This document shows, one piece after another, positions 1 to 64,000 of a stretch of 64,000 nucleotides of DNA; position 1 is the first letter of the stretch; each line of letters opens with the position of its first letter. The stretch is from the IMG/VR virus record IMGVR_UViG_3300042894_002308, positions 71,769 to 135,768 of that record. One strand, written 5' to 3'. The notes under the pieces are model-generated. The model did no database searches, was not told the origin of the DNA, and saw only the letters and a list, made by a program, of their open reading frames with translations. Made by a program: the position numbers and the translations under genes. The DNA is from a virus.

Positions 1-786
1 TGTGAGATTTGTTCCGAGACCAGAGAAGCCAACCGTAGAGGATACAAGTCCTGTGAATTCAGCACCACCTAATGTTACACCTGTTACTGCACCTGTTAGT
101 CCGTTGAAAGTAATAACATAAGGACCACTTATACCATCGGCACCAGTATTACCAGGGGCACCAGTAGCACCAGTATTTCCTGCTGATCCAGTAGGACCTT
201 GTATACCAGGATCACCTTTATCACCCTTTTGTCCAACAGCACCATTAAGATTTACATTCCAGTCATTAAAATATCCTGTACCTGTAACAGAATTAACGGT
301 AAGAGATAAGTTTATACCAGTATAACCATTAACTGTTGCAATAAAATATTGAGATAAACCGGCTGCAACTAAAACAGTTTGAACTTTAGTATAGGCTAAT
401 CCAGTTGGTATGGTTAACGTGACACCAGAACCAGAACAAATACCTGATAGGGTTATACCTACTTTGCTTGTGGTACTATAAATATCCCCAGCCAGACCAG
501 TAGCACCAGTATTTCCAGTAGCACCATTGGCACCAGTAGCACCCGTATTTCCTTGAGGACCAGTAGCACCCGTATTTCCTTGAGCACCCTGTGCTCCGGG
601 ATCACCTTGTTCACCGGGATTACCTTTTGCACCAATATTACCTTGAACTCCCTGAGGACCTGTAGGTCCTGGAGGTCCTGTAGGACCCATTAAAGTACTA
701 CCAGGTCCAACGGGTCCTTGTGGTCCGGTGGTTCCAGGAACTCCATAAGGAGTTCCGTAAACTATTACATTAATGATGTCTTCCAT
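1..786 (-). CDS. Collagen-repeat tail fibre protein (3' end runs off the window)
   Basis: Own translation from ATG at 786: MEDIINVIVYGTPYGVPGTTGPQGP..., G-X-Y repeats, shares a module (GSGVTLTIPTGLAYTKVQ...QYF) with the 1408-aa fibre; TATAAATA late promoter just upstream. Confidence 0.8.
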   Translation of the reverse strand, partial: MEDIINVIVYGTPYGVPGTTGPQGPVGPGSTLMGPTGPPGPTGPQGVQGNIGAKGNPGEQGDPGAQGAQGNTGATGPQGNTGATGANGATGNTGATGLAGDIYSTTSKVGITLSGICSGSGVTLTIPTGLAYTKVQTVLVAAGLSQYFIATVNGYTGINLSLTVNSVTGTGYFNDWNVNLNGAVGQKGDKGDPGIQGPTGSAGNTGATGAPGNTGADGISGPYVITFNGLTGAVTGVTLGGAEFTGLVSSTVGFSGLGTNLT

Positions 787-824
787 GTGGTAATATATTT
801 ATATCAAGTGCATGTTATTTAATT

Positions 825-3800
825 TTATACTGAAGCATAATTTTGTCCACCGATAAAGCCTAGAAAAGAAACTCCATTATCTACCGTTACAAAGGAGAAT
901 ACATCAACTTTTTGTACTCCAGCAGATCCTGAAGTTAATGTTGGAGCCACTCCACCAGCCCATCGTACTTTGGATCCCCATGTAACTGTAGATGTTGGAG
1001 TATTCATCTGCAATATTAAAGTAAACCCAATAGTACGATTAGCCACTTCTGTTGGAACATTTGTTACTACAAAATTTGTAATACTAGAAGTTAATGCCAC
1101 AGTAAAGACTTGAGCTTTGGAAAGATCTAAAGTAAGTGTACCACTATCAATCGATACTGCTGCATATGGTTCATTATACCACTGCAATGTTGGTTGGTAA
1201 ATTGTATTTTTATTAAAATCTGCTGTCAAACCACCAAAACTAGCAGGACCGGTTGGTATAACCGTAAAGCTTTTGGTAAAATTCTGAACTTCAGTAAAAT
1301 TCTGAACAACATTTAATTTAGCAACATTTGTAATTGCACCAGTATCAGTATTGATACTCAATACACCGCTATTTGTAAATGTGAGAGTATTTCCTGTGCT
1401 AGTAATTGATAATCCAGCAGAACCAGTAAACCCAACATTACCTGTTATACCTGTAACAGTATTAACAATATTAATACCAGATATGCCACCAGATCCTACA
1501 GTTATTTTTGTTGCAGTAAGATTGGCAGTAGTTAAATTGGCAGCACATACTCCAATAGTACCAAATTGGTTTAATTCTCCAGTAATACCATGAAAGCCAT
1601 CATTAACTCTTCTATTGTTTACAGAAACTAAATCCAATTCATATCTTTGATAATCACTTTGTGATAATCTATTAATTAATGGAACATAATAAGAAGATCC
1701 ATGAGAATTATTACTAAGGAATAATTTATTATAAGCAGTACCAGAACCATATGCATGACTACTTAATAACGATCCACCAGTACATCCAGTACTTCCACCC
1801 TCAGTCCCATTTGTTATACCTGTATAAGGTGATATCTTGGCAACATAATTATTTGTTATTGTTGTATAAACAGCAGTCTGTGATGGAGTAGAACTAACAG
1901 CACCATCGGTATTTGATGATCTTGTACCAATTTGTGCTAATCTTTGAGATTCACCTTTTCCTATAATTGAATTTCCGTCTGCAGTTATAAAGAGTGGTTG
2001 AGTTGCTGATGCACCTGCAAGTCCGGAAGATTGAGTGCCATCATTCTCGGCTACAGATATAACACCTCCTCTATATACTCCAATATTTGCAGGAACATTA
2101 TTAATAATAATATTATCTCTAACTGTATAGTATTTTGGTCTACCCATACTAATATCAGTATAGAATGCTATTGCACTAGAGCTGTCATAAGGAACATTTC
2201 TTGTAGCTGCTATTGGCAAACCATCATCTGTAAATGGACTTTTTCCATCAGTAGTAACATCAAAGTGGAATGTATTATTGCTAACATTTCCAACAGCAAT
2301 TTGAGGATTTATATGGGGTGAACCTCTAGCAATAGATCTAACATTGCAATAAATTTGATTGCCAGTTATTGTAGATTCATCTCCTTGAATTTTTATTGAA
2401 CGACCTTGGCAATTTGTAAATTTATTATTTGCTACAATACTACTTGCTGGAATAGTATTTGCACCATAAGTTCGTCCACCAAATAATACTACTCCATCTG
2501 CATCAGAGTTTCTATCAACATTTCCACCAGAAGTTCCTGTTAAAATATTTTCAAATACATTATTTGTTACATTAACCCATTCTGCGTATGTGATTTCTAA
2601 ACCTCGGTTTGTCACAACAAAGGCTTGACAACCACCACCAGTTATTCCAAGTGAAGATCTTAGTATATTTTTAAATAATGAATTTGTTACTGTAACACTT
2701 TTAAATCCACCCTCAATATAACATCCAAGACTTGCAGTTAAGGTAGAATCAGGTGCAAAAGTATTAAGAAACTGACAATTATTAATAAAAATTCGTGCGG
2801 TTGATTGAGAAGCAGAATAAGATTGAAAAATTCTAGAATTTGTATTATTTGCATCAAAAATTATATTTTCTAGATGAATATAATTGGTATCTCCATTTAA
2901 TGTCAACATCCCAGCACCAGTAGCACCACCATATTTTATAGTGGCATTATCTCCTAAAAGTTTAATATCTTTACTAACAGGTTCAAAACCAAGTGCTGCA
3001 TTTATTTTATATGTTCCATATGGAAAATATATTGTTCCAGAAGAAATACCGGTAAATCCAAAGATAGCACCTAATGCTGTTTGAATAGCAGCTCTATCGT
3101 CTGTAACACCGTCACCAATTGCACCAAAGTCCTTAACAGAAAATACATCTTTCAATTTACTATCTATTGTACGAGCTACTGCGCCACTACCAGATTGTGT
3201 AAAGCAAAGACCAGATAGAGTTACATTACCAGTGGCTCCTGTATTACCAGTGGTACCAGGAGAACCAGTAGAACCTTGCAATCCTTGAGGACCAGCTTGC
3301 CCAATTGCTCCTGCAAGATTGATATCCCAATTACTAAAATTTCCTGCACCAGAAACACCAGTAACTGTTAAACTTAATGTAACACCAGAATAGTTTACCA
3401 TGGTGGCATTAAAATATTGAGTAACTGTAGCTGCTATTAATAAACTTTGAACTTTACTATAAGCTAAACCAGAAGGAACTGTTAACGTTACTCCACTTCC
3501 AGCCGTTAAGGATCCTAATGTAATTGAGGTAATAGAAGTTGTTCTATATACATCTCCAGTATTTCCTGTAGGTCCTTGTAATCCAGTTGCACCTGTATTT
3601 CCTTGTGGTCCTGTAGCACCGGTATTTCCTTGAGGACCAGGAGCCGTTGAACCTGCACCCGTAGCACCAGTATTTCCTTGTGGTCCAGTAGCACCGGTAT
3701 TTCCTTGTGATCCAGTAGGACCAGGAGCAGTAGAACCTGCACCAGTAGCACCAGTATTACCTTGTTGTCCAGTAGCACCAGTATTACCTTGAGGACCAGC

Positions 3801-5051
3801 AGGACCTGTAGGACCAGTTGAACCAACTCCACCAATAGAAGATATTGTAATATTTTTACCAGATAAAGTTATACCAACATTGGAACCGGCAACTAAAGTA
3901 AGATCACCAGTAAGACCATTAAGTGATGATACCCCACTAGTAATACCACCCGTAGAAGTAATAATTACACTATTTCCACTAATACCTAGTGTGACATTTT
4001 CACCGCCAATAAAATCTATAGATCCAGTAATACCATTGATACTACGTACAACAGTTCCTTGATAACTTCCACTAATACCAATATTACCATTAATATATAC
4101 TAAACCACCACTTGGTGTTAGAATCATATTTCCAGCTGATGAAAGATCTAACGTAGCATTTGTAAGAGCACCATCAGTAACATCGTTGTAAATAAGCTTT
4201 AGAATTTTTCCATCACTTTTATTAACTTCTATCGCATGGGTTCTAGCTAAAACACTATTTCTATTAATCACAAGATTGGTATCAGGAGAAAGTGGATTTT
4301 GGTTTCGGATCTTAACCATATTAGAACTAGTTGATCCCAATACTTCTAAAACCGTTCCATAATTATTAGATTCTACATCACCCAATTGAACAAGACTACG
4401 ATCTTGAAAGAATATTCCATCTTGTGCTCTAAAGTAAAAGAAACTAGTTGCAGACAACTCCGCTCCGCTTAGTTCTACTTCAAAACTTCCACTACCTACT
4501 AATACTGAATTAAGAGATAATTGTGATGGGTTAGGAGTATATCTAAGAGGAGAGAGTCCTCCATCAATTTTTAATGCTTGGTTACCACATCCACCAGCAA
4601 ATACAAGATATTGTACATCTTCAGTATTGGTTGTAGTGAGAGCCATCTGTGTAGCAATACCATCATCTGCAGGAATAGTATCGTAAATAATTGTACCAAC
4701 ATTAGACGTATTACCATTAACAGCCGTACCGCTAACTTGAATAAATGTTATTTGATTACCAGAATATGCCGTAACTGTTCCGTAAATATAATTTCCAATA
4801 TCTGAAAAACTTACTTTTATTGTATGCCCAACAGATATTGCATTAGCATTTGCTGCTAGATTAACAGTTACTGTACTGCTAGTACCATAATTTACGGTAA
4901 TAGAACCTGTAAAATTTAATAAAAAGAAACCTTGACCTGTATTACCTTGTGGACCAGCAGGTCCAGTTGATCCGGGTACTCCAGGAGCACCTTCAACAGC
5001 ATACGGTGTTGGATATATAGTTACTTGAACTGTTTTGCTTGGATTTGCCAT
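825..5051 (-). CDS. Tail fibre/tailspike with collagen repeats and pectate-lyase-like beta-helix
   Basis: GPQGNTGAT repeats; [15 protein letters not shown]...IYFPYGTY beta-helix entry motif; C-terminal LDLSKAQVF...W..G.APTLT fibre domain. Confidence 0.85.
3555..3815 (-). repeat. Imperfect 27-bp tandem repeats encoding collagen-like GPQGNTGAT
   Basis: Repeated gtagcaccNgtatttccttgNggNcc units; same unit at ~535-590. Confidence 0.8.
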
Positions 5052-5052
5052 A

Positions 5053-5451
5053 TTAGGAATTTGCAGTTACATCAGGAAGAGTTTCAATTTTTCCTCGTAA
5101 TAGAGTTATTATACCACCATTATTTGGATATTGAAGTTGCATATCATAGAAGGAGGGAGTATATTCTGAAAAACTTTTAGTATATTGCGATCCAATAGTA
5201 ATATAAACCAATCCACCTGTAGCACTTGCTGCTAGCCCACCAGTTACCCCATCAACTGGAATAACTGAAGATCCAACAGGAACTCCAAGTACATATGACA
5301 CTAATAGACCACTTGGGTGATAACTTTTTCTAACTTGCATCGATAAGGTAGCTCCACCCAAATTAAAGGTGTTTCCTGCTGCATTCGCAAGATTCATTAC
5401 CCAAGTTAAAGTATCACCTTTTACAACAACTGGATTAAAGTTATCTGACAT
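5053..5451 (-). CDS. Small virion protein, BppU-like fibre adaptor fold (putative)
   Basis: GDT...[13 protein letters not shown]...YDMQL...LLRGKI pattern; directly upstream of fibre gene; late promoter and SD. Confidence 0.5.
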
Positions 5452-5529
5452 TAATAGGATTCTCCAAAGAATAATAGCCCTATTAAAGGCTATTATAGAT
5501 TCTCCTATATTTAGAAGCTTTGAAGATTA

Positions 5530-6753
5530 TCAGAGTTTAACGGTAGCTGCTGTAGGATTCATTACAAGTGTGGTTTTATTAGTTGCTTTAGCAACTTTTT
5601 CTGCCCACTCTTTGCTTTGATTTGCAAGAGCTTCTTGCATTTTTTGCATACCTTGCCCATAAATTTTATAATTATTGGCAATTCTTTCTCTATGTTCCTG
5701 TGGTAGGTGTGGTTCCTTTAGCAATTTTTCACAAGTTGCAATACCAATTTCTGGTCTTCCAGTGTAATATGCAGTTGTGGCAATTTCATCAAAAATTCCC
5801 CATGCATAATTTGCCTTATCAACAAACAAAATATCATTTTCTGGAATAGGAATGCTGAGACCCAATGAAGCCACCAAGAATGCATTTCTTGGTCTATTAT
5901 ACTTGCGGTAGATACAAGAAAGGTGGTATAGTGGTTCTACTCTATTAGGAGCAGTCTCAAATGCCATCATAAAGGCATCTGCGATTTCATGAACAGGCTT
6001 ACCTTGAAATTCACGACACATACCTACTCGCATCCAAGAAAAGAATACTTCTTCGTGCCAAGATTCTAGTTTGATTCGTGCCATGTATTCAACTTCTGCA
6101 ACATCATACATTCGTGCATCAAATGCTGATTGAGCAGCATAAAATTGTTTACGAGGTTGATTTGGATCTTTTTCAAGGTATGACTTAAGAATATGATAAT
6201 CTTTAGTATACTTTTCGATGTCATTGGCAACGGCTCGTGAACGACAACCTTCAGTACGAACTTCCCATCCGTAATTACCTTCAAGCTTTTTGACATTCAT
6301 GGGCTGTTCGCACATTGCATATTCATGCAATGGTTCTTCGTACCACCACTTCTTTTTGGCAACATTGAAAACCTGTGCACGAAGCCACTGAAACTCGCCT
6401 CGTTTGATCTGCACAACATAACCATCCAATTCATCATCAAAAGATGCTACTGGTAATTCTCCAACAAGAAAATCATCAGCATCAATCATCATAACCCACT
6501 TGGTTTTTCCCATGCACGCTTCTAATGCTTTTGATCGATTAGTTCCGAAATCAGACCATTCGTGATCTAAAATTTCACCAGGAATTCCCTTTTCATCAAA
6601 GAACTTTTTAATTATTTCTTTTGTGTTATCTGTTGAACCTGTATCACAAATAACATAATAATTAATAAATGGTGCGCATGAAGCCAAACATCTTTCGATA
6701 TTTGGTGCTTCGTCCTTAACAATCATAGATAGTGTCAAATTATACATAGTCAT
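5530..6753 (-). CDS. GT2 glycosyltransferase with C-terminal TPRs (SunS-like architecture)
   Basis: LSMIVKDE, DTGSTDNT, DFGTNRS, DADD, LHE motifs; helical TPR-like C-terminus. Confidence 0.85.
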   Translation of the reverse strand: MTMYNLTLSMIVKDEAPNIERCLASCAPFINYYVICDTGSTDNTKEIIKKFFDEKGIPGEILDHEWSDFGTNRSKALEACMGKTKWVMMIDADDFLVGELPVASFDDELDGYVVQIKRGEFQWLRAQVFNVAKKKWWYEEPLHEYAMCEQPMNVKKLEGNYGWEVRTEGCRSRAVANDIEKYTKDYHILKSYLEKDPNQPRKQFYAAQSAFDARMYDVAEVEYMARIKLESWHEEVFFSWMRVGMCREFQGKPVHEIADAFMMAFETAPNRVEPLYHLSCIYRKYNRPRNAFLVASLGLSIPIPENDILFVDKANYAWGIFDEIATTAYYTGRPEIGIATCEKLLKEPHLPQEHRERIANNYKIYGQGMQKMQEALANQSKEWAEKVAKATNKTTLVMNPTAATVKL

Positions 6754-6755
6754 CC

Positions 6756-7181
6756 TTATGAATTAAAAAATTTACGTAACGATCCGGTATTAAATTTAGG
6801 AACTAATTCCCAATTTTGTTTTTCTGTATGTTTTATTACTTTTAAACCATTGATTGGCATACTGTCTTTCACTTTATCTTTATCAATAATTTCTAGTAGT
6901 TCCCATTCTTCTAGTAATTTTACTATCGCATTTCTTCTTTTCAAATCTTCTTCAGATACATTTGAAGGAAGACCATCTAATGCAAACAATTCTTTAAAGT
7001 GGGCAATTATATAAACTTCATCTTTATGAATTAAATGGCATGATTGATAAAGAACATTTTTTCCTTTTGGTGATACACCAATACGAGAAAGAGTTTCACG
7101 TATAACCATGAAATCTTCTTCATCTAAAAGATTAATATGAATGCCAATATTTTTAAATGTTTTATCAGATAGATCAGACAT
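6756..7181 (-). CDS. regA: Translational repressor RegA
   Basis: ETLSRIGV, LYQSCHLIHK, HFKELFALDG, RRNAIVKLLEEW. Confidence 0.95.
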   Translation of the reverse strand: MSDLSDKTFKNIGIHINLLDEEDFMVIRETLSRIGVSPKGKNVLYQSCHLIHKDEVYIIAHFKELFALDGLPSNVSEEDLKRRNAIVKLLEEWELLEIIDKDKVKDSMPINGLKVIKHTEKQNWELVPKFNTGSLRKFFNS

Positions 7182-7198
7182 AACAAATCCTTACTAAA

Positions 7199-7579
7199 TT
7201 ACCTCACACCACCAGTATCAAGGGCTTTGCGTATTTCTTGCAAATCCTCAGTACTCAGTATATTTAGTACTTCCCTAGCCTTGGATTCTGTGTAACCATA
7301 TGCCTGCTTTATTAGAGTTACATTCTCTTCGGTATCTTTACGCAACCAAGGAGAAAACCGCTTCTTTTTACGCACAGCAAGTCTATAAAAATCAAATTGA
7401 CTCTTGTTGTCTAACCAAGGAGAACAATTCATCTCGTTAGCATGAAATAAGGTATCTGCAAAATAAGACAAACACCGATTGACTACAAACGGTGTATATG
7501 CCTTGACTGCACCCTCATCTGTATCAAGTAGAGGCTTCTTGTCATGGTTTATGCTAGATAGAAAGTCTTTTAGTTGCAT
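7199..7579 (-). CDS. gp62: Clamp loader small subunit
   Basis: YTPFVVNRCLS, ANEMN, KKRFSPW; synteny 45-44-62-regA. Confidence 0.93.
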   Translation of the reverse strand: MQLKDFLSSINHDKKPLLDTDEGAVKAYTPFVVNRCLSYFADTLFHANEMNCSPWLDNKSQFDFYRLAVRKKKRFSPWLRKDTEENVTLIKQAYGYTESKAREVLNILSTEDLQEIRKALDTGGVR

Positions 7580-8523
7580 CAGTTAAACTCGCAGTCCATC
7601 ATAAGTTGAACAATCAATGCCATTGTATTAATTTCTTGGTCTGCTGCAAATGCAGACTTATATTGATACTCAGCAATAATAAGAATAGCCTGTGGTATAG
7701 AAGGGTTTTTAAGAGATGTATATAGTTCCGTATATAGACGCTTATAAAAATCCGATGTATTCAGATCTAGATTCTGTACCACCCACTTACGGCATGATAC
7801 AAAATCCTTATTCTTCATAAATCCTAGAAGTTCCTTGTAGGACTCACTGCTACCCTGACCAAGAACTCCGATATCAATACTACCTGCCGATGCATATCTC
7901 TGTAGTTCATTGATAATACGGCGAAGATCAGGAAAATGCTTCTTGACAAGATTGACAATTACTGTCTTTTCATATGGAATCTTCTCTTGTGCAAGAATAT
8001 ATTCCACACGCTTCATCATTGCAGATGCAACAGTAGCCTTCTCAGCAGTGGGAACTGTAAAATCAATACCGGTGCAACGAGAGTGCAATGGCTCAATGAT
8101 ACGATTCTTGTAGTTGCAAGTCATGATGAATCTGCAGTTTTTTGCAAATTCTTCAATGGCTCCACGAAGAGCAGGTTGAATTGATTGTGCATTTGCATAA
8201 TCAAACTCATCTAAAATTACAACCTTGAGATTTCCACTTAGGGAAACCGTTGAGGCATAATTACGAATCTTCGTGCGTAGTGTATCAATACCGTTCTCTT
8301 CAGAACAGTTAATAATAATACTTTCGGCACCGATGTCATTGGCAAGAGCACGGGCTACGGTTGTCTTTCCCGTACCCGCCTTGCCGTAGAGCATCATATT
8401 AGGAATTGTACCTTCCTTGATCATACCATTAAAAATAGTGGTAAGATCAATAGGAAGAATACAATCAGATAATGACTTGGGTCGATATTTTTCAACCCAG
8501 AGCAAACTATTAATATCAGACAC
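7579..8523 (-). CDS. gp44: Clamp loader AAA+ subunit
   Basis: WVEKYRP, GKAGTGKTT, ILDEFD, PLHSRC. Confidence 0.97.
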   Translation of the reverse strand: MSDINSLLWVEKYRPKSLSDCILPIDLTTIFNGMIKEGTIPNMMLYGKAGTGKTTVARALANDIGAESIIINCSEENGIDTLRTKIRNYASTVSLSGNLKVVILDEFDYANAQSIQPALRGAIEEFAKNCRFIMTCNYKNRIIEPLHSRCTGIDFTVPTAEKATVASAMMKRVEYILAQEKIPYEKTVIVNLVKKHFPDLRRIINELQRYASAGSIDIGVLGQGSSESYKELLGFMKNKDFVSCRKWVVQNLDLNTSDFYKRLYTELYTSLKNPSIPQAILIIAEYQYKSAFAADQEINTMALIVQLMMDCEFN

Positions 8524-8525
8524 AA

Positions 8526-9197
8526 TTAACCCCGCTTGATAGCGATGTAGTAAGCAAGTTCCAGACTCTTATGAGTAAACTTAGAGATAATAGTATCACT
8601 TAATTCCACAGTGTATGAACCGGGAATAAACTTAATCTCAGATACATTCAAAGTACCTTCAAAATCTTTTCCAGTATAATTTTCATCAAGAATGATTTCA
8701 AAACTATTGGTTGTACTTTGGCTAGAATCGTCAACCATAATACGAAATGAACCATCTTTACCCATCATACGAAGATCACTTACCTGTAGAATACTTGCTG
8801 CCTTCAAAATTTCATTTAGATCCTTTTCATCAAGATCAAACTTGATGGTGGTCTTTGGCATCTTCAGTTCTCTAGTAGGAACCGTTAGGAGGCTTGGTTC
8901 TGAGTAATAGTATGTAACACTTGACCTACCATTAGAAATCACTACATGGGTATCGTAGAACTCTAAATCGGGGTTTGAGAACATGCTTACAATACCCAAA
9001 AACTTGTTCAAATCCCAAATAGGAACATCAACATCAAAGTCTTCTGATATAGTAGCCTCAACGTAAATATTCTTACCAGGAGAGATAGTCTTTAGGACGT
9101 TTCCTGGTGAAATAAGAATATTTGAATTGATTGATGCAAAATTCTTGAGAATGTTATAGGTGTCTTTTGATAGACGCATTTTTGTCACAGTTTCCAT
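8526..9197 (-). CDS. gp45: Sliding clamp
   Basis: LKNFASINSNI, IWDLNKFL, YYIA C-terminus; synteny. Confidence 0.95.
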   Translation of the reverse strand: METVTKMRLSKDTYNILKNFASINSNILISPGNVLKTISPGKNIYVEATISEDFDVDVPIWDLNKFLGIVSMFSNPDLEFYDTHVVISNGRSSVTYYYSEPSLLTVPTRELKMPKTTIKFDLDEKDLNEILKAASILQVSDLRMMGKDGSFRIMVDDSSQSTTNSFEIILDENYTGKDFEGTLNVSEIKFIPGSYTVELSDTIISKFTHKSLELAYYIAIKRG

Positions 9198-9216
9198 ATA
9201 TAAATCTTTCTAAAAA

Positions 9217-9369
9217 TTAATCACGTTCTTTACGATAAACGATATCGTTAAGTTGCTGCTTCTGTTCGTGGCGATCACCACGCTTACTTCTCTTCTGTTG
9301 CTTCTTGCCTAAACCTGATGGCTTATTCTTGCCTCGGTTACTAAACTTCTGAAAACTTTCCTCGTTCAT
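9217..9369 (-). CDS. Small basic hypothetical protein (50 aa)
   Basis: Own translation MNEESFQKFSNRGKNKPSGLGKKQQKRSKRGDRHEQKQQLNDIVYRKERD; promoter -10 ends 6 nt before ATG. Confidence 0.65.
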   Translation of the reverse strand: MNEESFQKFSNRGKNKPSGLGKKQQKRSKRGDRHEQKQQLNDIVYRKERD

Positions 9370-9375
9370 AGCCCT

Positions 9376-9403
9376 AGTATATCTCCTGTATTGAAATAGT
9401 CAA
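9376..9403 (-). promoter_or_regulatory. Sigma70-like promoter TTGACT-N16-TATACT
   Basis: Near-consensus boxes, 6 nt before ATG 9369; likely drives the gp45 operon. Confidence 0.75.
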
Positions 9404-9684
9404 ATCTGAATCCATTGAAATCCTGTAGGATCTTTATACCAAATATATAATATACCTGTATCAGCCATCCACAATTGATTTTCTGATGGTTTTATAGGAG
9501 GAACAGAACTTTTAAAAGTTTCTGTTATTCCAGTGAGAGACCAACTATTTGGTTCTTGTAGTGGACTTGATATTGTTGTTGTTTTGCAAATGTATGCTCT
9601 TCCTTGATTTATAACAACATCACCTATATTGTAGGTCAGGGATGAGCCATTTGCAGATTTAAATTTAAACTCGCCTCTAAACAT
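9400..9684 (-). CDS. Small late protein with CBM5/12-like carbohydrate-binding motif
   Basis: YNIGDVV...GRAYIC...P.....W motif; TAAATA 6 nt before ATG. Confidence 0.5.
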   Translation of the reverse strand: MFRGEFKFKSANGSSLTYNIGDVVINQGRAYICKTTTISSPLQEPNSWSLTGITETFKSSVPPIKPSENQLWMADTGILYIWYKDPTGFQWIQI

Positions 9685-9693
9685 TTAAAATAT

Positions 9694-11415
9694 TTAGATA
9701 TTTGTCTTTATCTTTGAAAAGTTATTTTTCTTTTCAAATTGCATACTTTGATCAAATTTATCTACCAATTGATCTGCCTTGTGACTAATGATATAGATAG
9801 AGCATTTGTTGGTCATCTTATTTAAAATTTTCATAAAGGCTTCAGTACCAGCAGCATCAAGAGATGAGTCTAAAATCTCATCAAAGATTAATAGGTTGCA
9901 GTTAAGACTATTTTTCATTCGTGCAACTTCACGCCAAGTCAATAGAATTGCCAAGTCAATACGTTGTTTCTCTCCCTCAGAGAAAGAGGAATATGAGAAT
10001 GCATCTCGGTATCGTGACTTAATTGTTTCCTTGAACTCTTCATCGATGGTGAAGTCAACATAGAGATTAAGCTTTCCGAGGAACTTGTTAACGAGTCCAT
10101 TGATGATGGGAACATAGTGTGCAATAATGCGACTTTTAAGACCGCCATCTTTGAGTATATCATAGACAATATCATGATGTATTTGTTTTGTAATCAGTGC
10201 GTCCAATTGACTAGTAGCATTTTTTTTCTCTAGTTCTGCATCTTTAATTTTTTGTAATAGTGTAGTCTCACTCTCATTAACCAATTTTTTATTCTTTTCT
10301 TTTTTCATAAAACTAAGAGAAGATTGATTACTAATAATCTGATATGAGATATCATTATTATCGGACTGATGTTTTTGTTTGAGTGTCTTTAGTTCTTCTA
10401 TTTCAGTTTGAAGTTCTAAAAGTTCTGCATTTTTCTTTTTGGCAATAATAATTGCTTTACGGCAATCTTCCAACTTAGATTCTTTATCTTGAATATGTTT
10501 TTCTTTTTGAAACTTAGGTAGATTCTGACCACAACACTTACATAAGGCAGTTTCCTTAAGAGACATAATCTCTTCAACCAAAGTTGTTTCTAATACCTCT
10601 GCCTTGGTTAACATAGCAGGAACATCTTTTAGAGCACTCAGGCTTGTCAACTTCTTGGTAAGTTTAGCAGATACATCTTTCAGATTCTTTTCATGTTTTT
10701 CCTGAAGTATAGTATCATCTGAAATCTTAGTTGTATAATCTTGAATAGATGCTTCAATAGACTTAATCTCTTCTACCGCTGTAGTTTGTATTGTTTCTAA
10801 TACTTCTTTTTGAGACTTAATCTTTTCATGTACAATCTTTAACATACTTTCTTGTTCACCAAGAGACATTTTAAGACTTGATAGTTGTCCCTTAACATAC
10901 AGATTCATGTCAGCAAGAATATCAAGATTGAGAAGACCTTCAATGATCTTACGTCTTTCAGCAGGAGTTAATTGCATGAAAGGAACAAAGTTAGATTTAC
11001 CAAGAATAACTACCTGCTTGAATGCTGCGTAATCAAAACCAAGAATATTTTCTTCAAACATTTCTTGGTAGTCTTTAGTCTTTGCATTTTGGTCAAGCAT
11101 TTCTCCATCTTTATAAATCTCAAAAAGTTTGGGTGCAAGACCACGACGAACTAGAAAATGACAATTGGATTTCTTAAATTCAATTTCGACAACACAATGT
11201 TTAGCATTAACTGTATTAACTAGTTGTGGAATATTAATTGGTCTAAATGGTTTGCCAAACAAACCAAAGCACAGAGAGTCTAATAAAGCAAAAGACTTTC
11301 CGTTTCCATTAGTACCTGTGACTAAAGTGGTTTTATAATTGTCGAGTTTGATCTCAGAAAAATTATTACCAAAGGAACCAAAGTTTTTAAAACGAACTGT
11401 TAGAAAATCTATCAA
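9694..11415 (-). CDS. gp46: Recombination endonuclease ATPase subunit (Rad50/SbcC-like)
   Basis: GTNGNGKS, CKCC hook, FSEGEKQRIDLA, LIFDEILD. Confidence 0.97.
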   Translation of the reverse strand: MIDFLTVRFKNFGSFGNNFSEIKLDNYKTTLVTGTNGNGKSFALLDSLCFGLFGKPFRPINIPQLVNTVNAKHCVVEIEFKKSNCHFLVRRGLAPKLFEIYKDGEMLDQNAKTKDYQEMFEENILGFDYAAFKQVVILGKSNFVPFMQLTPAERRKIIEGLLNLDILADMNLYVKGQLSSLKMSLGEQESMLKIVHEKIKSQKEVLETIQTTAVEEIKSIEASIQDYTTKISDDTILQEKHEKNLKDVSAKLTKKLTSLSALKDVPAMLTKAEVLETTLVEEIMSLKETALCKCCGQNLPKFQKEKHIQDKESKLEDCRKAIIIAKKKNAELLELQTEIEELKTLKQKHQSDNNDISYQIISNQSSLSFMKKEKNKKLVNESETTLLQKIKDAELEKKNATSQLDALITKQIHHDIVYDILKDGGLKSRIIAHYVPIINGLVNKFLGKLNLYVDFTIDEEFKETIKSRYRDAFSYSSFSEGEKQRIDLAILLTWREVARMKNSLNCNLLIFDEILDSSLDAAGTEAFMKILNKMTNKCSIYIISHKADQLVDKFDQSMQFEKKNNFSKIKTNI

Positions 11416-12458
11416 TCTTCATCCTTTGACATTGCGGCATTATATGCTGAGTTTATAATATCAGCAAGCACATTTTTATTAATTGATTTTTCTGTAACCG
11501 TATCAATCTCTTCATGAAGTAACTGTAGCGTATCTTTATGAATGTCAACAGCCACTATATCAGGGTTTGCTGTTACATCTTCTGTAACGGCTAACTCTGC
11601 TACTCCTGCTTCATAGAACTTGTCCAAGTACTTTTCAAAGGCAGGACCTTTAGTTCGGTTCTTAATAAAAATCTTAACATAAGTATCTTTAAACTTTGAG
11701 TATTCTAATTTTTCTGGGTTGGTTTCATCGTAGTCAAACGTATAGAAAAGCTTTTTTGGATTCTCAATAAATTCAAGCGTTCTTGCTGCAAAATCAAATA
11801 CATGAAACCCTTTGGCTTCCCAAACGTCCGAGAAAGCCATTTGGTACTGAGATCCCAGGTAATGTATATTATCCCGGCTAGATTTAATATGATAATGCCC
11901 AGTAAGAACATATTCAAATTTGTCAAAATGTTTTGGGTCATAGCCATGCTCAATAAATATACCACGAATACTCTGAAAACCACACAACTCTAAATGTCCT
12001 AATAATAGAGAGCATGTTGTGTTAGTAATAAACTCCGCTGACTGAATCTCATTCTCTGGGTTGATCCAAGGCAATAACGCCACACAACCAGCAGATGTTT
12101 GAATCTCTGTTGGTTCTGAATGAATCTCCCAGTTTGAATATTGTTGTGCAATTTCTTGTAAAGAATTTACGGTGTTGTTATTCTTATAATAGGTATCATG
12201 ATTACCACATATGGCAATACACTTTACGCCAAGTTCTTGTAGTGGTTCAAAGAACCTTGTACGAACCTGTTGAAGAGTCTTAAAATTAATATATTTTCTA
12301 CGATCAAAGACATCACCTAGGTGAAAGATGGTCTTGATGTCGTTGTCTCTAATATATGGAAATAACTGTCCCTCAAAGAAGGACATGAAGTATTCCAAGA
12401 CTATTGGGGAATCTGCTTTATACCCAAAGTGGGTATCGTTAAGAATAACTGCTTTCAT
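11412..12458 (-). CDS. gp47: Recombination endonuclease nuclease subunit (Mre11/SbcD-like)
   Basis: DTHFG, LGDVFDRR, GNHD, GHYH. Confidence 0.97.
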   Translation of the reverse strand: MKAVILNDTHFGYKADSPIVLEYFMSFFEGQLFPYIRDNDIKTIFHLGDVFDRRKYINFKTLQQVRTRFFEPLQELGVKCIAICGNHDTYYKNNNTVNSLQEIAQQYSNWEIHSEPTEIQTSAGCVALLPWINPENEIQSAEFITNTTCSLLLGHLELCGFQSIRGIFIEHGYDPKHFDKFEYVLTGHYHIKSSRDNIHYLGSQYQMAFSDVWEAKGFHVFDFAARTLEFIENPKKLFYTFDYDETNPEKLEYSKFKDTYVKIFIKNRTKGPAFEKYLDKFYEAGVAELAVTEDVTANPDIVAVDIHKDTLQLLHEEIDTVTEKSINKNVLADIINSAYNAAMSKDED

Positions 12459-13027
12459 ATATCTAATACGTCTTTTTTACTTTTTCTTTTCTTTTTTACT
12501 TTAAGTTGTTTAGGCGGATTTAACATATCATCAAAACGTACCATGTCAAGATCTGTTAAACCAAAGAAATCTCTTCTACCAATATCAATACCAGCATAAG
12601 TTTCATTAAACCAATTATGAAAGTCTTTGTCATTTTTCTGTTCAGCAAATTTATATTGAACATATTTTTCTTTCTTTTCTTTGTTTATTATACGAACAAA
12701 AGAAAACCAGCAGATTTGGGTCAAATAACCAAAAGGGCTGCTGGACTTTGCTGGATCAAAATTTCCAATATATGTTATGCAATTTAATACTGCATCTGAT
12801 ACCATTTCTTCTCTATATGGATAGTTTGCAAAATTTGGTCTATATGATAATCTTGATGCTATTTTAAGTACACATTCGCCTATGAAATCTGGAAGTTTGG
12901 GTTTCTTACGACCTGCATTTTCAGCATCATTTGACTTTTTACGATAATCAACTAAAGCATTATATAAATCAGAATTACTTACGTAATCTGCATCTGATGC
13001 TTTTTTTTTCTTGGATGGGTTTTTCAC
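12455..13027 (-). CDS. gp55: Late sigma factor
   Basis: IGECVLKIA..LS.RPNF.NY.YREEMVSDA, NFDP.KS..PFGYLTQI. Confidence 0.96.
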   Translation of the reverse strand: MKNPSKKKKASDADYVSNSDLYNALVDYRKKSNDAENAGRKKPKLPDFIGECVLKIASRLSYRPNFANYPYREEMVSDAVLNCITYIGNFDPAKSSSPFGYLTQICWFSFVRIINKEKKEKYVQYKFAEQKNDKDFHNWFNETYAGIDIGRRDFFGLTDLDMVRFDDMLNPPKQLKVKKKRKSKKDVLDI

Positions 13028-13057
13028 ATTAATACTTTACTACATTATAAAGACTAA

Positions 13058-14041
13058 TCAAGCTTTATTTTTTAATTTATCTAACCAATAATCTACCATT
13101 TCATCCATCATATCATTAAAAGTAATTTTAGGACTCCATCCTAACTTTATTTTGGCTTTGGTAGAATCACCTCTAAGGTAATGCAATTCTTCTGGACGAT
13201 GATATTTTTGTGCATTGTCTACGTATAGATTAACATCCAAATTAACACGATCAAAAACATAATTAACCATTTCTCTAACTGATCTGGTTTCTCCAGTTGC
13301 TAAAACATAATTGTCAGCAACATCTTCTTGTAACATCATCCACATTCCCTCAATATAATCTTTTGCGTGACCCCAATCACGTTTAGCATCAAGATTTCCT
13401 AAAAATAACTTTTTTGACAATCCTAGTTTAATTTTTGCTGCTTCTAATGCAACTTTATTAGTAACAAAGTTAATTCCTCTACGAGGAGATTCGTGATTAA
13501 AAAGAATACCAGAACTAATAAAAAGTCCGTATGACTGTGAATAGTTACGACAAAGAGTATGTGCATATAATTTAGAACAACCATATGGACTTACGGGTAC
13601 GAGTGGTGTGGTCTCTCGTTGAAAGCCATCACTATCTACTGAATTGCCAAACATTTCTGATGTTGCTGCATGATAAACTTTAGAATGTGGTGAAAAACGT
13701 CTTACTGCTTCTAAAACAGCTAATGTACCACCGCCATTTACATCTAAAGTATATTGTGGTAGATCAAAAGAAATTTGAACATGTGATTGTGCTGCCAAAT
13801 GATATATTTCATTTGGTTGTAGTTTATTAATAACAGTTTCAATACTAATTGGATCCGTTAAATCTGCATAATGTAGAGTAATTAAATCTTCATCATGCAA
13901 ATGTTGAATACGCGTTGTTTGAGATTCTGGTACAGAATTTCTTCTGATTGTTCCGTGAACTGTGTAATTTTTTTTAATTAAAAACTCAGCAAGATAAGAA
14001 GCATCTTGACCATTTGCACCGATAATTAAAGCTGTTTTCAT
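13058..14041 (-). CDS. gmd: GDP-mannose 4,6-dehydratase
   Basis: GANGQDASYLA, LAAQSHV, SPYGCSK, LFNHESPRRG, RDWGHAKDY. Confidence 0.95.
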   Translation of the reverse strand: MKTALIIGANGQDASYLAEFLIKKNYTVHGTIRRNSVPESQTTRIQHLHDEDLITLHYADLTDPISIETVINKLQPNEIYHLAAQSHVQISFDLPQYTLDVNGGGTLAVLEAVRRFSPHSKVYHAATSEMFGNSVDSDGFQRETTPLVPVSPYGCSKLYAHTLCRNYSQSYGLFISSGILFNHESPRRGINFVTNKVALEAAKIKLGLSKKLFLGNLDAKRDWGHAKDYIEGMWMMLQEDVADNYVLATGETRSVREMVNYVFDRVNLDVNLYVDNAQKYHRPEELHYLRGDSTKAKIKLGWSPKITFNDMMDEMVDYWLDKLKNKA

Positions 14042-14042
14042 A

Positions 14043-15197
14043 TTAATTTATATTCCTGTTAACAATATTACAAATATAATCTATTTCTTCATCAGTCATA
14101 TCCGGATTATTAGGTAAATATAATCCATTATCATGAATAATATCAGAAAAAGGATATGTTTTTTTACCATACACTGTATAATAAAATGGCTGTCTTGACA
14201 TAGATCCACAAACCAATGGACGACATTCTACATTATTTTTATTTAAATCTTTTACTATTAAATTTTTATTTAGATGTATTATAGGGTAAGCAAAATTGCT
14301 TATAAAATTTGAAAAATCAATTTTCCAATATGAGTTAGAAATATTTTTGTGATATCTTAAAAAATTAGAATATCGTTTTTGATTTTTTTCTTCTAATGTT
14401 TTTAACTGTGATAGACCTATATAAGCCTGAAGATCTGTTGATCTTAAATTAAAACCAGGATAATAAAAAGTATAAAGATTTGTAAAATCATCTACATCAA
14501 ATTTTTCTTTTAAGTTATTTTGTGTTTCTTTACACAAATCACGACTCCATCCATGAGATCGTATTGATTTTAAAATTTCATACGTTTCAAAATCATTTGT
14601 AGAAACTAAACCACCTTCTATGGTTGAAAAATGATGACCATAGTACGTTGAAAAAGAAGACATTAAACCAAATGTTCCAGTTTTTTTATCACCATACATT
14701 GATCCAACACTTTCACACGAATCTTCTATTAAGATCACATCATATTTTTCACAAATTTCAACAATCTCTTTCATTTTATTTGGAAAACCTAAAACATGAA
14801 CTAAAATAACACAAGAAGGATTTTCTTTTTTGCATATCTCTTCTAAATGATTTGGATCTAAACCTAAAGTTTCTTTATCGGTATCACAAAGAATTAATTC
14901 CATACCTAATTGCATTATAGGTGTAATCGTCGTTACCCAGGAAACACACGGAGCAACAATTTTATTATTTTTTAATTTGTTTGAGACTTTTAACGCCTGA
15001 AACATTGCTAAATTGGCTGAAGAACCAGAATTAACAAAAACAGAGTATTTGACACCTAGCCACTTAGACCAAGCCTCTTCAAATTCTTCTGTTAATTTTC
15101 CTTTTGTTAGTTGTGGGTAGGTTTTTAACCATAGACACAAATCATCTATTTCATTATTTCTAATAGTATCTTTAACTAATTTGATTGGAAGATTCAT
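14043..15197 (-). CDS. PLP-dependent sugar dehydratase, ColD-like (GDP-4-keto-6-deoxymannose 3-dehydratase)
   Basis: DegT/DnrJ fold (VNSGSSANL, EDSCES); His rather than Lys in STYYGHHFSTIEGG; RSHGWSR without the Fe-S cysteines of E1. Confidence 0.8.
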   Translation of the reverse strand: MNLPIKLVKDTIRNNEIDDLCLWLKTYPQLTKGKLTEEFEEAWSKWLGVKYSVFVNSGSSANLAMFQALKVSNKLKNNKIVAPCVSWVTTITPIMQLGMELILCDTDKETLGLDPNHLEEICKKENPSCVILVHVLGFPNKMKEIVEICEKYDVILIEDSCESVGSMYGDKKTGTFGLMSSFSTYYGHHFSTIEGGLVSTNDFETYEILKSIRSHGWSRDLCKETQNNLKEKFDVDDFTNLYTFYYPGFNLRSTDLQAYIGLSQLKTLEEKNQKRYSNFLRYHKNISNSYWKIDFSNFISNFAYPIIHLNKNLIVKDLNKNNVECRPLVCGSMSRQPFYYTVYGKKTYPFSDIIHDNGLYLPNNPDMTDEEIDYICNIVNRNIN

Positions 15198-15543
15198 CAC
15201 TTATACCTTTATAAATTTTAACAGAATTTTCTAAAAGTGATTTTTCATTTAAAATGCACTGATCGATCATTGTATTTATTGCCTGTATATATGTCGGACG
15301 TTTTTGTTTAAAACAAATATCAATTTTTCTTTTAATATTTGCCAATTCTTCATCTGTTTTTGCTACACCAGCCATATCTTCTAAAAACCACGTTCTTATA
15401 TGTAAAATACAAAGTTTTTCTATAACTTCTCCCAAATTATCAGTAAATACATATTCATTTGGTAATTCAGGAAGAGACTGACTCAATAATGTTTTTTGTA
15501 CTGTTTCTTTTATGATGTTTTCGATTTCAATTGCAGTTCTCAT
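15172..15543 (-). CDS. DUF4254-like small helical protein
   Basis: LGEVIEKLCILHIRTW..ED....KIDI...KR...IQAIN pattern; family typical of polysaccharide loci. Confidence 0.55.
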   Translation of the reverse strand: MRTAIEIENIIKETVQKTLLSQSLPELPNEYVFTDNLGEVIEKLCILHIRTWFLEDMAGVAKTDEELANIKRKIDICFKQKRPTYIQAINTMIDQCILNEKSLLENSVKIYKGISDESSNQIS

Positions 15544-16298
15544 AGTGTGTTATTCATTTCTTTGGTTAGTATATCTAATAGCTGACTTTCCGTCCAATCA
15601 ATTTTTGTTTTATTGTAAAATACATTTTTTCTATAAATGGATTCTTTATCTATATTTTCAGTAACATAATCATTATAGTTCATTCCAAAATTATTATATA
15701 ATTTTTTAATAAAACTGTTTATAAAAATTGTATTACCTGTACCTATAATAGAATCTGTTTTTTGAGTTAGTGCTTGGTTTACAACAAAACTAGGATGTAG
15801 TAATTCTCTATAAAAATGTGTATCTCCTATTTCTATTTTATTTTTAAATCTTATTGAGTCTATAATTTTTCCAAAAAGAAATGGAGGTAGTCTATATATT
15901 GAATTAAAATTAAAAGGATACATAATTCTTACATTACTGTAATGTGTTTTCAAGTATGCTGTGATATTTTCTTTAGAAAAAATGTAATCAGAATAATGAT
16001 AATTAATTGGCGTATCTAGGCTTATTGCTCCATTACAATTATTCCAAAGTTCAGCTGTTGAAAAATATATTATATGATTGGCTTTTAGTTTTTTTATTAT
16101 ACTTTTGGTATAATCTACATTTATTTTATAAAAGGAATCATCATTATTTTTATAAGTTTTTTGTTCTGCAAAACACAAATATACAGAATCCCAAGTAGTA
16201 TCAAATATATTGGATTCAATATTTCGAGAAGATATCTTTACCATATCGGTAGGAAAATAATGAGCTAATTGAGATGTATTTCCTATAACTAAATTCAT
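15540..16298 (-). CDS. Divergent NAD-dependent epimerase/reductase (extended SDR)
   Basis: N-terminal LVIGNTSQLA, FSTAE, YIFSK (YxxxK), RELLH. Confidence 0.7.
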   Translation of the reverse strand: MNLVIGNTSQLAHYFPTDMVKISSRNIESNIFDTTWDSVYLCFAEQKTYKNNDDSFYKINVDYTKSIIKKLKANHIIYFSTAELWNNCNGAISLDTPINYHYSDYIFSKENITAYLKTHYSNVRIMYPFNFNSIYRLPPFLFGKIIDSIRFKNKIEIGDTHFYRELLHPSFVVNQALTQKTDSIIGTGNTIFINSFIKKLYNNFGMNYNDYVTENIDKESIYRKNVFYNKTKIDWTESQLLDILTKEMNNTL

Positions 16299-17188
16299 AA
16301 AAATTTTTTGATTTCTTGTTCTATTATATCATACATAGAATCAAAAGCAAAATTATTTGACCATATTTGTTCTGCACCAAGTAGATTATGTTCTTTCATA
16401 TCTATCCAATGTGCATCTTCATAAAGTTTGGTAAATCCTATAAGTTTTTTATTTGCATTTAATAAATTTGTTTTTGTAAAACAACAACAATATGGTCCAC
16501 TACCTCTACCAACTATAATATCACAGTGGGTAGAAAGATATGAGATTTCATTTAAATCATTACCAGTGCTTTGAATGATATCAGAAGTATATTTAATATT
16601 TTCTAATATTATTTTATTAGAATTATCAGTTAATAAAAACATACAATTTGTGTATTTTTTTGCTAATCTATCAATTATTATATTCATATCAAAATTTATA
16701 GATTGACCAGAAAGAACATTTCCATTACAAACTAGTATTTTTTTTATATGTAAATTTTCTGCAATAAAAGTATCAATGGATTTAGTATTATATAAATTAA
16801 AATTTATCTCAGGAACATAAAAAAATGGACTCTCTATTTTTATATTCAATAATTCATACATATTTGTATATTTTTGATAATTTCCATTTAAACAACATCC
16901 ACCATTAAATAAATATTTTCTCTCTGATGAACCTATCCATGTATTAATTAATACATTGGTTTGATCAACCAATAATTCATGTTCCATACAATGATACAAG
17001 TTGTAATCTGAAAATTCTATTTCATTAATATCTTGAAATATTTTTTTATTACAATTAGTTGAATATGTATATGGAGCAGTAGCATTAATTTTTATTATAA
17101 TATCTTTTATAAATTCTCTTGAATAATGAATATCGCCATAATGACCCATATTATGGAATATAATTTTTTTATTATCTATGTTAGACAT
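16295..17188 (-). CDS. Putative GT-B glycosyltransferase (GT9-like)
   Basis: GHYGDI N-terminus; CDIIVGRGSGP; island context. Confidence 0.5.
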   Translation of the reverse strand: MSNIDNKKIIFHNMGHYGDIHYSREFIKDIIIKINATAPYTYSTNCNKKIFQDINEIEFSDYNLYHCMEHELLVDQTNVLINTWIGSSERKYLFNGGCCLNGNYQKYTNMYELLNIKIESPFFYVPEINFNLYNTKSIDTFIAENLHIKKILVCNGNVLSGQSINFDMNIIIDRLAKKYTNCMFLLTDNSNKIILENIKYTSDIIQSTGNDLNEISYLSTHCDIIVGRGSGPYCCCFTKTNLLNANKKLIGFTKLYEDAHWIDMKEHNLLGAEQIWSNNFAFDSMYDIIEQEIKKFL

Positions 17189-18134
17189 TTAAATTTTCCT
17201 TTATGATAGTTTCTAGTCTTTTTGAGTAGTTGATAGCGTATTTTTTTGCTTCATTAAAATTATGTTCTATAACTACTTGTTTATCCAAATAATAGGATTT
17301 CAAATCAATAGAATTTATTTTATTCAAAAAGTCATTTTCATTCTCAAAGATAATAAAACCATCTAAATCAAAATAATCACCTATATTTGGACATCCCCAG
17401 TATATAGGTACAGTTTTGGTAATTAAACAATCTATTAATTTTTCACTAAAATAATTTTTTTCTTGAGAATTTTCTATTATTATAGAAAATTTTGATTTAA
17501 ATAATTCCATTTTATCATCATTTGGTAAGATACCATCATGTTCATCATGTAACTTCCACTGTAAATGAGTATTACTATAGTAAAATAATGATTTCATATT
17601 AATATTTTGTTTAAGGTTCCAGATTTTTTTTCTTAATCTGTAACCCTCAACCATTTCTAATGCACGTTGACTTTTATTTGTTATTAAAAAACTAATAGTA
17701 TTATCTTTTACGATAGAAAATCCATCAAAATTATCATCAATATAACCCAAATAAGTTGTATCACCAAGATGTTTATTTAACCATGTTGTCCCATATAAAA
17801 ATAATTTAGAATTAGGTAATAATTTTAAAAGATCTTGATTAGATGTTAGTATCAAATCATAAAAAGAAGAAAATAGTATAATATCATTATCTATTTCTTT
17901 CATATAACATACTTTGGGTTCGCTAGAATCAACATACACTTTAAAACTAGGTGAAGTATTGGGATACTCAGCATCTATAATAAATGTATTATCAATACTA
18001 TTAGAATAATTTTTTAATATATGTTGGGGGTTATTATTCTTTAAAAATCGTGTTACATGTATTTCAACGGATCGATCAAAATCCATTAATTCTGGCTTCA
18101 ATAAATGTTCAGCATTATAAATTTTAGGTATCAT
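17181..18134 (-). CDS. GT10 (alpha-1,3-fucosyltransferase-like) glycosyltransferase
   Basis: KFSIIIENSQEKNYFSEKLIDC...VPIYWGCPNI. Confidence 0.85.
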   Translation of the reverse strand: MIPKIYNAEHLLKPELMDFDRSVEIHVTRFLKNNNPQHILKNYSNSIDNTFIIDAEYPNTSPSFKVYVDSSEPKVCYMKEIDNDIILFSSFYDLILTSNQDLLKLLPNSKLFLYGTTWLNKHLGDTTYLGYIDDNFDGFSIVKDNTISFLITNKSQRALEMVEGYRLRKKIWNLKQNINMKSLFYYSNTHLQWKLHDEHDGILPNDDKMELFKSKFSIIIENSQEKNYFSEKLIDCLITKTVPIYWGCPNIGDYFDLDGFIIFENENDFLNKINSIDLKSYYLDKQVVIEHNFNEAKKYAINYSKRLETIIKENLNV

Positions 18135-18954
18135 TGTATATTTCTTTTTCTATTTGTTCAAAAAGACAGTCATCAGCAATTTTATGATTTAAACACAGTT
18201 CATAGTTCTCTTTAATAGCATCCATTTTTGACCAATAGTATTCTGGAGATAGTTTATTAATATCAAAATTATCATCTAATATTATAATCCCATCTTTATT
18301 GAATATGGTATCTATATCAGGAGCACCATAATAAATTGGTATTGTACCTGTAGCAAAGCAATCCATAATTTTTTCTGTGTAATAGGTAGAATATTTTCCA
18401 TTTTCTATTACTATAGAATAGTAATAATCATTTAATACGTCTTCTTTTTTTATAAATGGATTAAACAATCTACCATAATAATCTATTAGGTAATTTTTTG
18501 ATTTAAATTCTTCCATTTTTTTATTTCTAAAATTATGTCCCTCTGTTATGGTTTTACCAGAAGAAATCATAGAAATTAATTTATTTTTTTTATGTATTTG
18601 TTTATCTATAACCCAAGTCTGATTTGAGGCTGGAGGTATGTATTCAAAAATATCATCTAGTAACAAATAATCCCTATCATGAATAAAGATTTTTTTATAA
18701 ACACCTTTTAAATCTCTATAATTATTTTTAATAAATTCATACTGCTTATAAGATATACTTTTAGATTCACATAACCATAAAAATTTATTAATAGAAGTAC
18801 TAGATATTCCTCCAAGAATATCATAGTCTTGATACACCTCAATACCCGAATCAGTTTTATTATTGTGTACCCATACAAACTTAGTTGGATTCAAATATCC
18901 ACATGATGATGGTGCATGTGTAAATGGACTACCAAATGAAGAAATTTTTATCAT
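18124..18954 (-). CDS. GT10 glycosyltransferase
   Basis: YSIVIENGKYSTYYTEKIMDCFATGTIPIYYG. Confidence 0.85.
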   Translation of the reverse strand: MIKISSFGSPFTHAPSSCGYLNPTKFVWVHNNKTDSGIEVYQDYDILGGISSTSINKFLWLCESKSISYKQYEFIKNNYRDLKGVYKKIFIHDRDYLLLDDIFEYIPPASNQTWVIDKQIHKKNKLISMISSGKTITEGHNFRNKKMEEFKSKNYLIDYYGRLFNPFIKKEDVLNDYYYSIVIENGKYSTYYTEKIMDCFATGTIPIYYGAPDIDTIFNKDGIIILDDNFDINKLSPEYYWSKMDAIKENYELCLNHKIADDCLFEQIEKEIYNDT

Positions 18955-18955
18955 T

Positions 18956-19567
18956 TTAATAAGCTTTTATATACAAGGCATCACCCCAAGTATATCCATC
19001 CCACGCAGTAACTTCTCTTTTAAACCCATAATTATTTAAAAAAGAATCTATTTCTTCTACCATAGGACAATTTTTATATAATTCTGCACGATTTACTTCG
19101 CATAAAATATAATCTACTTTAAGTAGTATGTCTGTAGATCCTTTTAATACTTCTAATTCATATCCCTGTACATCCAATGTCAGTAAAGTATAATTAAATG
19201 ATTTATTAGTAAAATATTCATTTAATGTGATAACCTCTACCTGTTCTGTTCCAGTAAATTTTATTCCAGGATATTGCACACAGTGTAATTGTGGTTCAAG
19301 TAGTGAACTAGATTGACCATCGTTTACTTGTTCTGTATGCATAGTCATAATACCACTAGAAGACCCTAAGGCTTTATTCTCAATAGTAAGATTTGGCATT
19401 GAACCAAGTTTATTAAAAAGTTTGTTATATACTTCTTTTTGTGGTTCAAACATTAAAATATTTTCAGATAATTTTTTTAATGTTTCGTACTCATTTCCAT
19501 GATGTGCACCAATCTGAATAATTCCAGATATAGGTTTTGTAATATATTTTGTAATATCAAATAGCAT
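18956..19567 (-). CDS. FkbM-family methyltransferase
   Basis: IGAHHG, MFEP, LDVQGYELEVLKG, WGDALY; start moved to ATG overlapping upstream stop. Confidence 0.9.
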   Translation of the reverse strand: MLFDITKYITKPISGIIQIGAHHGNEYETLKKLSENILMFEPQKEVYNKLFNKLGSMPNLTIENKALGSSSGIMTMHTEQVNDGQSSSLLEPQLHCVQYPGIKFTGTEQVEVITLNEYFTNKSFNYTLLTLDVQGYELEVLKGSTDILLKVDYILCEVNRAELYKNCPMVEEIDSFLNNYGFKREVTAWDGYTWGDALYIKAY

Positions 19568-20355
19568 TATATTATAATCCAATCTTTGCAATAAATATCT
19601 GACCAATTTTTTGGCATATTTGGTTCTGCACCGAACCATTTACTAGGAGCAATAACTTGTTTACTTTCACTCAACCATGCTCCCCACCAACTAAATGAAC
19701 TATTTGCAATTATATGATAATCACACATAGTCATTAAACACATATCAATATTTTCATTTTTTGTATCGGGAATACAAAAAGGTCTTTTTAAATCTTTAAA
19801 AAGTTCTGCTGCTTTTTCATTATCATCACTAATAATAAAAAGAAAAGCATTATCTGGAATTTTATTTAAAGCCTCCTGGTAATATTCCATCGTACATACT
19901 GGATGATTATCTGGCAAATTTAAATAATCACCTAACCGTATATGCAATGAGACTGCTAATTTTTTACCAATTTGTCTTATTGTGTCTGCTTTATTTTTTA
20001 TTTCTGCAGTAAATTCAAATTCTTTTAATAAATCTTGTCTATAATCAATAAAATATTTTTCACTTTGAAAATATCCAATTATATCTGTATTATCTGCAAT
20101 ACCAAATATACCTGCATTATATGTAAAATTACGTTCTTGAGCTCTATGAATATTTTTAATTCCTGAGCTATCTTTTGCAGTCAAATTTAAAAAAGCACTA
20201 TCTAAATACAAATTTAAATATGAATTATCAGATTTTGTCTTATAAGGAATACCAAATTCATATCCACGAGTTTTAGCAATAGAAAATAATGTTGCATATT
20301 GAAACATTTGGTTTCCCATTCTACCATATTTTCCTAACATGTTAAATGTTATCAT
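19567..20355 (-). CDS. GT11 (alpha-1,2-fucosyl/colitosyltransferase-like)
   Basis: GRMGNQMFQYA, GYFQSEKYF, HIRLGDY, IANSSFSWWGAWL. Confidence 0.93.
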   Translation of the reverse strand: MITFNMLGKYGRMGNQMFQYATLFSIAKTRGYEFGIPYKTKSDNSYLNLYLDSAFLNLTAKDSSGIKNIHRAQERNFTYNAGIFGIADNTDIIGYFQSEKYFIDYRQDLLKEFEFTAEIKNKADTIRQIGKKLAVSLHIRLGDYLNLPDNHPVCTMEYYQEALNKIPDNAFLFIISDDNEKAAELFKDLKRPFCIPDTKNENIDMCLMTMCDYHIIANSSFSWWGAWLSESKQVIAPSKWFGAEPNMPKNWSDIYCKDWIII

Positions 20356-20987
20356 TGAAAAATAAAATTCCTATTGTGTAAAGGTTTGTCAGTCAATGAT
20401 TGCCATTTATTGGCACTATCACGATCATTAGATTGATATATAAGTGGAACATTTGGTGTATAAACTTTATACTGGTATTGTATTGCGGCTGTACCGATGT
20501 CCCATGGTTTATCTAATGTATATAAACAATGCCGACCAACCGCAGCCATCTGTTGCCGAAATAGTGGGGTAACATATAAAATAGCATGTGCAGCTAAAAT
20601 CCCACCAATTCGTAAATAATTTTCATGAAGTTGATTAGTATTATAATGCATATTACCATGCGAAATTCCCAAATATACTCCATCAGAATCATCTGGAATT
20701 TCAATAATAGGATTAAAATTTTCCATAAACTCAATATCATCTTCTAAAACTAGAAGTGGTGATGAATATCTTATATCTTCCAATATATCGATATGAGATT
20801 GCCCACAACCCCTATAATGTGCAATAGATATGTCTGTGTTCGGTGGTGAAGGAATAACTAAACCAGATTTTCTATGAGTATTTTTAAACTCATATTTTTC
20901 AAATCTTTGTTTCATGATTTCTGCATTTTTTGTTGCAGAATCTAAATTAATCCATACGACTGGAATTTCACGTAAATCAATAATCAT
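20352..20987 (-). CDS. GT25-like glycosyltransferase
   Basis: VWINLD, GCGQSH, LVLEDD, AHAILY. Confidence 0.75.
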   Translation of the reverse strand: MIIDLREIPVVWINLDSATKNAEIMKQRFEKYEFKNTHRKSGLVIPSPPNTDISIAHYRGCGQSHIDILEDIRYSSPLLVLEDDIEFMENFNPIIEIPDDSDGVYLGISHGNMHYNTNQLHENYLRIGGILAAHAILYVTPLFRQQMAAVGRHCLYTLDKPWDIGTAAIQYQYKVYTPNVPLIYQSNDRDSANKWQSLTDKPLHNRNFIFQ

Positions 20988-21001
20988 AAGACCTCACAAT
21001 A

Positions 21002-21066
21002 AATATAATACATCATATAAAGATGTCAAGTTATTTAGTTGACTTTTTTCTAAAGTACATTATACT
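21002..21066. promoter_or_regulatory. Back-to-back promoters: TTGACA-N16-TATATT (-, sugar island) and TTGACT-N16-TATACT (+, uvsY)
   Basis: Boxes at 21024-29/21002-07 and 21039-44/21061-66. Confidence 0.7.
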
Positions 21067-21073
21067 TTATCAA

Positions 21074-21511
21074 ATGAATTTAGAAGACCTTAAGAATAAT
21101 ATTACTAAAGATTCCCAAATAGACTCTACAGAATTAGGTGTAGAGGCTCTTAAGATACCTCAAATACACGCCAAGTATCTTAATATGCTTACAGACTTTA
21201 AATTGCTTTTGACCAAGCATCAGAATGATTATGCAATTCAAAGATTGCGTAAATGGAAAATTTTGACTGGTAAGGCTTCAAAAGAAGAATTAGAAGCATG
21301 GGGAGAAGAACCATTTGATTTGGATCTACTTAAGACTGATGTAGAAAAGTTTATTGACGGTGATCCAAAGATGGTAGACTTAAAGTCTAGGGTGGCTGTT
21401 AATGAGATTAAGGTAAAAATGGTGGAAGAATTTTTAAAAGCCATTAATAATCGAAACTTCAACATCAAGTCTGCCATTGACTGGCAAAAAATGATGAATG
21501 GCATAGTATAA
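21074..21511 (+). CDS. uvsY: Recombination mediator UvsY
   Basis: KDSQID...EALKIPQIHAKYL, RNFNIKSAIDW; upstream of uvsW. Confidence 0.92.
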   Translation: MNLEDLKNNITKDSQIDSTELGVEALKIPQIHAKYLNMLTDFKLLLTKHQNDYAIQRLRKWKILTGKASKEELEAWGEEPFDLDLLKTDVEKFIDGDPKMVDLKSRVAVNEIKVKMVEEFLKAINNRNFNIKSAIDWQKMMNGIV

Positions 21512-21518
21512 ATATTAT

Positions 21519-23021
21519 GTGGATATTGAAGTCGAATCTGTAGATGAAGTTCGTTACTACGTCAAAACAGAAAAAGGAATCAAGCAAGAATTACGAGATT
21601 ATTTCTCGTTCATGGTACCTGGTGCCCAGTACATGCCTATGTTCAAACGGCGTATATGGGATGGAAAGATCCGGTTATATGATATCCTTACATCTACTCT
21701 TCCTCGTGGTTTAAAAACTTATCTTGATAAGTTTTGTAAAGACCGCCAATACACTTTAAATATTAAAGAGAGCAGGAATCCCCTATGCATAACGGAGGAG
21801 AAACTTCTGGACTTCTACGAGACACTAAAAGTTTCTGTAAAGAAACAGCGGGTCAAAATGCACCCCCACCAAAGCCAAGCAATTCTGCACGCTATCAACG
21901 CTCACCGGTGTGTAATAGTATCTCCGACAGGTTCTGGAAAAAGTTTAATAATCTACGTCTTGCTCCGCTATCTACTCTCCGTAATAAAATCAGACAGAAA
22001 GATTTTAGTTTTGGTTCCAACGGTGGGGCTGGTTACACAGATGGAAACAGACTTCTTTGATTATTCAAAGACAGATCCTTCTTGGCTATCAAGAAAATAT
22101 ATTCATAAAATTAGTGCTGGTTTAGATAAAGATACTAATAAGCAGATAGTAGTCTCTACATGGCAATCAATATATAAGTTGCCAAAAGAATGGTTTGATC
22201 AATTTGATGCTATCTTTTTTGATGAGTGTCATCAAGCCAAATCAGAATCAATCAATATGATTGGACAGAAGCTTACCAAGGCATGGTTTCGTATCGGTAC
22301 TACGGGTACACTAGATCAAACAGAAGCACATCGACTCAGTATAGAAGGTATCCTAGGTCCAGCCATTCAATTTATTCAGACAAAGAGCCTAATGAACAAA
22401 GGGTTGCTTGCTACTCTTGCTGTTGACTGTATTGTATTAAAATATACAGACCAAGAGAAACAGGATATGAAGAAGCAAAAATATCCTGATGAAATCAAGA
22501 CTATAATAAGTAATAGTAGGAGGAATGAATTTGTCAAAGAACTCGCAATTCATACCAAAGGCAACACCCTCATCCTCTTCAACTATGTCGAAGGACACGG
22601 GAAACCTCTCCACTCTCTCATTGAGGCAGCAGGAACGGATAAGAAAGTATATCTTATTCACGGAAAAACAGAAGGTGAAGCAAGAGAATCAATTCGCCGT
22701 ATCGTGGATACACAAACTAATGCCATATTGGTTGCGAGTTACGGTACTACTAGTACTGGCATTAACATTGTCAACATTGATAATATTATCCTTGCCTCTC
22801 CTACGAAATCTGTAATTCGTTTACTACAAAGTATTGGCAGAGGTTTAAGGACATCTGCTAAAAAGAAAACTTTGAAAGTTTATGATATTGTTGATGATCT
22901 TTGTTACATGTCATACAAGAACCATGTTTATAGACATTTTGAAGAACGAATCAAAATTTATAAAAAAGAAAAATTTGATTACAGAATAATGTCTATGCCA
23001 CTACCTAGCGATGATAAATAA
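21519..23021 (+). CDS. uvsW: SF2 DNA helicase UvsW
   Basis: WDGKIRL, SPTGSGKS, DECH, LQSIGRGLR. Confidence 0.96.
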   Translation: MDIEVESVDEVRYYVKTEKGIKQELRDYFSFMVPGAQYMPMFKRRIWDGKIRLYDILTSTLPRGLKTYLDKFCKDRQYTLNIKESRNPLCITEEKLLDFYETLKVSVKKQRVKMHPHQSQAILHAINAHRCVIVSPTGSGKSLIIYVLLRYLLSVIKSDRKILVLVPTVGLVTQMETDFFDYSKTDPSWLSRKYIHKISAGLDKDTNKQIVVSTWQSIYKLPKEWFDQFDAIFFDECHQAKSESINMIGQKLTKAWFRIGTTGTLDQTEAHRLSIEGILGPAIQFIQTKSLMNKGLLATLAVDCIVLKYTDQEKQDMKKQKYPDEIKTIISNSRRNEFVKELAIHTKGNTLILFNYVEGHGKPLHSLIEAAGTDKKVYLIHGKTEGEARESIRRIVDTQTNAILVASYGTTSTGINIVNIDNIILASPTKSVIRLLQSIGRGLRTSAKKKTLKVYDIVDDLCYMSYKNHVYRHFEERIKIYKKEKFDYRIMSMPLPSDDK

Positions 23022-23036
23022 ATTAGGAGGGTTACT

Positions 23037-23705
23037 ATGTCTGACGAAGCACAAGAAACTCCCTGTGATGGTAATGTACGAGTAGTAAAGCTTATTAATG
23101 GCGAAGAACTATTAGGAATAGTTCAAGATGTTTGTACAAACCATATTTCAATGATACTTCCAGCAAAAGTTGAAACAGCATATTCAAAAGATGAAAATGG
23201 ATTATTAATTGAATATGTTAAATTAACAAATTATGCAGCAAGTGTAATAAATAGTGAAATTGTTTTAAATAAAAATGCAATCATGTTTATTGGTGATCCA
23301 ATTCCAGATATGTTAATTATGTATCAAACATTTTCTGAAGCTATGAAAACAGATCCAGAATCAATTAGAACCAGTACACTGGGTGAAGGTGTATCTAACC
23401 CACAAGCTGGACTTATGATGCTAAATGAGCTTTTTAATAATGAAGATTTTGTAAATTTTGTAAATGACATGATTGATAGTTTTGAGGGGTCAGAGGTCAT
23501 ATTGGATGATGAATTAGAAGAAATAGAAGAATCTGAGCAGCAGGAACCCTCTGTAGAGGATCTGTTGGTTGAGGAGGCTCCGAAGCCACCTAAGCCTGTA
23601 AAACGCCGTACAATGAATCCTGAAACTAAAAAACTACCATTTAATCCAGATAGCAGCCCAAATTCGGCTGAAAGCTGGTCAGATAATCCAGAAGATTATA
23701 TTTAA
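23037..23705 (+). CDS. Hypothetical protein, N-terminal Sm-like domain, acidic tail
   Basis: VVKLINGEELLG motif typical of the gene after uvsW in T4-like phages; TAAATA plus SD. Confidence 0.6.
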   Translation: MSDEAQETPCDGNVRVVKLINGEELLGIVQDVCTNHISMILPAKVETAYSKDENGLLIEYVKLTNYAASVINSEIVLNKNAIMFIGDPIPDMLIMYQTFSEAMKTDPESIRTSTLGEGVSNPQAGLMMLNELFNNEDFVNFVNDMIDSFEGSEVILDDELEEIEESEQQEPSVEDLLVEEAPKPPKPVKRRTMNPETKKLPFNPDSSPNSAESWSDNPEDYI

Positions 23706-24226
23706 AGCATATTGTTTAAATTTTCTGGTACATCTGGGCAGAAATCATAATAAGCAAATTTAAACTGACATGTTGCTTTTTGTATGATTGCATCCGAACT
23801 ATCGGATTGAAAAACCAACCCACTCAGTTTACTGGGAACAATATAATTAAATGTTACTTTTGTTACTGGGCAATTAGTAGAAGCACTGTAAATTATTAAA
23901 TTTGCTTCATGATGCCAATCTTGGTAATCGGCATTATAGTCAGTATCATTTTCTATGTTTGCTAAATTTCGCATCCAAGAATAAATACTTTGCCAATTTT
24001 CCAAATTTGAATCAACTATAAATTCTACATTTAAAGTTTCGTAGTTGAACTGCATTGTTGGAATAGGAATTGTTGTACCTAAAGTAGTTGGTTGATTTAC
24101 TTCTGGAATTGTACAACCTGGTAAATTTGCTTTTTGGCAATTTAATTCAAATTGTTTAGTTCCTCTTCCAAAAAATAAATTAAAGTAACTATTGTATAGT
24201 GGATTTAAATTTGTTGTGCAGCTCAT
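23702..24226 (-). CDS. gp3: Tail tube terminator/completion protein
   Basis: CQKANLPG, FIVDSNLENWQSIYSW, tube fold; follows gp23. Confidence 0.85.
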   Translation of the reverse strand: MSCTTNLNPLYNSYFNLFFGRGTKQFELNCQKANLPGCTIPEVNQPTTLGTTIPIPTMQFNYETLNVEFIVDSNLENWQSIYSWMRNLANIENDTDYNADYQDWHHEANLIIYSASTNCPVTKVTFNYIVPSKLSGLVFQSDSSDAIIQKATCQFKFAYYDFCPDVPENLNNML

Positions 24227-24247
24227 AATATTATTTATTTAAAAACA

Positions 24248-24275
24248 AAGACCTCCCCATTTCTGGGGAGGTCTT
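24248..24275 (-). terminator. Hairpin terminator after gp23
   Basis: aagacctcccca-tttc-tggggaggtctt, GAAA loop on - strand, T-rich tail. Confidence 0.85.
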
Positions 24276-24304
24276 GAAGTTTTAATTACTTACTTTCCGT
24301 TTGA

Positions 24305-25732
24305 TCAGATGGTGTTACCATGTAGATGGGTAACGTTGGTCAAGCGGTAGTATTGGTTCAAACCAGCAGTCAATGTCTCGCCGTCAGGAATCTTGTTACT
24401 ATTGATAACAAATGGGTTGGCTACAACACCATAACGAGTCTTGAACGCAATACGTGGTTGGAAAGTGTTAGGATCGACTGCACGTACCATTTGTAGCGGA
24501 ACGTATGGGCAGTAGAACAGACCAGCATCGTATGGAGATTCACCCTTATAGCCAGCAACGAAGAAGTTGACACCTAGTGGTGAATATGGATCGATATAGA
24601 CGCGGATCTTACCACTCAGAACACCAGCAAAGGTGCTTTGAGTATCATCAGCACTCATTTGTGGAGCAATACCAGGGCTGAGGCTCATGAAGCCAGACAT
24701 GGCTAGAGCAGCAGCAGTATCGCTGTCACAGATGATGAAGTTACCCTTACCACGGCGGGTTTCCTTAGCGATTGCATTGCATTCACGTTCGATTTGGAAA
24801 CTGAGACCACGGAAACGTTCAGCAGACCAACGACCATCAGAGTCGTTATCTAGATCGTATACACCCTTTGTTACAAGGTCATTTTGTTGTGAACCAGCTC
24901 TAGCAACATAGTAAATGGTCCTGACGATTTCACGATTGATTTCGGCAAGAATTTCTGTGCTGAGAAGATTGGCCAACTCTGCTTCGGCATCAAGACCGTG
25001 AACGGCCTTAAGGTCTTGTGCAAGTTCGACAGTGTAATTACTGCTTAGTGCACGAGTCTTGGCTTGTACTGCAACACGGTCAATGCTGAAGTTCATTTGG
25101 TTCCAAGATGCATATTGTGCACCACCTGCACCACCAGCACTACCAATACCTTCACCATAATTGGTGAGGATACCACGTAAAGAAGCAAGTTGAGCAGCGG
25201 TTGAAGTTACACCTGCAGCAGCATTCCAACCTGAAGAAAGACCCGATCCAGCGGTGATACCACCGAAGGCACCGAGAGTCCAACCCGAACCACCGAATTG
25301 TGCTTGTGGCTCTTGGAACATAGCTTCAGTATAAGCATTGCTACCATATGAACCACCTGCACCAGATCCGCCATAATTAGAGCGCATGGCAAAAATTAGG
25401 CCTGTTGGAGCGGTCATTGGTTGAACGCCACAGATATCGTATGCCATTAGATTCGGCATAGCACGACGAATCAATGAAATGAGTACTGGGTCGTAACCGG
25501 AAACTTGACCAGTGTTGTAACCAGATGAGGTGGATGGACCACCAAGGTTATTGTTGCCACCCATATCTTCATAGAGGTGCTGTTGACGAATGGACTGCTC
25601 TTGGTTCTCTAAAAGAACAGCAGTAACCTTTTTACGATAATCATCCTTAATTGCAGGAAGAGCCTCGTGATTGAGGACTGGATTCCATTTTTCTGTTAAA
25701 ATATCATACGGTGTGTTTTCTTGAAATTGCAT
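24305..25732 (-). CDS. gp23: Major capsid protein
   Basis: DPVLISLIRRAMPNL, GVQPMTAPTGLIFAMR, ELAQDLKAVHGLDAE, FQPRIAFKTRYG. Confidence 0.99.
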   Translation of the reverse strand: MQFQENTPYDILTEKWNPVLNHEALPAIKDDYRKKVTAVLLENQEQSIRQQHLYEDMGGNNNLGGPSTSSGYNTGQVSGYDPVLISLIRRAMPNLMAYDICGVQPMTAPTGLIFAMRSNYGGSGAGGSYGSNAYTEAMFQEPQAQFGGSGWTLGAFGGITAGSGLSSGWNAAAGVTSTAAQLASLRGILTNYGEGIGSAGGAGGAQYASWNQMNFSIDRVAVQAKTRALSSNYTVELAQDLKAVHGLDAEAELANLLSTEILAEINREIVRTIYYVARAGSQQNDLVTKGVYDLDNDSDGRWSAERFRGLSFQIERECNAIAKETRRGKGNFIICDSDTAAALAMSGFMSLSPGIAPQMSADDTQSTFAGVLSGKIRVYIDPYSPLGVNFFVAGYKGESPYDAGLFYCPYVPLQMVRAVDPNTFQPRIAFKTRYGVVANPFVINSNKIPDGETLTAGLNQYYRLTNVTHLHGNTI

Positions 25733-25779
25733 AGTAGTTAATTCTCCTAATGAGTTAAATTATTTAGTAAAGTGAAATA

Positions 25780-26805
25780 TTAGACTCTTTTGTTAAGTCT
25801 ACCTAGTGCTCCAATGTAGCTTTCGACTAGTGTTGTTGGAGCTTGTTTTACGGATGAGAACGTTTGCTCAGGATCAGCTTGACGAACTGGAGCTGGGCGA
25901 CGATTCATGTAATTCTCACGAATAGCAACGAGCTTTTCGCGATATTCTTCTGGTGTAGTGAAGTTTACGTTTTCCATTAAATTTTGAAGCTTAGAAATTT
26001 GAGTATCTGCCAAATCGCGGGTCTCGGCAACAAAGATGCCAGCGCATTCGGTTAGCGATACTTCCTTGCGAAGATCCATGGTGTACTTAACGGATTCATT
26101 GAGTTTGTTTTCTAAGTCTCTATTTTGAGCATAAAGTTCATCTAGAACGTTGTACTTCTCTGAAGGGACATCAATGTAATGATTCTCAAAAAGATTCTTC
26201 AGACCACCGATAAAGTTTTCGGCAATTTGAGTCTTGATGCCTTGTTCAACGGCGACAGCATTGTCTGTCATCCATTCTTCGACAACATAGTCTAGATAAT
26301 CGTCAACCTTCTCAACAAGAGATTCGGTTACGGTATCAAGATAGTTCTTAACGTTTTCATCAACTTCTTCAACGATAGATGCTACTTTTCTTTCTACGCG
26401 GTCTGAAACTGCGGCTTCAAAGATTGCATCTAGTTGATTGACCAAAGAAGCAGGAACATCTTCGCCTAAAAGAGAAATCAAAGCATCATGGAATTGTGCT
26501 CTAGTTTCTTCAGTGGTTTCGACTGGTTCGTCTTCGCCACCTTCTTCCATTTCTTCTTCATCTGAATCTTCATCAGAAGATTGTGTTGGGGCTGCACGCA
26601 TACCAGCGGAGGCTGACATTGTAGCTGGAACTCCTGGCTTACCCATACCACCAAAGGTAGCAGGCATTGCATTGATGACTGGTTGGGCAATCATATCAGA
26701 GCCACCAAGTGCATCATTTACACCACCTCCGGCACTTTGTGAATAGCCACTTGCCATACCGGTAGAGTTTGCTTCAGAAATCATATTATTTTTCTTGTTT
26801 TTCAT
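25780..26805 (-). CDS. gp22: Prohead scaffold protein
   Basis: IFEAAV, VDDYLDYVVEEW, LKNLFENHYIDVP. Confidence 0.95.
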   Translation of the reverse strand: MKNKKNNMISEANSTGMASGYSQSAGGGVNDALGGSDMIAQPVINAMPATFGGMGKPGVPATMSASAGMRAAPTQSSDEDSDEEEMEEGGEDEPVETTEETRAQFHDALISLLGEDVPASLVNQLDAIFEAAVSDRVERKVASIVEEVDENVKNYLDTVTESLVEKVDDYLDYVVEEWMTDNAVAVEQGIKTQIAENFIGGLKNLFENHYIDVPSEKYNVLDELYAQNRDLENKLNESVKYTMDLRKEVSLTECAGIFVAETRDLADTQISKLQNLMENVNFTTPEEYREKLVAIRENYMNRRPAPVRQADPEQTFSSVKQAPTTLVESYIGALGRLNKRV

Positions 26806-26846
26806 GTGAAAGGAATCCTTGTAAATTATTTATATATTTATTAACT

Positions 26847-27533
26847 TTACGGGTAACCAGGTAATTTATATCCTAGAGCCGATAACCGTTTTGCTTCTTC
26901 TGCTTCTTTAGCTGCTTTGATTGCTTTAGCTATTGGAGATTCTTCATCTGCAGAAGCACTTTGTGGAATTTCAAGTGGAACCCAAGGTTTTCCAGCTCCC
27001 TGTGCGGCGAGTGCAACTTGATTGATACCCATTTTTTTAACATTTGCATCAAAGTAATTTGCACCACTTAAATCAGCAAGATTATTCAACATACCTGCTG
27101 CTAAATCTCCAGGCAATCCAGCTGCAAATTTGGCTGCAGTTCCAATTATTGGTAAATCAGTTACAGCTCTTGGAAGCATTTTACCAAGTAATCCACCTGT
27201 TGCTCTAGCCGCGCCAGCAAGATCACCCAATACTTTGCCTGCTCCATACATACCCATTGCACCAGTCATGTTAATACCTGAATCACCAAACAAAGTAGAC
27301 TTTGATCCTATACCAGTTTTTCTAACTTTAACTCCGGGAACTGGAAGAGCAGCAGATCCAGTAGATCCACTTGTTATTGGAGTAATTCCAGTACCACCAC
27401 CAGATCCAGTGGGAGGTACAGCCTCAGTTAAAATAAATGCTTCTAGAAATTCACGATCCAAATTACAAGTAATTCTTTTGTTTAAAGATTCTATCAAGTA
27501 ATTTTGAGTTTTAACTGAGAGTGTTGATTTCAT
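26847..27533 (-). CDS. Hypothetical Gly/Ala-rich protein between gp21 and gp22, possible internal head protein
   Basis: YLIE and ILTE gp21-type sites near N-terminus; translationally coupled to gp21. Confidence 0.5.
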   Translation of the reverse strand: MKSTLSVKTQNYLIESLNKRITCNLDREFLEAFILTEAVPPTGSGGGTGITPITSGSTGSAALPVPGVKVRKTGIGSKSTLFGDSGINMTGAMGMYGAGKVLGDLAGAARATGGLLGKMLPRAVTDLPIIGTAAKFAAGLPGDLAAGMLNNLADLSGANYFDANVKKMGINQVALAAQGAGKPWVPLEIPQSASADEESPIAKAIKAAKEAEEAKRLSALGYKLPGYP

Positions 27534-28177
27534 GATAATTTGCGAAAGTAATCGTTAAATACTTTAACGATATTTTTGTTTAAATTTCTCTTTGAAGATT
27601 CATGAATTAATTTTTTAGCAGCAGAGTGTTCTCTTTCTTGCCAACTACCATGCACAAACATCCATTCGCGACCTTCCATGATTCCATTTACAAATGCATT
27701 TGGAGCAGATGGATCAGCAACGATGTCAATAGCGGCTAACATAAAGTCTTCTTGAACTTCTTGGTAACCATTCTTGGATTTTAAAGAACCCATACCACGA
27801 GTGGATACGCCAAGTTGTGCACCTTCATCAATGAGATTCTTTACAATCTTGCCCATTGGAGTATCAAGAACTTTAGCTTTGCCATAGACGTTTTTGCCGT
27901 CTTCGTACAGTTCTTTTACAATGTGTGAAACTCTATCCAAATTTACAGTAGGACCAGTTGGGTGGTTAAGTTCACCCATTGCTCTTCCCTTTGCAACATA
28001 TTCAGTGATATACCGTTTGCACTCTTTGAGCAAAGTGTTTTGTGGGTATATACGACCATTTCGGTTTTTAGTATCAGATTGCATGAAAACACCTTCAATA
28101 AAGTAGGTCTTCTCGCCGTTTCCGAGATTTTCCTTAACGTACTTGATGTCTTCAGTTATTTCCGTAATTAATTTCAT
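27530..28177 (-). CDS. gp21: Prohead protease
   Basis: NRNGRIYP, GELNHP, GVSTRGMGS, DIVADPSAPNA. Confidence 0.97.
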   Translation of the reverse strand: MKLITEITEDIKYVKENLGNGEKTYFIEGVFMQSDTKNRNGRIYPQNTLLKECKRYITEYVAKGRAMGELNHPTGPTVNLDRVSHIVKELYEDGKNVYGKAKVLDTPMGKIVKNLIDEGAQLGVSTRGMGSLKSKNGYQEVQEDFMLAAIDIVADPSAPNAFVNGIMEGREWMFVHGSWQEREHSAAKKLIHESSKRNLNKNIVKVFNDYFRKLS

Positions 28178-28338
28178 TGTTTAGTCTTTGGCTTTAAAAT
28201 AGCTTTTGCTACGTTCTTGTATTGTTCTTCTAAACGTTGTGCAGCTTTTCCAAACAAAACTTTACCAGTTTGTTCTTTAAAAGCAACAGCATTTTCTTCT
28301 ACGATATTTTTTAGCATTTGCCGAACGTTGTTTTTCAT
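28174..28338 (-). CDS. Small prohead core protein (gp67-like, 54 aa)
   Basis: Own translation MKNNVRQMLKNIVEENAVAFKEQTGKVLFGKAAQRLEEQYKNVAKAILKPKTKQ; ATGA overlaps at both ends. Confidence 0.65.
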   Translation of the reverse strand: MKNNVRQMLKNIVEENAVAFKEQTGKVLFGKAAQRLEEQYKNVAKAILKPKTKQ

Positions 28339-28748
28339 AATAGTTTCGTTACCTTCTGTGAAAAATTGATGTGCTCTTTGAATTTAATTCCGTCTTCAAA
28401 TATTTCTGAAATCATTTTTTGTCTATTTTGTGGATTCAAAGATTCAAACAATTGTTTCAAACTATGGATTTCAGATTCAGTAATATTTATACTTGAACCA
28501 TTTTTAAAGTTATAAACCCCACCCTTAAAATCATTAATAAAGTCTATAAATTCTTTTAGTTCTCTGGTATTTTCAGTGTTAGTAACTCTAGAAAATAACT
28601 TACGTTCTACTAAACTTTTGGACTCTTTTACGGTTTTATCTAATTTTATAGCCAGAGTTTGAATAATATTTTGTTTAAAAAAATTATTGTTTTCGGCTAA
28701 TAGACTTCTAACTCCGTGTTTTAGTAATAATTTTGTGGTAGGTATCAT
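28335..28748 (-). CDS. Prohead core protein (gp67/gp68-like)
   Basis: Between portal and protease; FKNGSSINIT...LFESLNPQNRQKM. Confidence 0.55.
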   Translation of the reverse strand: MIPTTKLLLKHGVRSLLAENNNFFKQNIIQTLAIKLDKTVKESKSLVERKLFSRVTNTENTRELKEFIDFINDFKGGVYNFKNGSSINITESEIHSLKQLFESLNPQNRQKMISEIFEDGIKFKEHINFSQKVTKLL

Positions 28749-30325
28749 TGTTGTTGTCCTGCGTCCTCGGCTGACATTCCTTGTGCTGCTTGTTGTGCAG
28801 CCATAGCAGCCTGTTCCTGTGCAATACGTTGACGATCAATTGCCATTTCTTTCTCAAGACCTTTGAGTTCTTCAGGAGTGTATCGCAATATATTTCGTTT
28901 AATGTATTCTGTTGAGAAATATTTACCAACATAGGGTTCAACATACGACAACATTTTAACACGTTCTGCAAGTATTTCTGCTTCTTTTAAATCCCAGAAA
29001 TAATTATCAGTAGTAAAAATAACATTGATGTCATTCTTTAAATGTCGCCAGTCTTCATCCGTCATTACACCTTTAAGCAACAACTGAACTCTTAATGTAT
29101 CAAGGAATAACCTTGAGAATTGAAAACGAAGACGATCAATAAACTTATAGAATTTAATTTCTTCACGAGATATTTCTGTAGATCTACCCATGTTGAAACC
29201 ATTTGTTTCTGGTTGCAAACGACTCATTGGAACGTTTAAGCAACCATATAGTTTCTTTTTGAAGTATTCTGCATCTTCAATTTGTGAAAGAGATTGGGCT
29301 CCAGGAAGCGTAGTAATTTCTGTACCACGTGAACCTTCACGGCGAGGTAACCAGTAATCTTCCAGTACAGACATGTGCTTACGCTCATCTCTTACTTCAC
29401 CGGTATCTTGATTATAAGTAAGGCGTGTGCGGAAACGGCTCATCATGTCGCGCATGTACTGTTCAGCTTTTTGTTTTGGTAACTGACCAACGTCTACGTA
29501 AAAAATACGACGTTCTGGTGCACGAGCAATTCTATAAACCAACAAGGCATCTTCCATTTGACGCAACATGTTTAGTGGACGAATTGCTTTATGTAAATAA
29601 CCTAAAACACGTTTGCTATTTAAATCAACCAATCCAGATGGAACATATACAACACTGTCTAACGATAAATGAAGACCTTGTGGACCAGTAAGTACATAAG
29701 ATTCTTTATCAGTATTTGTATAAATGTAATATTCTTCGATATCTTTAATGATAGATACCATTTGATTTTTTGAAGATTTGTCAACTTCTTTATGAACCTT
29801 ACGAACTTTTTTAATCTTTAAAGGATCAATTGGTATAATATCTTTGATACCTTCATTTGGTAGGTCTTTATCAATAACCAAATTATAATAAATTTTAGAA
29901 TCAATATACCATCGTCTAAAAATTTCATATGATTTATGATTAAAATCTAATAGATGTAAGATTGTATCAAATTCTTTATATATTTTTGTTTTGATTTGAT
30001 CGGAAACTGGACAATGTGTTAAATCTAATTTAACTGGTTTATGATCAGTTCCTTGAACTATCGACGCATTTACAATTTCATCAATCGCATTATCTAATTC
30101 AGGATATACAGACATATTTCTGTACATGATAATTGACTGTGTTTCATCACGTGTTGATGCTGCATAATCTAAAGCTGTACCAAAAAAACCACCAGCCTCA
30201 ATTGTAACCGTACCGTCATAAACTTCTGGTGCAGTTATAGCCTGTACAGGACTAGCCTGTTCTAGGCTTTTCTTGTTCTCATCTTTTTTCTTACCAAAAT
30301 AAAATCCTAAAAGCGGTAGTTCCAT
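28745..30325 (-). CDS. gp20: Portal protein
   Basis: YRIARAPERRIFYVDVG, EDYWLPRREGSRGTEITTLPG. Confidence 0.98.
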   Translation of the reverse strand: MELPLLGFYFGKKKDENKKSLEQASPVQAITAPEVYDGTVTIEAGGFFGTALDYAASTRDETQSIIMYRNMSVYPELDNAIDEIVNASIVQGTDHKPVKLDLTHCPVSDQIKTKIYKEFDTILHLLDFNHKSYEIFRRWYIDSKIYYNLVIDKDLPNEGIKDIIPIDPLKIKKVRKVHKEVDKSSKNQMVSIIKDIEEYYIYTNTDKESYVLTGPQGLHLSLDSVVYVPSGLVDLNSKRVLGYLHKAIRPLNMLRQMEDALLVYRIARAPERRIFYVDVGQLPKQKAEQYMRDMMSRFRTRLTYNQDTGEVRDERKHMSVLEDYWLPRREGSRGTEITTLPGAQSLSQIEDAEYFKKKLYGCLNVPMSRLQPETNGFNMGRSTEISREEIKFYKFIDRLRFQFSRLFLDTLRVQLLLKGVMTDEDWRHLKNDINVIFTTDNYFWDLKEAEILAERVKMLSYVEPYVGKYFSTEYIKRNILRYTPEELKGLEKEMAIDRQRIAQEQAAMAAQQAAQGMSAEDAGQQQ

Positions 30326-30336
30326 GTTTCACCTTG

Positions 30337-30858
30337 TTAATCTTTTGTAATATCACTAATTTCAATATAATCAAACGCAATAATAACGTTAAAACTATTT
30401 AACGTATTTGGATTACCCATATTAAGTGGAATCGGTTGAATTCCGGTAGGCCAACAACCATTCAAAATCCATTCTTTTTGTGGATTCTGGTTACCATTTA
30501 TATCTAAATGTTGAATTTTCCAGTTATATGCTTTATAATCATCTGGATCTATCGTGCTAACATTTGTATCATGATTATTAATAAAATCTTGCCATTTTTG
30601 GATTCTACCCCAAATGTTGTTGCTACCAGTATCATCCCAAACATTGAAAGACCATGTACCGTAATCTCTTTCTCCAGGATAGTGATAAAATCTTCCAAAA
30701 TGTTGATAACTAATTGTTTTTACTGCTGAATTTGGAATTGTTGTAGCGCGAACATGATAATCTGTAAAACCACCACCAGTTGGAAAACTGCCCGTAATAC
30801 GAAAACGGTTTTTTCTATTTCCACCAAAGAAGTTATTTTTAAAATCATTAATTAGCAT
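30337..30858 (-). CDS. gp19: Tail tube protein, copy 2
   Basis: GGNRKNRFR, PGERDYGTW, WPTGI. Confidence 0.85.
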   Translation of the reverse strand: MLINDFKNNFFGGNRKNRFRITGSFPTGGGFTDYHVRATTIPNSAVKTISYQHFGRFYHYPGERDYGTWSFNVWDDTGSNNIWGRIQKWQDFINNHDTNVSTIDPDDYKAYNWKIQHLDINGNQNPQKEWILNGCWPTGIQPIPLNMGNPNTLNSFNVIIAFDYIEISDITKD

Positions 30859-30859
30859 T

Positions 30860-31402
30860 TTAAGTATTATAGTTGTCTTGTATTTTTAAGTAATCAAAAG
30901 TTAAAGTAGTACTAAAAGAACTAAATCCTGCATCTCCCATGTTTAATTCCACTTCACCCACAACCGATGGCCAACATTTGTAAAGTGTTATTGTTTTTAA
31001 TAAACCACCATTTGCATCTAATTGTTTTACTATCCATGTTTTTTGTAAAGAATCATAATTAAAATCATCAGAATCTACTAAATGTGTGTAATGTCCATCC
31101 ATCAATTCTGACCATGTATGCATAGATTTCCACAAATTCTGAGTATTATTATCATCGTATATACCAACTGCCCACGTACTATATTGTCTATCTCCGGGTA
31201 ACAATAACATTCTACCGCGATAAGGAACCGGAATTGTATTTATTTGAGTTCCCGGTAAAGATGCAGATACCATTTTAAATGTAGCATCGGATTGAGTAAA
31301 TGGAACTTTTGTAGGCCATGAAGGAACAACAACAAAGCGGTTTGCACGGGTTCCTCCATTAAACCCGTTTTTAAAATTGATTATGGAGTTTCTATTTGCC
31401 AT
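30860..31402 (-). CDS. gp19: Tail tube protein, copy 1
   Basis: GGTRANRF, VPYRGR...PGDRQYSTW, WPSVVGEVEL, TLTFDY. Confidence 0.9.
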   Translation of the reverse strand: MANRNSIINFKNGFNGGTRANRFVVVPSWPTKVPFTQSDATFKMVSASLPGTQINTIPVPYRGRMLLLPGDRQYSTWAVGIYDDNNTQNLWKSMHTWSELMDGHYTHLVDSDDFNYDSLQKTWIVKQLDANGGLLKTITLYKCWPSVVGEVELNMGDAGFSSFSTTLTFDYLKIQDNYNT

Positions 31403-32697
31403 TATTGTGTTACAACAGTTAGTGATACTTCAAAACTATCCAAGCTCAAAATTGGTTGAACGACAACTGTCATATTAAGTGACGTGCTAAAATCATCATT
31501 GTTCGTACTATCACATGTAATTTGTGTAGCTGCTGTAAACAAAAATTGACTATACTTACTGAGAGCCGTTCTTATTTCAGATGTTACATACGTTCTTGTT
31601 TGTGTATCGTTGGGTTGGAACAAATATTTCATACCAATATTTGTTAAATCTTGGTATATTGCAGATTTAAGTTTCGACACACCAATTCGATCTTCAGCTA
31701 TAATTGTTGCATTTGCTGTTACACCAACCAAATCCGCTCCCAAGAAATTAGGAGCACTTTGATTGTTTACAAAGAAATTTAAACGATTTGTTTTTAATGA
31801 TTCTTTTAAACTGCTATTCCATTCAATAGCATTACTTATATTTCCATTTAATACTTTTGCAAGATTTATACCAGCAACAGTTAAATATAGTTGATTTCTG
31901 TTTTTAGATCTAGCAAAGAACCCACCAACATCACCTACTGCTGGGATATTGTAAGTAATTTTACTACCATTAACTAAAGATGCAGTATCTAAGTCTGCAA
32001 CTGTTTTAATACCATACACATTAAACATTCTATCTGCTATTTCTCCGGTGCAGTTACCAGATAAAGATACATAATCACCCATAGTTAAACCATTTCCGGT
32101 AACTCCTGATGAATCAGCTATGGATGGGAAAATACCAGTAGAATAGTCTTGAGAAATTAACCATTGGACTAAATTACTTGTTGCAGCTTGACCAATAATA
32201 ACATCTAATTTTTTATTTGTATCTGTTTGATATTTGGTAAATCCAGTCGGTCCGCCTGCAACAACTAATGTTCCACCATATGCCAAATAATTAATTGCAT
32301 GTAAAAAATCATTACCAACGGTTCTTGGAGTTATACGAGTAACATTTTGTACAACACCTGTTTTTTCAAACATTCCAAAAGTGCCACCTGAATTTTGTGC
32401 ACTTATCATAAAACCAGTAATTCCAGAAAGTTTATTTAAATCTCCTGCCAAATCTTGAGGATTTGTGTATACAATATAAGTATCGCCTGTAGTTCCTTTT
32501 GGTGGGGTATATCGATATCGTCTGGAATACACTAGCCATCCAAATAAACCACCTGGATCATTGCCTGCTGCACCCGAAACACCGTTAAATGTGACACCAG
32601 CATATCCTGTTCCGAGCTGCATGCCTGCTAAAAGAACTACAGATGTACTTTCTTTAGTATATTGATTAGTGCTGAGAAATGAGCTTAATGATGGCAT
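31402..32697 (-). CDS. gp18: Tail sheath protein, short and divergent (431 aa)
   Basis: AINYLAYGGTLVV; C-terminal DRIGV...YLFQPNDTQTR...CDSTNN; between gp17 and gp19. Confidence 0.8.
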   Translation of the reverse strand: MPSLSSFLSTNQYTKESTSVVLLAGMQLGTGYAGVTFNGVSGAAGNDPGGLFGWLVYSRRYRYTPPKGTTGDTYIVYTNPQDLAGDLNKLSGITGFMISAQNSGGTFGMFEKTGVVQNVTRITPRTVGNDFLHAINYLAYGGTLVVAGGPTGFTKYQTDTNKKLDVIIGQAATSNLVQWLISQDYSTGIFPSIADSSGVTGNGLTMGDYVSLSGNCTGEIADRMFNVYGIKTVADLDTASLVNGSKITYNIPAVGDVGGFFARSKNRNQLYLTVAGINLAKVLNGNISNAIEWNSSLKESLKTNRLNFFVNNQSAPNFLGADLVGVTANATIIAEDRIGVSKLKSAIYQDLTNIGMKYLFQPNDTQTRTYVTSEIRTALSKYSQFLFTAATQITCDSTNNDDFSTSLNMTVVVQPILSLDSFEVSLTVVTQ

Positions 32698-32731
32698 TTA
32701 GATTCCTTATTCTGTCAAAATATTTAGCATT

Positions 32732-34390
32732 TTATGCTGGGTACCAAATTAAACCACCTTGCACAAACTCTTCACCATCATCTTCATTTTTTTGTTGTGG
32801 TGATATTAATATGTTATCATCTTCTGGATTTGATCCTTCTTCATAATTAAATTTACCTTGTTCGATCAAATCTGCAAAATAATCTTGTCTCGTTAACCAT
32901 GCAAAAAACACTAAAGACATGACTAAATCGTCATGGTGACCATCTTCGGCTTTAAAAGTATTAGATTTTGATACAAATGCCGTAAGTTCTGCAATTATTC
33001 TTTCATCATTTAATAAAATTTTGTCGTCTTCAATAAGTCGCTTTAAAATAGCACATCCAATTTTTTTAGTTTGTGCTGTAGTACGTATTCCCATTTCATT
33101 TTTACCAACTCCACCAAAACCCTGTGATAGAATTTGTCCTTTTCTTCCAAGAACTTTTGTCATTAAAACATTTTCATATTCTAAATCGGTATGCAATATA
33201 CCGGAAACTTGCCCCCCCAGATCATTTGTTTCTATTAAAACAAATGCATTATTATATAATTTTGCTGCAGAATTTAATACAGTTGGATAATGAAATGGAC
33301 TTATTGTATTATTTCTGTATGTGGACACAACTTGATAAGGAGTAGTTGTAGCATCTATAATGGTATAGGCAGAGTAATCAGCACCTTGCCCACGTGACAC
33401 GTCTGCCTGCAAGAAATACGTATGATCTTTTTCAGGATATGCAAATGTTCGCAAACCTTCATTTGTTTCATATAAAGGTTCTTCACCAGCCAAAACATTT
33501 AATTTACTAGTATTAATTAATGTATTACTAGAACCTAAAAAACTACATCCATACTCTTGTTCAAACTGTTCAGGGCTTGTATTAGCAATCTGCTCTTCTG
33601 CCCATACATCGTCTCTTTTTGGTCCACCCGGAGATATAGGAACGTCTCTCCAACTTACTTCTACTGGAATAAATTTATTTTTTTGTTTATGACCATCAAC
33701 TCTATTTGCATCAATCCATAATTTATGAAAATGATTGAGTCCATTAGGTGTAGATACAATTACAAGTTTTGTAGTGGTACCAGCTGAAATTGTTGGATAT
33801 GTTGATGCATAGAATTCTTCTGCAATATGTGAGGGCAAGAAGGCGTATTCGTCTAAAAGAAGAAAGTTAAATGAACCACCACGGATTGCAGCAGATGATG
33901 TTGCATCACACATTACTCTAGATCCGTTTTCTAGCTTCATTGATGTCTTATTCCATTCTACGACACCTTGTTGTAAAAACTGTGGTAAGTTTTCATATGC
34001 TAATTGCAGTTTAGAATATAGTTCATCTTTTGCTGTTTTTAATCTGTTAGCTAAAATTGCTACACTAACGCTTTGATTAAATGTTATGTAATGACAAATA
34101 TATCCAATAACCGAAGTAGACTTTCCAGACTGACGAGGCCATTTAGAAATAACAAATCGATTTTTGTGAATTTGATTAACAAATTTTTGTTGATAATCAT
34201 ATAACTGTAAAGGCATAATACCTTTATCAAGAGTTTTTACTTTTACGTATTTACTACAAAAATAGACAGGATCATTAGCACACTTGATATATTCTTCAAG
34301 CTGCTCTTTTGAATATTGTATATCTACACCAGGTGGTTTTAATTTTGAGTTATTTCTATACCCAATATTATTGCTGTTTTGCGCCTTCAT
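32732..34390 (-). CDS. gp17: Terminase large subunit
   Basis: PRQSGKST, LLDEYAF, VSTPNG, DVSRGQGADYS, HDDLVM. Confidence 0.98.
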   Translation of the reverse strand: MKAQNSNNIGYRNNSKLKPPGVDIQYSKEQLEEYIKCANDPVYFCSKYVKVKTLDKGIMPLQLYDYQQKFVNQIHKNRFVISKWPRQSGKSTSVIGYICHYITFNQSVSVAILANRLKTAKDELYSKLQLAYENLPQFLQQGVVEWNKTSMKLENGSRVMCDATSSAAIRGGSFNFLLLDEYAFLPSHIAEEFYASTYPTISAGTTTKLVIVSTPNGLNHFHKLWIDANRVDGHKQKNKFIPVEVSWRDVPISPGGPKRDDVWAEEQIANTSPEQFEQEYGCSFLGSSNTLINTSKLNVLAGEEPLYETNEGLRTFAYPEKDHTYFLQADVSRGQGADYSAYTIIDATTTPYQVVSTYRNNTISPFHYPTVLNSAAKLYNNAFVLIETNDLGGQVSGILHTDLEYENVLMTKVLGRKGQILSQGFGGVGKNEMGIRTTAQTKKIGCAILKRLIEDDKILLNDERIIAELTAFVSKSNTFKAEDGHHDDLVMSLVFFAWLTRQDYFADLIEQGKFNYEEGSNPEDDNILISPQQKNEDDGEEFVQGGLIWYPA

Positions 34391-34814
34391 TTATAACCTC
34401 CACATCAATTACTTTTTCAGTACTTCTCTCTTTATTTAACAGATTTTGTAGATCTTTTGTTGATCCAACAAATACTGAATTATTAGTTTGAGTCAATTTA
34501 GTGGCAGTGGCAGAGGTAATATCTTTGGCACTTTTATGTACAGAAAGCACATTGTTATTTAAATCTGCCATAGTTTTTAACATTATGGCAACTACTTCAA
34601 ATGCACGCGGACTATCTGATTCGGTTGCTACTTTTAATACACTTTCTAAAGCAAGGTTACCATTTTGAATTAAATCTTTGAGATTATTTTGAACCATCTC
34701 ATAGTCTTTACCAAAATTATTAGAATTAAAAGTTCCACCAACTAAATTCTTAGAAGACTCTGGTTTAGATGGTTCAACATCAAATAGTTTTGCTAAATTT
34801 TTATTTAAAGTCAT
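34368..34814 (-). CDS. gp16: Terminase small subunit
   Basis: SPRAFEV, NNSVFVGSTKDLQ. Confidence 0.93.
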   Translation of the reverse strand: MTLNKNLAKLFDVEPSKPESSKNLVGGTFNSNNFGKDYEMVQNNLKDLIQNGNLALESVLKVATESDSPRAFEVVAIMLKTMADLNNNVLSVHKSAKDITSATATKLTQTNNSVFVGSTKDLQNLLNKERSTEKVIDVEVINEGAKQQ

Positions 34815-34818
34815 TATC

Positions 34819-35475
34819 TTAATCTATTTCTATAATTGGATTGATAGTAGTAATTGTAGTAAAACTTTGTACTTCACCAAATATCCATGATTTAGCTACA
34901 AATTGAAATGAAGCAATATTTAAACGACGAGAAGAAAAATCACCTTCATATTTTTCTGTTATACTATTACTTTGCATAATAATAGGAATATCAAGATTTG
35001 TTTGTACATCATTCATATCAAGCCTAATAGTATGATCTGGCACAAAATATGGCATTATTTGTTCAACAATTTGAAGTAAATCATCAGTATGTCGGGTATA
35101 CGCATATAAATTAAATACAACATTTACAGGAATCTGACTTTTAATTTTATTTCCATTAGCCTGACATACATCATTAACACTTTGATTTGTATTAAGCGCA
35201 TACCTACCCAATCTTCTTGATGGATCCGGTGAAATATTAGACATCATAAAACTTATAATAGGTACTTGGACTTCAATACGAGTACCGTCTGTTATTGATG
35301 ACGGTTGCAATAACCGTTGAATAAATTTTTCTTGAGCAGCATAATGCACTGGAACGCGAATTAAAAATGGATTGCCAGTATCTGGATCTTTATGTTGTAT
35401 TTCAATATTACTAAACAAAGAACCAAATCCAACAACCAATTTTCTTAAATTTTCATTATAAAAGTTTCCAAACAT
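34819..35475 (-). CDS. gp15: Tail sheath stabiliser
   Basis: FGSLFSNI, VPVHYAAQEKF, QIVEQIMPYF. Confidence 0.92.
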   Translation of the reverse strand: MFGNFYNENLRKLVVGFGSLFSNIEIQHKDPDTGNPFLIRVPVHYAAQEKFIQRLLQPSSITDGTRIEVQVPIISFMMSNISPDPSRRLGRYALNTNQSVNDVCQANGNKIKSQIPVNVVFNLYAYTRHTDDLLQIVEQIMPYFVPDHTIRLDMNDVQTNLDIPIIMQSNSITEKYEGDFSSRRLNIASFQFVAKSWIFGEVQSFTTITTINPIIEID

Positions 35476-35485
35476 TTAAGCTCCT

Positions 35486-36163
35486 TTATGAACAACTAAT
35501 ATCCGAGTTACATTCATCAAACGGATTATTGGGATCAAATCCGTAACTTATTCCCTCTTGTTTAAGGATGTCGTTAACTCCCATAGTTGTGCCCAGTATA
35601 TTATTTAAAGGAATTACAGTAGAGCCAGAAAGACCTCTTGTTGTTGTATATGGTGAATTGATTGCAGTATTTGGTGTGTCAATCTTTTCGTAGCTATAAG
35701 TAAACAACTCTGCAGTTATTTGATATGAATATAATTTACCTAATGGATATAAAGGGTTTTCATGTTCTACAAAGTTAATTTCAAATAACGATTTTGATAA
35801 TGGAAAATATATAAGATCACCTTCTCTGGGTCTTATAATTGTAGCATCATATGTTGTTACTTCTTCTTTAAATCTTTTACGCGCAAGTAATAAAGATATT
35901 TTATCACGAATTTCTAATCCGAATTGACTTATTACATCGGTGCCGTCAAATCCTTTATAAGATTGAATATACATTTCTATAGTATAAATCTGTTCAAAAG
36001 AAGACGCTGGATCTTCACCAAAAATTTTATCTATACTAAAATATTTTCTAGGTACATAATAACAATCCTGACCCATAGCTTGTATCAATTCAACGGTAAA
36101 ACTTTCAACTAATGATTGTTCTGGGCCAAAACTTGTAAGATTAAGATATCTATTTGTTGCCAT
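35486..36163 (-). CDS. gp14: Neck protein
   Basis: YYVPR, SQFGLEIRD, RPREGDLIYFP, FEINFVEHE. Confidence 0.93.
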   Translation of the reverse strand: MATNRYLNLTSFGPEQSLVESFTVELIQAMGQDCYYVPRKYFSIDKIFGEDPASSFEQIYTIEMYIQSYKGFDGTDVISQFGLEIRDKISLLLARKRFKEEVTTYDATIIRPREGDLIYFPLSKSLFEINFVEHENPLYPLGKLYSYQITAELFTYSYEKIDTPNTAINSPYTTTRGLSGSTVIPLNNILGTTMGVNDILKQEGISYGFDPNNPFDECNSDISCS

Positions 36164-36164
36164 T

Positions 36165-36995
36165 TTAACCTATCATGGGATCTACTGGTAATTCATGGGT
36201 TTTGAGTAATGTCGCCTCAATTACATCTAATTCTTTTTGAGCATCTTGCATTATTGCTGCGGAGTTTATAGAAGCTCCACCTGGAAGTGGTATACCAGCA
36301 TATTTCATTAAATTTTGAGCCCACTGTTTCTTTAATAGTGCTCCATAATGTCTCTGAAAAATACGATCACTCCAAACTGTTGGATGATACTCAGGATTTA
36401 CTTTTACATATGCTTCAACCATCAAATATGACCCAGCTGGAATTAAACTTTGTTGAGTTTCTAAAAATAATCTTTGAGTAGTATTTGTATACGTAAATGA
36501 ATATGGGTAATTAAATACATCATTTATTAGTTCAAGATAACTCATAGCTTCCATATAAGTTGCCATTGGACCTTGAGCCAAACCACCTTGATTAAAGTAC
36601 AAACCAAAAAAATCAAATAAAGTCATCTGATACCGCAAATCAAACATATAATCACCAACAAGATTGCCGGGAGCATATACTTTGCTTATAGTGCGTATAT
36701 CACTAGCCATTGGCCAAAATCCTGTAGCTCCAGTCTCGGATGATGTAACTGACTGTGCACCCAATCCATAACCAAATTGTGATACGTCAAAATACTTTTT
36801 TGCAACATTTTCTACAGTTACTGGAACAACAAACTGTGCTCGTTCATTAAAATTATAATGACGTTCATACAAATACTCCAAAGATTCGTCTAAACGATCA
36901 TGTGCCTGTTCTGCATCAACATTTATTTGAATTACAGGAGCACCGAGTTTTCTATATGTAAAATCAATAAATTCTTGACGGGTAGTTATGGCCAT
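36165..36995 (-). CDS. gp13: Neck protein
   Basis: RKLGAPVIQINV, KKQWAQNLMKY.G..LPGG. Confidence 0.94.
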   Translation of the reverse strand: MAITTRQEFIDFTYRKLGAPVIQINVDAEQAHDRLDESLEYLYERHYNFNERAQFVVPVTVENVAKKYFDVSQFGYGLGAQSVTSSETGATGFWPMASDIRTISKVYAPGNLVGDYMFDLRYQMTLFDFFGLYFNQGGLAQGPMATYMEAMSYLELINDVFNYPYSFTYTNTTQRLFLETQQSLIPAGSYLMVEAYVKVNPEYHPTVWSDRIFQRHYGALLKKQWAQNLMKYAGIPLPGGASINSAAIMQDAQKELDVIEATLLKTHELPVDPMIG

Positions 36996-37003
36996 AGAAA
37001 TAT

Positions 37004-37456
37004 TTATGAATTCTCAATAATTTTATTAACTTGAGAAATCAATTTTTCTTTTTCTTCACTATGACCAATAGTTACTTGAATAAGTTCCAATTCGTTAGGA
37101 TCAAATGCTTCAATCATCTCTTTTCGCAATTTAACTTCTATTGGTTTAAAATTTGGGTCATAATTGCTAAATCCAGGCATTTGCATTGGACAATTTAATA
37201 CTGGATAATCTAATTTTGAATAATCTGTACTTTCTGCCATTAGCCATGTGTGTGGTTTGTCACCGCAACCACACCCTCCACAATAGTGTTTTGTAGAATC
37301 TACATCACTTTGTTTTAAAAATGGACAGGTGGTAGTTAAAGTACCTCCACCAAAACAAGAAAGAATTCTTAATTGTTTAGTTGGAATATCTGTTTTAGTA
37401 TTTGATAAGCCACGTGAAGCTAAAGACGCAGCAAACATAATCATTTTAGTAAACAT
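37004..37456 (-). CDS. Cys-rich hypothetical protein
   Basis: R..SC...CP...CGGCGC...KL..P...CP pattern, resembles the C-terminus of the ORF at 51774. Confidence 0.6.
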   Translation of the reverse strand: MFTKMIMFAASLASRGLSNTKTDIPTKQLRILSCFGGGTLTTTCPFLKQSDVDSTKHYCGGCGCGDKPHTWLMAESTDYSKLDYPVLNCPMQMPGFSNYDPNFKPIEVKLRKEMIEAFDPNELELIQVTIGHSEEKEKLISQVNKIIENS

Positions 37457-37460
37457 AAAT

Positions 37461-38096
37461 TTAAAAAGTCGAATAATTGACTGACATACCGGCAGGAACT
37501 ATATATTTTTCAATAAATGATTTATATGAAGTTAAGTTTGACTGTTCTGCAGTGCTTATTTTAATTTCTATAGTGGTATATGCACCAGTATCTATGAACA
37601 CGCTATTCCAAGGTATTCCTAATAAAGAACATATTGCATATTTTATTGCTGCAGGAGTACCCTTACAATTAAAATAATTTGTATCAGATTTAATTAAAAA
37701 AGTTCTTAAATTTTGAATAATTCTTTGAAACTCTGTTGTACTAAAATCAGCACCAGGAAAATAAAAATCTGCCAATGCTTCTAAAAATATATCATTTGTA
37801 AAAAGTGGAACTCGTATTGTTTCCCAATTTAATTGTGCGCCATATCCATACTCTTGACTCAATAACCATCTTAAATAATTTTTTATCAAAGGAACAATAG
37901 TTACATTATTTGGATTGTCAGAGTATTCTTTTAGTATCCATTGTGGAAATAATGATTCTACTGTTAGCTTATCACCCAACCAAGGTTTATCTAAATTTAT
38001 ATAATAATCACTACCTGCTGCAGTAGAAGCAGTTTCTGACAATAAATTCATTTTAGTGTCAAGAGATAAAGCTAAATTATTTAATAGTAATATCAT
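37461..38096 (-). CDS. Short baseplate wedge protein (gp7-like)
   Basis: FPQWI, IKNYLRWL, YFNCKGTPAAIKY, IVPAGM; follows gp6. Confidence 0.7.
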   Translation of the reverse strand: MILLLNNLALSLDTKMNLLSETASTAAGSDYYINLDKPWLGDKLTVESLFPQWILKEYSDNPNNVTIVPLIKNYLRWLLSQEYGYGAQLNWETIRVPLFTNDIFLEALADFYFPGADFSTTEFQRIIQNLRTFLIKSDTNYFNCKGTPAAIKYAICSLLGIPWNSVFIDTGAYTTIEIKISTAEQSNLTSYKSFIEKYIVPAGMSVNYSTF

Positions 38097-39172
38097 TGTG
38101 TATATACTAAACGTATTCCAGCAAGTTTTCTAGCATTTAAATAAGTCATTAATGCTGTTTGATTTGATGCAGATAAGTTTGTAACATATACATTTACTGT
38201 ACCAGGTACACAACAATCATTAACAACAGTAATATAATCTTCGCTTTCAGTGCCACTTATACCAGATCCTAAAATTGCATTAATATAATCTGATATGGTT
38301 ACACAACGATCTTGACCAGTGGCTTGAAAAAGTAAACTATATCTTGCACGATCAACACCAATTAAATTATATCCACCTGTTGGCAAATCAGTTGTATTAA
38401 ATTGTGCATCAGATCTAGATGTAATGCTTGCATTATTTGAATCAGTTCCATTTGTTAAAACAGCTTTAATTAAAACAGTACTTGATGACGTTAATGTTTT
38501 AGCACTTGGAAAATTATTTGTAACAATATATCCTTGTGGTCCGTTTATTACTGTAAACGTATTTTGATTTCCTGTTGCTGCTGTTGAAGATTTATCAACC
38601 CTAGTCCATTTATTCACTACACCAGAATTGGTTGTGCTTTCATAAAATGTAATTGTCCGGGGATCCACTGTATACGGAAGTTGACATGATTGTGTATCAT
38701 AGTCATAATTTGTATAACTAACAACCTGTGTTCCAGAATAAAGAGTAGTTGTTTTTGCATTTCCAGCAGGAACAGAATTTATATTGAAAAAATATGCAAT
38801 AGCTCCAGAACTTGTTGTAGCTTGGAATGTTGTATAATCTTGTAACGTTGCTCCAACAGCTGTAATAGTTCTCGTAGTACTTGCTCCTTGGACTGGAGCT
38901 ATGAGAACCGAATTATTAGCTGCAATACCCAGTAAACTATTTAATAAGGTAGTTGTGGTAGCAAAAGAATTAACATAACCAAACTGTGCATATACACCAT
39001 TATATGCTGTTACAGTGGATAGCAAATTAATTAATAAATTTGCTGTGCTTGCATTGTTTGCAAAATCTATATCAGCCAATTCAGGTTGTTTGGATAAAAA
39101 AGAAATTAATGATGTTTTAATATCATCAAAATCTAAAGAAGCGACTGATAAATTTTTAAGTTGGTAGGTCAT
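38093..39172 (-). CDS. gp6: Baseplate wedge protein, short (359 aa)
   Basis: LDFDDIKTSLISFL, QDRCVTISDY. Confidence 0.85.
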   Translation of the reverse strand: MTYQLKNLSVASLDFDDIKTSLISFLSKQPELADIDFANNASTANLLINLLSTVTAYNGVYAQFGYVNSFATTTTLLNSLLGIAANNSVLIAPVQGASTTRTITAVGATLQDYTTFQATTSSGAIAYFFNINSVPAGNAKTTTLYSGTQVVSYTNYDYDTQSCQLPYTVDPRTITFYESTTNSGVVNKWTRVDKSSTAATGNQNTFTVINGPQGYIVTNNFPSAKTLTSSSTVLIKAVLTNGTDSNNASITSRSDAQFNTTDLPTGGYNLIGVDRARYSLLFQATGQDRCVTISDYINAILGSGISGTESEDYITVVNDCCVPGTVNVYVTNLSASNQTALMTYLNARKLAGIRLVYTQ

Positions 39173-39552
39173 TATAGATTAACCTCTACAAAGGTAGTAG
39201 CATCTGTTTGAGTTGATATTCCATCTGTTATTGAATAAGTTACTGTAAATTGAAAGCTATCTTGAGAAGCGTATGTTGTATAAACAGATATATTATACAA
39301 TTTTGGAATAGCAGCTTGAATAGATCCAGCTAAAGATGCTTGTAGGGCTGGAAGGTTAGCTTGACCATTAAAAATATAATCAAAATAATTAGACCCAAGA
39401 TTCATACTTGATAGTAGTTCACCTTTTTGTGTTTTTAATACAACTTCTATGTACTGTGCATAGGCATTAAAACCACTTACTGTACCAATATCTTTTTTTG
39501 GTCCAGATACATTGATTTTTTCTAATAATATTGAAAAATCTTTTTTAGCCAT
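39172..39552 (-). CDS. gp25: Baseplate wedge subunit
   Basis: VLKTQKGE...LGSN..DYIF; start set at ATG 5 nt after TAAATA. Confidence 0.75.
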   Translation of the reverse strand: MAKKDFSILLEKINVSGPKKDIGTVSGFNAYAQYIEVVLKTQKGELLSSMNLGSNYFDYIFNGQANLPALQASLAGSIQAAIPKLYNISVYTTYASQDSFQFTVTYSITDGISTQTDATTFVEVNL

Positions 39553-39565
39553 CAGAATATTTAGA

Positions 39566-40375
39566 TCATGGATAATATGGACCACCATCATCAGAACCAC
39601 TATAGTCTGGAGCTATATTAGATAATGATAATGCAGTTTCATGCGTTCCAGAATTTGTAAACACATGTTTGATTCCCATAACGTAATATAAACCATTTAA
39701 TACAGAATTTTCTTTTGAATAGGGATATCCACTTATTCCGTTTAAACGAACAAGCATAACTTGACCAACTTTTAAATTAAAATCTCCAGCTACAGTAACA
39801 TTTACTTTTCTTCCGTATTGTAAAGCATCAACAAATTCTGCACGTTTAACTGGAGTTTCTACTGGAGTATTCCAAAAAGAAGCAACATTTAATCTGTGTT
39901 TAATATATGCTTCATATCTTGGTGCTAATTCCGGACAGGTACAACTGTATGGAGCATCTGGAGTTCCCCAAAGACATCCAAGCCAATCTAGTCCCAAAGA
40001 AGAACTAGCAGCTACTTGATTACATTCTTCTGGTGGATCATTTAATAAAAGATCTACAGGCGTAAAAGTATTTAATAGATTAATAGTCGGAACCCCGGCT
40101 CCTGTCCATAAAGTATAACTACTAGCAGTACCTCCAGAACTACCACTGCTACCGCTGCTACCTGAACTCGTTGAAGTTCCAGTATAAAATCCTATAGCAG
40201 TAGCAATTTCTTGAACTCCAGGAAATCGTGTAAAACAATCATCTAAACTAGATGGTGCATTGGTAACTCCTCTGGTAATGGAAGAATTGGCACACTGATA
40301 AGAATCTTTACTCGTTACAGAATATAATGCAGTTTGTGGATGATTTGATCCATATGTTAATATTTGTCCTGACAT
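39566..40375 (-). CDS. Baseplate hub, C-terminal part (gp27/late-control-D-like)
   Basis: VTVAGDFNLKVGQV...LNGLYYVMGIKHVF...HET.LSL. Confidence 0.65.
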   Translation of the reverse strand: MSGQILTYGSNHPQTALYSVTSKDSYQCANSSITRGVTNAPSSLDDCFTRFPGVQEIATAIGFYTGTSTSSGSSGSSGSSGGTASSYTLWTGAGVPTINLLNTFTPVDLLLNDPPEECNQVAASSSLGLDWLGCLWGTPDAPYSCTCPELAPRYEAYIKHRLNVASFWNTPVETPVKRAEFVDALQYGRKVNVTVAGDFNLKVGQVMLVRLNGISGYPYSKENSVLNGLYYVMGIKHVFTNSGTHETALSLSNIAPDYSGSDDGGPYYP

Positions 40376-40390
40376 AAATTAATCCTATTT

Positions 40391-42430
40391 TTATTGATTA
40401 TTACCATTAACTGTAGTTGATGTAGTTTGACAGCTACCATCTACAACATTTTCTGCCCAGAAATAACTTAAAAATTTATTTTGATATTCTGGATAAACTT
40501 GATTGCCACTTTCTGATAATAATGTAGTTAATGGAATCTGATACATTTTTACAATATGAAATATGTCAGCAGAATCTGGTGGAGTAGCACTTCCATTAGT
40601 TCCTATTGCTCTATATTGAAATCCAGATGGAATATTAGAAGGACTCCAACCAGGTGGAAGATAGGATGATGTTAAACCGCGTTCATTTACATTTATTGCC
40701 CATGTATCATCTTGTGTTGCACTAGATGCAACTGAATCTAAACTCCAATTTTCTAATTGATGAAAATAATATGACGCTGCACCTGATGATCCACCTGATC
40801 CTCCAGAAGAACCAGACATTCCAGCTGGACCACATGCTCCATATATGGCATTAAATTTAAGTTTATTCCATTTATATCTGTATTTTTTTGCATTTCCTGG
40901 TACAGATCCACTTATTCCAGAAACGCTATCTGGTTCATAACGTTGTAATAAAGCAAAAAAATCTTGTTCTGGTTGTTTGCCCATACAACATAAAGAATAC
41001 ATTACAAAATTTTGAGCTTCTATTTCTCTTAATTTTTTTAATCTGTCTTCAGATGCTCCTGTTAGGGTAGATTGAAATACATCATAACGAATGTCAATAA
41101 CTTTTTGTAAATACGTATCTATTCCATTTATTCCAAGAGAAGTGCTTGTAGCAGGAAGATCTTTATCATCTGGATAGTGGGGATGTATCGGAGTCATATC
41201 AAACATGTTTTTCCACATATCTGGACTATCCAGATATGGCATGTAGCCACTCTCACCCATCAATACCATATTATAATAGCTCTTCTCAGTACCATATTGA
41301 TTTCCTAACAAATTTGATATTGATTTATCATTTGTAGGTAATTGACCATCAAAATATCCCCAAGGATGATCAATAAAGATATTATCTCCACCTTTAGGGG
41401 CAGTTGTTCCACGTCCATATATACTTACTACATCAATATTATATTTTTGTCCATCATCTTGAAAATGAAAAGTTAAATTTTTTGTAGTATTACGTTCTGA
41501 TTCAATAATAGCATCTGATAAAGCATCTCCAGTAAGACCTAAATTTACTTCTACTGTATTTGTATCCAAATACTTTGGAGTTTTTCTTATGTAATAATAA
41601 TTTTTAGAAATCCATTGATATGCTGGATTAGTAGCAGCAAAGTATGCTTTTCTATAATATCTACCATCAATATTTCTTGTAACTTGATCACCATCAAAAA
41701 CTGCCACACTTCTCACTTCATCTATTACAGTTGCAGCAGAAATATCATCAGCTAAGTTACGTTCAAAAGATTTAAAATTCATTGCCCCATCAAAAGAAGT
41801 CCAAAATGCAAAATTTGCATCTCCCTTATTATTTACTGCACCATTGCACAAATACTGCATAAATTCAATAACATTATCTGGTATTGCTTCTTCACCACTA
41901 TTATATGGAATTAAAGGACGATATAAGAAAAAATTTGATGCAAAATCATTATATCCATAAGTTGGAGCATTACACACAGTTCTTAATTTAACTATTAATT
42001 CATTTATACCAAAAACAGTTGGTTTTTTAATTCCTAATAAATTATTTACAGAATTTTTAGATAAAAAGGTATAATGCTGATTAGTAAAATTAATTGCAAC
42101 TAAAGTTATTTCGCTATCTGACGCCGCATTATTAATATAAGAAACACTTGTTATAGGAAAAGTATAACTATTTCCATTAAAAAATTGAAGAATAATATTT
42201 TGTATATCATTTTTTTGTATAAATGATACAATATCATTTAAGTCCGTTACAACAAGAGTACCTGCTGGTAAGGTATCTGTTACATTTTCTACCATTTCAA
42301 CTTTTTCAAAACGACATTCTGTGTTTTGTTTTACTATATCAATAGCAAAATTAGTTGATGTTGCGGGTGATTGTAAAAATAAAGATTTTACACTAGAATA
42401 TGCCGGATTAAAATTCTTAGTATTTGCCAT
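40391..42430 (-). CDS. Baseplate hub, N-terminal part with large extensions
   Basis: ENVTDTLPAGTLVVTD N-terminus and FAFW...MNFKS; position after gp53. Confidence 0.55.
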   Translation of the reverse strand: MANTKNFNPAYSSVKSLFLQSPATSTNFAIDIVKQNTECRFEKVEMVENVTDTLPAGTLVVTDLNDIVSFIQKNDIQNIILQFFNGNSYTFPITSVSYINNAASDSEITLVAINFTNQHYTFLSKNSVNNLLGIKKPTVFGINELIVKLRTVCNAPTYGYNDFASNFFLYRPLIPYNSGEEAIPDNVIEFMQYLCNGAVNNKGDANFAFWTSFDGAMNFKSFERNLADDISAATVIDEVRSVAVFDGDQVTRNIDGRYYRKAYFAATNPAYQWISKNYYYIRKTPKYLDTNTVEVNLGLTGDALSDAIIESERNTTKNLTFHFQDDGQKYNIDVVSIYGRGTTAPKGGDNIFIDHPWGYFDGQLPTNDKSISNLLGNQYGTEKSYYNMVLMGESGYMPYLDSPDMWKNMFDMTPIHPHYPDDKDLPATSTSLGINGIDTYLQKVIDIRYDVFQSTLTGASEDRLKKLREIEAQNFVMYSLCCMGKQPEQDFFALLQRYEPDSVSGISGSVPGNAKKYRYKWNKLKFNAIYGACGPAGMSGSSGGSGGSSGAASYYFHQLENWSLDSVASSATQDDTWAINVNERGLTSSYLPPGWSPSNIPSGFQYRAIGTNGSATPPDSADIFHIVKMYQIPLTTLLSESGNQVYPEYQNKFLSYFWAENVVDGSCQTTSTTVNGNNQ

Positions 42431-42431
42431 A

Positions 42432-43277
42432 TCAACTATACTTAGCCGTCACAAATGAAGACTGAAGCACTCCCAACTGAGAAGGAATAAAAACTTGAAT
42501 TTGTTTAGAGTTATTTTTTACAGTTTGCAAGGCTGTGTATAATACAGGAGAAGTAATACCTAATAATGGTGTAGATGCTGGCAAATATGTATCTAATGTG
42601 GGATTGGATGCCGTGCTTTCTTTATCTATTATTTTTGCATCATATTCTAATACCTGTGAAAGTACTTTATTTGAATATAATTTTTTGTTTCCAGTATAAT
42701 AAGTTCCTGCCCATGTAAATGTTTCATCATCATTTTTTTTCAATACTGTTACATTTTCGGCAGTACCAGTAACATTTATAAATGGTCCTGTTCCACCATA
42801 TTGTGTTCCAATAATCATATTTCCATCATAATATGATGTGCTTTCAATTAACGCAAACTGCCCCTGAATATTAAAATTTCCAGTATAACCAAATGTATAT
42901 GATCCACCAGTATTACCAGTTACAGGAACAATTATACTTCCAATTGGAAATGCTGTTCCTCCAGTTACTGCTCCAGGTGAGGGTAATAATATTAAATTAA
43001 TTTTATCAGCATTGTTTTTAGAAAACAAAAATGGATTTAGTGTTAATAAATCAAAAGGATTTATTGTTTTATTAGCACTTAAAAAAGTCCAAAAATTATT
43101 AGTATCAATATATGTCTGATAAGACGCTTCAATTAACGTAGTTTTATCATCTACTGAAATAGTATTTGTATCTAATTGTTTTTTGGTAATATCAAGATAA
43201 GTAAAAAAATCAGAAATTACAAAATCACCGATTGAAGTGGTAAATGTTGTTTTTGGTAAGTTATTAAAAAATTTCAT
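42432..43277 (-). CDS. gp53: Baseplate wedge protein (gp53-like)
   Basis: MKFFNNLP, SYQTY...FWTFL.AN...NPF; follows gp48. Confidence 0.7.
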   Translation of the reverse strand: MKFFNNLPKTTFTTSIGDFVISDFFTYLDITKKQLDTNTISVDDKTTLIEASYQTYIDTNNFWTFLSANKTINPFDLLTLNPFLFSKNNADKINLILLPSPGAVTGGTAFPIGSIIVPVTGNTGGSYTFGYTGNFNIQGQFALIESTSYYDGNMIIGTQYGGTGPFINVTGTAENVTVLKKNDDETFTWAGTYYTGNKKLYSNKVLSQVLEYDAKIIDKESTASNPTLDTYLPASTPLLGITSPVLYTALQTVKNNSKQIQVFIPSQLGVLQSSFVTAKYS

Positions 43278-44155
43278 TATCTACTCCTTGGGTCTGGACC
43301 GGGAGATGAAAGGAAGAAATCATTTCCACCCTGTGAATATACCGTAGATACTTCTGATTTAGACAATACAGTATTCATAGTCGGATCATATGTTCCGGTT
43401 TCAAACTCTGTGAATAGTAATCCAAGCAATGTAATACTAGATCCACCATTTGGTAAGTATCTTACAATTGGATCAGATGCATCATTTTTTTCAACTTTAA
43501 TAGTTTCAAGAACACAGACTAAAGGCTCACCCATCCAATTTGCTGATAAAGGACCATTTGAATTACCACCTACATTTAAAGGTATTTGATTTCCGGGAGA
43601 TACTTGTAAAACCCATAAATTTTGAGGATATGATCTTTCAGGCAAACCTTCTACTACCGTAGGATATGAACACTTTCTAAAGGTTCCTACAATATTTTCA
43701 ATTTCTATACTTTCTTTTTCATTTTTTGGAACCAGTACATATTGAAAAAAGTATTTTTTTCTACCTTCAGATACCATAGTATATTCAGCAATATTACTAA
43801 ATCTTCTAAAAGTAGAGGTGGCAAACATTCTTTCCCAGTAAAATGTAGCTGGCTGCAACATGCGCTTCAACACATTGATTGTGCCTTTGACACCACCGCC
43901 TGCGTTAGCAATGCCTGCTGCCGTCAGGACGGGTCCCACTGGATTATTGTTACTTTCACCGTATTCATGTGCAACTTGGAAGCCTGGTTCCTTTGGCATC
44001 GGAAGCATTATATGCTGTTGATTACGTTGAATAACACCACCTCTGGTTCGTTCATAGTTTACCAAAGAATATGGTGCACTATAAAAATTTAACCAAAGAG
44101 GTTGTTCAGCTGCTGAATTTGACCCACTGCTAGAAGGATATTGATAGAAACCCAT
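43277..44155 (-). CDS. gp48: Baseplate tail-tube cap
   Basis: IMLPMP, RKKYFFQYVLVPKNEKES..I..IV..F, LLFTEFE. Confidence 0.75.
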   Translation of the reverse strand: MGFYQYPSSSGSNSAAEQPLWLNFYSAPYSLVNYERTRGGVIQRNQQHIMLPMPKEPGFQVAHEYGESNNNPVGPVLTAAGIANAGGGVKGTINVLKRMLQPATFYWERMFATSTFRRFSNIAEYTMVSEGRKKYFFQYVLVPKNEKESIEIENIVGTFRKCSYPTVVEGLPERSYPQNLWVLQVSPGNQIPLNVGGNSNGPLSANWMGEPLVCVLETIKVEKNDASDPIVRYLPNGGSSITLLGLLFTEFETGTYDPTMNTVLSKSEVSTVYSQGGNDFFLSSPGPDPRSR

Positions 44156-44161
44156 ATAAAA

Positions 44162-44184
44162 TATTTAGATATATTCTCTAAATA
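44162..44184. promoter_or_regulatory. Divergent late promoters (TAAATA) for gp48 and gp4
   Basis: tattta 44162-67 and taaata 44179-84, 6 and 5 nt from their ATGs. Confidence 0.75.
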
Positions 44185-44189
44185 TTAGG

Positions 44190-44618
44190 ATGGCGTACAA
44201 AACAATCTTTAATCCAAAGAATCCTAAAAAGTATGCAGGAGACGCATCAAAGATCGTTTGTAGATCTCTTTGGGAGCGAAATGTATGTAATTTTTGTGAC
44301 GAACACCCAAATATTTTAAAATGGGCTTCTGAAGAAATTGCCATTCCATATTTTAGCCCGGTAGATAAAAAAATTCACAATTATTTTCCTGATTTTTTAA
44401 TTCAATTTAAAAATACAAACGGGATACAAACATGGATGGTGGAAGTTAAACCAAAAAAACAAACCTATTTAAAAGAAAATGCATCTAAAAAAGAACAAAT
44501 TATTTGGAGTATAAACAGCGCAAAATGGGAAGCTGCAAAAAAGTATTGCGAGACAAACAAAATACAGTTTAAAATTTTTACAGAAAAAGAACTATTCAGT
44601 AATGGCAAACACAAATAA
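44190..44618 (+). CDS. gp4: Head completion nuclease
   Basis: PKNPKKYAGD, RSLWE, WASEEIAIPY, YFPDF, EVKP, NSAKWEAA. Confidence 0.93.
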   Translation: MAYKTIFNPKNPKKYAGDASKIVCRSLWERNVCNFCDEHPNILKWASEEIAIPYFSPVDKKIHNYFPDFLIQFKNTNGIQTWMVEVKPKKQTYLKENASKKEQIIWSINSAKWEAAKKYCETNKIQFKIFTEKELFSNGKHK

Positions 44619-45198
44619 TTCAAATAATTCAATTATAGGTATTAAAGATTTCTTTTCAAGACATAGGGGTTTACAAAGAAATAATAGATTTTCTATGTCT
44701 TTTTTAAATCTACCAGAAAAAATACCTCAAATTCAAAACTTTGATTTCAATCCTTTATCTGTAGCAATATCTGGAAGAGCTATCGATGGTGTTGCTGACA
44801 ATCTTGCTGGATATGGTCTTGGACGTACTGTGCCAAGATCACAAAAATTTCCAGAAGGCGTTATGCTAAATTTTCCAATAACAAATGATCACCAAATAAC
44901 ATATTTTTTTAATGAATGGTTTAATGCAATTTATGCTGGTGGTAGACAAAAAGGTGATTATACTAAACCATTTCAATTATCATATTATGATGATATCATT
45001 TATAATACTCAAATGAATATAAATTTTTTAGATCCAAACGGAAATATAAATGCTACCTATGAATTTTATGAAGTATATCCCGTAGAATGTCTTCCTATGG
45101 AATTAAGTATGTTAAAAAACGATCTTTATTCTGTGTACAGTGTTTTAATGATGTTTAGAGATTTTAATTTTGTGTTACCAGTTATCCCAACAATTTAA
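44602..45198 (+). CDS. Baseplate tube initiator (gp54-like, tube fold)
   Basis: GLQRNNRF, FFNEW, YYDD, EVYP. Confidence 0.75.
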   Translation: MANTNNSNNSIIGIKDFFSRHRGLQRNNRFSMSFLNLPEKIPQIQNFDFNPLSVAISGRAIDGVADNLAGYGLGRTVPRSQKFPEGVMLNFPITNDHQITYFFNEWFNAIYAGGRQKGDYTKPFQLSYYDDIIYNTQMNINFLDPNGNINATYEFYEVYPVECLPMELSMLKNDLYSVYSVLMMFRDFNFVLPVIPTI

Positions 45199-45211
45199 AT
45201 AAGTATTAATT

Positions 45212-45880
45212 ATGGATCCAAATATTTTACAATCAATAGAACAATTAATGCCTCGTTATGAGGCTGAACTTCCTTTTAGTAAAGAAAAGGTTACATTTAC
45301 ACCGTTTAGAGTTAAAGATGCAAAAAATATATCAATAATTCTTCAAGAAGAAAATAAAAAATTATCTTTAATAGCATTAGTTGAAATTTTAAAAACAAAT
45401 ACACATGGTGTGAATGTATTAGATTTATGTCTTGCAGATGCTGAATATCTATTTTTACAAATAAGATCAAAAAGTGTTGATGAACGATTAAACCTAATAC
45501 GAAACGAAGAAAAACTTCAACTGTATATTTTTGATATTAAACATAAAAATGAGATAGTAACAGAAACTATAAACATTTCACCTGAAATAAATTTAGTATT
45601 AGAAACACCAACAATCAATAATTTAATTAAACTAAACTCTTTAGAAAAAGAAGACTTAATAAAAAGTTGTATTAAAAAGATTGTTGTAAAAAACGAAATA
45701 TATTATCCAAACAAATTTCTTCCAAAAGATTTAAAAGATATATTAGATAATCTTCCAATGTCTATGCTTGGTAAATTTGAAAACTTTTTATCAAATCAAC
45801 CAGAACTTTATGCTATATTGGAAACAAAAGAAGGTCCAAAGGAGGTCAGCGGGTTTTTAAATTTTTTTATCTTTCGGTAA
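45212..45880 (+). CDS. gp26: Baseplate hub assembly protein
   Basis: FTPFRVKD, EYLFLQIRSKSV, C-terminal GFLNFF. Confidence 0.88.
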   Translation: MDPNILQSIEQLMPRYEAELPFSKEKVTFTPFRVKDAKNISIILQEENKKLSLIALVEILKTNTHGVNVLDLCLADAEYLFLQIRSKSVDERLNLIRNEEKLQLYIFDIKHKNEIVTETINISPEINLVLETPTINNLIKLNSLEKEDLIKSCIKKIVVKNEIYYPNKFLPKDLKDILDNLPMSMLGKFENFLSNQPELYAILETKEGPKEVSGFLNFFIFR

Positions 45881-46062
45881 AGTTTTTTGATTTAAAAGAT
45901 TATTTTACAACAAACTTTACCTTAATAAATAATTTTAATTGGAACCTGTATGATTTAGATAATATGCTTTGGTGGGAACGTGAAATATATGTATCGCTGC
46001 TAATAGATTACCAAGAACAAAAAAAATACAAAGAAACAAATAATAAAATTCAAGGTTTTTAA
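45862..46062 (+). CDS. gp51: gp51-like hub assembly catalyst, no own start codon (-1 frame of gp26)
   Basis: Own translation ...LKDYFTTNFTLINNFNWNLYDLDNMLWWEREIYVSLL...; first ATG (45964) is internal to the conserved part. Confidence 0.75.
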   Translation, partial: FFYLSVKFFDLKDYFTTNFTLINNFNWNLYDLDNMLWWEREIYVSLLIDYQEQKKYKETNNKIQGF

Positions 46063-46065
46063 TAT

Positions 46066-46494
46066 ATGATAGACAATCCAAATGATTTTGTATTAGATAT
46101 ATCTGCTGAACAACAAGCATTTAGCAATTCTATTATGTCTTCTTCTGAGCAGATGCAAGAGATACAAAGTAATCCAGATGCTATTCGACTTCCTGATTCA
46201 ATGTCATATACTCCAGCCAATGTGGATGTTAGTAATGCCACGACCGCAGAAGCATCAAAAGTTGCTATGGATTTAACTATTAAATTTGATCCAGAAGAAC
46301 AATATAAAGCGTTAAAGGAAACAGTTGATGGTATGCAAAAAGGAATACAGGAACTTGGCAATGAGCAACAGTCTAAATGGATTCCTTTTCCAAAAGCAGT
46401 AAACAACTTTGAAGAAAAACCAATATTAGAACAAACTAATTTAATTTTTGAAGAAAGACGTTCTAAATTTTCTGAATATCCTCGTTGGGCATAA
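46066..46494 (+). CDS. Hypothetical 142-aa protein in the tape-measure position
   Basis: Starts 3 nt after gp51 stop, ends at terminator; short coiled-coil segment. Confidence 0.55.
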   Translation: MIDNPNDFVLDISAEQQAFSNSIMSSSEQMQEIQSNPDAIRLPDSMSYTPANVDVSNATTAEASKVAMDLTIKFDPEEQYKALKETVDGMQKGIQELGNEQQSKWIPFPKAVNNFEEKPILEQTNLIFEERRSKFSEYPRWA

Positions 46495-46519
46495 AAAAAG
46501 CCCCTTGCGGGGCTTTTTT
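46493..46519. terminator. Bidirectional terminator
   Basis: aaaaaaagcccc-ttgc-ggggctttttt between convergent genes. Confidence 0.9.
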
Positions 46520-47376
46520 CAGTCATTCTCCATTTCGGAGAAGTACTTCAGCGGGTCTTTTTCTTCAACATCATGTTCAGCAAGTGTATCCTTAACATCA
46601 TCTTCGATGCTATTGGACTCGGTAAACTGAGCACGAATATCATCTCCAGTAGCCTTCTTTAGACGAGCCTGAAGTTCTTCATAACTCTTAAACTGACTCT
46701 TGTCAGTAAACTCCTTAAGAGAATACTGCTTCTTCCAAAGCTCTTCTAGCTTCTTGTCATCACCACCAAGAAGTGGTACTGGAGCAGCAAACTCTGAACG
46801 ATCATAGTTTACGTAACCACCAACATTACGAATCTTGATCTTAAAGTCTGCACCAGTCCAGAAGTTAAATGGATCAACTGCAACTTCATCCTTATACTCT
46901 GGGTGAGCAAGACTCTGAATCTTTTGAAAGATCTTTGTACCATATTGATAAAGGAAGTTCTTTCCCTTGTTTTCTGGATTTGCTGGATCTTCAATAACAA
47001 GAATATTAGAGATATAAGTCAACTTGCGCTTACGAGTGCGTGCAATATTCTTATCATCTTCAATACCACTATTCCACAGTTCTGTGTTTGCCTGACAGAT
47101 TGGGCACTTCTCCCCTAGAGTTGTAAGGCAGTTTTCAAACAGCCACCCACCCTTACCTTTAAATGCGTGACTATAAACTGCTACAAATGGTGTGTCATCT
47201 CCCTCAACTTCTGGGAGAAACCGAATTACTGCATAGCCGTTGCCAGCCTTGTCAATACCCGGCTTCCACAGCCGATCATCCTTGTAGCTGTCCTTTGAAG
47301 ACATCTTATCAAGACGTTCCGTTAGAGATGCGACTGAGTTCTTACTCTTCTTCTTAAAATCTGAAAAACCTGCCAT
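46519..47376 (-). CDS. gp32: Single-stranded DNA-binding protein
   Basis: DDRLWKP..DKAGNGYAVIRFLP, ENCLTTLGEKCPIC, NYDRSEF. Confidence 0.97.
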   Translation of the reverse strand: MAGFSDFKKKSKNSVASLTERLDKMSSKDSYKDDRLWKPGIDKAGNGYAVIRFLPEVEGDDTPFVAVYSHAFKGKGGWLFENCLTTLGEKCPICQANTELWNSGIEDDKNIARTRKRKLTYISNILVIEDPANPENKGKNFLYQYGTKIFQKIQSLAHPEYKDEVAVDPFNFWTGADFKIKIRNVGGYVNYDRSEFAAPVPLLGGDDKKLEELWKKQYSLKEFTDKSQFKSYEELQARLKKATGDDIRAQFTESNSIEDDVKDTLAEHDVEEKDPLKYFSEMEND

Positions 47377-47422
47377 AATAAATCTTTCCCCAAGGAACTA
47401 CCTTGGCCTAATAGTTGTTATT

Positions 47423-47450
47423 AGTATATAACCTATTTCTTGTTAGTCAA
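47423..47450 (-). promoter_or_regulatory. gp32 promoter TTGACT-N16-TATACT
   Basis: Boxes at 47445-50 and 47423-28. Confidence 0.75.
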
Positions 47451-47676
47451 CCGGAAGTTGTTTGTTTTTTCCTTTTTTCAACAAGTGAAGATTTTGTGCT
47501 TCTTGTTGAATTTTTTCAATTATGGGTTTTGTTAAAAGTTTACCGGTAGCCGATGGGTCTAAACCCATTTCGTCACCTGCAGACAAAACACAATCCATAA
47601 AAGACAATTTTGTTTTTTTAACTAAGTAGAGAACTTTATTTGAAAATTTTTCTTTAGCTGTATCATCTATGTACAT
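47443..47676 (-). CDS. gp33: Late transcription coactivator
   Basis: FS..V..LV....SFMDCVL....KLL.KPIIEKIQQEA..LHLL. Confidence 0.85.
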   Translation of the reverse strand: MYIDDTAKEKFSNKVLYLVKKTKLSFMDCVLSAGDEMGLDPSATGKLLTKPIIEKIQQEAQNLHLLKKGKNKQLPVD

Positions 47677-47763
47677 AATATACAGTATATACCGAATTTA
47701 CAGGAAATCCAATAAATTAAAGAGTATAAATATTGATGATAAACAATCTTTAAAGGATAACAG

Positions 47764-48759
47764 ATGAGCCTATCACCTTATTTCGGAAGCAATTACTTAG
47801 GATTAAACACTGGAGCCACCGCATTTATTGGTGCAGATCCAATTTATGATGTAGGTGGTAGTTATACGTATTATGTACAATATTATAAGGCTGTATTTGG
47901 TGCGTCTGGTGCATTTGATGCTGTAAGTGCATCTAATCCTTTTCCTGTAACAGTTACCAATGGACTAACTGCAACGATAGCTGGAATTACAGGTACAGTT
48001 ACAATTCAAGGTACTCCTAGCGGAACTGCAGTCCCTGTTTCCGGTAGTGTAGTTGTAACTGGTCTTACTGCTTCTCCTGTACCAGTTTATACACCACCAG
48101 GATGTCGTGTAGAAGTTACCGGTGGACGATATTTAAATAAATTGACAGATACTGTTTCTGTATTTGGTCCAAGTGGAAATACTTGGATTTATTCTAATAT
48201 GGTTAATGCCAGTGGCGTTGCTATTGGAACTACTGCAAATCCAATGCAAGTAAGTTTTAGTGGAATTACAATTACTGCAAACATTGCTGCAACTGTAGGT
48301 GTAACTAATGATTCTGCTGGTAATGGATTAAGAATCCAAGGCATGTCAGGTGGAACGAATGTTCCAGTACAAATACAAAATACAGTAACAATAGATGATG
48401 CTGATATTTTATCTGGTATGACTGCTATTTACACACAAGTAGTATCTTTAAATAGCAATTTAAGTGCAATCGGTGCAGCAAGACCTTCATCATTCAAGAC
48501 TGGTAGAGCCTCTTCAACATTCTCTAGTGTTACTCAGGTTGATAGTGGTGGGTTTACATGTCAAAATGGTATAAACATCAAAGCACTATCTACTAATACA
48601 GATTTTATCTATATTGGAAATACTGGAGCATTTACAGGTTCTTCTACTGGCTACGCCTTAGATCCAGGTGATGAAACTTTCCTGTCTTTAGTAAATACAA
48701 ATAAATTATGGGTTGTTGCTGCCAGTGGAACTCAAACTATAACTTATATGGCATCATAA
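47764..48759 (+). CDS. Putative virion (decoration/fibre) protein
   Basis: Late promoter TATAAATA plus SD; Thr/Gly-rich beta content; VSASNPFPV and IKALSTNTDFIYIG motifs. Confidence 0.6.
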   Translation: MSLSPYFGSNYLGLNTGATAFIGADPIYDVGGSYTYYVQYYKAVFGASGAFDAVSASNPFPVTVTNGLTATIAGITGTVTIQGTPSGTAVPVSGSVVVTGLTASPVPVYTPPGCRVEVTGGRYLNKLTDTVSVFGPSGNTWIYSNMVNASGVAIGTTANPMQVSFSGITITANIAATVGVTNDSAGNGLRIQGMSGGTNVPVQIQNTVTIDDADILSGMTAIYTQVVSLNSNLSAIGAARPSSFKTGRASSTFSSVTQVDSGGFTCQNGINIKALSTNTDFIYIGNTGAFTGSSTGYALDPGDETFLSLVNTNKLWVVAASGTQTITYMAS

Positions 48760-48760
48760 T

Positions 48761-50071
48761 ATGCCCGTATATCCATCATCACCATTTACATTAAATACAG
48801 TAAGATCATATAAAAATTATGGTCTTATAATACAAGGTAATACCTATGACCCAATTTGGTCTAAAGGGTGGTTGTTATCTTCACCAAATATTTCAATACA
48901 AGGAACAACTTGTTATATTGATTATTCTCAATCATTTGATACTTCAGATAGAATATATTTAAAAAGAACATTTGGTGGATTGTCTGCAGGAGGAACATTT
49001 TATGTTTCACCAACAGAATATTATGATGCGTTAACAGATACTAGAACTACTTTAGGTGGTACTTGTAACTTTAACAGTACATTAAATGAAGGTAAAATAA
49101 TTGTAGCAAATGTTGCTTCTGGTTTAACTTATACATCTGGATATAATTTTTATAATAAAGAAAATTTTATTAAACCTATACAGTATACTTTTACTACTAG
49201 TGGTTCAACATCTAATAATTTTATTATTAATACTATACCAGCAACATCATCTTTAACATTTAAAAAAATGGGATTTCTTGGAAATGCTTTAGGTTTTCAA
49301 GAATATATTGATATATCTGGTGCAACTAGTACTAATACTGGTCGCATACAAATTGACAGTGTGGCTACATTAAAAGATAATCAAGAAGTATTATACTTTA
49401 CAACTGGAGTTACAAATCAATCTTTAGTATCTTCATCTACTGAAGTAAAGATGTATATTCGTGGAAGATCCTTTGTAGAACAAATACAAGAACCAGAAAA
49501 TATTAACGGAATCTACCGAATACACAATTCAAACAATCAAATAATTGATTGTTATGAAAATCAAAATTTTTATCAAACTTATTTAAGAAAACAAACATTA
49601 GGTGCAACATATACTGGATACTGGGTACAATGCGAAACATGCCCAAACAGTATCTACAGTCAGTCACTTTCAGCAGATAGTGCTCAATCAAATCTAGTAT
49701 TTGATAATAATTTATTTTTGTTTATTAGTCAGATAATAACAAACGTAGCATCTACGGTATTACCAACATACACATATGGTGTGTTTACACAAAGAACTTT
49801 ATCTGGAAGTGCACAAAGTGCTGCTAGACTTACATTTTCTGTTAATGTTGGTTTAAAAATAGATTTAAGTCATGCATCTTTGCAAGGATGGGCGTTTGAA
49901 GTATTTGCAGATTCACAATTTACTTTACCTTTGTCAAATAACATTTATTTTTCTGGTCAACCAGGATACGGTCAAGCATATGTTTTGGTTGTAAGCGCAA
50001 CTGATGTTCCTCGGACACTGTATTGTAGATTAGTTGGTCCACAAACGTTGACCATGGTTATCAATATATAA
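48761..50071 (+). CDS. Putative virion protein
   Basis: Co-transcribed with previous gene; Thr/Ser/Gly-rich. Confidence 0.5.
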   Translation: MPVYPSSPFTLNTVRSYKNYGLIIQGNTYDPIWSKGWLLSSPNISIQGTTCYIDYSQSFDTSDRIYLKRTFGGLSAGGTFYVSPTEYYDALTDTRTTLGGTCNFNSTLNEGKIIVANVASGLTYTSGYNFYNKENFIKPIQYTFTTSGSTSNNFIINTIPATSSLTFKKMGFLGNALGFQEYIDISGATSTNTGRIQIDSVATLKDNQEVLYFTTGVTNQSLVSSSTEVKMYIRGRSFVEQIQEPENINGIYRIHNSNNQIIDCYENQNFYQTYLRKQTLGATYTGYWVQCETCPNSIYSQSLSADSAQSNLVFDNNLFLFISQIITNVASTVLPTYTYGVFTQRTLSGSAQSAARLTFSVNVGLKIDLSHASLQGWAFEVFADSQFTLPLSNNIYFSGQPGYGQAYVLVVSATDVPRTLYCRLVGPQTLTMVINI

Positions 50072-50075
50072 AAAA

Positions 50076-50103
50076 ATAAACCTCCCATTTCTGGGAGGTT
50101 TAT
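50076..50103. terminator. Hairpin terminator between convergent genes
   Basis: ataaacctccca-tttc-tgggaggtttat. Confidence 0.85.
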
Positions 50104-50125
50104 ATGTCGTTAATTACAATTTGTA

Positions 50126-50362
50126 TTAACGAGATCGATTACGGGTTACCCGGTAATACGAACGACCATTCTTTGTTTCGCGAACTACAGTATAGTTCAA
50201 ATCAAAACGATCAAAGGCCTCACGAAGATCACTCATAGTTGCACGCATGTTTGTAACACGGAAACGCTTACGAGCCTCTCCAGCAGTCAGTGGGGAACCA
50301 CTGCGCATATAATCAAACACCTTTTGAATCATAGTCGGACGATCAACATTAGTAATTTCCAT
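50126..50362 (-). CDS. Small winged-helix-like DNA-binding protein
   Basis: KVFDYMRSGSPLTAGEARKRF.V.NMRATMSDLR; own promoter TTGACA-N16-TATTAT (50394-50421) and SD. Confidence 0.65.
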   Translation of the reverse strand: MEITNVDRPTMIQKVFDYMRSGSPLTAGEARKRFRVTNMRATMSDLREAFDRFDLNYTVVRETKNGRSYYRVTRNRSR

Positions 50363-50457
50363 AACACTTTCCTTTCTTATAAGAAGTTACTACATAATAC
50401 ACCATATATCTGATCTGTCAAGTAATTCCCTAAATAATTCTGACTGAAGGAGGCTTT

Positions 50458-51057
50458 ATGGAACAGAAGAGTCATCAGTTTATAAAATTTGTACGCAAAC
50501 ATCTTGCCCAATATGGTATGAAACTTATACTTGGACGTGGTAAATCTGTAAATGTAGACGGTTTTCGCTGTTCTGGATGCTTTGACGAGTCTGGAAAGGC
50601 AATTCGGGTAGCCAGACACTGTAATGAATTTTTACATGTTCTAGTTCATGAATATTGTCATTTTTTACAGTATATTAATAGCAGTAAAGTATATGAAAAG
50701 TCATATAAAGCCTCAAATATTGTAGATGGATGGTTAAAAGGTAAAAATTATGCTCCAAAAGATGTCAAAAGAGCATTTTTTATTGTTCGATCAATGGAAA
50801 GAGACTGTGAAAAGCGTGCTGTACGTATTATTAATGAATTTAAATTAAAAATTGATACCAAAATGTATTCCAAACGGGCTCACGTATACATCTATAGCCA
50901 TTTCATGATGGAAAAATCACGAAAGTTCTATTCTTTCAAACAAAATCCATATTATAGCAAATGCGTTCTACGCATCATGCCTTCTAACATGGCTGTTCTG
51001 AGTCATGTATCTATTCCATCAAAGATTTATTCTGTTTTAGAATCTTTGATGAAATGA
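50458..51057 (+). CDS. Putative zincin metallopeptidase-like protein
   Basis: LVHEYCHFLQ and downstream MERDCE. Confidence 0.55.
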   Translation: MEQKSHQFIKFVRKHLAQYGMKLILGRGKSVNVDGFRCSGCFDESGKAIRVARHCNEFLHVLVHEYCHFLQYINSSKVYEKSYKASNIVDGWLKGKNYAPKDVKRAFFIVRSMERDCEKRAVRIINEFKLKIDTKMYSKRAHVYIYSHFMMEKSRKFYSFKQNPYYSKCVLRIMPSNMAVLSHVSIPSKIYSVLESLMK

Positions 51058-51392
51058 CTCTGAGCATATTTTGCAACAAACTTGGTAAATGGTTGTTCAC
51101 CATAGGGCCAACGATCAATTGGATCCATAAACCCATGTTGAATTAGATCATCAATGTGTTCATCCATCATTGATAGAGTTACATCATCTACATTCCATTT
51201 AAGTTCATCATCATGATCAACAGACGGTTCGTCTGCAGCATTGTGTTCTGCAACTGCAAGATCGGATATCTTTGCAAGATTTCCAAGAATTTCTAATGAT
51301 TTAGCACATTGATAAAAAAGATCCTTGTTGATAGGATCTTCTTCTTTGCGTGCTAGTTTTCGGACTTCGTATACTAGTTCTGAAATTTTCAT
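51027..51392 (-). CDS. Hypothetical protein
   Basis: ORF with SD aggag. Confidence 0.6.
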   Translation of the reverse strand: MKISELVYEVRKLARKEEDPINKDLFYQCAKSLEILGNLAKISDLAVAEHNAADEPSVDHDDELKWNVDDVTLSMMDEHIDDLIQHGFMDPIDRWPYGEQPFTKFVAKYAQSHFIKDSKTE

Positions 51393-51400
51393 ATTAACTC

Positions 51401-51763
51401 CTAGGACAAGGTTAGTAAGTACTTGGTTTGTTGTACCAAACCGAGCATCTCATCCCGTATATTTAACAAGGCAGTTTGATCTCCACCAATTTCTTTTGGT
51501 AATTCTTGAGTTAAATATTCTTCAAATGAACTTAATACTTGCATAGCAGTTGTTTTATGTGGTCCATTTAAAGTTAACTCATTAACATCTTTCAATTCAT
51601 CTTTACCAAAAGTTCCCATATATGTTTCTGCAAAGGTATCAAGAAGAGCATCAATACCTGTATAGGCAGCTCCTAGTGCTATATGTGCGGCATATGATTT
51701 AGTTCCCCAGTGGTGGAGGCGTAATTCATTTTGAAAATTTAAGATTATTTTAATGCATGACAT
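51401..51763 (-). CDS. Ferritin/Dps-like four-helix protein (DUF5856-like)
   Basis: LRLHHWGTKSYAAHIALG..Y......DTFAE; LLNIRDEML....TKYLLTL. Confidence 0.8.
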   Translation of the reverse strand: MSCIKIILNFQNELRLHHWGTKSYAAHIALGAAYTGIDALLDTFAETYMGTFGKDELKDVNELTLNGPHKTTAMQVLSSFEEYLTQELPKEIGGDQTALLNIRDEMLGLVQQTKYLLTLS

Positions 51764-51773
51764 AGTATACTAT

Positions 51774-52379
51774 TTATTCTTTCTGGTCTGTATTGATTTC
51801 TTCATCTGATTCTTTTTTCTTAAAAAGATCCCCAACAGATTGAATAATTCCTTTTACAGAATCTATTGCATCTGCTGTATTAAAGCCTTCACCAGCCTCT
51901 TTAGGAAATTTATTTAAAGGACATACAAGATCTGGCATCCATAATTTGTGAGAAAGGGCTGCTCTTGGATTCTTTGCACTACAACCACAACTAGAACACC
52001 AACCAATAGATTCAGAATCTGGTTTAAAATTATTTCTTCGTGGGCATCCCATACATAATGCTTTTCTTTTTTCAAAAACTTCTTCAGATACTTTACCAGT
52101 TAATAACTGAGATCCCTCTATTTTTGTATATGAGATTGCATTTTTTAAGAATGGTTTATTCTCTTGAACGGGTGTTTGTTCAATAGTAAGTTCAGTTACA
52201 TTTAATTGTTTTCTTTCTTTACAAACAAAACAATTTACTGATTGTGGATTTATGTTTTTTAAAGAACAAAATGTTTTACATTCTTCTACATTTACACTCC
52301 AATATTCACAATTTATTTTTTCATATGAAATATTTGGAGGACACTTATATCTATCTTTTAAAAATAAATTATCTGACAT
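51774..52379 (-). CDS. Cys-rich hypothetical protein
   Basis: RKALCMGCP...CSSCGC...KLWMP..VCP..KF. Confidence 0.6.
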   Translation of the reverse strand: MSDNLFLKDRYKCPPNISYEKINCEYWSVNVEECKTFCSLKNINPQSVNCFVCKERKQLNVTELTIEQTPVQENKPFLKNAISYTKIEGSQLLTGKVSEEVFEKRKALCMGCPRRNNFKPDSESIGWCSSCGCSAKNPRAALSHKLWMPDLVCPLNKFPKEAGEGFNTADAIDSVKGIIQSVGDLFKKKESDEEINTDQKE

Positions 52380-52388
52380 ATATCACCC

Positions 52389-55300
52389 TTAAATTAACGT
52401 TACATTACAAATTTGTGGATTATCAAAATCATCCCATATTTCTGGACACGAAAATCCATCAACACCACTCCAACATTTTGGATTAATCATTTGTGTTTGT
52501 GGATCGGCTTCCCATTGTTGTAATGTTTTAAAAGTTGAAACTACATAACTATTATCAAAATCAGGACAATTAGTTGGATTCGGAATACAAGCTGCATATT
52601 GTGGTGTTTTTCTTCCACATAAACTGTGACCCCATGTCATTCTAATATCACTATCACAACAATTTGTAAGTCTTTTAGATTCAACATATACATATATTGA
52701 ATATACTGGAGAATTGACGTATACAGTATATTCTATTCTTCGTATTAATTTATCTCCACTTGGTATATCTGTTACAATGGCATCACCTATATCAACTCGA
52801 TCTCCGGGAATACCTTGTATGATATCTCGTGGACCACCAATCCAGTATGTGTCTGGGGCTCCCAAATCTATTACTGTATATTTACCTTCTGATGCTGCTT
52901 GTAATGCAGCAATGTATGTACTTAATCTACACCCATTGGCTTTAACTAATGGACCAAGATCAAGCGGTCCTGGAGGAATTCCATCACATGTACCTTCAGC
53001 ATAAATGTTAAATGGATAAGGTGAACCTGTGCCTGCAGTACATTCTGGATCAACTATAACACACTCAGTTATTATTTTATATGCTGCATCTCTAAGAACA
53101 TTTGGTTGATTTAAATCACTTTCAAGATCTGGCAAACCTACATCATTTTTTATACCACATTCTGTTTGTCTACCATAACATTGTTGTCCCAGTCCAGATC
53201 CCCATATAGCACTACCTACATTAGGCAGATTATATGGTCCAGTTTGTGGTTCACCATTATTAAAAAATATTGAAAAGGGTGACAATGTATAAACACATAG
53301 TCTAGGTTTAGATGAATTTGGAACATCTGATCCTGGAAGAGGTGGGCACTGTGGAGTGCGACAATTTCCTCCAACAGTTTGTTCTTCAGAGTAATAATAA
53401 CTATTGGATAAACTTAATTTTGCTGTAAAACTACTACTATCAATAAATGGTGTTTCTCTAAAGTCATAAGAACAACTACAGTCGTTTGTAATAAGAGTAC
53501 AATCTGACAAAAATGTTCCTTGACCAGTATAATTTATACTAAAATTAACATTAGCATTAAATGGTGACTTTCCATTCCATGGTTCTGAAACTTCTGTGCA
53601 ACAGTTTTTTGGTTCAGTATCACCAGAATTATTTGATCCTAGTCCACCACTATTTCCAGTATTATTGCAATCTTGATTTGGTGCAGAACACTCTGTGCAA
53701 GGATTTTCTAAAATAACATCATTAATAGTTCCACGTTCTTGAATACTGTCACCAAATGGTTCCCACAAACTTGTTTTAAACGCCAGATAATACCATCCAT
53801 TTTTCCTAGTATAAAATATTTCTGGATAAGAATCTACATCATCACAAGAATAAAATGAATTGGGGCAAGTTGTTTTATTGCAAGGACAATATTCAAAACC
53901 CCAGCATGATTGTGGTGTGTTATTATTTGGAATTTCACATATTGGAAAGGCGTATATACCTTCACAACAGTTAGCCCAAGGTTTACATGCAACTTCAGTT
54001 ATTTCTGCATCTTCTGGTAACATATAATCGGGATCACATGGAGCACCGCATTGAAATAACAAATAATATAATTCACCATTGTACTTAAAAGTTTTATATA
54101 AAACTTCTGATAATTCACCTGTACGAGATAACTCTTGGAATCCAGTTGCACCTGAACCACCTGATAAACCAAAAGTGCTATCTGGACATGTAAATGCTCC
54201 TAATCCACCTCCACCATATCCACCACCTAAACCTATATCTCGTATGGATGCAGTTCCTCCAGTTGTTCCGGCAGTAGATCCTCTACGTTCTATAACTGTA
54301 TTAAAGTTAGCTAAACTGTTACAAGGATTATATCCTGTACTTCCAGTTGAACCAGTTCCACCAGATGCACCTGTTGCGCCTGTTATACCTTGTGTATTAC
54401 CAGTACAACAATCTTGTGTTAAACTACAAATATAATCTGCTTGTGCATTTGTTAAACAATAATACGTTTGTTCAGGAATACTGCTTAATGATTGATTGCA
54501 TGGACAACGCAATGAAGCAAAATTTAAATTAATTTTACCACTTAAACCAGTTCCATCTGAATTTATATTTGTTGGAATCCATCCACCACTACCGGCAACA
54601 TTTTGATAACCTGCTAGTCCAGCAACATCAACTACCCAATAATCTGGATCACACATGTGTGCTGTTCCAGAAGTATTTGCAGGACGAGATTTATCTGTTA
54701 CGGTACTACTTCCTCCTCCACCACCAGATCCACTAAATCCACCTCCACCACCACCTCTTAATCCACCACCGCCGCCACCTCCACCACCAATAATATTTAA
54801 AATATCAAATGCTCCGCGACCACCTTTTGATCCTTGACCATCTTGTGCACCAGTTCCACCTTTACCTCCGGAAGTCTGTGTTCCTCCCGAACCACCTGCA
54901 TCACCACCGCCCATACCACCAAGAGTAACTCCGGCTTGTCCACCATTAGCAGAATATCTTCCTGCACCACCACCACCGCCTGCTATAAGAAATGCAGATT
55001 CTGGGTCTTCTATACTTGTAGCAAGATAAGCTGCGCCACCACCCCATGCCCCATAGCCTTGTCCACCTCCTGCAGGTACTGTATCTACAGCAGCCGTCCA
55101 TCCGGTAAAAGATCTACCAGGATCACTACCTATACCACCATACCCAACAACAGCAATATAATCTTTGTTGTAAGTTCCTGTTTTTTGTGCATATGCACCA
55201 TTACCACCGGGAGTAACATTATTTACTCCTCCACCACCCGCACCCCATGCTTTATAAACAATTTGACGTTGTGTATCTAATTCTAGTTCAAAACACTTTT

Positions 55301-55664
55301 GTTTATCATTTTCGCATTCAGAACCCGATCCATATCCACCATTATATCCACCAAATATTCCTCCAGTTGGTTGATTATCACATGTAATACCTTTAAGTTT
55401 CATTGGAGGATTTCCATATCCAACAAATACAAAACTTGAATATGGTAATTGATAATATGGATGGCCATCTTTATAATAACCAGATGCGCCATATACAGGA
55501 TGACCTGATAAACCGGAAACAAAATTGTTTAATTGTGCTGATGTGTCGGATCCAGTAAATCCTGTGGCTCCAGTATAATGGTATCCAACAAATCCCATAC
55601 CACCATAATATCTACATGGAACTGCAATCCAGTTGCCACCACAACAACAAGCTTTTTTAGGCAT
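52389..55664 (-). CDS. Large Gly-rich and Cys-rich putative virion protein
   Basis: N-terminal KKACCCGG; AWGAGGGG...IAGGGGGAG polyglycine domain; dozens of Cys; TAAATA plus SD. Confidence 0.65.
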   Translation of the reverse strand: MPKKACCCGGNWIAVPCRYYGGMGFVGYHYTGATGFTGSDTSAQLNNFVSGLSGHPVYGASGYYKDGHPYYQLPYSSFVFVGYGNPPMKLKGITCDNQPTGGIFGGYNGGYGSGSECENDKQKCFELELDTQRQIVYKAWGAGGGGVNNVTPGGNGAYAQKTGTYNKDYIAVVGYGGIGSDPGRSFTGWTAAVDTVPAGGGQGYGAWGGGAAYLATSIEDPESAFLIAGGGGGAGRYSANGGQAGVTLGGMGGGDAGGSGGTQTSGGKGGTGAQDGQGSKGGRGAFDILNIIGGGGGGGGGLRGGGGGGFSGSGGGGGSSTVTDKSRPANTSGTAHMCDPDYWVVDVAGLAGYQNVAGSGGWIPTNINSDGTGLSGKINLNFASLRCPCNQSLSSIPEQTYYCLTNAQADYICSLTQDCCTGNTQGITGATGASGGTGSTGSTGYNPCNSLANFNTVIERRGSTAGTTGGTASIRDIGLGGGYGGGGLGAFTCPDSTFGLSGGSGATGFQELSRTGELSEVLYKTFKYNGELYYLLFQCGAPCDPDYMLPEDAEITEVACKPWANCCEGIYAFPICEIPNNNTPQSCWGFEYCPCNKTTCPNSFYSCDDVDSYPEIFYTRKNGWYYLAFKTSLWEPFGDSIQERGTINDVILENPCTECSAPNQDCNNTGNSGGLGSNNSGDTEPKNCCTEVSEPWNGKSPFNANVNFSINYTGQGTFLSDCTLITNDCSCSYDFRETPFIDSSSFTAKLSLSNSYYYSEEQTVGGNCRTPQCPPLPGSDVPNSSKPRLCVYTLSPFSIFFNNGEPQTGPYNLPNVGSAIWGSGLGQQCYGRQTECGIKNDVGLPDLESDLNQPNVLRDAAYKIITECVIVDPECTAGTGSPYPFNIYAEGTCDGIPPGPLDLGPLVKANGCRLSTYIAALQAASEGKYTVIDLGAPDTYWIGGPRDIIQGIPGDRVDIGDAIVTDIPSGDKLIRRIEYTVYVNSPVYSIYVYVESKRLTNCCDSDIRMTWGHSLCGRKTPQYAACIPNPTNCPDFDNSYVVSTFKTLQQWEADPQTQMINPKCWSGVDGFSCPEIWDDFDNPQICNVTLI

Positions 55665-55682
55665 TATCAATCCTCATGGTAT

Positions 55683-56057
55683 TTAGAGGCTATGTACACC
55701 ATCATCATTGGTGTAATAAATTTTATGAAAAGCTTCGTTGCACCACTTGGCACACACTGAACATGGCTTAGAGTTTCGATAGTGACCAAATCTATTAAAA
55801 CGAAAATTAAGAAGAATTAGTTTTTCTCCTCTTAATGATTTTGGAATTTTTCGGTAGGCATCTAGTTCTGAGTGCATATCAGAACCACGATATCCCAAAC
55901 GAAAAGTATCGGGGTGGGTCTTAAATACATTCTGACCCACCGCGATAATTTTCCGCTTATAGATTACTAATGAGATATGCTTCTTTTGTCTCTCCATTGC
56001 CATTGAAAGGGGTTTGGCAATAGGAACAAAATTTTCAATCACATGATCTATATTCAT
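55683..56057 (-). CDS. Cytidine/dCMP deaminase-like zinc protein
   Basis: HSE and SKPCSVC motifs. Confidence 0.8.
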   Translation of the reverse strand: MNIDHVIENFVPIAKPLSMAMERQKKHISLVIYKRKIIAVGQNVFKTHPDTFRLGYRGSDMHSELDAYRKIPKSLRGEKLILLNFRFNRFGHYRNSKPCSVCAKWCNEAFHKIYYTNDDGVHSL

Positions 56058-56060
56058 AAT

Positions 56061-56372
56061 TTACACAGATAACTTCAGCTTACTCAGTGGATCAACACCA
56101 CGAGAAGGAGTTACAATGCCCTTATTCAAACTAGAATCGTATTGTGCCTTAAACTCATCAAGTGGTTCAACAGTAAAGGCTATAAATGACTTTGGAATAT
56201 TTACACCTTTAGCAGCCTTTGTATACTGCATCCATGGCATTAAACCAATCTGCCCTTGTTGCATAGGAATCAAGATTGCTGGATCTTTAAGAGTCCAAAA
56301 ATCTGTTTCTTCTTCAAATCTTGCGATAATTTCTTCACCCGAATTTAATCTAAATAGTTTTACATTACTCAT
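56061..56372 (-). CDS. Sm-like conserved T4-like phage protein
   Basis: VKLFRLNSGEEIIA, IGLMPW; promoter TTGCTT-N16-TATAGT. Confidence 0.7.
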   Translation of the reverse strand: MSNVKLFRLNSGEEIIARFEEETDFWTLKDPAILIPMQQGQIGLMPWMQYTKAAKGVNIPKSFIAFTVEPLDEFKAQYDSSLNKGIVTPSRGVDPLSKLKLSV

Positions 56373-56426
56373 TTTGGTATCCTTTGTTAGTTACACTATA
56401 ACATAAAAAATAACAAAAGCAAATAA

Positions 56427-57314
56427 ATGTTACGATTTAAACAATACCTTATAGAAAATAATAATTCAGATGATACAGGTATAAAAGTTGGTGAATATTC
56501 AATTTCTCCAATGGATGCTTTATCTAACAGATTAGGATCACCGCAAAAGGCACTTGATTACTTAGAACTAATAAAACAAAGGCGAGCACAACATTCATCT
56601 GAAATTGATCCACAGTGGGTTCTTCCATCAGTAGAATCAGAGGATTATTCTGAAAAATTAAAAGTAGGAGTAAGACCAGGAAGACCTTCAGGTGAGATGG
56701 GACTTTCACCTGCTACTTTGATGGTAAATAAAGAAAAAAATACTGTTATAGATTATAAGAGACCAGATAGTCAAGATGTAGATTTGACAATAAACACAAA
56801 TGCTCGTTCTCCATATCCTGCTGGCCAGGAAGCAATTAAAAAAGATTTAACTAAAGCATCAAATGAATTGCAAGCTAATGGGCAATATAAAAAAGATACT
56901 GGTGCTTTATCAGATACTCTTTGGCACGAATTACAACATGTATTACAATTTAAAGGTCTTAAAAAGCATAATAGACCATCATCTGATATGTCAGCTCAAG
57001 GTTATGATTATAGTTCAAAAGATCCTAAAATAACTCCTCAGATGTCTACGTATGTAACATCTCCTATGGAATTACCAGCAAATATGAGTGAAAATAAAAT
57101 GAGATTTTATGAAGCATCAGGAATTTTATTAGATCCTAAGTTTACAGATGAGCATTTTGAAAAATATAAAGGTTGGCTAAAAACCGACCAAAATAAACAA
57201 TCAAAAATTCTTTTACAATTATTTGATGATCCTGAAAAAGGAAAACAAGCAAAAGAATTATTAAGACAAATTGCACAAACAAATAAACGTAATAATGGTG
57301 AAATGATGGCTTAA
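56427..57314 (+). CDS. Putative internal head protein with HExxH motif
   Basis: MLRFKQYLIE leader; LWHELQHVLQ; YVTSPMELPA. Confidence 0.6.
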   Translation: MLRFKQYLIENNNSDDTGIKVGEYSISPMDALSNRLGSPQKALDYLELIKQRRAQHSSEIDPQWVLPSVESEDYSEKLKVGVRPGRPSGEMGLSPATLMVNKEKNTVIDYKRPDSQDVDLTINTNARSPYPAGQEAIKKDLTKASNELQANGQYKKDTGALSDTLWHELQHVLQFKGLKKHNRPSSDMSAQGYDYSSKDPKITPQMSTYVTSPMELPANMSENKMRFYEASGILLDPKFTDEHFEKYKGWLKTDQNKQSKILLQLFDDPEKGKQAKELLRQIAQTNKRNNGEMMA

Positions 57315-57827
57315 TTAAAAAGCCACAAGTTCTTTATGAAAAGAATCTTTTAGTATAAACCATTCTGGAACATTTCCTAATTTCCATTTAGCAAACTTAG
57401 TTTTTTCGCCAAGATAATATGCACGGTATGCAGTTACTGCATCTGCGTTCTTATATTGTTCTGGCATTGCCTGTGCAAAGTCAGTACAAATAGTATTAGG
57501 AAGATTGCTTGGTGCATTTTTAGTAAACCATTGTGACATACTAGTAGACTTATGGATTTTACCATAACGGCTAGTATATTCATTAGTCAATTCATATGTA
57601 TGATTGGCTAACCAATAATAATTGGACTTAGATGCTCTTGCCCAAATAGTACATGGATGATTGTGAAAGCATGGTTTATATAATTCTGGTTTGTTGCCTT
57701 GCACTATATCTAAAGAATGAACTGTTGAAAGCATCTGACATCCTTCAAGAATCATTTTGACAACATGCTTATCACACATCATCTGTGCAGCAACATACGG
57801 ATCTTTATCTAAAACAAAAATGTTCAT
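57315..57827 (-). CDS. Pyrimidine dimer DNA glycosylase (DenV-like)
   Basis: MNIFVLD, CDKHVVKMILE, HNHPCTIW, FAQAMP, AYRAYY. Confidence 0.8.
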   Translation of the reverse strand: MNIFVLDKDPYVAAQMMCDKHVVKMILEGCQMLSTVHSLDIVQGNKPELYKPCFHNHPCTIWARASKSNYYWLANHTYELTNEYTSRYGKIHKSTSMSQWFTKNAPSNLPNTICTDFAQAMPEQYKNADAVTAYRAYYLGEKTKFAKWKLGNVPEWFILKDSFHKELVAF

Positions 57828-58858
57828 ATTTCATGTTCCTCAAAAATGTTATTGATTGTACGATTAACCTTTACCAAGGTACCATTGGAGTATAGAGAAG
57901 GCAAATCAAAAGCACCAACATAAGAACAAGCCGAGCGCAAACCACCAAGAATTTCTTGTATCGTATTGTATACAGGTCCACGGTAAGGAACCTCCACTGT
58001 GCGTCCCTCTGACGCACGATATGTGGATAGACCACCATTGTATTTGTCATTTGCAGTTTTGCTGCTCATTCCATAATGCAACATTGTGAGCTGTCCATGC
58101 TCTTTATGACGAATTTCACCACCACACTCATCGTGCCCTGCAAACATTCCACCAACCATAACAAATGCTGCACCGGCAACGAATGCTTTTGCAATATCCC
58201 CAGAGTGCACTACTCCACCATCAGCAACGATCCCAATATCTAATGCTGCTGCGGTTTCTGCACACTCTACTACTGCGGATAACTGGGGGTATCCCACTCC
58301 CGCTATTCTCCGTGTCAGGCACATTGACCCGGCTCCGATTCCTATTTTCACTAAGTCTGCACCAGCAAGCGACAAGGCTTCCACTCCTTCTGGTGTCACT
58401 ACATTCCCTGCTACAATTATCGACGTTGGACATTTCTCTCTTACCTTTCTAACAAAAGAATGAAACTCTTTCATATAACCATTTGCTACATCTAAGCAAA
58501 TAAACGTTGGATCTTTTATAGATGGGGTATCAACCCATAATTTACTTTGTGCATCTAAACCTAGACTAAGTGCAACATTATGTTCTTTATCGGGATATTG
58601 TGTAATAAAAGAATCATAATAATCAAAACCTTTTTTGAGACAAGTTACCATATTATGTTTGGAAAGAGCAAGTGCCATATCATGTGTACCAATGGTAGAC
58701 ATATTCGTAGCCATGACGGGCATACCTTTCCAAACTCTACCACATTTAAAAGTTGTTGAAACTTCTAAACTTACATCGTTTCTAGACTTTACATCAGAAA
58801 GTCTTGGAACAATCAGAACATCAGAGTAATCAAGTTTTGGTTCGTAATTAATAGTCAT
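57824..58858 (-). CDS. guaC: GMP reductase
   Basis: KLDYSDVLIVP, CLDVANGY, KIGIGAGSMCLTR, YGMSS, YRASEG. Confidence 0.93.
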   Translation of the reverse strand: MTINYEPKLDYSDVLIVPRLSDVKSRNDVSLEVSTTFKCGRVWKGMPVMATNMSTIGTHDMALALSKHNMVTCLKKGFDYYDSFITQYPDKEHNVALSLGLDAQSKLWVDTPSIKDPTFICLDVANGYMKEFHSFVRKVREKCPTSIIVAGNVVTPEGVEALSLAGADLVKIGIGAGSMCLTRRIAGVGYPQLSAVVECAETAAALDIGIVADGGVVHSGDIAKAFVAGAAFVMVGGMFAGHDECGGEIRHKEHGQLTMLHYGMSSKTANDKYNGGLSTYRASEGRTVEVPYRGPVYNTIQEILGGLRSACSYVGAFDLPSLYSNGTLVKVNRTINNIFEEHEI

Positions 58859-58865
58859 CGACGCT

Positions 58866-58893
58866 AGTATAGCACCAACATAGTATATGTCAA
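58866..58893 (-). promoter_or_regulatory. guaC promoter TTGACA-N16-TATACT
   Basis: 7 nt before ATG; extended -10 TG. Confidence 0.75.
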
Positions 58894-58897
58894 TTAT

Positions 58898-59071
58898 TTA
58901 TTTTGAGTCTTCTATTCTTTTAATTGCATCACGAAGATTTAACATTAGTCTTGCTAATTCTTTAGATGTAATTTTATCCCGAAGATAGTCTTCATATTTT
59001 GAAAGAATGATCTTCGCTTCTCTGAAAAGTATTGCATGTATATGATCAGAGCTTTTGGAATCATTTGACAT
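58898..59071 (-). CDS. Small hypothetical protein (57 aa)
   Basis: Own translation MSNDSKSSDHIHAILFREAKIILSKYEDYL...; TAAATA 6 nt before ATG. Confidence 0.6.
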   Translation of the reverse strand: MSNDSKSSDHIHAILFREAKIILSKYEDYLRDKITSKELARLMLNLRDAIKRIEDSK

Positions 59072-59084
59072 CAATATTATTTAT

Positions 59085-59681
59085 TTATTCTAAAGATTCG
59101 CTATCGTCTCTTACAAATCTGAATACGTTTCCCATATAAAACGATTTCCATTTTTGTTCGTTTAGATCCCATACACCTACTCTAGCATTAGGCATAGGAC
59201 TAAAAAATTTATTACGAGTATCAAATTCTCCGGATGGAATACTTAACGAAGATAAAGTGCAATTTAATCTTCGGGTATTTCCATTTTTTTTCAAAAACCA
59301 TATTGAACATACTCCGCTCAAATTTTCCATTATAACTTCTGCTGCAGAAATATGATCTGTTTTAAATACGTTATCTTTTTTAACTACAGATACATCAATA
59401 ATAAAATCGACTGATGGATCAAATACGTTTACGTCTCTTTTAATTTTACTTTTTCTCAAATATGTTTCATAATCTCCATATATTTTTTTAATATATGTCA
59501 TGAATTCATCATCTTGACCTTCAACTGCTTTATAACGGTCATTACGAACACCATCAGAACGATAATCTAAAACAGTTTTAGATGTTACAAAGTTAAAAGG
59601 ATCCAGAATTTGCTTGGTAATTCTATCATTAAATTCTTTTGAAAAACTTTCATTAGGATTTGAAGTTGGATTTTCTGCCAT
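59085..59681 (-). CDS. Protein with C-terminal WYL_2/SH3-like domain
   Basis: FLKKNGNTRRLNCTL...VWDLNEQKWKSF. Confidence 0.7.
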   Translation of the reverse strand: MAENPTSNPNESFSKEFNDRITKQILDPFNFVTSKTVLDYRSDGVRNDRYKAVEGQDDEFMTYIKKIYGDYETYLRKSKIKRDVNVFDPSVDFIIDVSVVKKDNVFKTDHISAAEVIMENLSGVCSIWFLKKNGNTRRLNCTLSSLSIPSGEFDTRNKFFSPMPNARVGVWDLNEQKWKSFYMGNVFRFVRDDSESLE

Positions 59682-59926
59682 TAGAATTCCAATCTTAACA
59701 TGTTTTTATCTGTTATGATACTTTTTATATCAATCTCATGTTTTTTTAAAAAATTTATCATATCAGGAAAAAGTATGAGATGTATAAAGATATACAATTT
59801 TCCATAAGGTTGTTTTTTATTTTGTTGAATGCTATCTAAAATTTTATTAAAGATTTTTTTATCAAATTTTAATGTCTCTGGCAACACCAAAGATTTGTAG
59901 TCAAGTTTTTCGGTTTCGATAATCAT
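59681..59926 (-). CDS. Hypothetical protein
   Basis: ATG 5 nt after TAAATA; stop overlaps next start. Confidence 0.55.
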   Translation of the reverse strand: MIIETEKLDYKSLVLPETLKFDKKIFNKILDSIQQNKKQPYGKLYIFIHLILFPDMINFLKKHEIDIKSIITDKNMLRLEF

Positions 59927-60044
59927 AAAATTATTTATTTGCAAATCAAAAGATCTGTGGTACCTTACAGTCTTTTAAGACCTTAAAGGGTACAAGTACC
60001 TCTAGAGATACTATAGATAAACATATAAAGTAATATATAAAGTA

Positions 60045-60248
60045 TTATCTAAAGGTATCTTTAGATGGTATAAAGTTACCTAATAAGTTACTTCTAATAT
60101 CTTTAGGTACTTTAAGTTCTTGTGAAATTTGAGAAGGAGCAAAGCCAATATTCTCATTCATTAATTGAAGAGGGCTTGGTCTGTTCTTATATTGTGCTTG
60201 AACATTTCTGATGGCATCTTCTAAGGAATTTTTCGGTCTAGATCTCAT
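60045..60248 (-). CDS. Hypothetical protein
   Basis: ATG 5 nt after TATAAATA. Confidence 0.55.
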   Translation of the reverse strand: MRSRPKNSLEDAIRNVQAQYKNRPSPLQLMNENIGFAPSQISQELKVPKDIRSNLLGNFIPSKDTFR

Positions 60249-60316
60249 AAATTTATTTATATTGTATTCAAACACATATGTTTCATAAATATTTTTATTA
60301 CATCAAAAGGATTCTC

Positions 60317-60661
60317 ATGGATTACATGACAAACTATTATAAAAATTTATCTGAACAACTTCAAGAACAAATTAATTTAATAGAAGCAGGATTAAAAAGA
60401 GCACTCAGTTCTGGCAATCCTGAACTAATGAAAAAAGAACTTGCAAAAAGAAGAGCAAAAAAAGATAGACTTCAAGACGAAGAAGCAAAACTTAATAGAC
60501 TTCCTAATTTTAGAGGTGCAGGTGCTGCTCATGGAAAATTTATGCAAGGACAAGCCTTAAAGCAAGGAATTGAAGATCTTGCTATGCCACTAGACTCTAT
60601 GGGTGTTCGTACCGGTATCAGAATCGATGAACTTCCACCAGAAAAATCTCGGAAGTATTAA
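60317..60661 (+). CDS. Putative internal head protein, leader family A
   Basis: MDYMTNYYKNLSEQLQEQINLIE leader; late promoter and SD. Confidence 0.6.
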   Translation: MDYMTNYYKNLSEQLQEQINLIEAGLKRALSSGNPELMKKELAKRRAKKDRLQDEEAKLNRLPNFRGAGAAHGKFMQGQALKQGIEDLAMPLDSMGVRTGIRIDELPPEKSRKY

Positions 60662-60698
60662 ATAATTTACTCAAGAAAGAAAGAAACTAAATAATATT

Positions 60699-61205
60699 AT
60701 GAATTACCTAACAAACTATTACAAAAACTTGTCCGAACAACTCCAAGAAGAACTCAACAACCTTGAGAACGTAATTTTGGAATATCGAAAAACCAAAACA
60801 CAACGTGTTGATATTACTGACATCGAAAATGATGGAGAAGAAGTTCCGCTAATTCACGGCAGAGTTGTCACCAAGAAAGGCAAGCCTGCAGGTAAAGGTG
60901 CAGCCAAGGAGAGAGATGTAGCCTTCTATCCCGGTATGGGCTCAATGCCAAACTATCGTGGAAATGATGAAGCCGATGCAGAGGAAGCAATTGCTGACTG
61001 GGGTCGTCCAACCGTAGACAATAATCCAATCTGGGCAAATATGATGGGTAGAGGACCAGCCCAAGATGTAAGACGAGCAGAACTTTTTAATCCTAACCGA
61101 TTTGGTCCCGATAGAGGTCATAATAGACCAGGAACTGGACAAAAAGCAAAGAAAAAGGCACAAGCAATTCGTTCAGCCGAGTATGATAGAAAACATCCTC
61201 GTTAA
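60699..61205 (+). CDS. Putative internal head protein, leader family A
   Basis: MNYLTNYYKNLSEQLQEELNNLENVILE leader; TAAATA 5 nt before ATG. Confidence 0.6.
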   Translation: MNYLTNYYKNLSEQLQEELNNLENVILEYRKTKTQRVDITDIENDGEEVPLIHGRVVTKKGKPAGKGAAKERDVAFYPGMGSMPNYRGNDEADAEEAIADWGRPTVDNNPIWANMMGRGPAQDVRRAELFNPNRFGPDRGHNRPGTGQKAKKKAQAIRSAEYDRKHPR

Positions 61206-61232
61206 GTTTTAAAAATTTAAAAATACAAAAAG

Positions 61233-61260
61233 AAAGGGATCCAAATTTTGGATCCCTTTT
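61233..61260. terminator. Palindromic terminator
   Basis: aaagggatccaaa-t-tttggatcccttt between convergent genes. Confidence 0.75.
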
Positions 61261-61284
61261 TCATTCCTAGAATGGCTTGTGAGC

Positions 61285-61446
61285 TTACTTGGCTGCAGGA
61301 GCCTGTACAGCCGGTTTAACCACAACGGGTTCCGTAGCGTGGCTATTAGCCCAGGTAAACACAATTACAGCAAGAACACCGACTGCAACAAGAATCCAGG
61401 TAGTGGACGAAACGTTCTTCACAAAGTTCTTAATCTTATCAATCAT
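61285..61446 (-). CDS. Small single-pass membrane protein (53 aa)
   Basis: Own translation MIDKIKNFVKNVSSTTWILVAVGVLAVIVFTWANSHATEPVVVKPAVQAPAAK; SD aaggag. Confidence 0.7.
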   Translation of the reverse strand: MIDKIKNFVKNVSSTTWILVAVGVLAVIVFTWANSHATEPVVVKPAVQAPAAK

Positions 61447-61517
61447 AGTATCTCCTTTAAAAGACTATTTAGGTCTCTCAGCACCCACCCCCTTTTTTCG
61501 GTTTTATAAATATTTTC

Positions 61518-61991
61518 ATGAAATCCTTCAAACAATATCTGCTTGAGTATGACACAAATAACAAACCCATGCCAGGATATTCCTATGATGAGCAGGAACC
61601 AGAACTTCGATCAGATGAAGACGCAGAAAAGACCAAAGAATGGTACACAAATGTAGCAGGTGATGGCGAACCATCAAGAACCCGCTCTGGTGATACACAA
61701 GTATATCAATCAGAGGTTGATTTAGAAGGAAGACCAACAGGACGTACAATGTCTTCAACCGTAATGTCTCCTGAAAATAAAGCTAGAGAAGAAGAAATGG
61801 AAAGTGCTTATTTAAAACAAAAATGGGAAGGTGATGTAAATACAAGAATCTTAGATAATCAAAGAAAACCTAAGTTTAAAACTGAAGATGACAGAAATAA
61901 TGAATTTCTTCGTATAAAATTTAAAGAAGAACCAATACGAGCAAGAGATATTCCACGAACAACAGGTGTTCCAATGGATGACTTAGCATAA
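61518..61991 (+). CDS. Putative internal head protein
   Basis: MKSFKQYLLE leader; TATAAATA 5 nt before ATG. Confidence 0.65.
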   Translation: MKSFKQYLLEYDTNNKPMPGYSYDEQEPELRSDEDAEKTKEWYTNVAGDGEPSRTRSGDTQVYQSEVDLEGRPTGRTMSSTVMSPENKAREEEMESAYLKQKWEGDVNTRILDNQRKPKFKTEDDRNNEFLRIKFKEEPIRARDIPRTTGVPMDDLA

Positions 61992-62016
61992 TCCTTCAAA
62001 ATTTATAAATAATTTT

Positions 62017-62583
62017 ATGTCATACTCATTTTTCCCTAACGATTTTACCAGTCTTCCAAATCTTCAAGATCAAGCCTTCTTGATGAAGCAGAAGCAAGTA
62101 AATGAAGCAAGCCGTCCAACTTTCATTCCTCTCACTACTGCCTATGATGACAGTAATGATCCAGCACCAAATATTGCAGCCCGAACAGACGAAGAAGAAC
62201 AAGATCTTCGTGTAGATCAGGTAGATAACTTTGGTGGGGAGTATCCAGGTGCTGAGTATGCTCAAATGGCTAGATCACTTAATCATTATAATGATGCTCA
62301 TCTACGAACTGGATCTAAAATATTCTTAGATAGACAACAAGCTTTACGTGATGCTTTATCTAAACCACATAGAGGTCGTCCACTGTCAACTTACGGAAAC
62401 CATACACCAACACATCAAAAAGCAGTAGCTGATTTTTATCAATCCTATAAGACACCACAAGAGTTAATAGATCAAGGTGAAGGACAAAAGATAATGAGTG
62501 ATGTAAGTAGGCAAGTACTAAGAGCACACCCACAGTATGGAGCCTTTGTACAGTTACAAAATTCACGTCCAAGAGTTGATTAA
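62017..62583 (+). CDS. Hypothetical late protein
   Basis: TATAAATA 5 nt before ATG. Confidence 0.6.
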   Translation: MSYSFFPNDFTSLPNLQDQAFLMKQKQVNEASRPTFIPLTTAYDDSNDPAPNIAARTDEEEQDLRVDQVDNFGGEYPGAEYAQMARSLNHYNDAHLRTGSKIFLDRQQALRDALSKPHRGRPLSTYGNHTPTHQKAVADFYQSYKTPQELIDQGEGQKIMSDVSRQVLRAHPQYGAFVQLQNSRPRVD

Positions 62584-62607
62584 GTAATACTTTAAAAATT
62601 TTAAATA

Positions 62608-62643
62608 AACTTTTGGGCTCCTTCTGGGGGCCCAAATTTTTTT
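62608..62643 (+). terminator. Hairpin terminator ending the late block
   Basis: tttgggctcc-ttctg-ggggcccaaa followed by T run. Confidence 0.65.
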
Positions 62644-62645
62644 AT

Positions 62646-62705
62646 GGCATATGAGGTATTTGGCTATAGGGGGCCCGGGAAATTTTTAAGGCATATGAGG
62701 TATTT
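62646..62705. repeat. 16-bp exact direct repeat ggcatatgaggtattt x2
   Basis: Copies at 62646-62661 and 62690-62705. Confidence 0.85.
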
Positions 62706-62836
62706 TGAGAATTTTAAAGAAAATCTGAGAAGGCCGGGAGCTAGCCCGTCCGATAACCGGAATCCTATATGGGACCCGCTGCACTGTTTGGACACGGCCA
62801 CCCCCCCACCCCTAATATTAATTTAATAATAATATA

Positions 62837-62866
62837 ACACCACAGCCCCTTGCGGGGCTGTGGTGT
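62837..62866 (-). terminator. Hairpin terminator (GCAA loop)
   Basis: acaccacagcccc-ttgc-ggggctgtggtgt. Confidence 0.85.
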
Positions 62867-62875
62867 GTGGGTAGG

Positions 62876-63103
62876 TTATGAGTCGAACTCGGGACAGTCA
62901 TACCCATCGCGGTCATCGCCATAGGGGTCCGTGTCGTCATCGTCCTGCGTGCTACGCGGGTCGGCGTCCCAACACGCCTCTGCGCGAACGTCCTCATAAC
63001 ATTCCTCGCATGCGCCGAACTGGGGGTCCAGCTGTACGTCTGGGGCGTGACCGCAGTACTGGCAGGTGCGAGGGGTTTCAGCGTTAGTGGTGGTGCAGCT
63101 CAT
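62876..63103 (-). CDS. Small acidic CxxC...CxxC protein (early)
   Basis: CQYC...CEEC plus Asp-rich tail; start placed 6 nt after the -10. Confidence 0.7.
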   Translation of the reverse strand: MSCTTTNAETPRTCQYCGHAPDVQLDPQFGACEECYEDVRAEACWDADPRSTQDDDDTDPYGDDRDGYDCPEFDS

Positions 63104-63109
63104 GCACAT

Positions 63110-63138
63110 ATGATACCACAAATTTCATGGTAAGTCAA
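63110..63138 (-). promoter_or_regulatory. Early promoter TTGACT-N17-TATCAT
   Basis: Near-consensus with extended -10 and AT-rich upstream element. Confidence 0.85.
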
Positions 63139-63163
63139 GCGCATGGGTGAATTTATTTAATAT

Positions 63164-63195
63164 CCACAGCCCCCCCTCAGAGGGGGGGGCTGTGG
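63164..63195 (-). terminator. Hairpin terminator
   Basis: ccacagccccccc...gggggggctgtgg, same outer stem as 62837. Confidence 0.8.
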
Positions 63196-63239
63196 TTGGC
63201 TAGGCAATGCAGGTCACAGCCCAAGCGGCCTTGCTAGGC

Positions 63240-63500
63240 TCACATCTCGCCCCATCCTGCACTCTCTAGCCATGCGTTGTCTGCATCCCAATCATCCTGG
63301 CTCATGCGGCCGCAGGCGTCAGCGAATCGCTGAGTGTCCAACTCAGCCTCCTGCTCGCGTGCGTTCCATTCAGCCTCGCGCTGATTATCCTCCGCGATAC
63401 GGTCGCGCTCATCGCGCTCCGCGTCACATGACGGGCAGGCGGTGCCGTGGTTGGCATACTCGGGGCGGTGGCAGATGCAATTGTCGTTGTTGGTGCTCAT
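63240..63500 (-). CDS. Small acidic Zn-finger-like protein (early)
   Basis: CICH...CPSC, acidic helix, C-terminal WLESAGWG. Confidence 0.7.
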   Translation of the reverse strand: MSTNNDNCICHRPEYANHGTACPSCDAERDERDRIAEDNQREAEWNAREQEAELDTQRFADACGRMSQDDWDADNAWLESAGWGEM

Positions 63501-63506
63501 GCACCA

Positions 63507-63535
63507 ATTGTAACCGATGATTGAATGAAAGTCAA
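63507..63535 (-). promoter_or_regulatory. Early promoter TTGACT-N17-TACAAT
   Basis: 6 nt before ATG 63500. Confidence 0.85.
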
Positions 63536-63610
63536 TACCACTACAATAATATATTTCATGCGGCCATGTTATCGGCCATACAAATTGTTATAATATTCCG
63601 TTGCCTGCTA

Positions 63611-63639
63611 TTGACTTTCATTTAATTCTGTGTTACAAT
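63611..63639 (+). promoter_or_regulatory. Early promoter TTGACT-N17-TACAAT
   Basis: Inverted near-copy of 63507-63535; 6 nt before GTG 63646. Confidence 0.85.
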
Positions 63640-63645
63640 ATATTC

Positions 63646-64000
63646 GTGCTACAGAACACCACCTCCACCCGTCCGATCCACTTCCACCTCTCAGCCTCGA
63701 CCGCGAAGCCTGAATGCCGTGCCATCCTGCTCGACCTGCCGACTTCGCCGATTGATCGCTCCGCGTACCTCTACAGCGTCCTCGACTCCGGTTGGCTGCG
63801 CGTGATGTACCGCAAGTCAGACGGTACGCAGACGAGCCGACTCTGCACTCGCAACCCTACGCTTGTGGCTAGCCTCGGAGACAAGCGCGATCTCTCCGCG
63901 ATCAAGAACTCGGAGTTCAGTCAGACGGCACTTGAAACCATCGTGTACTACGATTACTGCGCGGGTGCCATCCGTGCCTTCCGCGTGGATCGGGTTGACT
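63646..64000 (+). CDS. WYL_2/SH3-like domain protein (partial)
   Basis: Own translation open to window end: ...VMYRKSDGTQTSRLCTRNP...IVYYDYCAGAIRAFRVDRV. Confidence 0.7.
   Translation, partial: MLQNTTSTRPIHFHLSASTAKPECRAILLDLPTSPIDRSAYLYSVLDSGWLRVMYRKSDGTQTSRLCTRNPTLVASLGDKRDLSAIKNSEFSQTALETIVYYDYCAGAIRAFRVDRVD

Follow-up and report, generated by a model that had tools for sequence, protein, structure and literature searches.

The window analysed here, a 64,000-nucleotide stretch of the viral record IMGVR_UViG_3300042894_002308 (positions 71,769 to 135,768), carries at positions 30337-46494 a T4-lineage tail module with a 431-aa sheath, a 359-aa gp6 and a 211-aa protein at the gp7 position. 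The sizes and positions of these ORFs and of the 142-aa ORF in the tape-measure slot agree with a preliminary description of this DNA, and the T4 lengths quoted there agree with the T4 record (gp18, 659 aa; gp6, 660 aa; gp7, 1032 aa; gp29, 590 aa). The region holds the complete tail module of a clade of aquatic T4-lineage phages that is widespread, uncultured and related to Kyanoviridae. The sizes of its parts are steady across related viral contigs, which indicates that the arrangement is not due to chance. No isolate or micrograph of the clade was found in the literature.

Sheath, tube and neck genes

The minimal sheath gene (31402..32697, minus strand) is flanked by gp17 and the tube genes and was recognized by its family profile and by phrog_23 (E 6.9e-6). 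Residues 247-424 of the family profile (A6) match residues 464-642 of T4 gp18 (E 2e-10); the conserved gp18 C-terminal domain is kept, and the shortening is confined to the part N-terminal to this domain. Sheath homologues in related contigs are 425-436 aa long (n=21), and 208 database clusters matched at E<=1e-20, of which the 120 listed are 354-450 aa, with none named among these. The two tube paralogues, both on the minus strand, are 33% identical, and both copies are kept in the relative G001. The gp19-like paralogue A (180 aa, 30860..31402; phrog_45, E 1.4e-33) and paralogue B (173 aa, 30337..30858; phrog_45, E 1.4e-24) scored 21.1 and 17.1 bits, respectively, with PF06841, under its cut-off of 28.2. 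A gp3-like tail completion/terminator protein of the tube-fold family (174 aa, 23702..24226, minus strand; phrog_45, E 2.1e-28) is encoded after gp23, where P-TIM40 has its annotated gp3-like gene. T4 gp54 is a phrog_45 member as well, and the 198-aa tube-fold protein at the gp54 position (44602..45198, plus strand; phrog_45, E 2.1e-11) has its gene placed as gp54 is in C48C1 and HTVC008M; the gp48-like tube cap/initiator (292 aa, 43277..44155, minus strand; phrog_230, E 2.7e-9 over 34 residues) also matches gp48 of these two phages in position. Tube-fold genes in the genome number five (gp3-, gp19a-, gp19b-, gp54- and gp48-like). The remaining neck and head genes are those for a gp15-like sheath stabiliser/tail terminator (218 aa, 34819..35475, minus strand; phrog_227, E 1.2e-54), the gp14-like (35486-36163, minus strand; phrog_679, E 8.7e-60) and gp13-like (36165-36995, minus strand; phrog_211, E 8.4e-27) neck proteins and a gp4-like head completion protein (142 aa, 44190..44618, plus strand; phrog_218, E 3.9e-51).

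Baseplate genes

The central baseplate hub (679 aa, 40391..42430, minus strand) was recognized through its structure, a gp27/Mu gp44/VgrG fold, and had no match in PHROG, Pfam and other sequence searches. Its AF2 model has a mean pLDDT of 59.5, most of the N-terminal ~260 residues scoring 70-89, and Foldseek matched it to Mu gp44 (1wru, E 4.8e-5) and T4 gp27 (1k28_D, E 7.5e-5). VIA aligned 215 residues of the model with T4 gp27 (2z6b_D, Z 10.0), and its top rows were dominated by hub proteins from contractile tails and injection systems. The hub is predicted to consist of a gp27-fold N-terminal part followed by a conserved C-terminal region with no assigned fold. It is ~290 residues longer than T4 gp27 (679 vs 391 aa), and the extra region is highly conserved and contains many aromatic residues.

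Among the wedge genes, that of the gp6-like protein (359 aa, 38093..39172, minus strand) was identified by PF21379 (Gp6-like_1st; 29.7 bits vs a cut-off of 27) and phrog_219 (E 2e-18), and its 40 homologues in related contigs are 356-366 aa long. The gp25-like sheath initiator/wedge protein (142 aa from a GTG start, 39172..39600, minus strand; relatives mostly 125-127 aa) matched phrog_120 (E 5.1e-7) and phrog_43 (E 6.9e-6), and reached 22.1 bits with PF04965, under the cut-off of 27.2. The spike, gp7 and gp53 genes were identified by position only. The Cys-containing protein at the gp5/spike position (269 aa, 39566..40375, minus strand), between the hub gene and gp25, gave a weak phrog_350 match (E 5.1e-4) and no PDB-sequence match. 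The protein at the gp7 or P2 gpI position (211 aa, 37461..38096, minus strand) had no PHROG, Pfam or PDB-sequence match, and has 39 homologues of 205-217 aa in related contigs. The protein at the gp53/plug position (281 aa, 42432..43277, minus strand) likewise had no PHROG, Pfam or PDB match, and an hhalign comparison of its N-terminus with C48C1 gp53 was not significant (E 0.032); 41 homologues were found in related contigs. As had been stated, no gp8-gp12 or wac gene lies between gp7 and gp13, where the single ORF, between the wedge and neck genes, encodes a conserved 150-aa protein of unknown role (37004..37456, minus strand) with no PHROG or Pfam match; related contigs encode 36 homologues, with lengths of 130-152 aa. 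PHROG and Pfam searches of the tail module and elsewhere in the genome found no homologues of gp8-gp12 or wac either.

The tail is therefore of the contractile type, reduced to its core parts: a sheath that lacks most surface domains, two tube paralogues, gp48- and gp54-like tube initiators, a gp27-fold hub, a spike-position gene, gp25, a P2/Mu-sized gp6, and gp7- and gp53-position genes. The peripheral baseplate (gp8-gp12, wac) is absent, and the tail-fibre genes were found elsewhere in the genome, not in the tail module. The preliminary description of a miniaturised tail was right about the small parts, but overlooked the 679-aa gp27-fold hub and the fibre genes. The small sizes of the sheath, gp6 and gp7 go back to the loss of surface domains and to a simple baseplate of the P2/Mu/Pam3 type, and are not informative on tail length. 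The step from short parts to a short tail, which had also been proposed, does not follow; the sheath subunit of related phages can be as small as 516 aa (C48C1) or as large as 923 aa (P-TIM40).

The tape-measure slot

The gene order at the slot is gp54-like, gp26/51, mini-gp51 and a 142-aa gene adjoining gp32. The gp26/gp51-family hub assembly protein (222 aa, 45212..45880, plus strand) was identified by PF12322 (80.4 bits vs a cut-off of 24.5) and phrog_150 (E 2.3e-22). The 32-aa mini-gp51 ORF (45964..46062, plus strand; phrog_634, E 4.3e-5) matches the C-terminal part of gp51, and ORFs of 34 aa in C48C1 and 45 aa in HTVC008M at the same place match phrog_634 too. The 142-aa gene had been described as the only one between gp26/gp51 and the terminator; its size was correct, but the 32-aa ORF is there as well. 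The product of this gene (P0002; 46066..46494, plus strand), found at a conserved position, is acidic and non-globular and matches no PHROG or Pfam family, and its placement in the tape-measure slot is confirmed by synteny with the two annotated Kyanoviridae HTVC008M and C48C1. Directly 3' of the ORF, between it and the convergent gp32, a terminator-like bidirectional hairpin (46493..46519) can be read from the sequence, with an A-run, a 5-bp G+C stem, a 4-nt loop and a T-run; it is absent from the pattern-scan listing. An overlapping reverse ORF (46059-46526) has 2 homologues only and is not a gene.

In all 30 related contigs that hold both genes, the gap between gp26 and gp32 is 639-865 bp and contains just an ORF of 142-216 aa and the mini ORF; the slot protein was recognized by homology in 28 of them and by an ORF of 148-176 aa in the other 2. 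Its homologues in related contigs are 141-216 aa long (n=31). In a set of 1.84 billion representatives, the family forms 86 clusters; its full-length members measure 134-232 aa, and the only long relative is one doubtful 532-aa match (E 4.5e-4). The termini of the protein are conserved and its middle is of variable length. Its total length varies 1.7-fold over the clade without clear steps, whereas the other tail proteins hold their size. The AF2 model (pLDDT 71.9, pTM 0.23) has helices at residues 13-23, 76-103 and 126-136, and ~50 of the 142 residues are predicted to be helical. A hydrophobic 19-mer is present in T4 gp29, the HTVC008M tape measure and the C48C1 slot protein; none was found in the 142-aa protein, nor any similarity to tape measures.

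A canonical tape-measure gene is absent from the genome. The gp29 family phrog_1283 was not found in six frames of the 135.8-kb genome, no tape-measure family was detected among its scanned ORFs, and tblastn with the HTVC008M tape measure gave no match in this genome or G001 (best E 0.71).

Determination of tail length

The tail may be very short, but this hinges on a ruler role for the 142-aa non-globular protein. The reading we put forward, tentatively and at less than an even chance, is that the slot protein takes the role of gp29 in the hub and acts as a ruler. An acidic non-globular protein of 134-232 aa fills the conserved slot after gp54, gp26/51 and mini-gp51 and before the terminator, and in the gp29 hub role it would set the length of the tube. 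At ~0.15 nm per helical residue, or more if extended, a tube of roughly 20-40 nm would be expected, far shorter than that of T4. Membrane insertion, which is normally the job of the hydrophobic segment of the tape measure, would in that case be supplied by late proteins that are probably ejected, for example the product of a 931-aa ORF. To our knowledge, no contractile tail of 20-40 nm has been described, and none surfaced in a literature search. The missing hydrophobic 19-mer, the low helix content, the variable length and the lack of tape-measure similarity of the slot protein speak against this reading, as does the presence elsewhere in the genome of the late 931-aa protein with its hydrophobic segments.

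The main alternative, to which we likewise give less than an even chance, is that the tail is of ordinary length and that the tape measure was relocated and diverged past recognition. The 142-aa protein would then either act in hub assembly or be what is left of the ancestral gene. The foremost candidate for the relocated tape measure is the same late 931-aa protein (genome positions 38003-40798, outside the window); a late-promoter-like TAAATA precedes the start of its ORF by 10 nt. This protein has hydrophobic 19-mers at residues 710-728 and 782-808, as in the three reference tape measures, and no recognisable fold or family; its size would fit a tail of about 100-140 nm, and structural genes are scattered in T4-like genomes. 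However, its length is not conserved: a near relative has 871 aa, and the homologues in G001 (509 aa) and G002 (562 aa) share just the N-terminal ~160 residues with it. At the same threshold neither the G001 homologue nor its 1020-aa neighbour has hydrophobic 19-mers. It also resembles neither the HTVC008M nor the C48C1 tape measure, the phage collection gave no match to it, and its gene sits in a rapidly evolving late-gene block, in which two genes share a head-targeting-like N-terminus. Several other large late proteins share an N-terminal motif like the T4 head-targeting type and are therefore poor tape-measure candidates.

It is also conceivable, albeit unlikely, that the 142-aa protein stays outside the virion and assists hub and tube initiation as a chaperone or scaffold, in the manner of T4 gp28/gp51 or of a tail assembly chaperone. 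Its acidic, largely unstructured nature without a globular fold would suit such a role, and its gene is co-transcribed with gp26/51, whose products act catalytically in T4 hub assembly. Tail length would then be set by another factor, for example stacked distinct tube-fold rings, for which five genes are available, or the C-terminal half of the long hub; however, the highly conserved, aromatic-rich extra region of the hub is unlike a ruler. HTVC008M has a small 110-aa gene in its slot in addition to a full tape measure, so that a chaperone by itself would not account for the ruler of the present phages, and we know of no contractile phage tail that is free of a tape measure.

A tape measure missing merely because the contig is incomplete is very improbable, although IMG/VR classes the record as linear, CheckV gives it 75% completeness and the window reaches the contig end. 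The genome is essentially complete, because it is collinear with and circularly permuted against the 137,341-bp G001, which is broken elsewhere on the circle, each contig spanning the ends of the other. ORFs cover 96.7% of the genome, the largest gap being at most 417 bp, and the stretch of up to ~6 kb at the contig junction that is known from G001 alone has ORFs of at most 213 aa; no tape measure was matched in G001, and the slot is intact in all 30 relatives. That the tail is non-contractile, which had been raised as a possibility, is hardly credible. The small sheath subunit is the sole point in favor of this idea; the presence of all the contractile-tail parts, with the gp18 C-terminal domain, gp25, gp6, the gp27-fold hub, gp3 and gp15, contradicts it, as does the conservation of the sheath in 21 related contigs and 208 database clusters.

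Comparison with known tails

The module shares with T4 the sheath C-terminal domain, the tube family, gp25, the first domain of gp6, the gp27 hub fold, gp26/51, gp48/gp54-type initiators, gp3, gp13, gp14, gp15 and the adjoining head and packaging genes. It differs from T4 in its smaller sheath (431 vs 659 aa), gp6 (359 vs 660 aa) and gp7-position protein (211 vs 1032 aa), its larger hub and its two tube paralogues, and T4 gp8-gp12, wac and gp29 have no homologue found here. According to its description, the minimal baseplate of Pam3 is composed of a hub, a spike, a plug and a wedge in which one subunit is present twice and another once, and its TMP plugs the DNA end (PMC9942802). The gene inventory read here fits a minimal baseplate of this type, and the head, neck, packaging and replication genes are of the T4 type, unlike those of P2, Mu and Pam3. 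The P2 gpI and gpV families were not detected in the genome (PF09684, PF04717). The subunit sizes here are within the P2/Mu range, whereas P2, Mu and Pam3 each possess a normal long tape measure. Internal proteins of podoviruses of the T7 gp14/15/16 type are ejected and extend the channel, complementing a short tail. On the boldest reading only, the block of large late proteins, some with the N-terminal targeting-like motif and one with hydrophobic segments, might be analogous to them, although no sequence or fold relationship to T7 gp14/15/16 exists.

The Kyanoviridae-type phages HTVC008M, C48C1 and P-TIM40, whose major capsid protein is about 53% identical to the one here, share the head module order and the same diverging blocks, with gp54, gp26 and mini-gp51 on one side and gp48, gp53, hub and gp5, then gp25 and gp6, on the other; unlike in these phages, gp2 is absent at the corresponding place here. 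In HTVC008M, gp54, gp26 and mini-gp51 are followed by the 110-aa gene and a 687-aa tape measure, and in C48C1 by a 492-aa slot protein adjoining gp32. Both long proteins are of the tape-measure type with hydrophobic segments, in contrast to the 134-232 aa in the clade described here. At about 620-700 aa, the Kyanoviridae-type gp6 exceeds the one here in size; between gp6 and gp13 these phages have giant wedge and fibre genes, and the sheaths are 516-923 aa long, compared with 431 aa here.

Gene content and kinship of the tail module

The sequence forms the final 64 kb of a single viral contig of 135,768 bp whose head, neck, packaging and replication genes are of the T4 type and whose major capsid protein is ~53% identical to its counterparts in marine cyanomyoviruses; a DNA-level search of the phage collection returned no close relative. 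The neck/terminator set is present, with phrog_45 matched at the gp3 position (E 2.1e-28) and phrog_211, phrog_679 and phrog_227 (gp13, gp14 and gp15) matched at E 8.4e-27 to 8.7e-60. Read in the direction of transcription, the minus-strand genes of the tail module (window 30337-46494) are a gp48-like gene (292 aa), genes for proteins of 281, 679 (40391-42430) and 269 aa, a gp25-like gene (142 aa), a gp6-like gene (359 aa), genes of 211 and 150 aa, gp13, gp14, gp15, gp16 and gp17, a 431-aa sheath gene and two tube paralogues (180 and 173 aa). On the plus strand, gp4 is followed by genes for a 198-aa protein of the tube fold and a 222-aa protein of the gp26/51 family (PF12322, 80.4 bits), by a 32-aa ORF in which the C-terminal part of gp51 is recognised, and by a 142-aa ORF (46066-46494), 3' of which lie a hairpin terminator and then the convergent gp32. 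The ORF sizes from which the preliminary description argued for a miniaturised tail (sheath, gp6, gp7-position and 142-aa genes) were all correct, and the T4 protein sizes quoted beside them agree with the T4 record.

With the 679-aa protein as query, 44 related viral contigs were retrieved, in which the module sizes proved constant: the sheath has 425-436 aa (n=21), gp6 356-366 aa (n=40), the counterpart of the 211-aa gene 205-217 aa (n=39) and that of the 142-aa gene 141-216 aa (n=31). To judge from these sequences, the module is a trait of a conserved lineage and not an accident. A reverse-strand ORF overlapping the 142-aa gene was discarded, conservation being absent in the relatives. The search of the phage collection with the 679-aa hub protein gave no cultured relative, and that with the sheath gave 9 distant records matching in the C-terminal domain only. 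The collections and literature searched yielded neither an isolate nor a micrograph of the clade, and no description of the clade or of a very-short-tailed contractile T4-like phage.

The tape-measure slot and its occupant

To our knowledge, every well-studied long-tailed phage or contractile injection system sets its tail length with a long tape-measure protein, which also helps to open a path through the cell membrane. In the Pelagibacter phage HTVC008M, the slot side carries gp2, gp54, gp26, a 45-aa gp51 fragment, a 110-aa gene and a 687-aa "putative tail tape measure", with gp4, gp48, gp53, a 445-aa "tail protein" and gp5 in the opposite direction. In C48C1, another reference phage of the Kyanoviridae type, the slot side carries gp4, gp2, gp54, gp26, a 34-aa gp51 fragment and a hydrophobic, glycine/alanine-rich 492-aa protein adjoining gp32, with gp48, gp53, a 438-aa tail protein and gp5 in the opposite direction. 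The gene order here is the same, including the mini-gp51 ORF, which is then followed by the 142-aa ORF, the terminator and gp32. The space between gp26 and gp32 is 639-865 bp in all 30 related loci holding both genes, and it contains only the mini ORF and a 142-216-aa ORF (homologue in 28 of the 30). Because the order is shared down to the mini-gp51 ORF and every one of these slots is short, the argument of the preliminary description that the 142-aa gene stands in the tape-measure place is correct and stronger than at first. Thus, a short, non-globular, conserved protein stands in place of the tape measure, and the canonical tape measure has been lost from its conserved locus across the whole clade.

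Searching 1.84 billion representative proteins with a profile yielded 86 clusters of the 142-aa family, full-length members having 134-232 aa; the lone longer match, a 532-aa protein aligned in four stretches at E 4.5e-4, is doubtful. The first ~15 and last ~35 residues are conserved, and the middle is acidic, rich in Ser/Thr/Pro/Gln and variable in length. The AlphaFold2 (AF2) prediction (61 sequences) gave a pTM of 0.23 and no globular fold, with helices only at residues 13-23, 76-103 and 126-136, about 50 residues in all. Hydrophobic 19-mers (mean Kyte-Doolittle value of 1.4 or more) are absent from the 142-aa protein, whereas T4 gp29, the tape measure of HTVC008M and the slot protein of C48C1 all contain one or more. 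The idea that the middle is built of repeat units was dropped, as the count of a hydrophobic-Pro-polar motif correlated weakly with length (r = 0.35).

It is possible, and we propose it tentatively, that the 142-aa protein is itself the ruler. Tail length scales at ~0.15 nm per tape-measure residue, more if the protein is extended, so 142-232 residues would correspond to a tube of ~20-40 nm; the family as a whole (134-232 aa) lies under the length fitting a ~100-nm tail, which is several hundred residues.

Possible tape measures elsewhere in the genome

The T4 gp29 family (phrog_1283) had no match at E<=10 in a six-frame search of the genome and none among the ORFs scanned, tblastn with the HTVC008M tape measure found no match in the contig or in G001 (a related contig of 137,341 bp), and Pfam/PHROG scans of the ORFs revealed no tape-measure family. 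The preliminary description had pointed to a full-length tape measure elsewhere as the finding that would speak against a short tail; no known family was matched, but a 931-aa late protein (genome 38003-40798) stays a serious rival. By composition, the candidates are a left-arm block of large proteins (931, 495, 472, 791 and 514 aa) together with proteins of 632 and 497 aa. We regard it as somewhat unlikely that an unrecognised tape measure has been relocated, the 931-aa protein being the serious candidate: it is a late protein with hydrophobic segments and no recognisable fold, but its family spans 509-931 aa among phages with constant tail-protein sizes and is conserved in the first ~160 residues only. 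The ESM Atlas offered nothing usable for this protein and HNH-like features for the 791-aa late protein, which is unlikely to be a tape measure: although its length is well kept (784-793 aa in 4 relatives), it carries a C-terminal HNH-type domain and none of its 19-mers reaches the hydropathy threshold of 1.4. A hydrophobic 777-aa "ORF" in G001 was rejected as an antisense artefact (GTG start, a translation rich in L/V/G/H/R, no family match).

The 142-aa protein has no Pfam or PHROG match, and hhalign of its family profile (A5) against the HTVC008M tape measure, the HTVC008M 110-aa gene and the C48C1 slot protein gave probabilities below 1%. That this protein has another role and that tail length is set by something else is in our estimation quite improbable.

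That the tape measure is missing only because the genome is incomplete is highly improbable. CheckV put the completeness of the contig at 75%, but its ORFs cover 96.7% of it with a largest gap of <=417 bp, and G001 is collinear and circularly permuted relative to it, each contig spanning the other's ends. Since the stretch of G001 across the contig junction bridges it with ORFs of <=213 aa only, a missing segment is an unlikely hiding place.

Sheath, tube and baseplate

In a search of the PDB, residues 247-424 of the sheath family profile (A6) aligned with residues 464-642 of T4 gp18 (9mkb_1; E 2e-10), and the sheath matched phrog_23 at E 6.9e-6. The gp18 C-terminal domain is thus present and the shortening is confined to the N-terminal part, which in T4 gp18 consists of surface domains. 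The sheath has 516 aa in C48C1 and 923 aa in the cyanophage P-TIM40 compared with 431 aa here, so that subunit size is free to vary in the lineage; the earlier step from a short sheath, gp6 and gp7 to a short tail was therefore dropped, small subunits of sheath and wedge being by themselves no predictor of one. The sheath family comprises 208 database clusters at E<=1e-20, and among the 120 of these listed the proteins have 354-450 aa and the best name is "hypothetical protein". The gp19-family tube proteins match phrog_45 (E 1.4e-33 and 1.4e-24) and score 21.1 and 17.1 bits in PF06841, under its cut-off of 28.2. These two paralogues (window 30337-31402) are 33% identical and both are also retained in G001, whereas P-TIM40 and C48C1 have one gp19-position tube gene beside the sheath; five distinct tube-fold genes are encoded here. 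gp6 was supported by PF21379 (29.7 bits, cut-off 27) and phrog_219 (E 2e-18), and gp25 by phrog_120 (E 5.1e-7), with PF04965 at 22.1 bits, under the cut-off of 27.2.

The AF2 model of the 679-aa protein has a pLDDT of 59.5 overall and 70-89 across most of the first 260 residues. Foldseek matched it to Mu gp44 (1wru, E 4.8e-5), T4 gp27 (1k28_D, E 7.5e-5) and VgrG-type hubs, in the range of E 5e-5 to 1e-3, and in a second aligner (VIA), where hub proteins dominate the best rows, T4 gp27 (2z6b_D) gave Z 10.0 and rmsd 4.5 over 215 residues. The protein has no sequence-level match, and hhalign of the hub profile against T4 gp27 and gp29 was not significant. By its predicted structure, this protein, of which the preliminary description took no account, is the central hub, with a gp27 fold in its N-terminal part; it was rejected as a tape measure on this ground and on its strand- and aromatic-rich composition.

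PDB profile searches were empty for the 269-, 211- and 281-aa genes and empty or weak for the set that also includes the 679- and 292-aa genes; hhalign gave no significant alignment with the gp53, "tail protein", gp5 or gp7-position gene of C48C1, and neither the spike family PF04717 nor the gpI family PF09684 was matched in the genome. The 269-, 211- and 281-aa genes occupy the spike (gpV/gp5), gp7/gpI and plug positions without a family match, and they are assigned to these types by position only. Of the proteins that the preliminary description proposed to seek in the genome, gp29, gp5 and gp8-gp12 were none of them matched, the place of gp5 being held by the 269-aa gene. Its statement that no gp8-gp12 or wac genes lie between gp7 and gp13 was borne out: neither these nor a full-length gp7 had a PHROG match in the 126 ORFs scanned (30 + 40 + 56, the 56-ORF set at E<=1e-5), and between gp6 and gp13 there are the 211- and 150-aa ORFs only. 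Fibre genes of the collagen-like kind form a cluster of their own (genome 57-77 kb). Pam3 has a simple baseplate according to PMC9942802, and the inventory here (gp25, a P2/Mu-sized gp6, gp7-, gp5- and gp53-position genes) fits the kind of baseplate described there.

The module encodes a contractile tail of the T4 lineage that is complete and streamlined, with a baseplate probably of the simple type. The suggestion that the tail is possibly non-contractile is scarcely credible, as a sheath with the gp18 C-terminal domain, gp25, gp6 and a gp27-fold hub are present and nothing in the module suggests it.

Past gp32, two strand-rich late genes (331 and 436 aa; window 47764-50071) with TATAAATA upstream have 28 and 22 homologues in the relatives and no family match; these could encode additional components of the baseplate or the fibres. 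In G001, a 1076-aa gene absent here is inserted between gp14 and gp15 (G001 46619-49849, or 16848-20078 of the stretch L029).

Late proteins and a possible mode of injection

The hexamer TAAATA lies <=45 nt upstream of 46 of the 158 ORFs, compared with 3% of random windows, and 5-19 nt upstream of the start in all large left-arm candidates (931, 495, 472, 791, 514, 632 and 497 aa). It often takes the form TATAAATA or CTAAATA, for example at window 44156-44189 between the gp48-like gene and gp4. Known late genes are marked by it and most replication genes are without it; because it marks structural genes, we consider it a late-promoter-like motif. A gp55 gene is present at 12455-13027, consistent with such a motif.

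The 495- and 472-aa proteins have a ~45-residue N-terminus in common, and those of 632, 134, 295, 157 and 228 aa, the last encoded inside the head-core cluster, have in common a short N-terminal motif ending in L-I/L-E (7 matches to a loose pattern compared with 2.2 expected from shuffles). As a decapeptide, M-K/L-S/R-F/T-K-x-Y/F-L-I/L-E, it is nearly identical in these five otherwise unrelated late proteins (window 26847-27533, 56427-57314 and 61518-61991; genome 7677-8081 and 42287-44185, outside the window), and we presume that it resembles the capsid-targeting / prohead-protease site of T4. Its carriers are probably head-internal, injected proteins, and most of the large left-arm proteins look head-internal; an HExxH motif is found in the 632- and 497-aa proteins.

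The proposal that the 142-aa protein is the ruler can be extended to a joint reading, which we consider unlikely as a whole: a T4-type head would carry a contractile "micro-tail" of ~5-8 sheath rings, roughly 20-40 nm, its length set by a disordered 134-232-aa ruler that no longer has the segment by which normal tape measures insert into the membrane. Large head-internal proteins, once ejected, would complete the passage through the envelope in the manner of podoviruses; these would be the block of late proteins whose N-termini look like targeting signals, and the 931-aa protein, which has hydrophobic segments. With five tube-fold genes, much of the tube could be a defined stack of different rings.

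Represented by at least 44 viral contigs and by over 200 clusters of the sheath, this is an abundant uncultured T4-related lineage that keeps every core contraction part, and its protein at the conserved tape-measure locus is four to five times smaller than those of its relatives. Either its contractile tail is far shorter than any described, which would bear on the minimum number of sheath rings needed for injection, or its tails are measured by a kind of protein not yet recognised. Both outcomes bear on the minimising of contractile nanomachines and are relevant to engineered tailocins and injection systems, and the clade offers a natural series of 134-232-aa variants for the ruler idea.

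Other features of the genome

Window 13058-20987 holds ten genes of 23-27% G+C, encoding an epimerase, an aminotransferase, a methyltransferase, glycosyltransferases and unknowns; none of the ten has a BLAST homologue in G001, which has different genes there, and the region forms an exchangeable island of sugar-modification genes that lies between gp55 and uvsY. No tRNA gene was found in the window. Outside it, a 3079-aa ORF (genome 15104-24343) with TATAAATA 31 nt upstream has no PHROG/Pfam match and is absent from G001. A Gly- and Cys-rich late protein of 1093 aa (window 52389-55670; 4.8% Cys) weakly matches the ALK/LTK glycine-rich domain (PF12810, E 9e-7), has an unrelated 1285-aa gene in its place in G001, and may be a variable adhesin or fibre. 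The contig end (window 62001-64000) has 49% G+C, compared with ~33% elsewhere.
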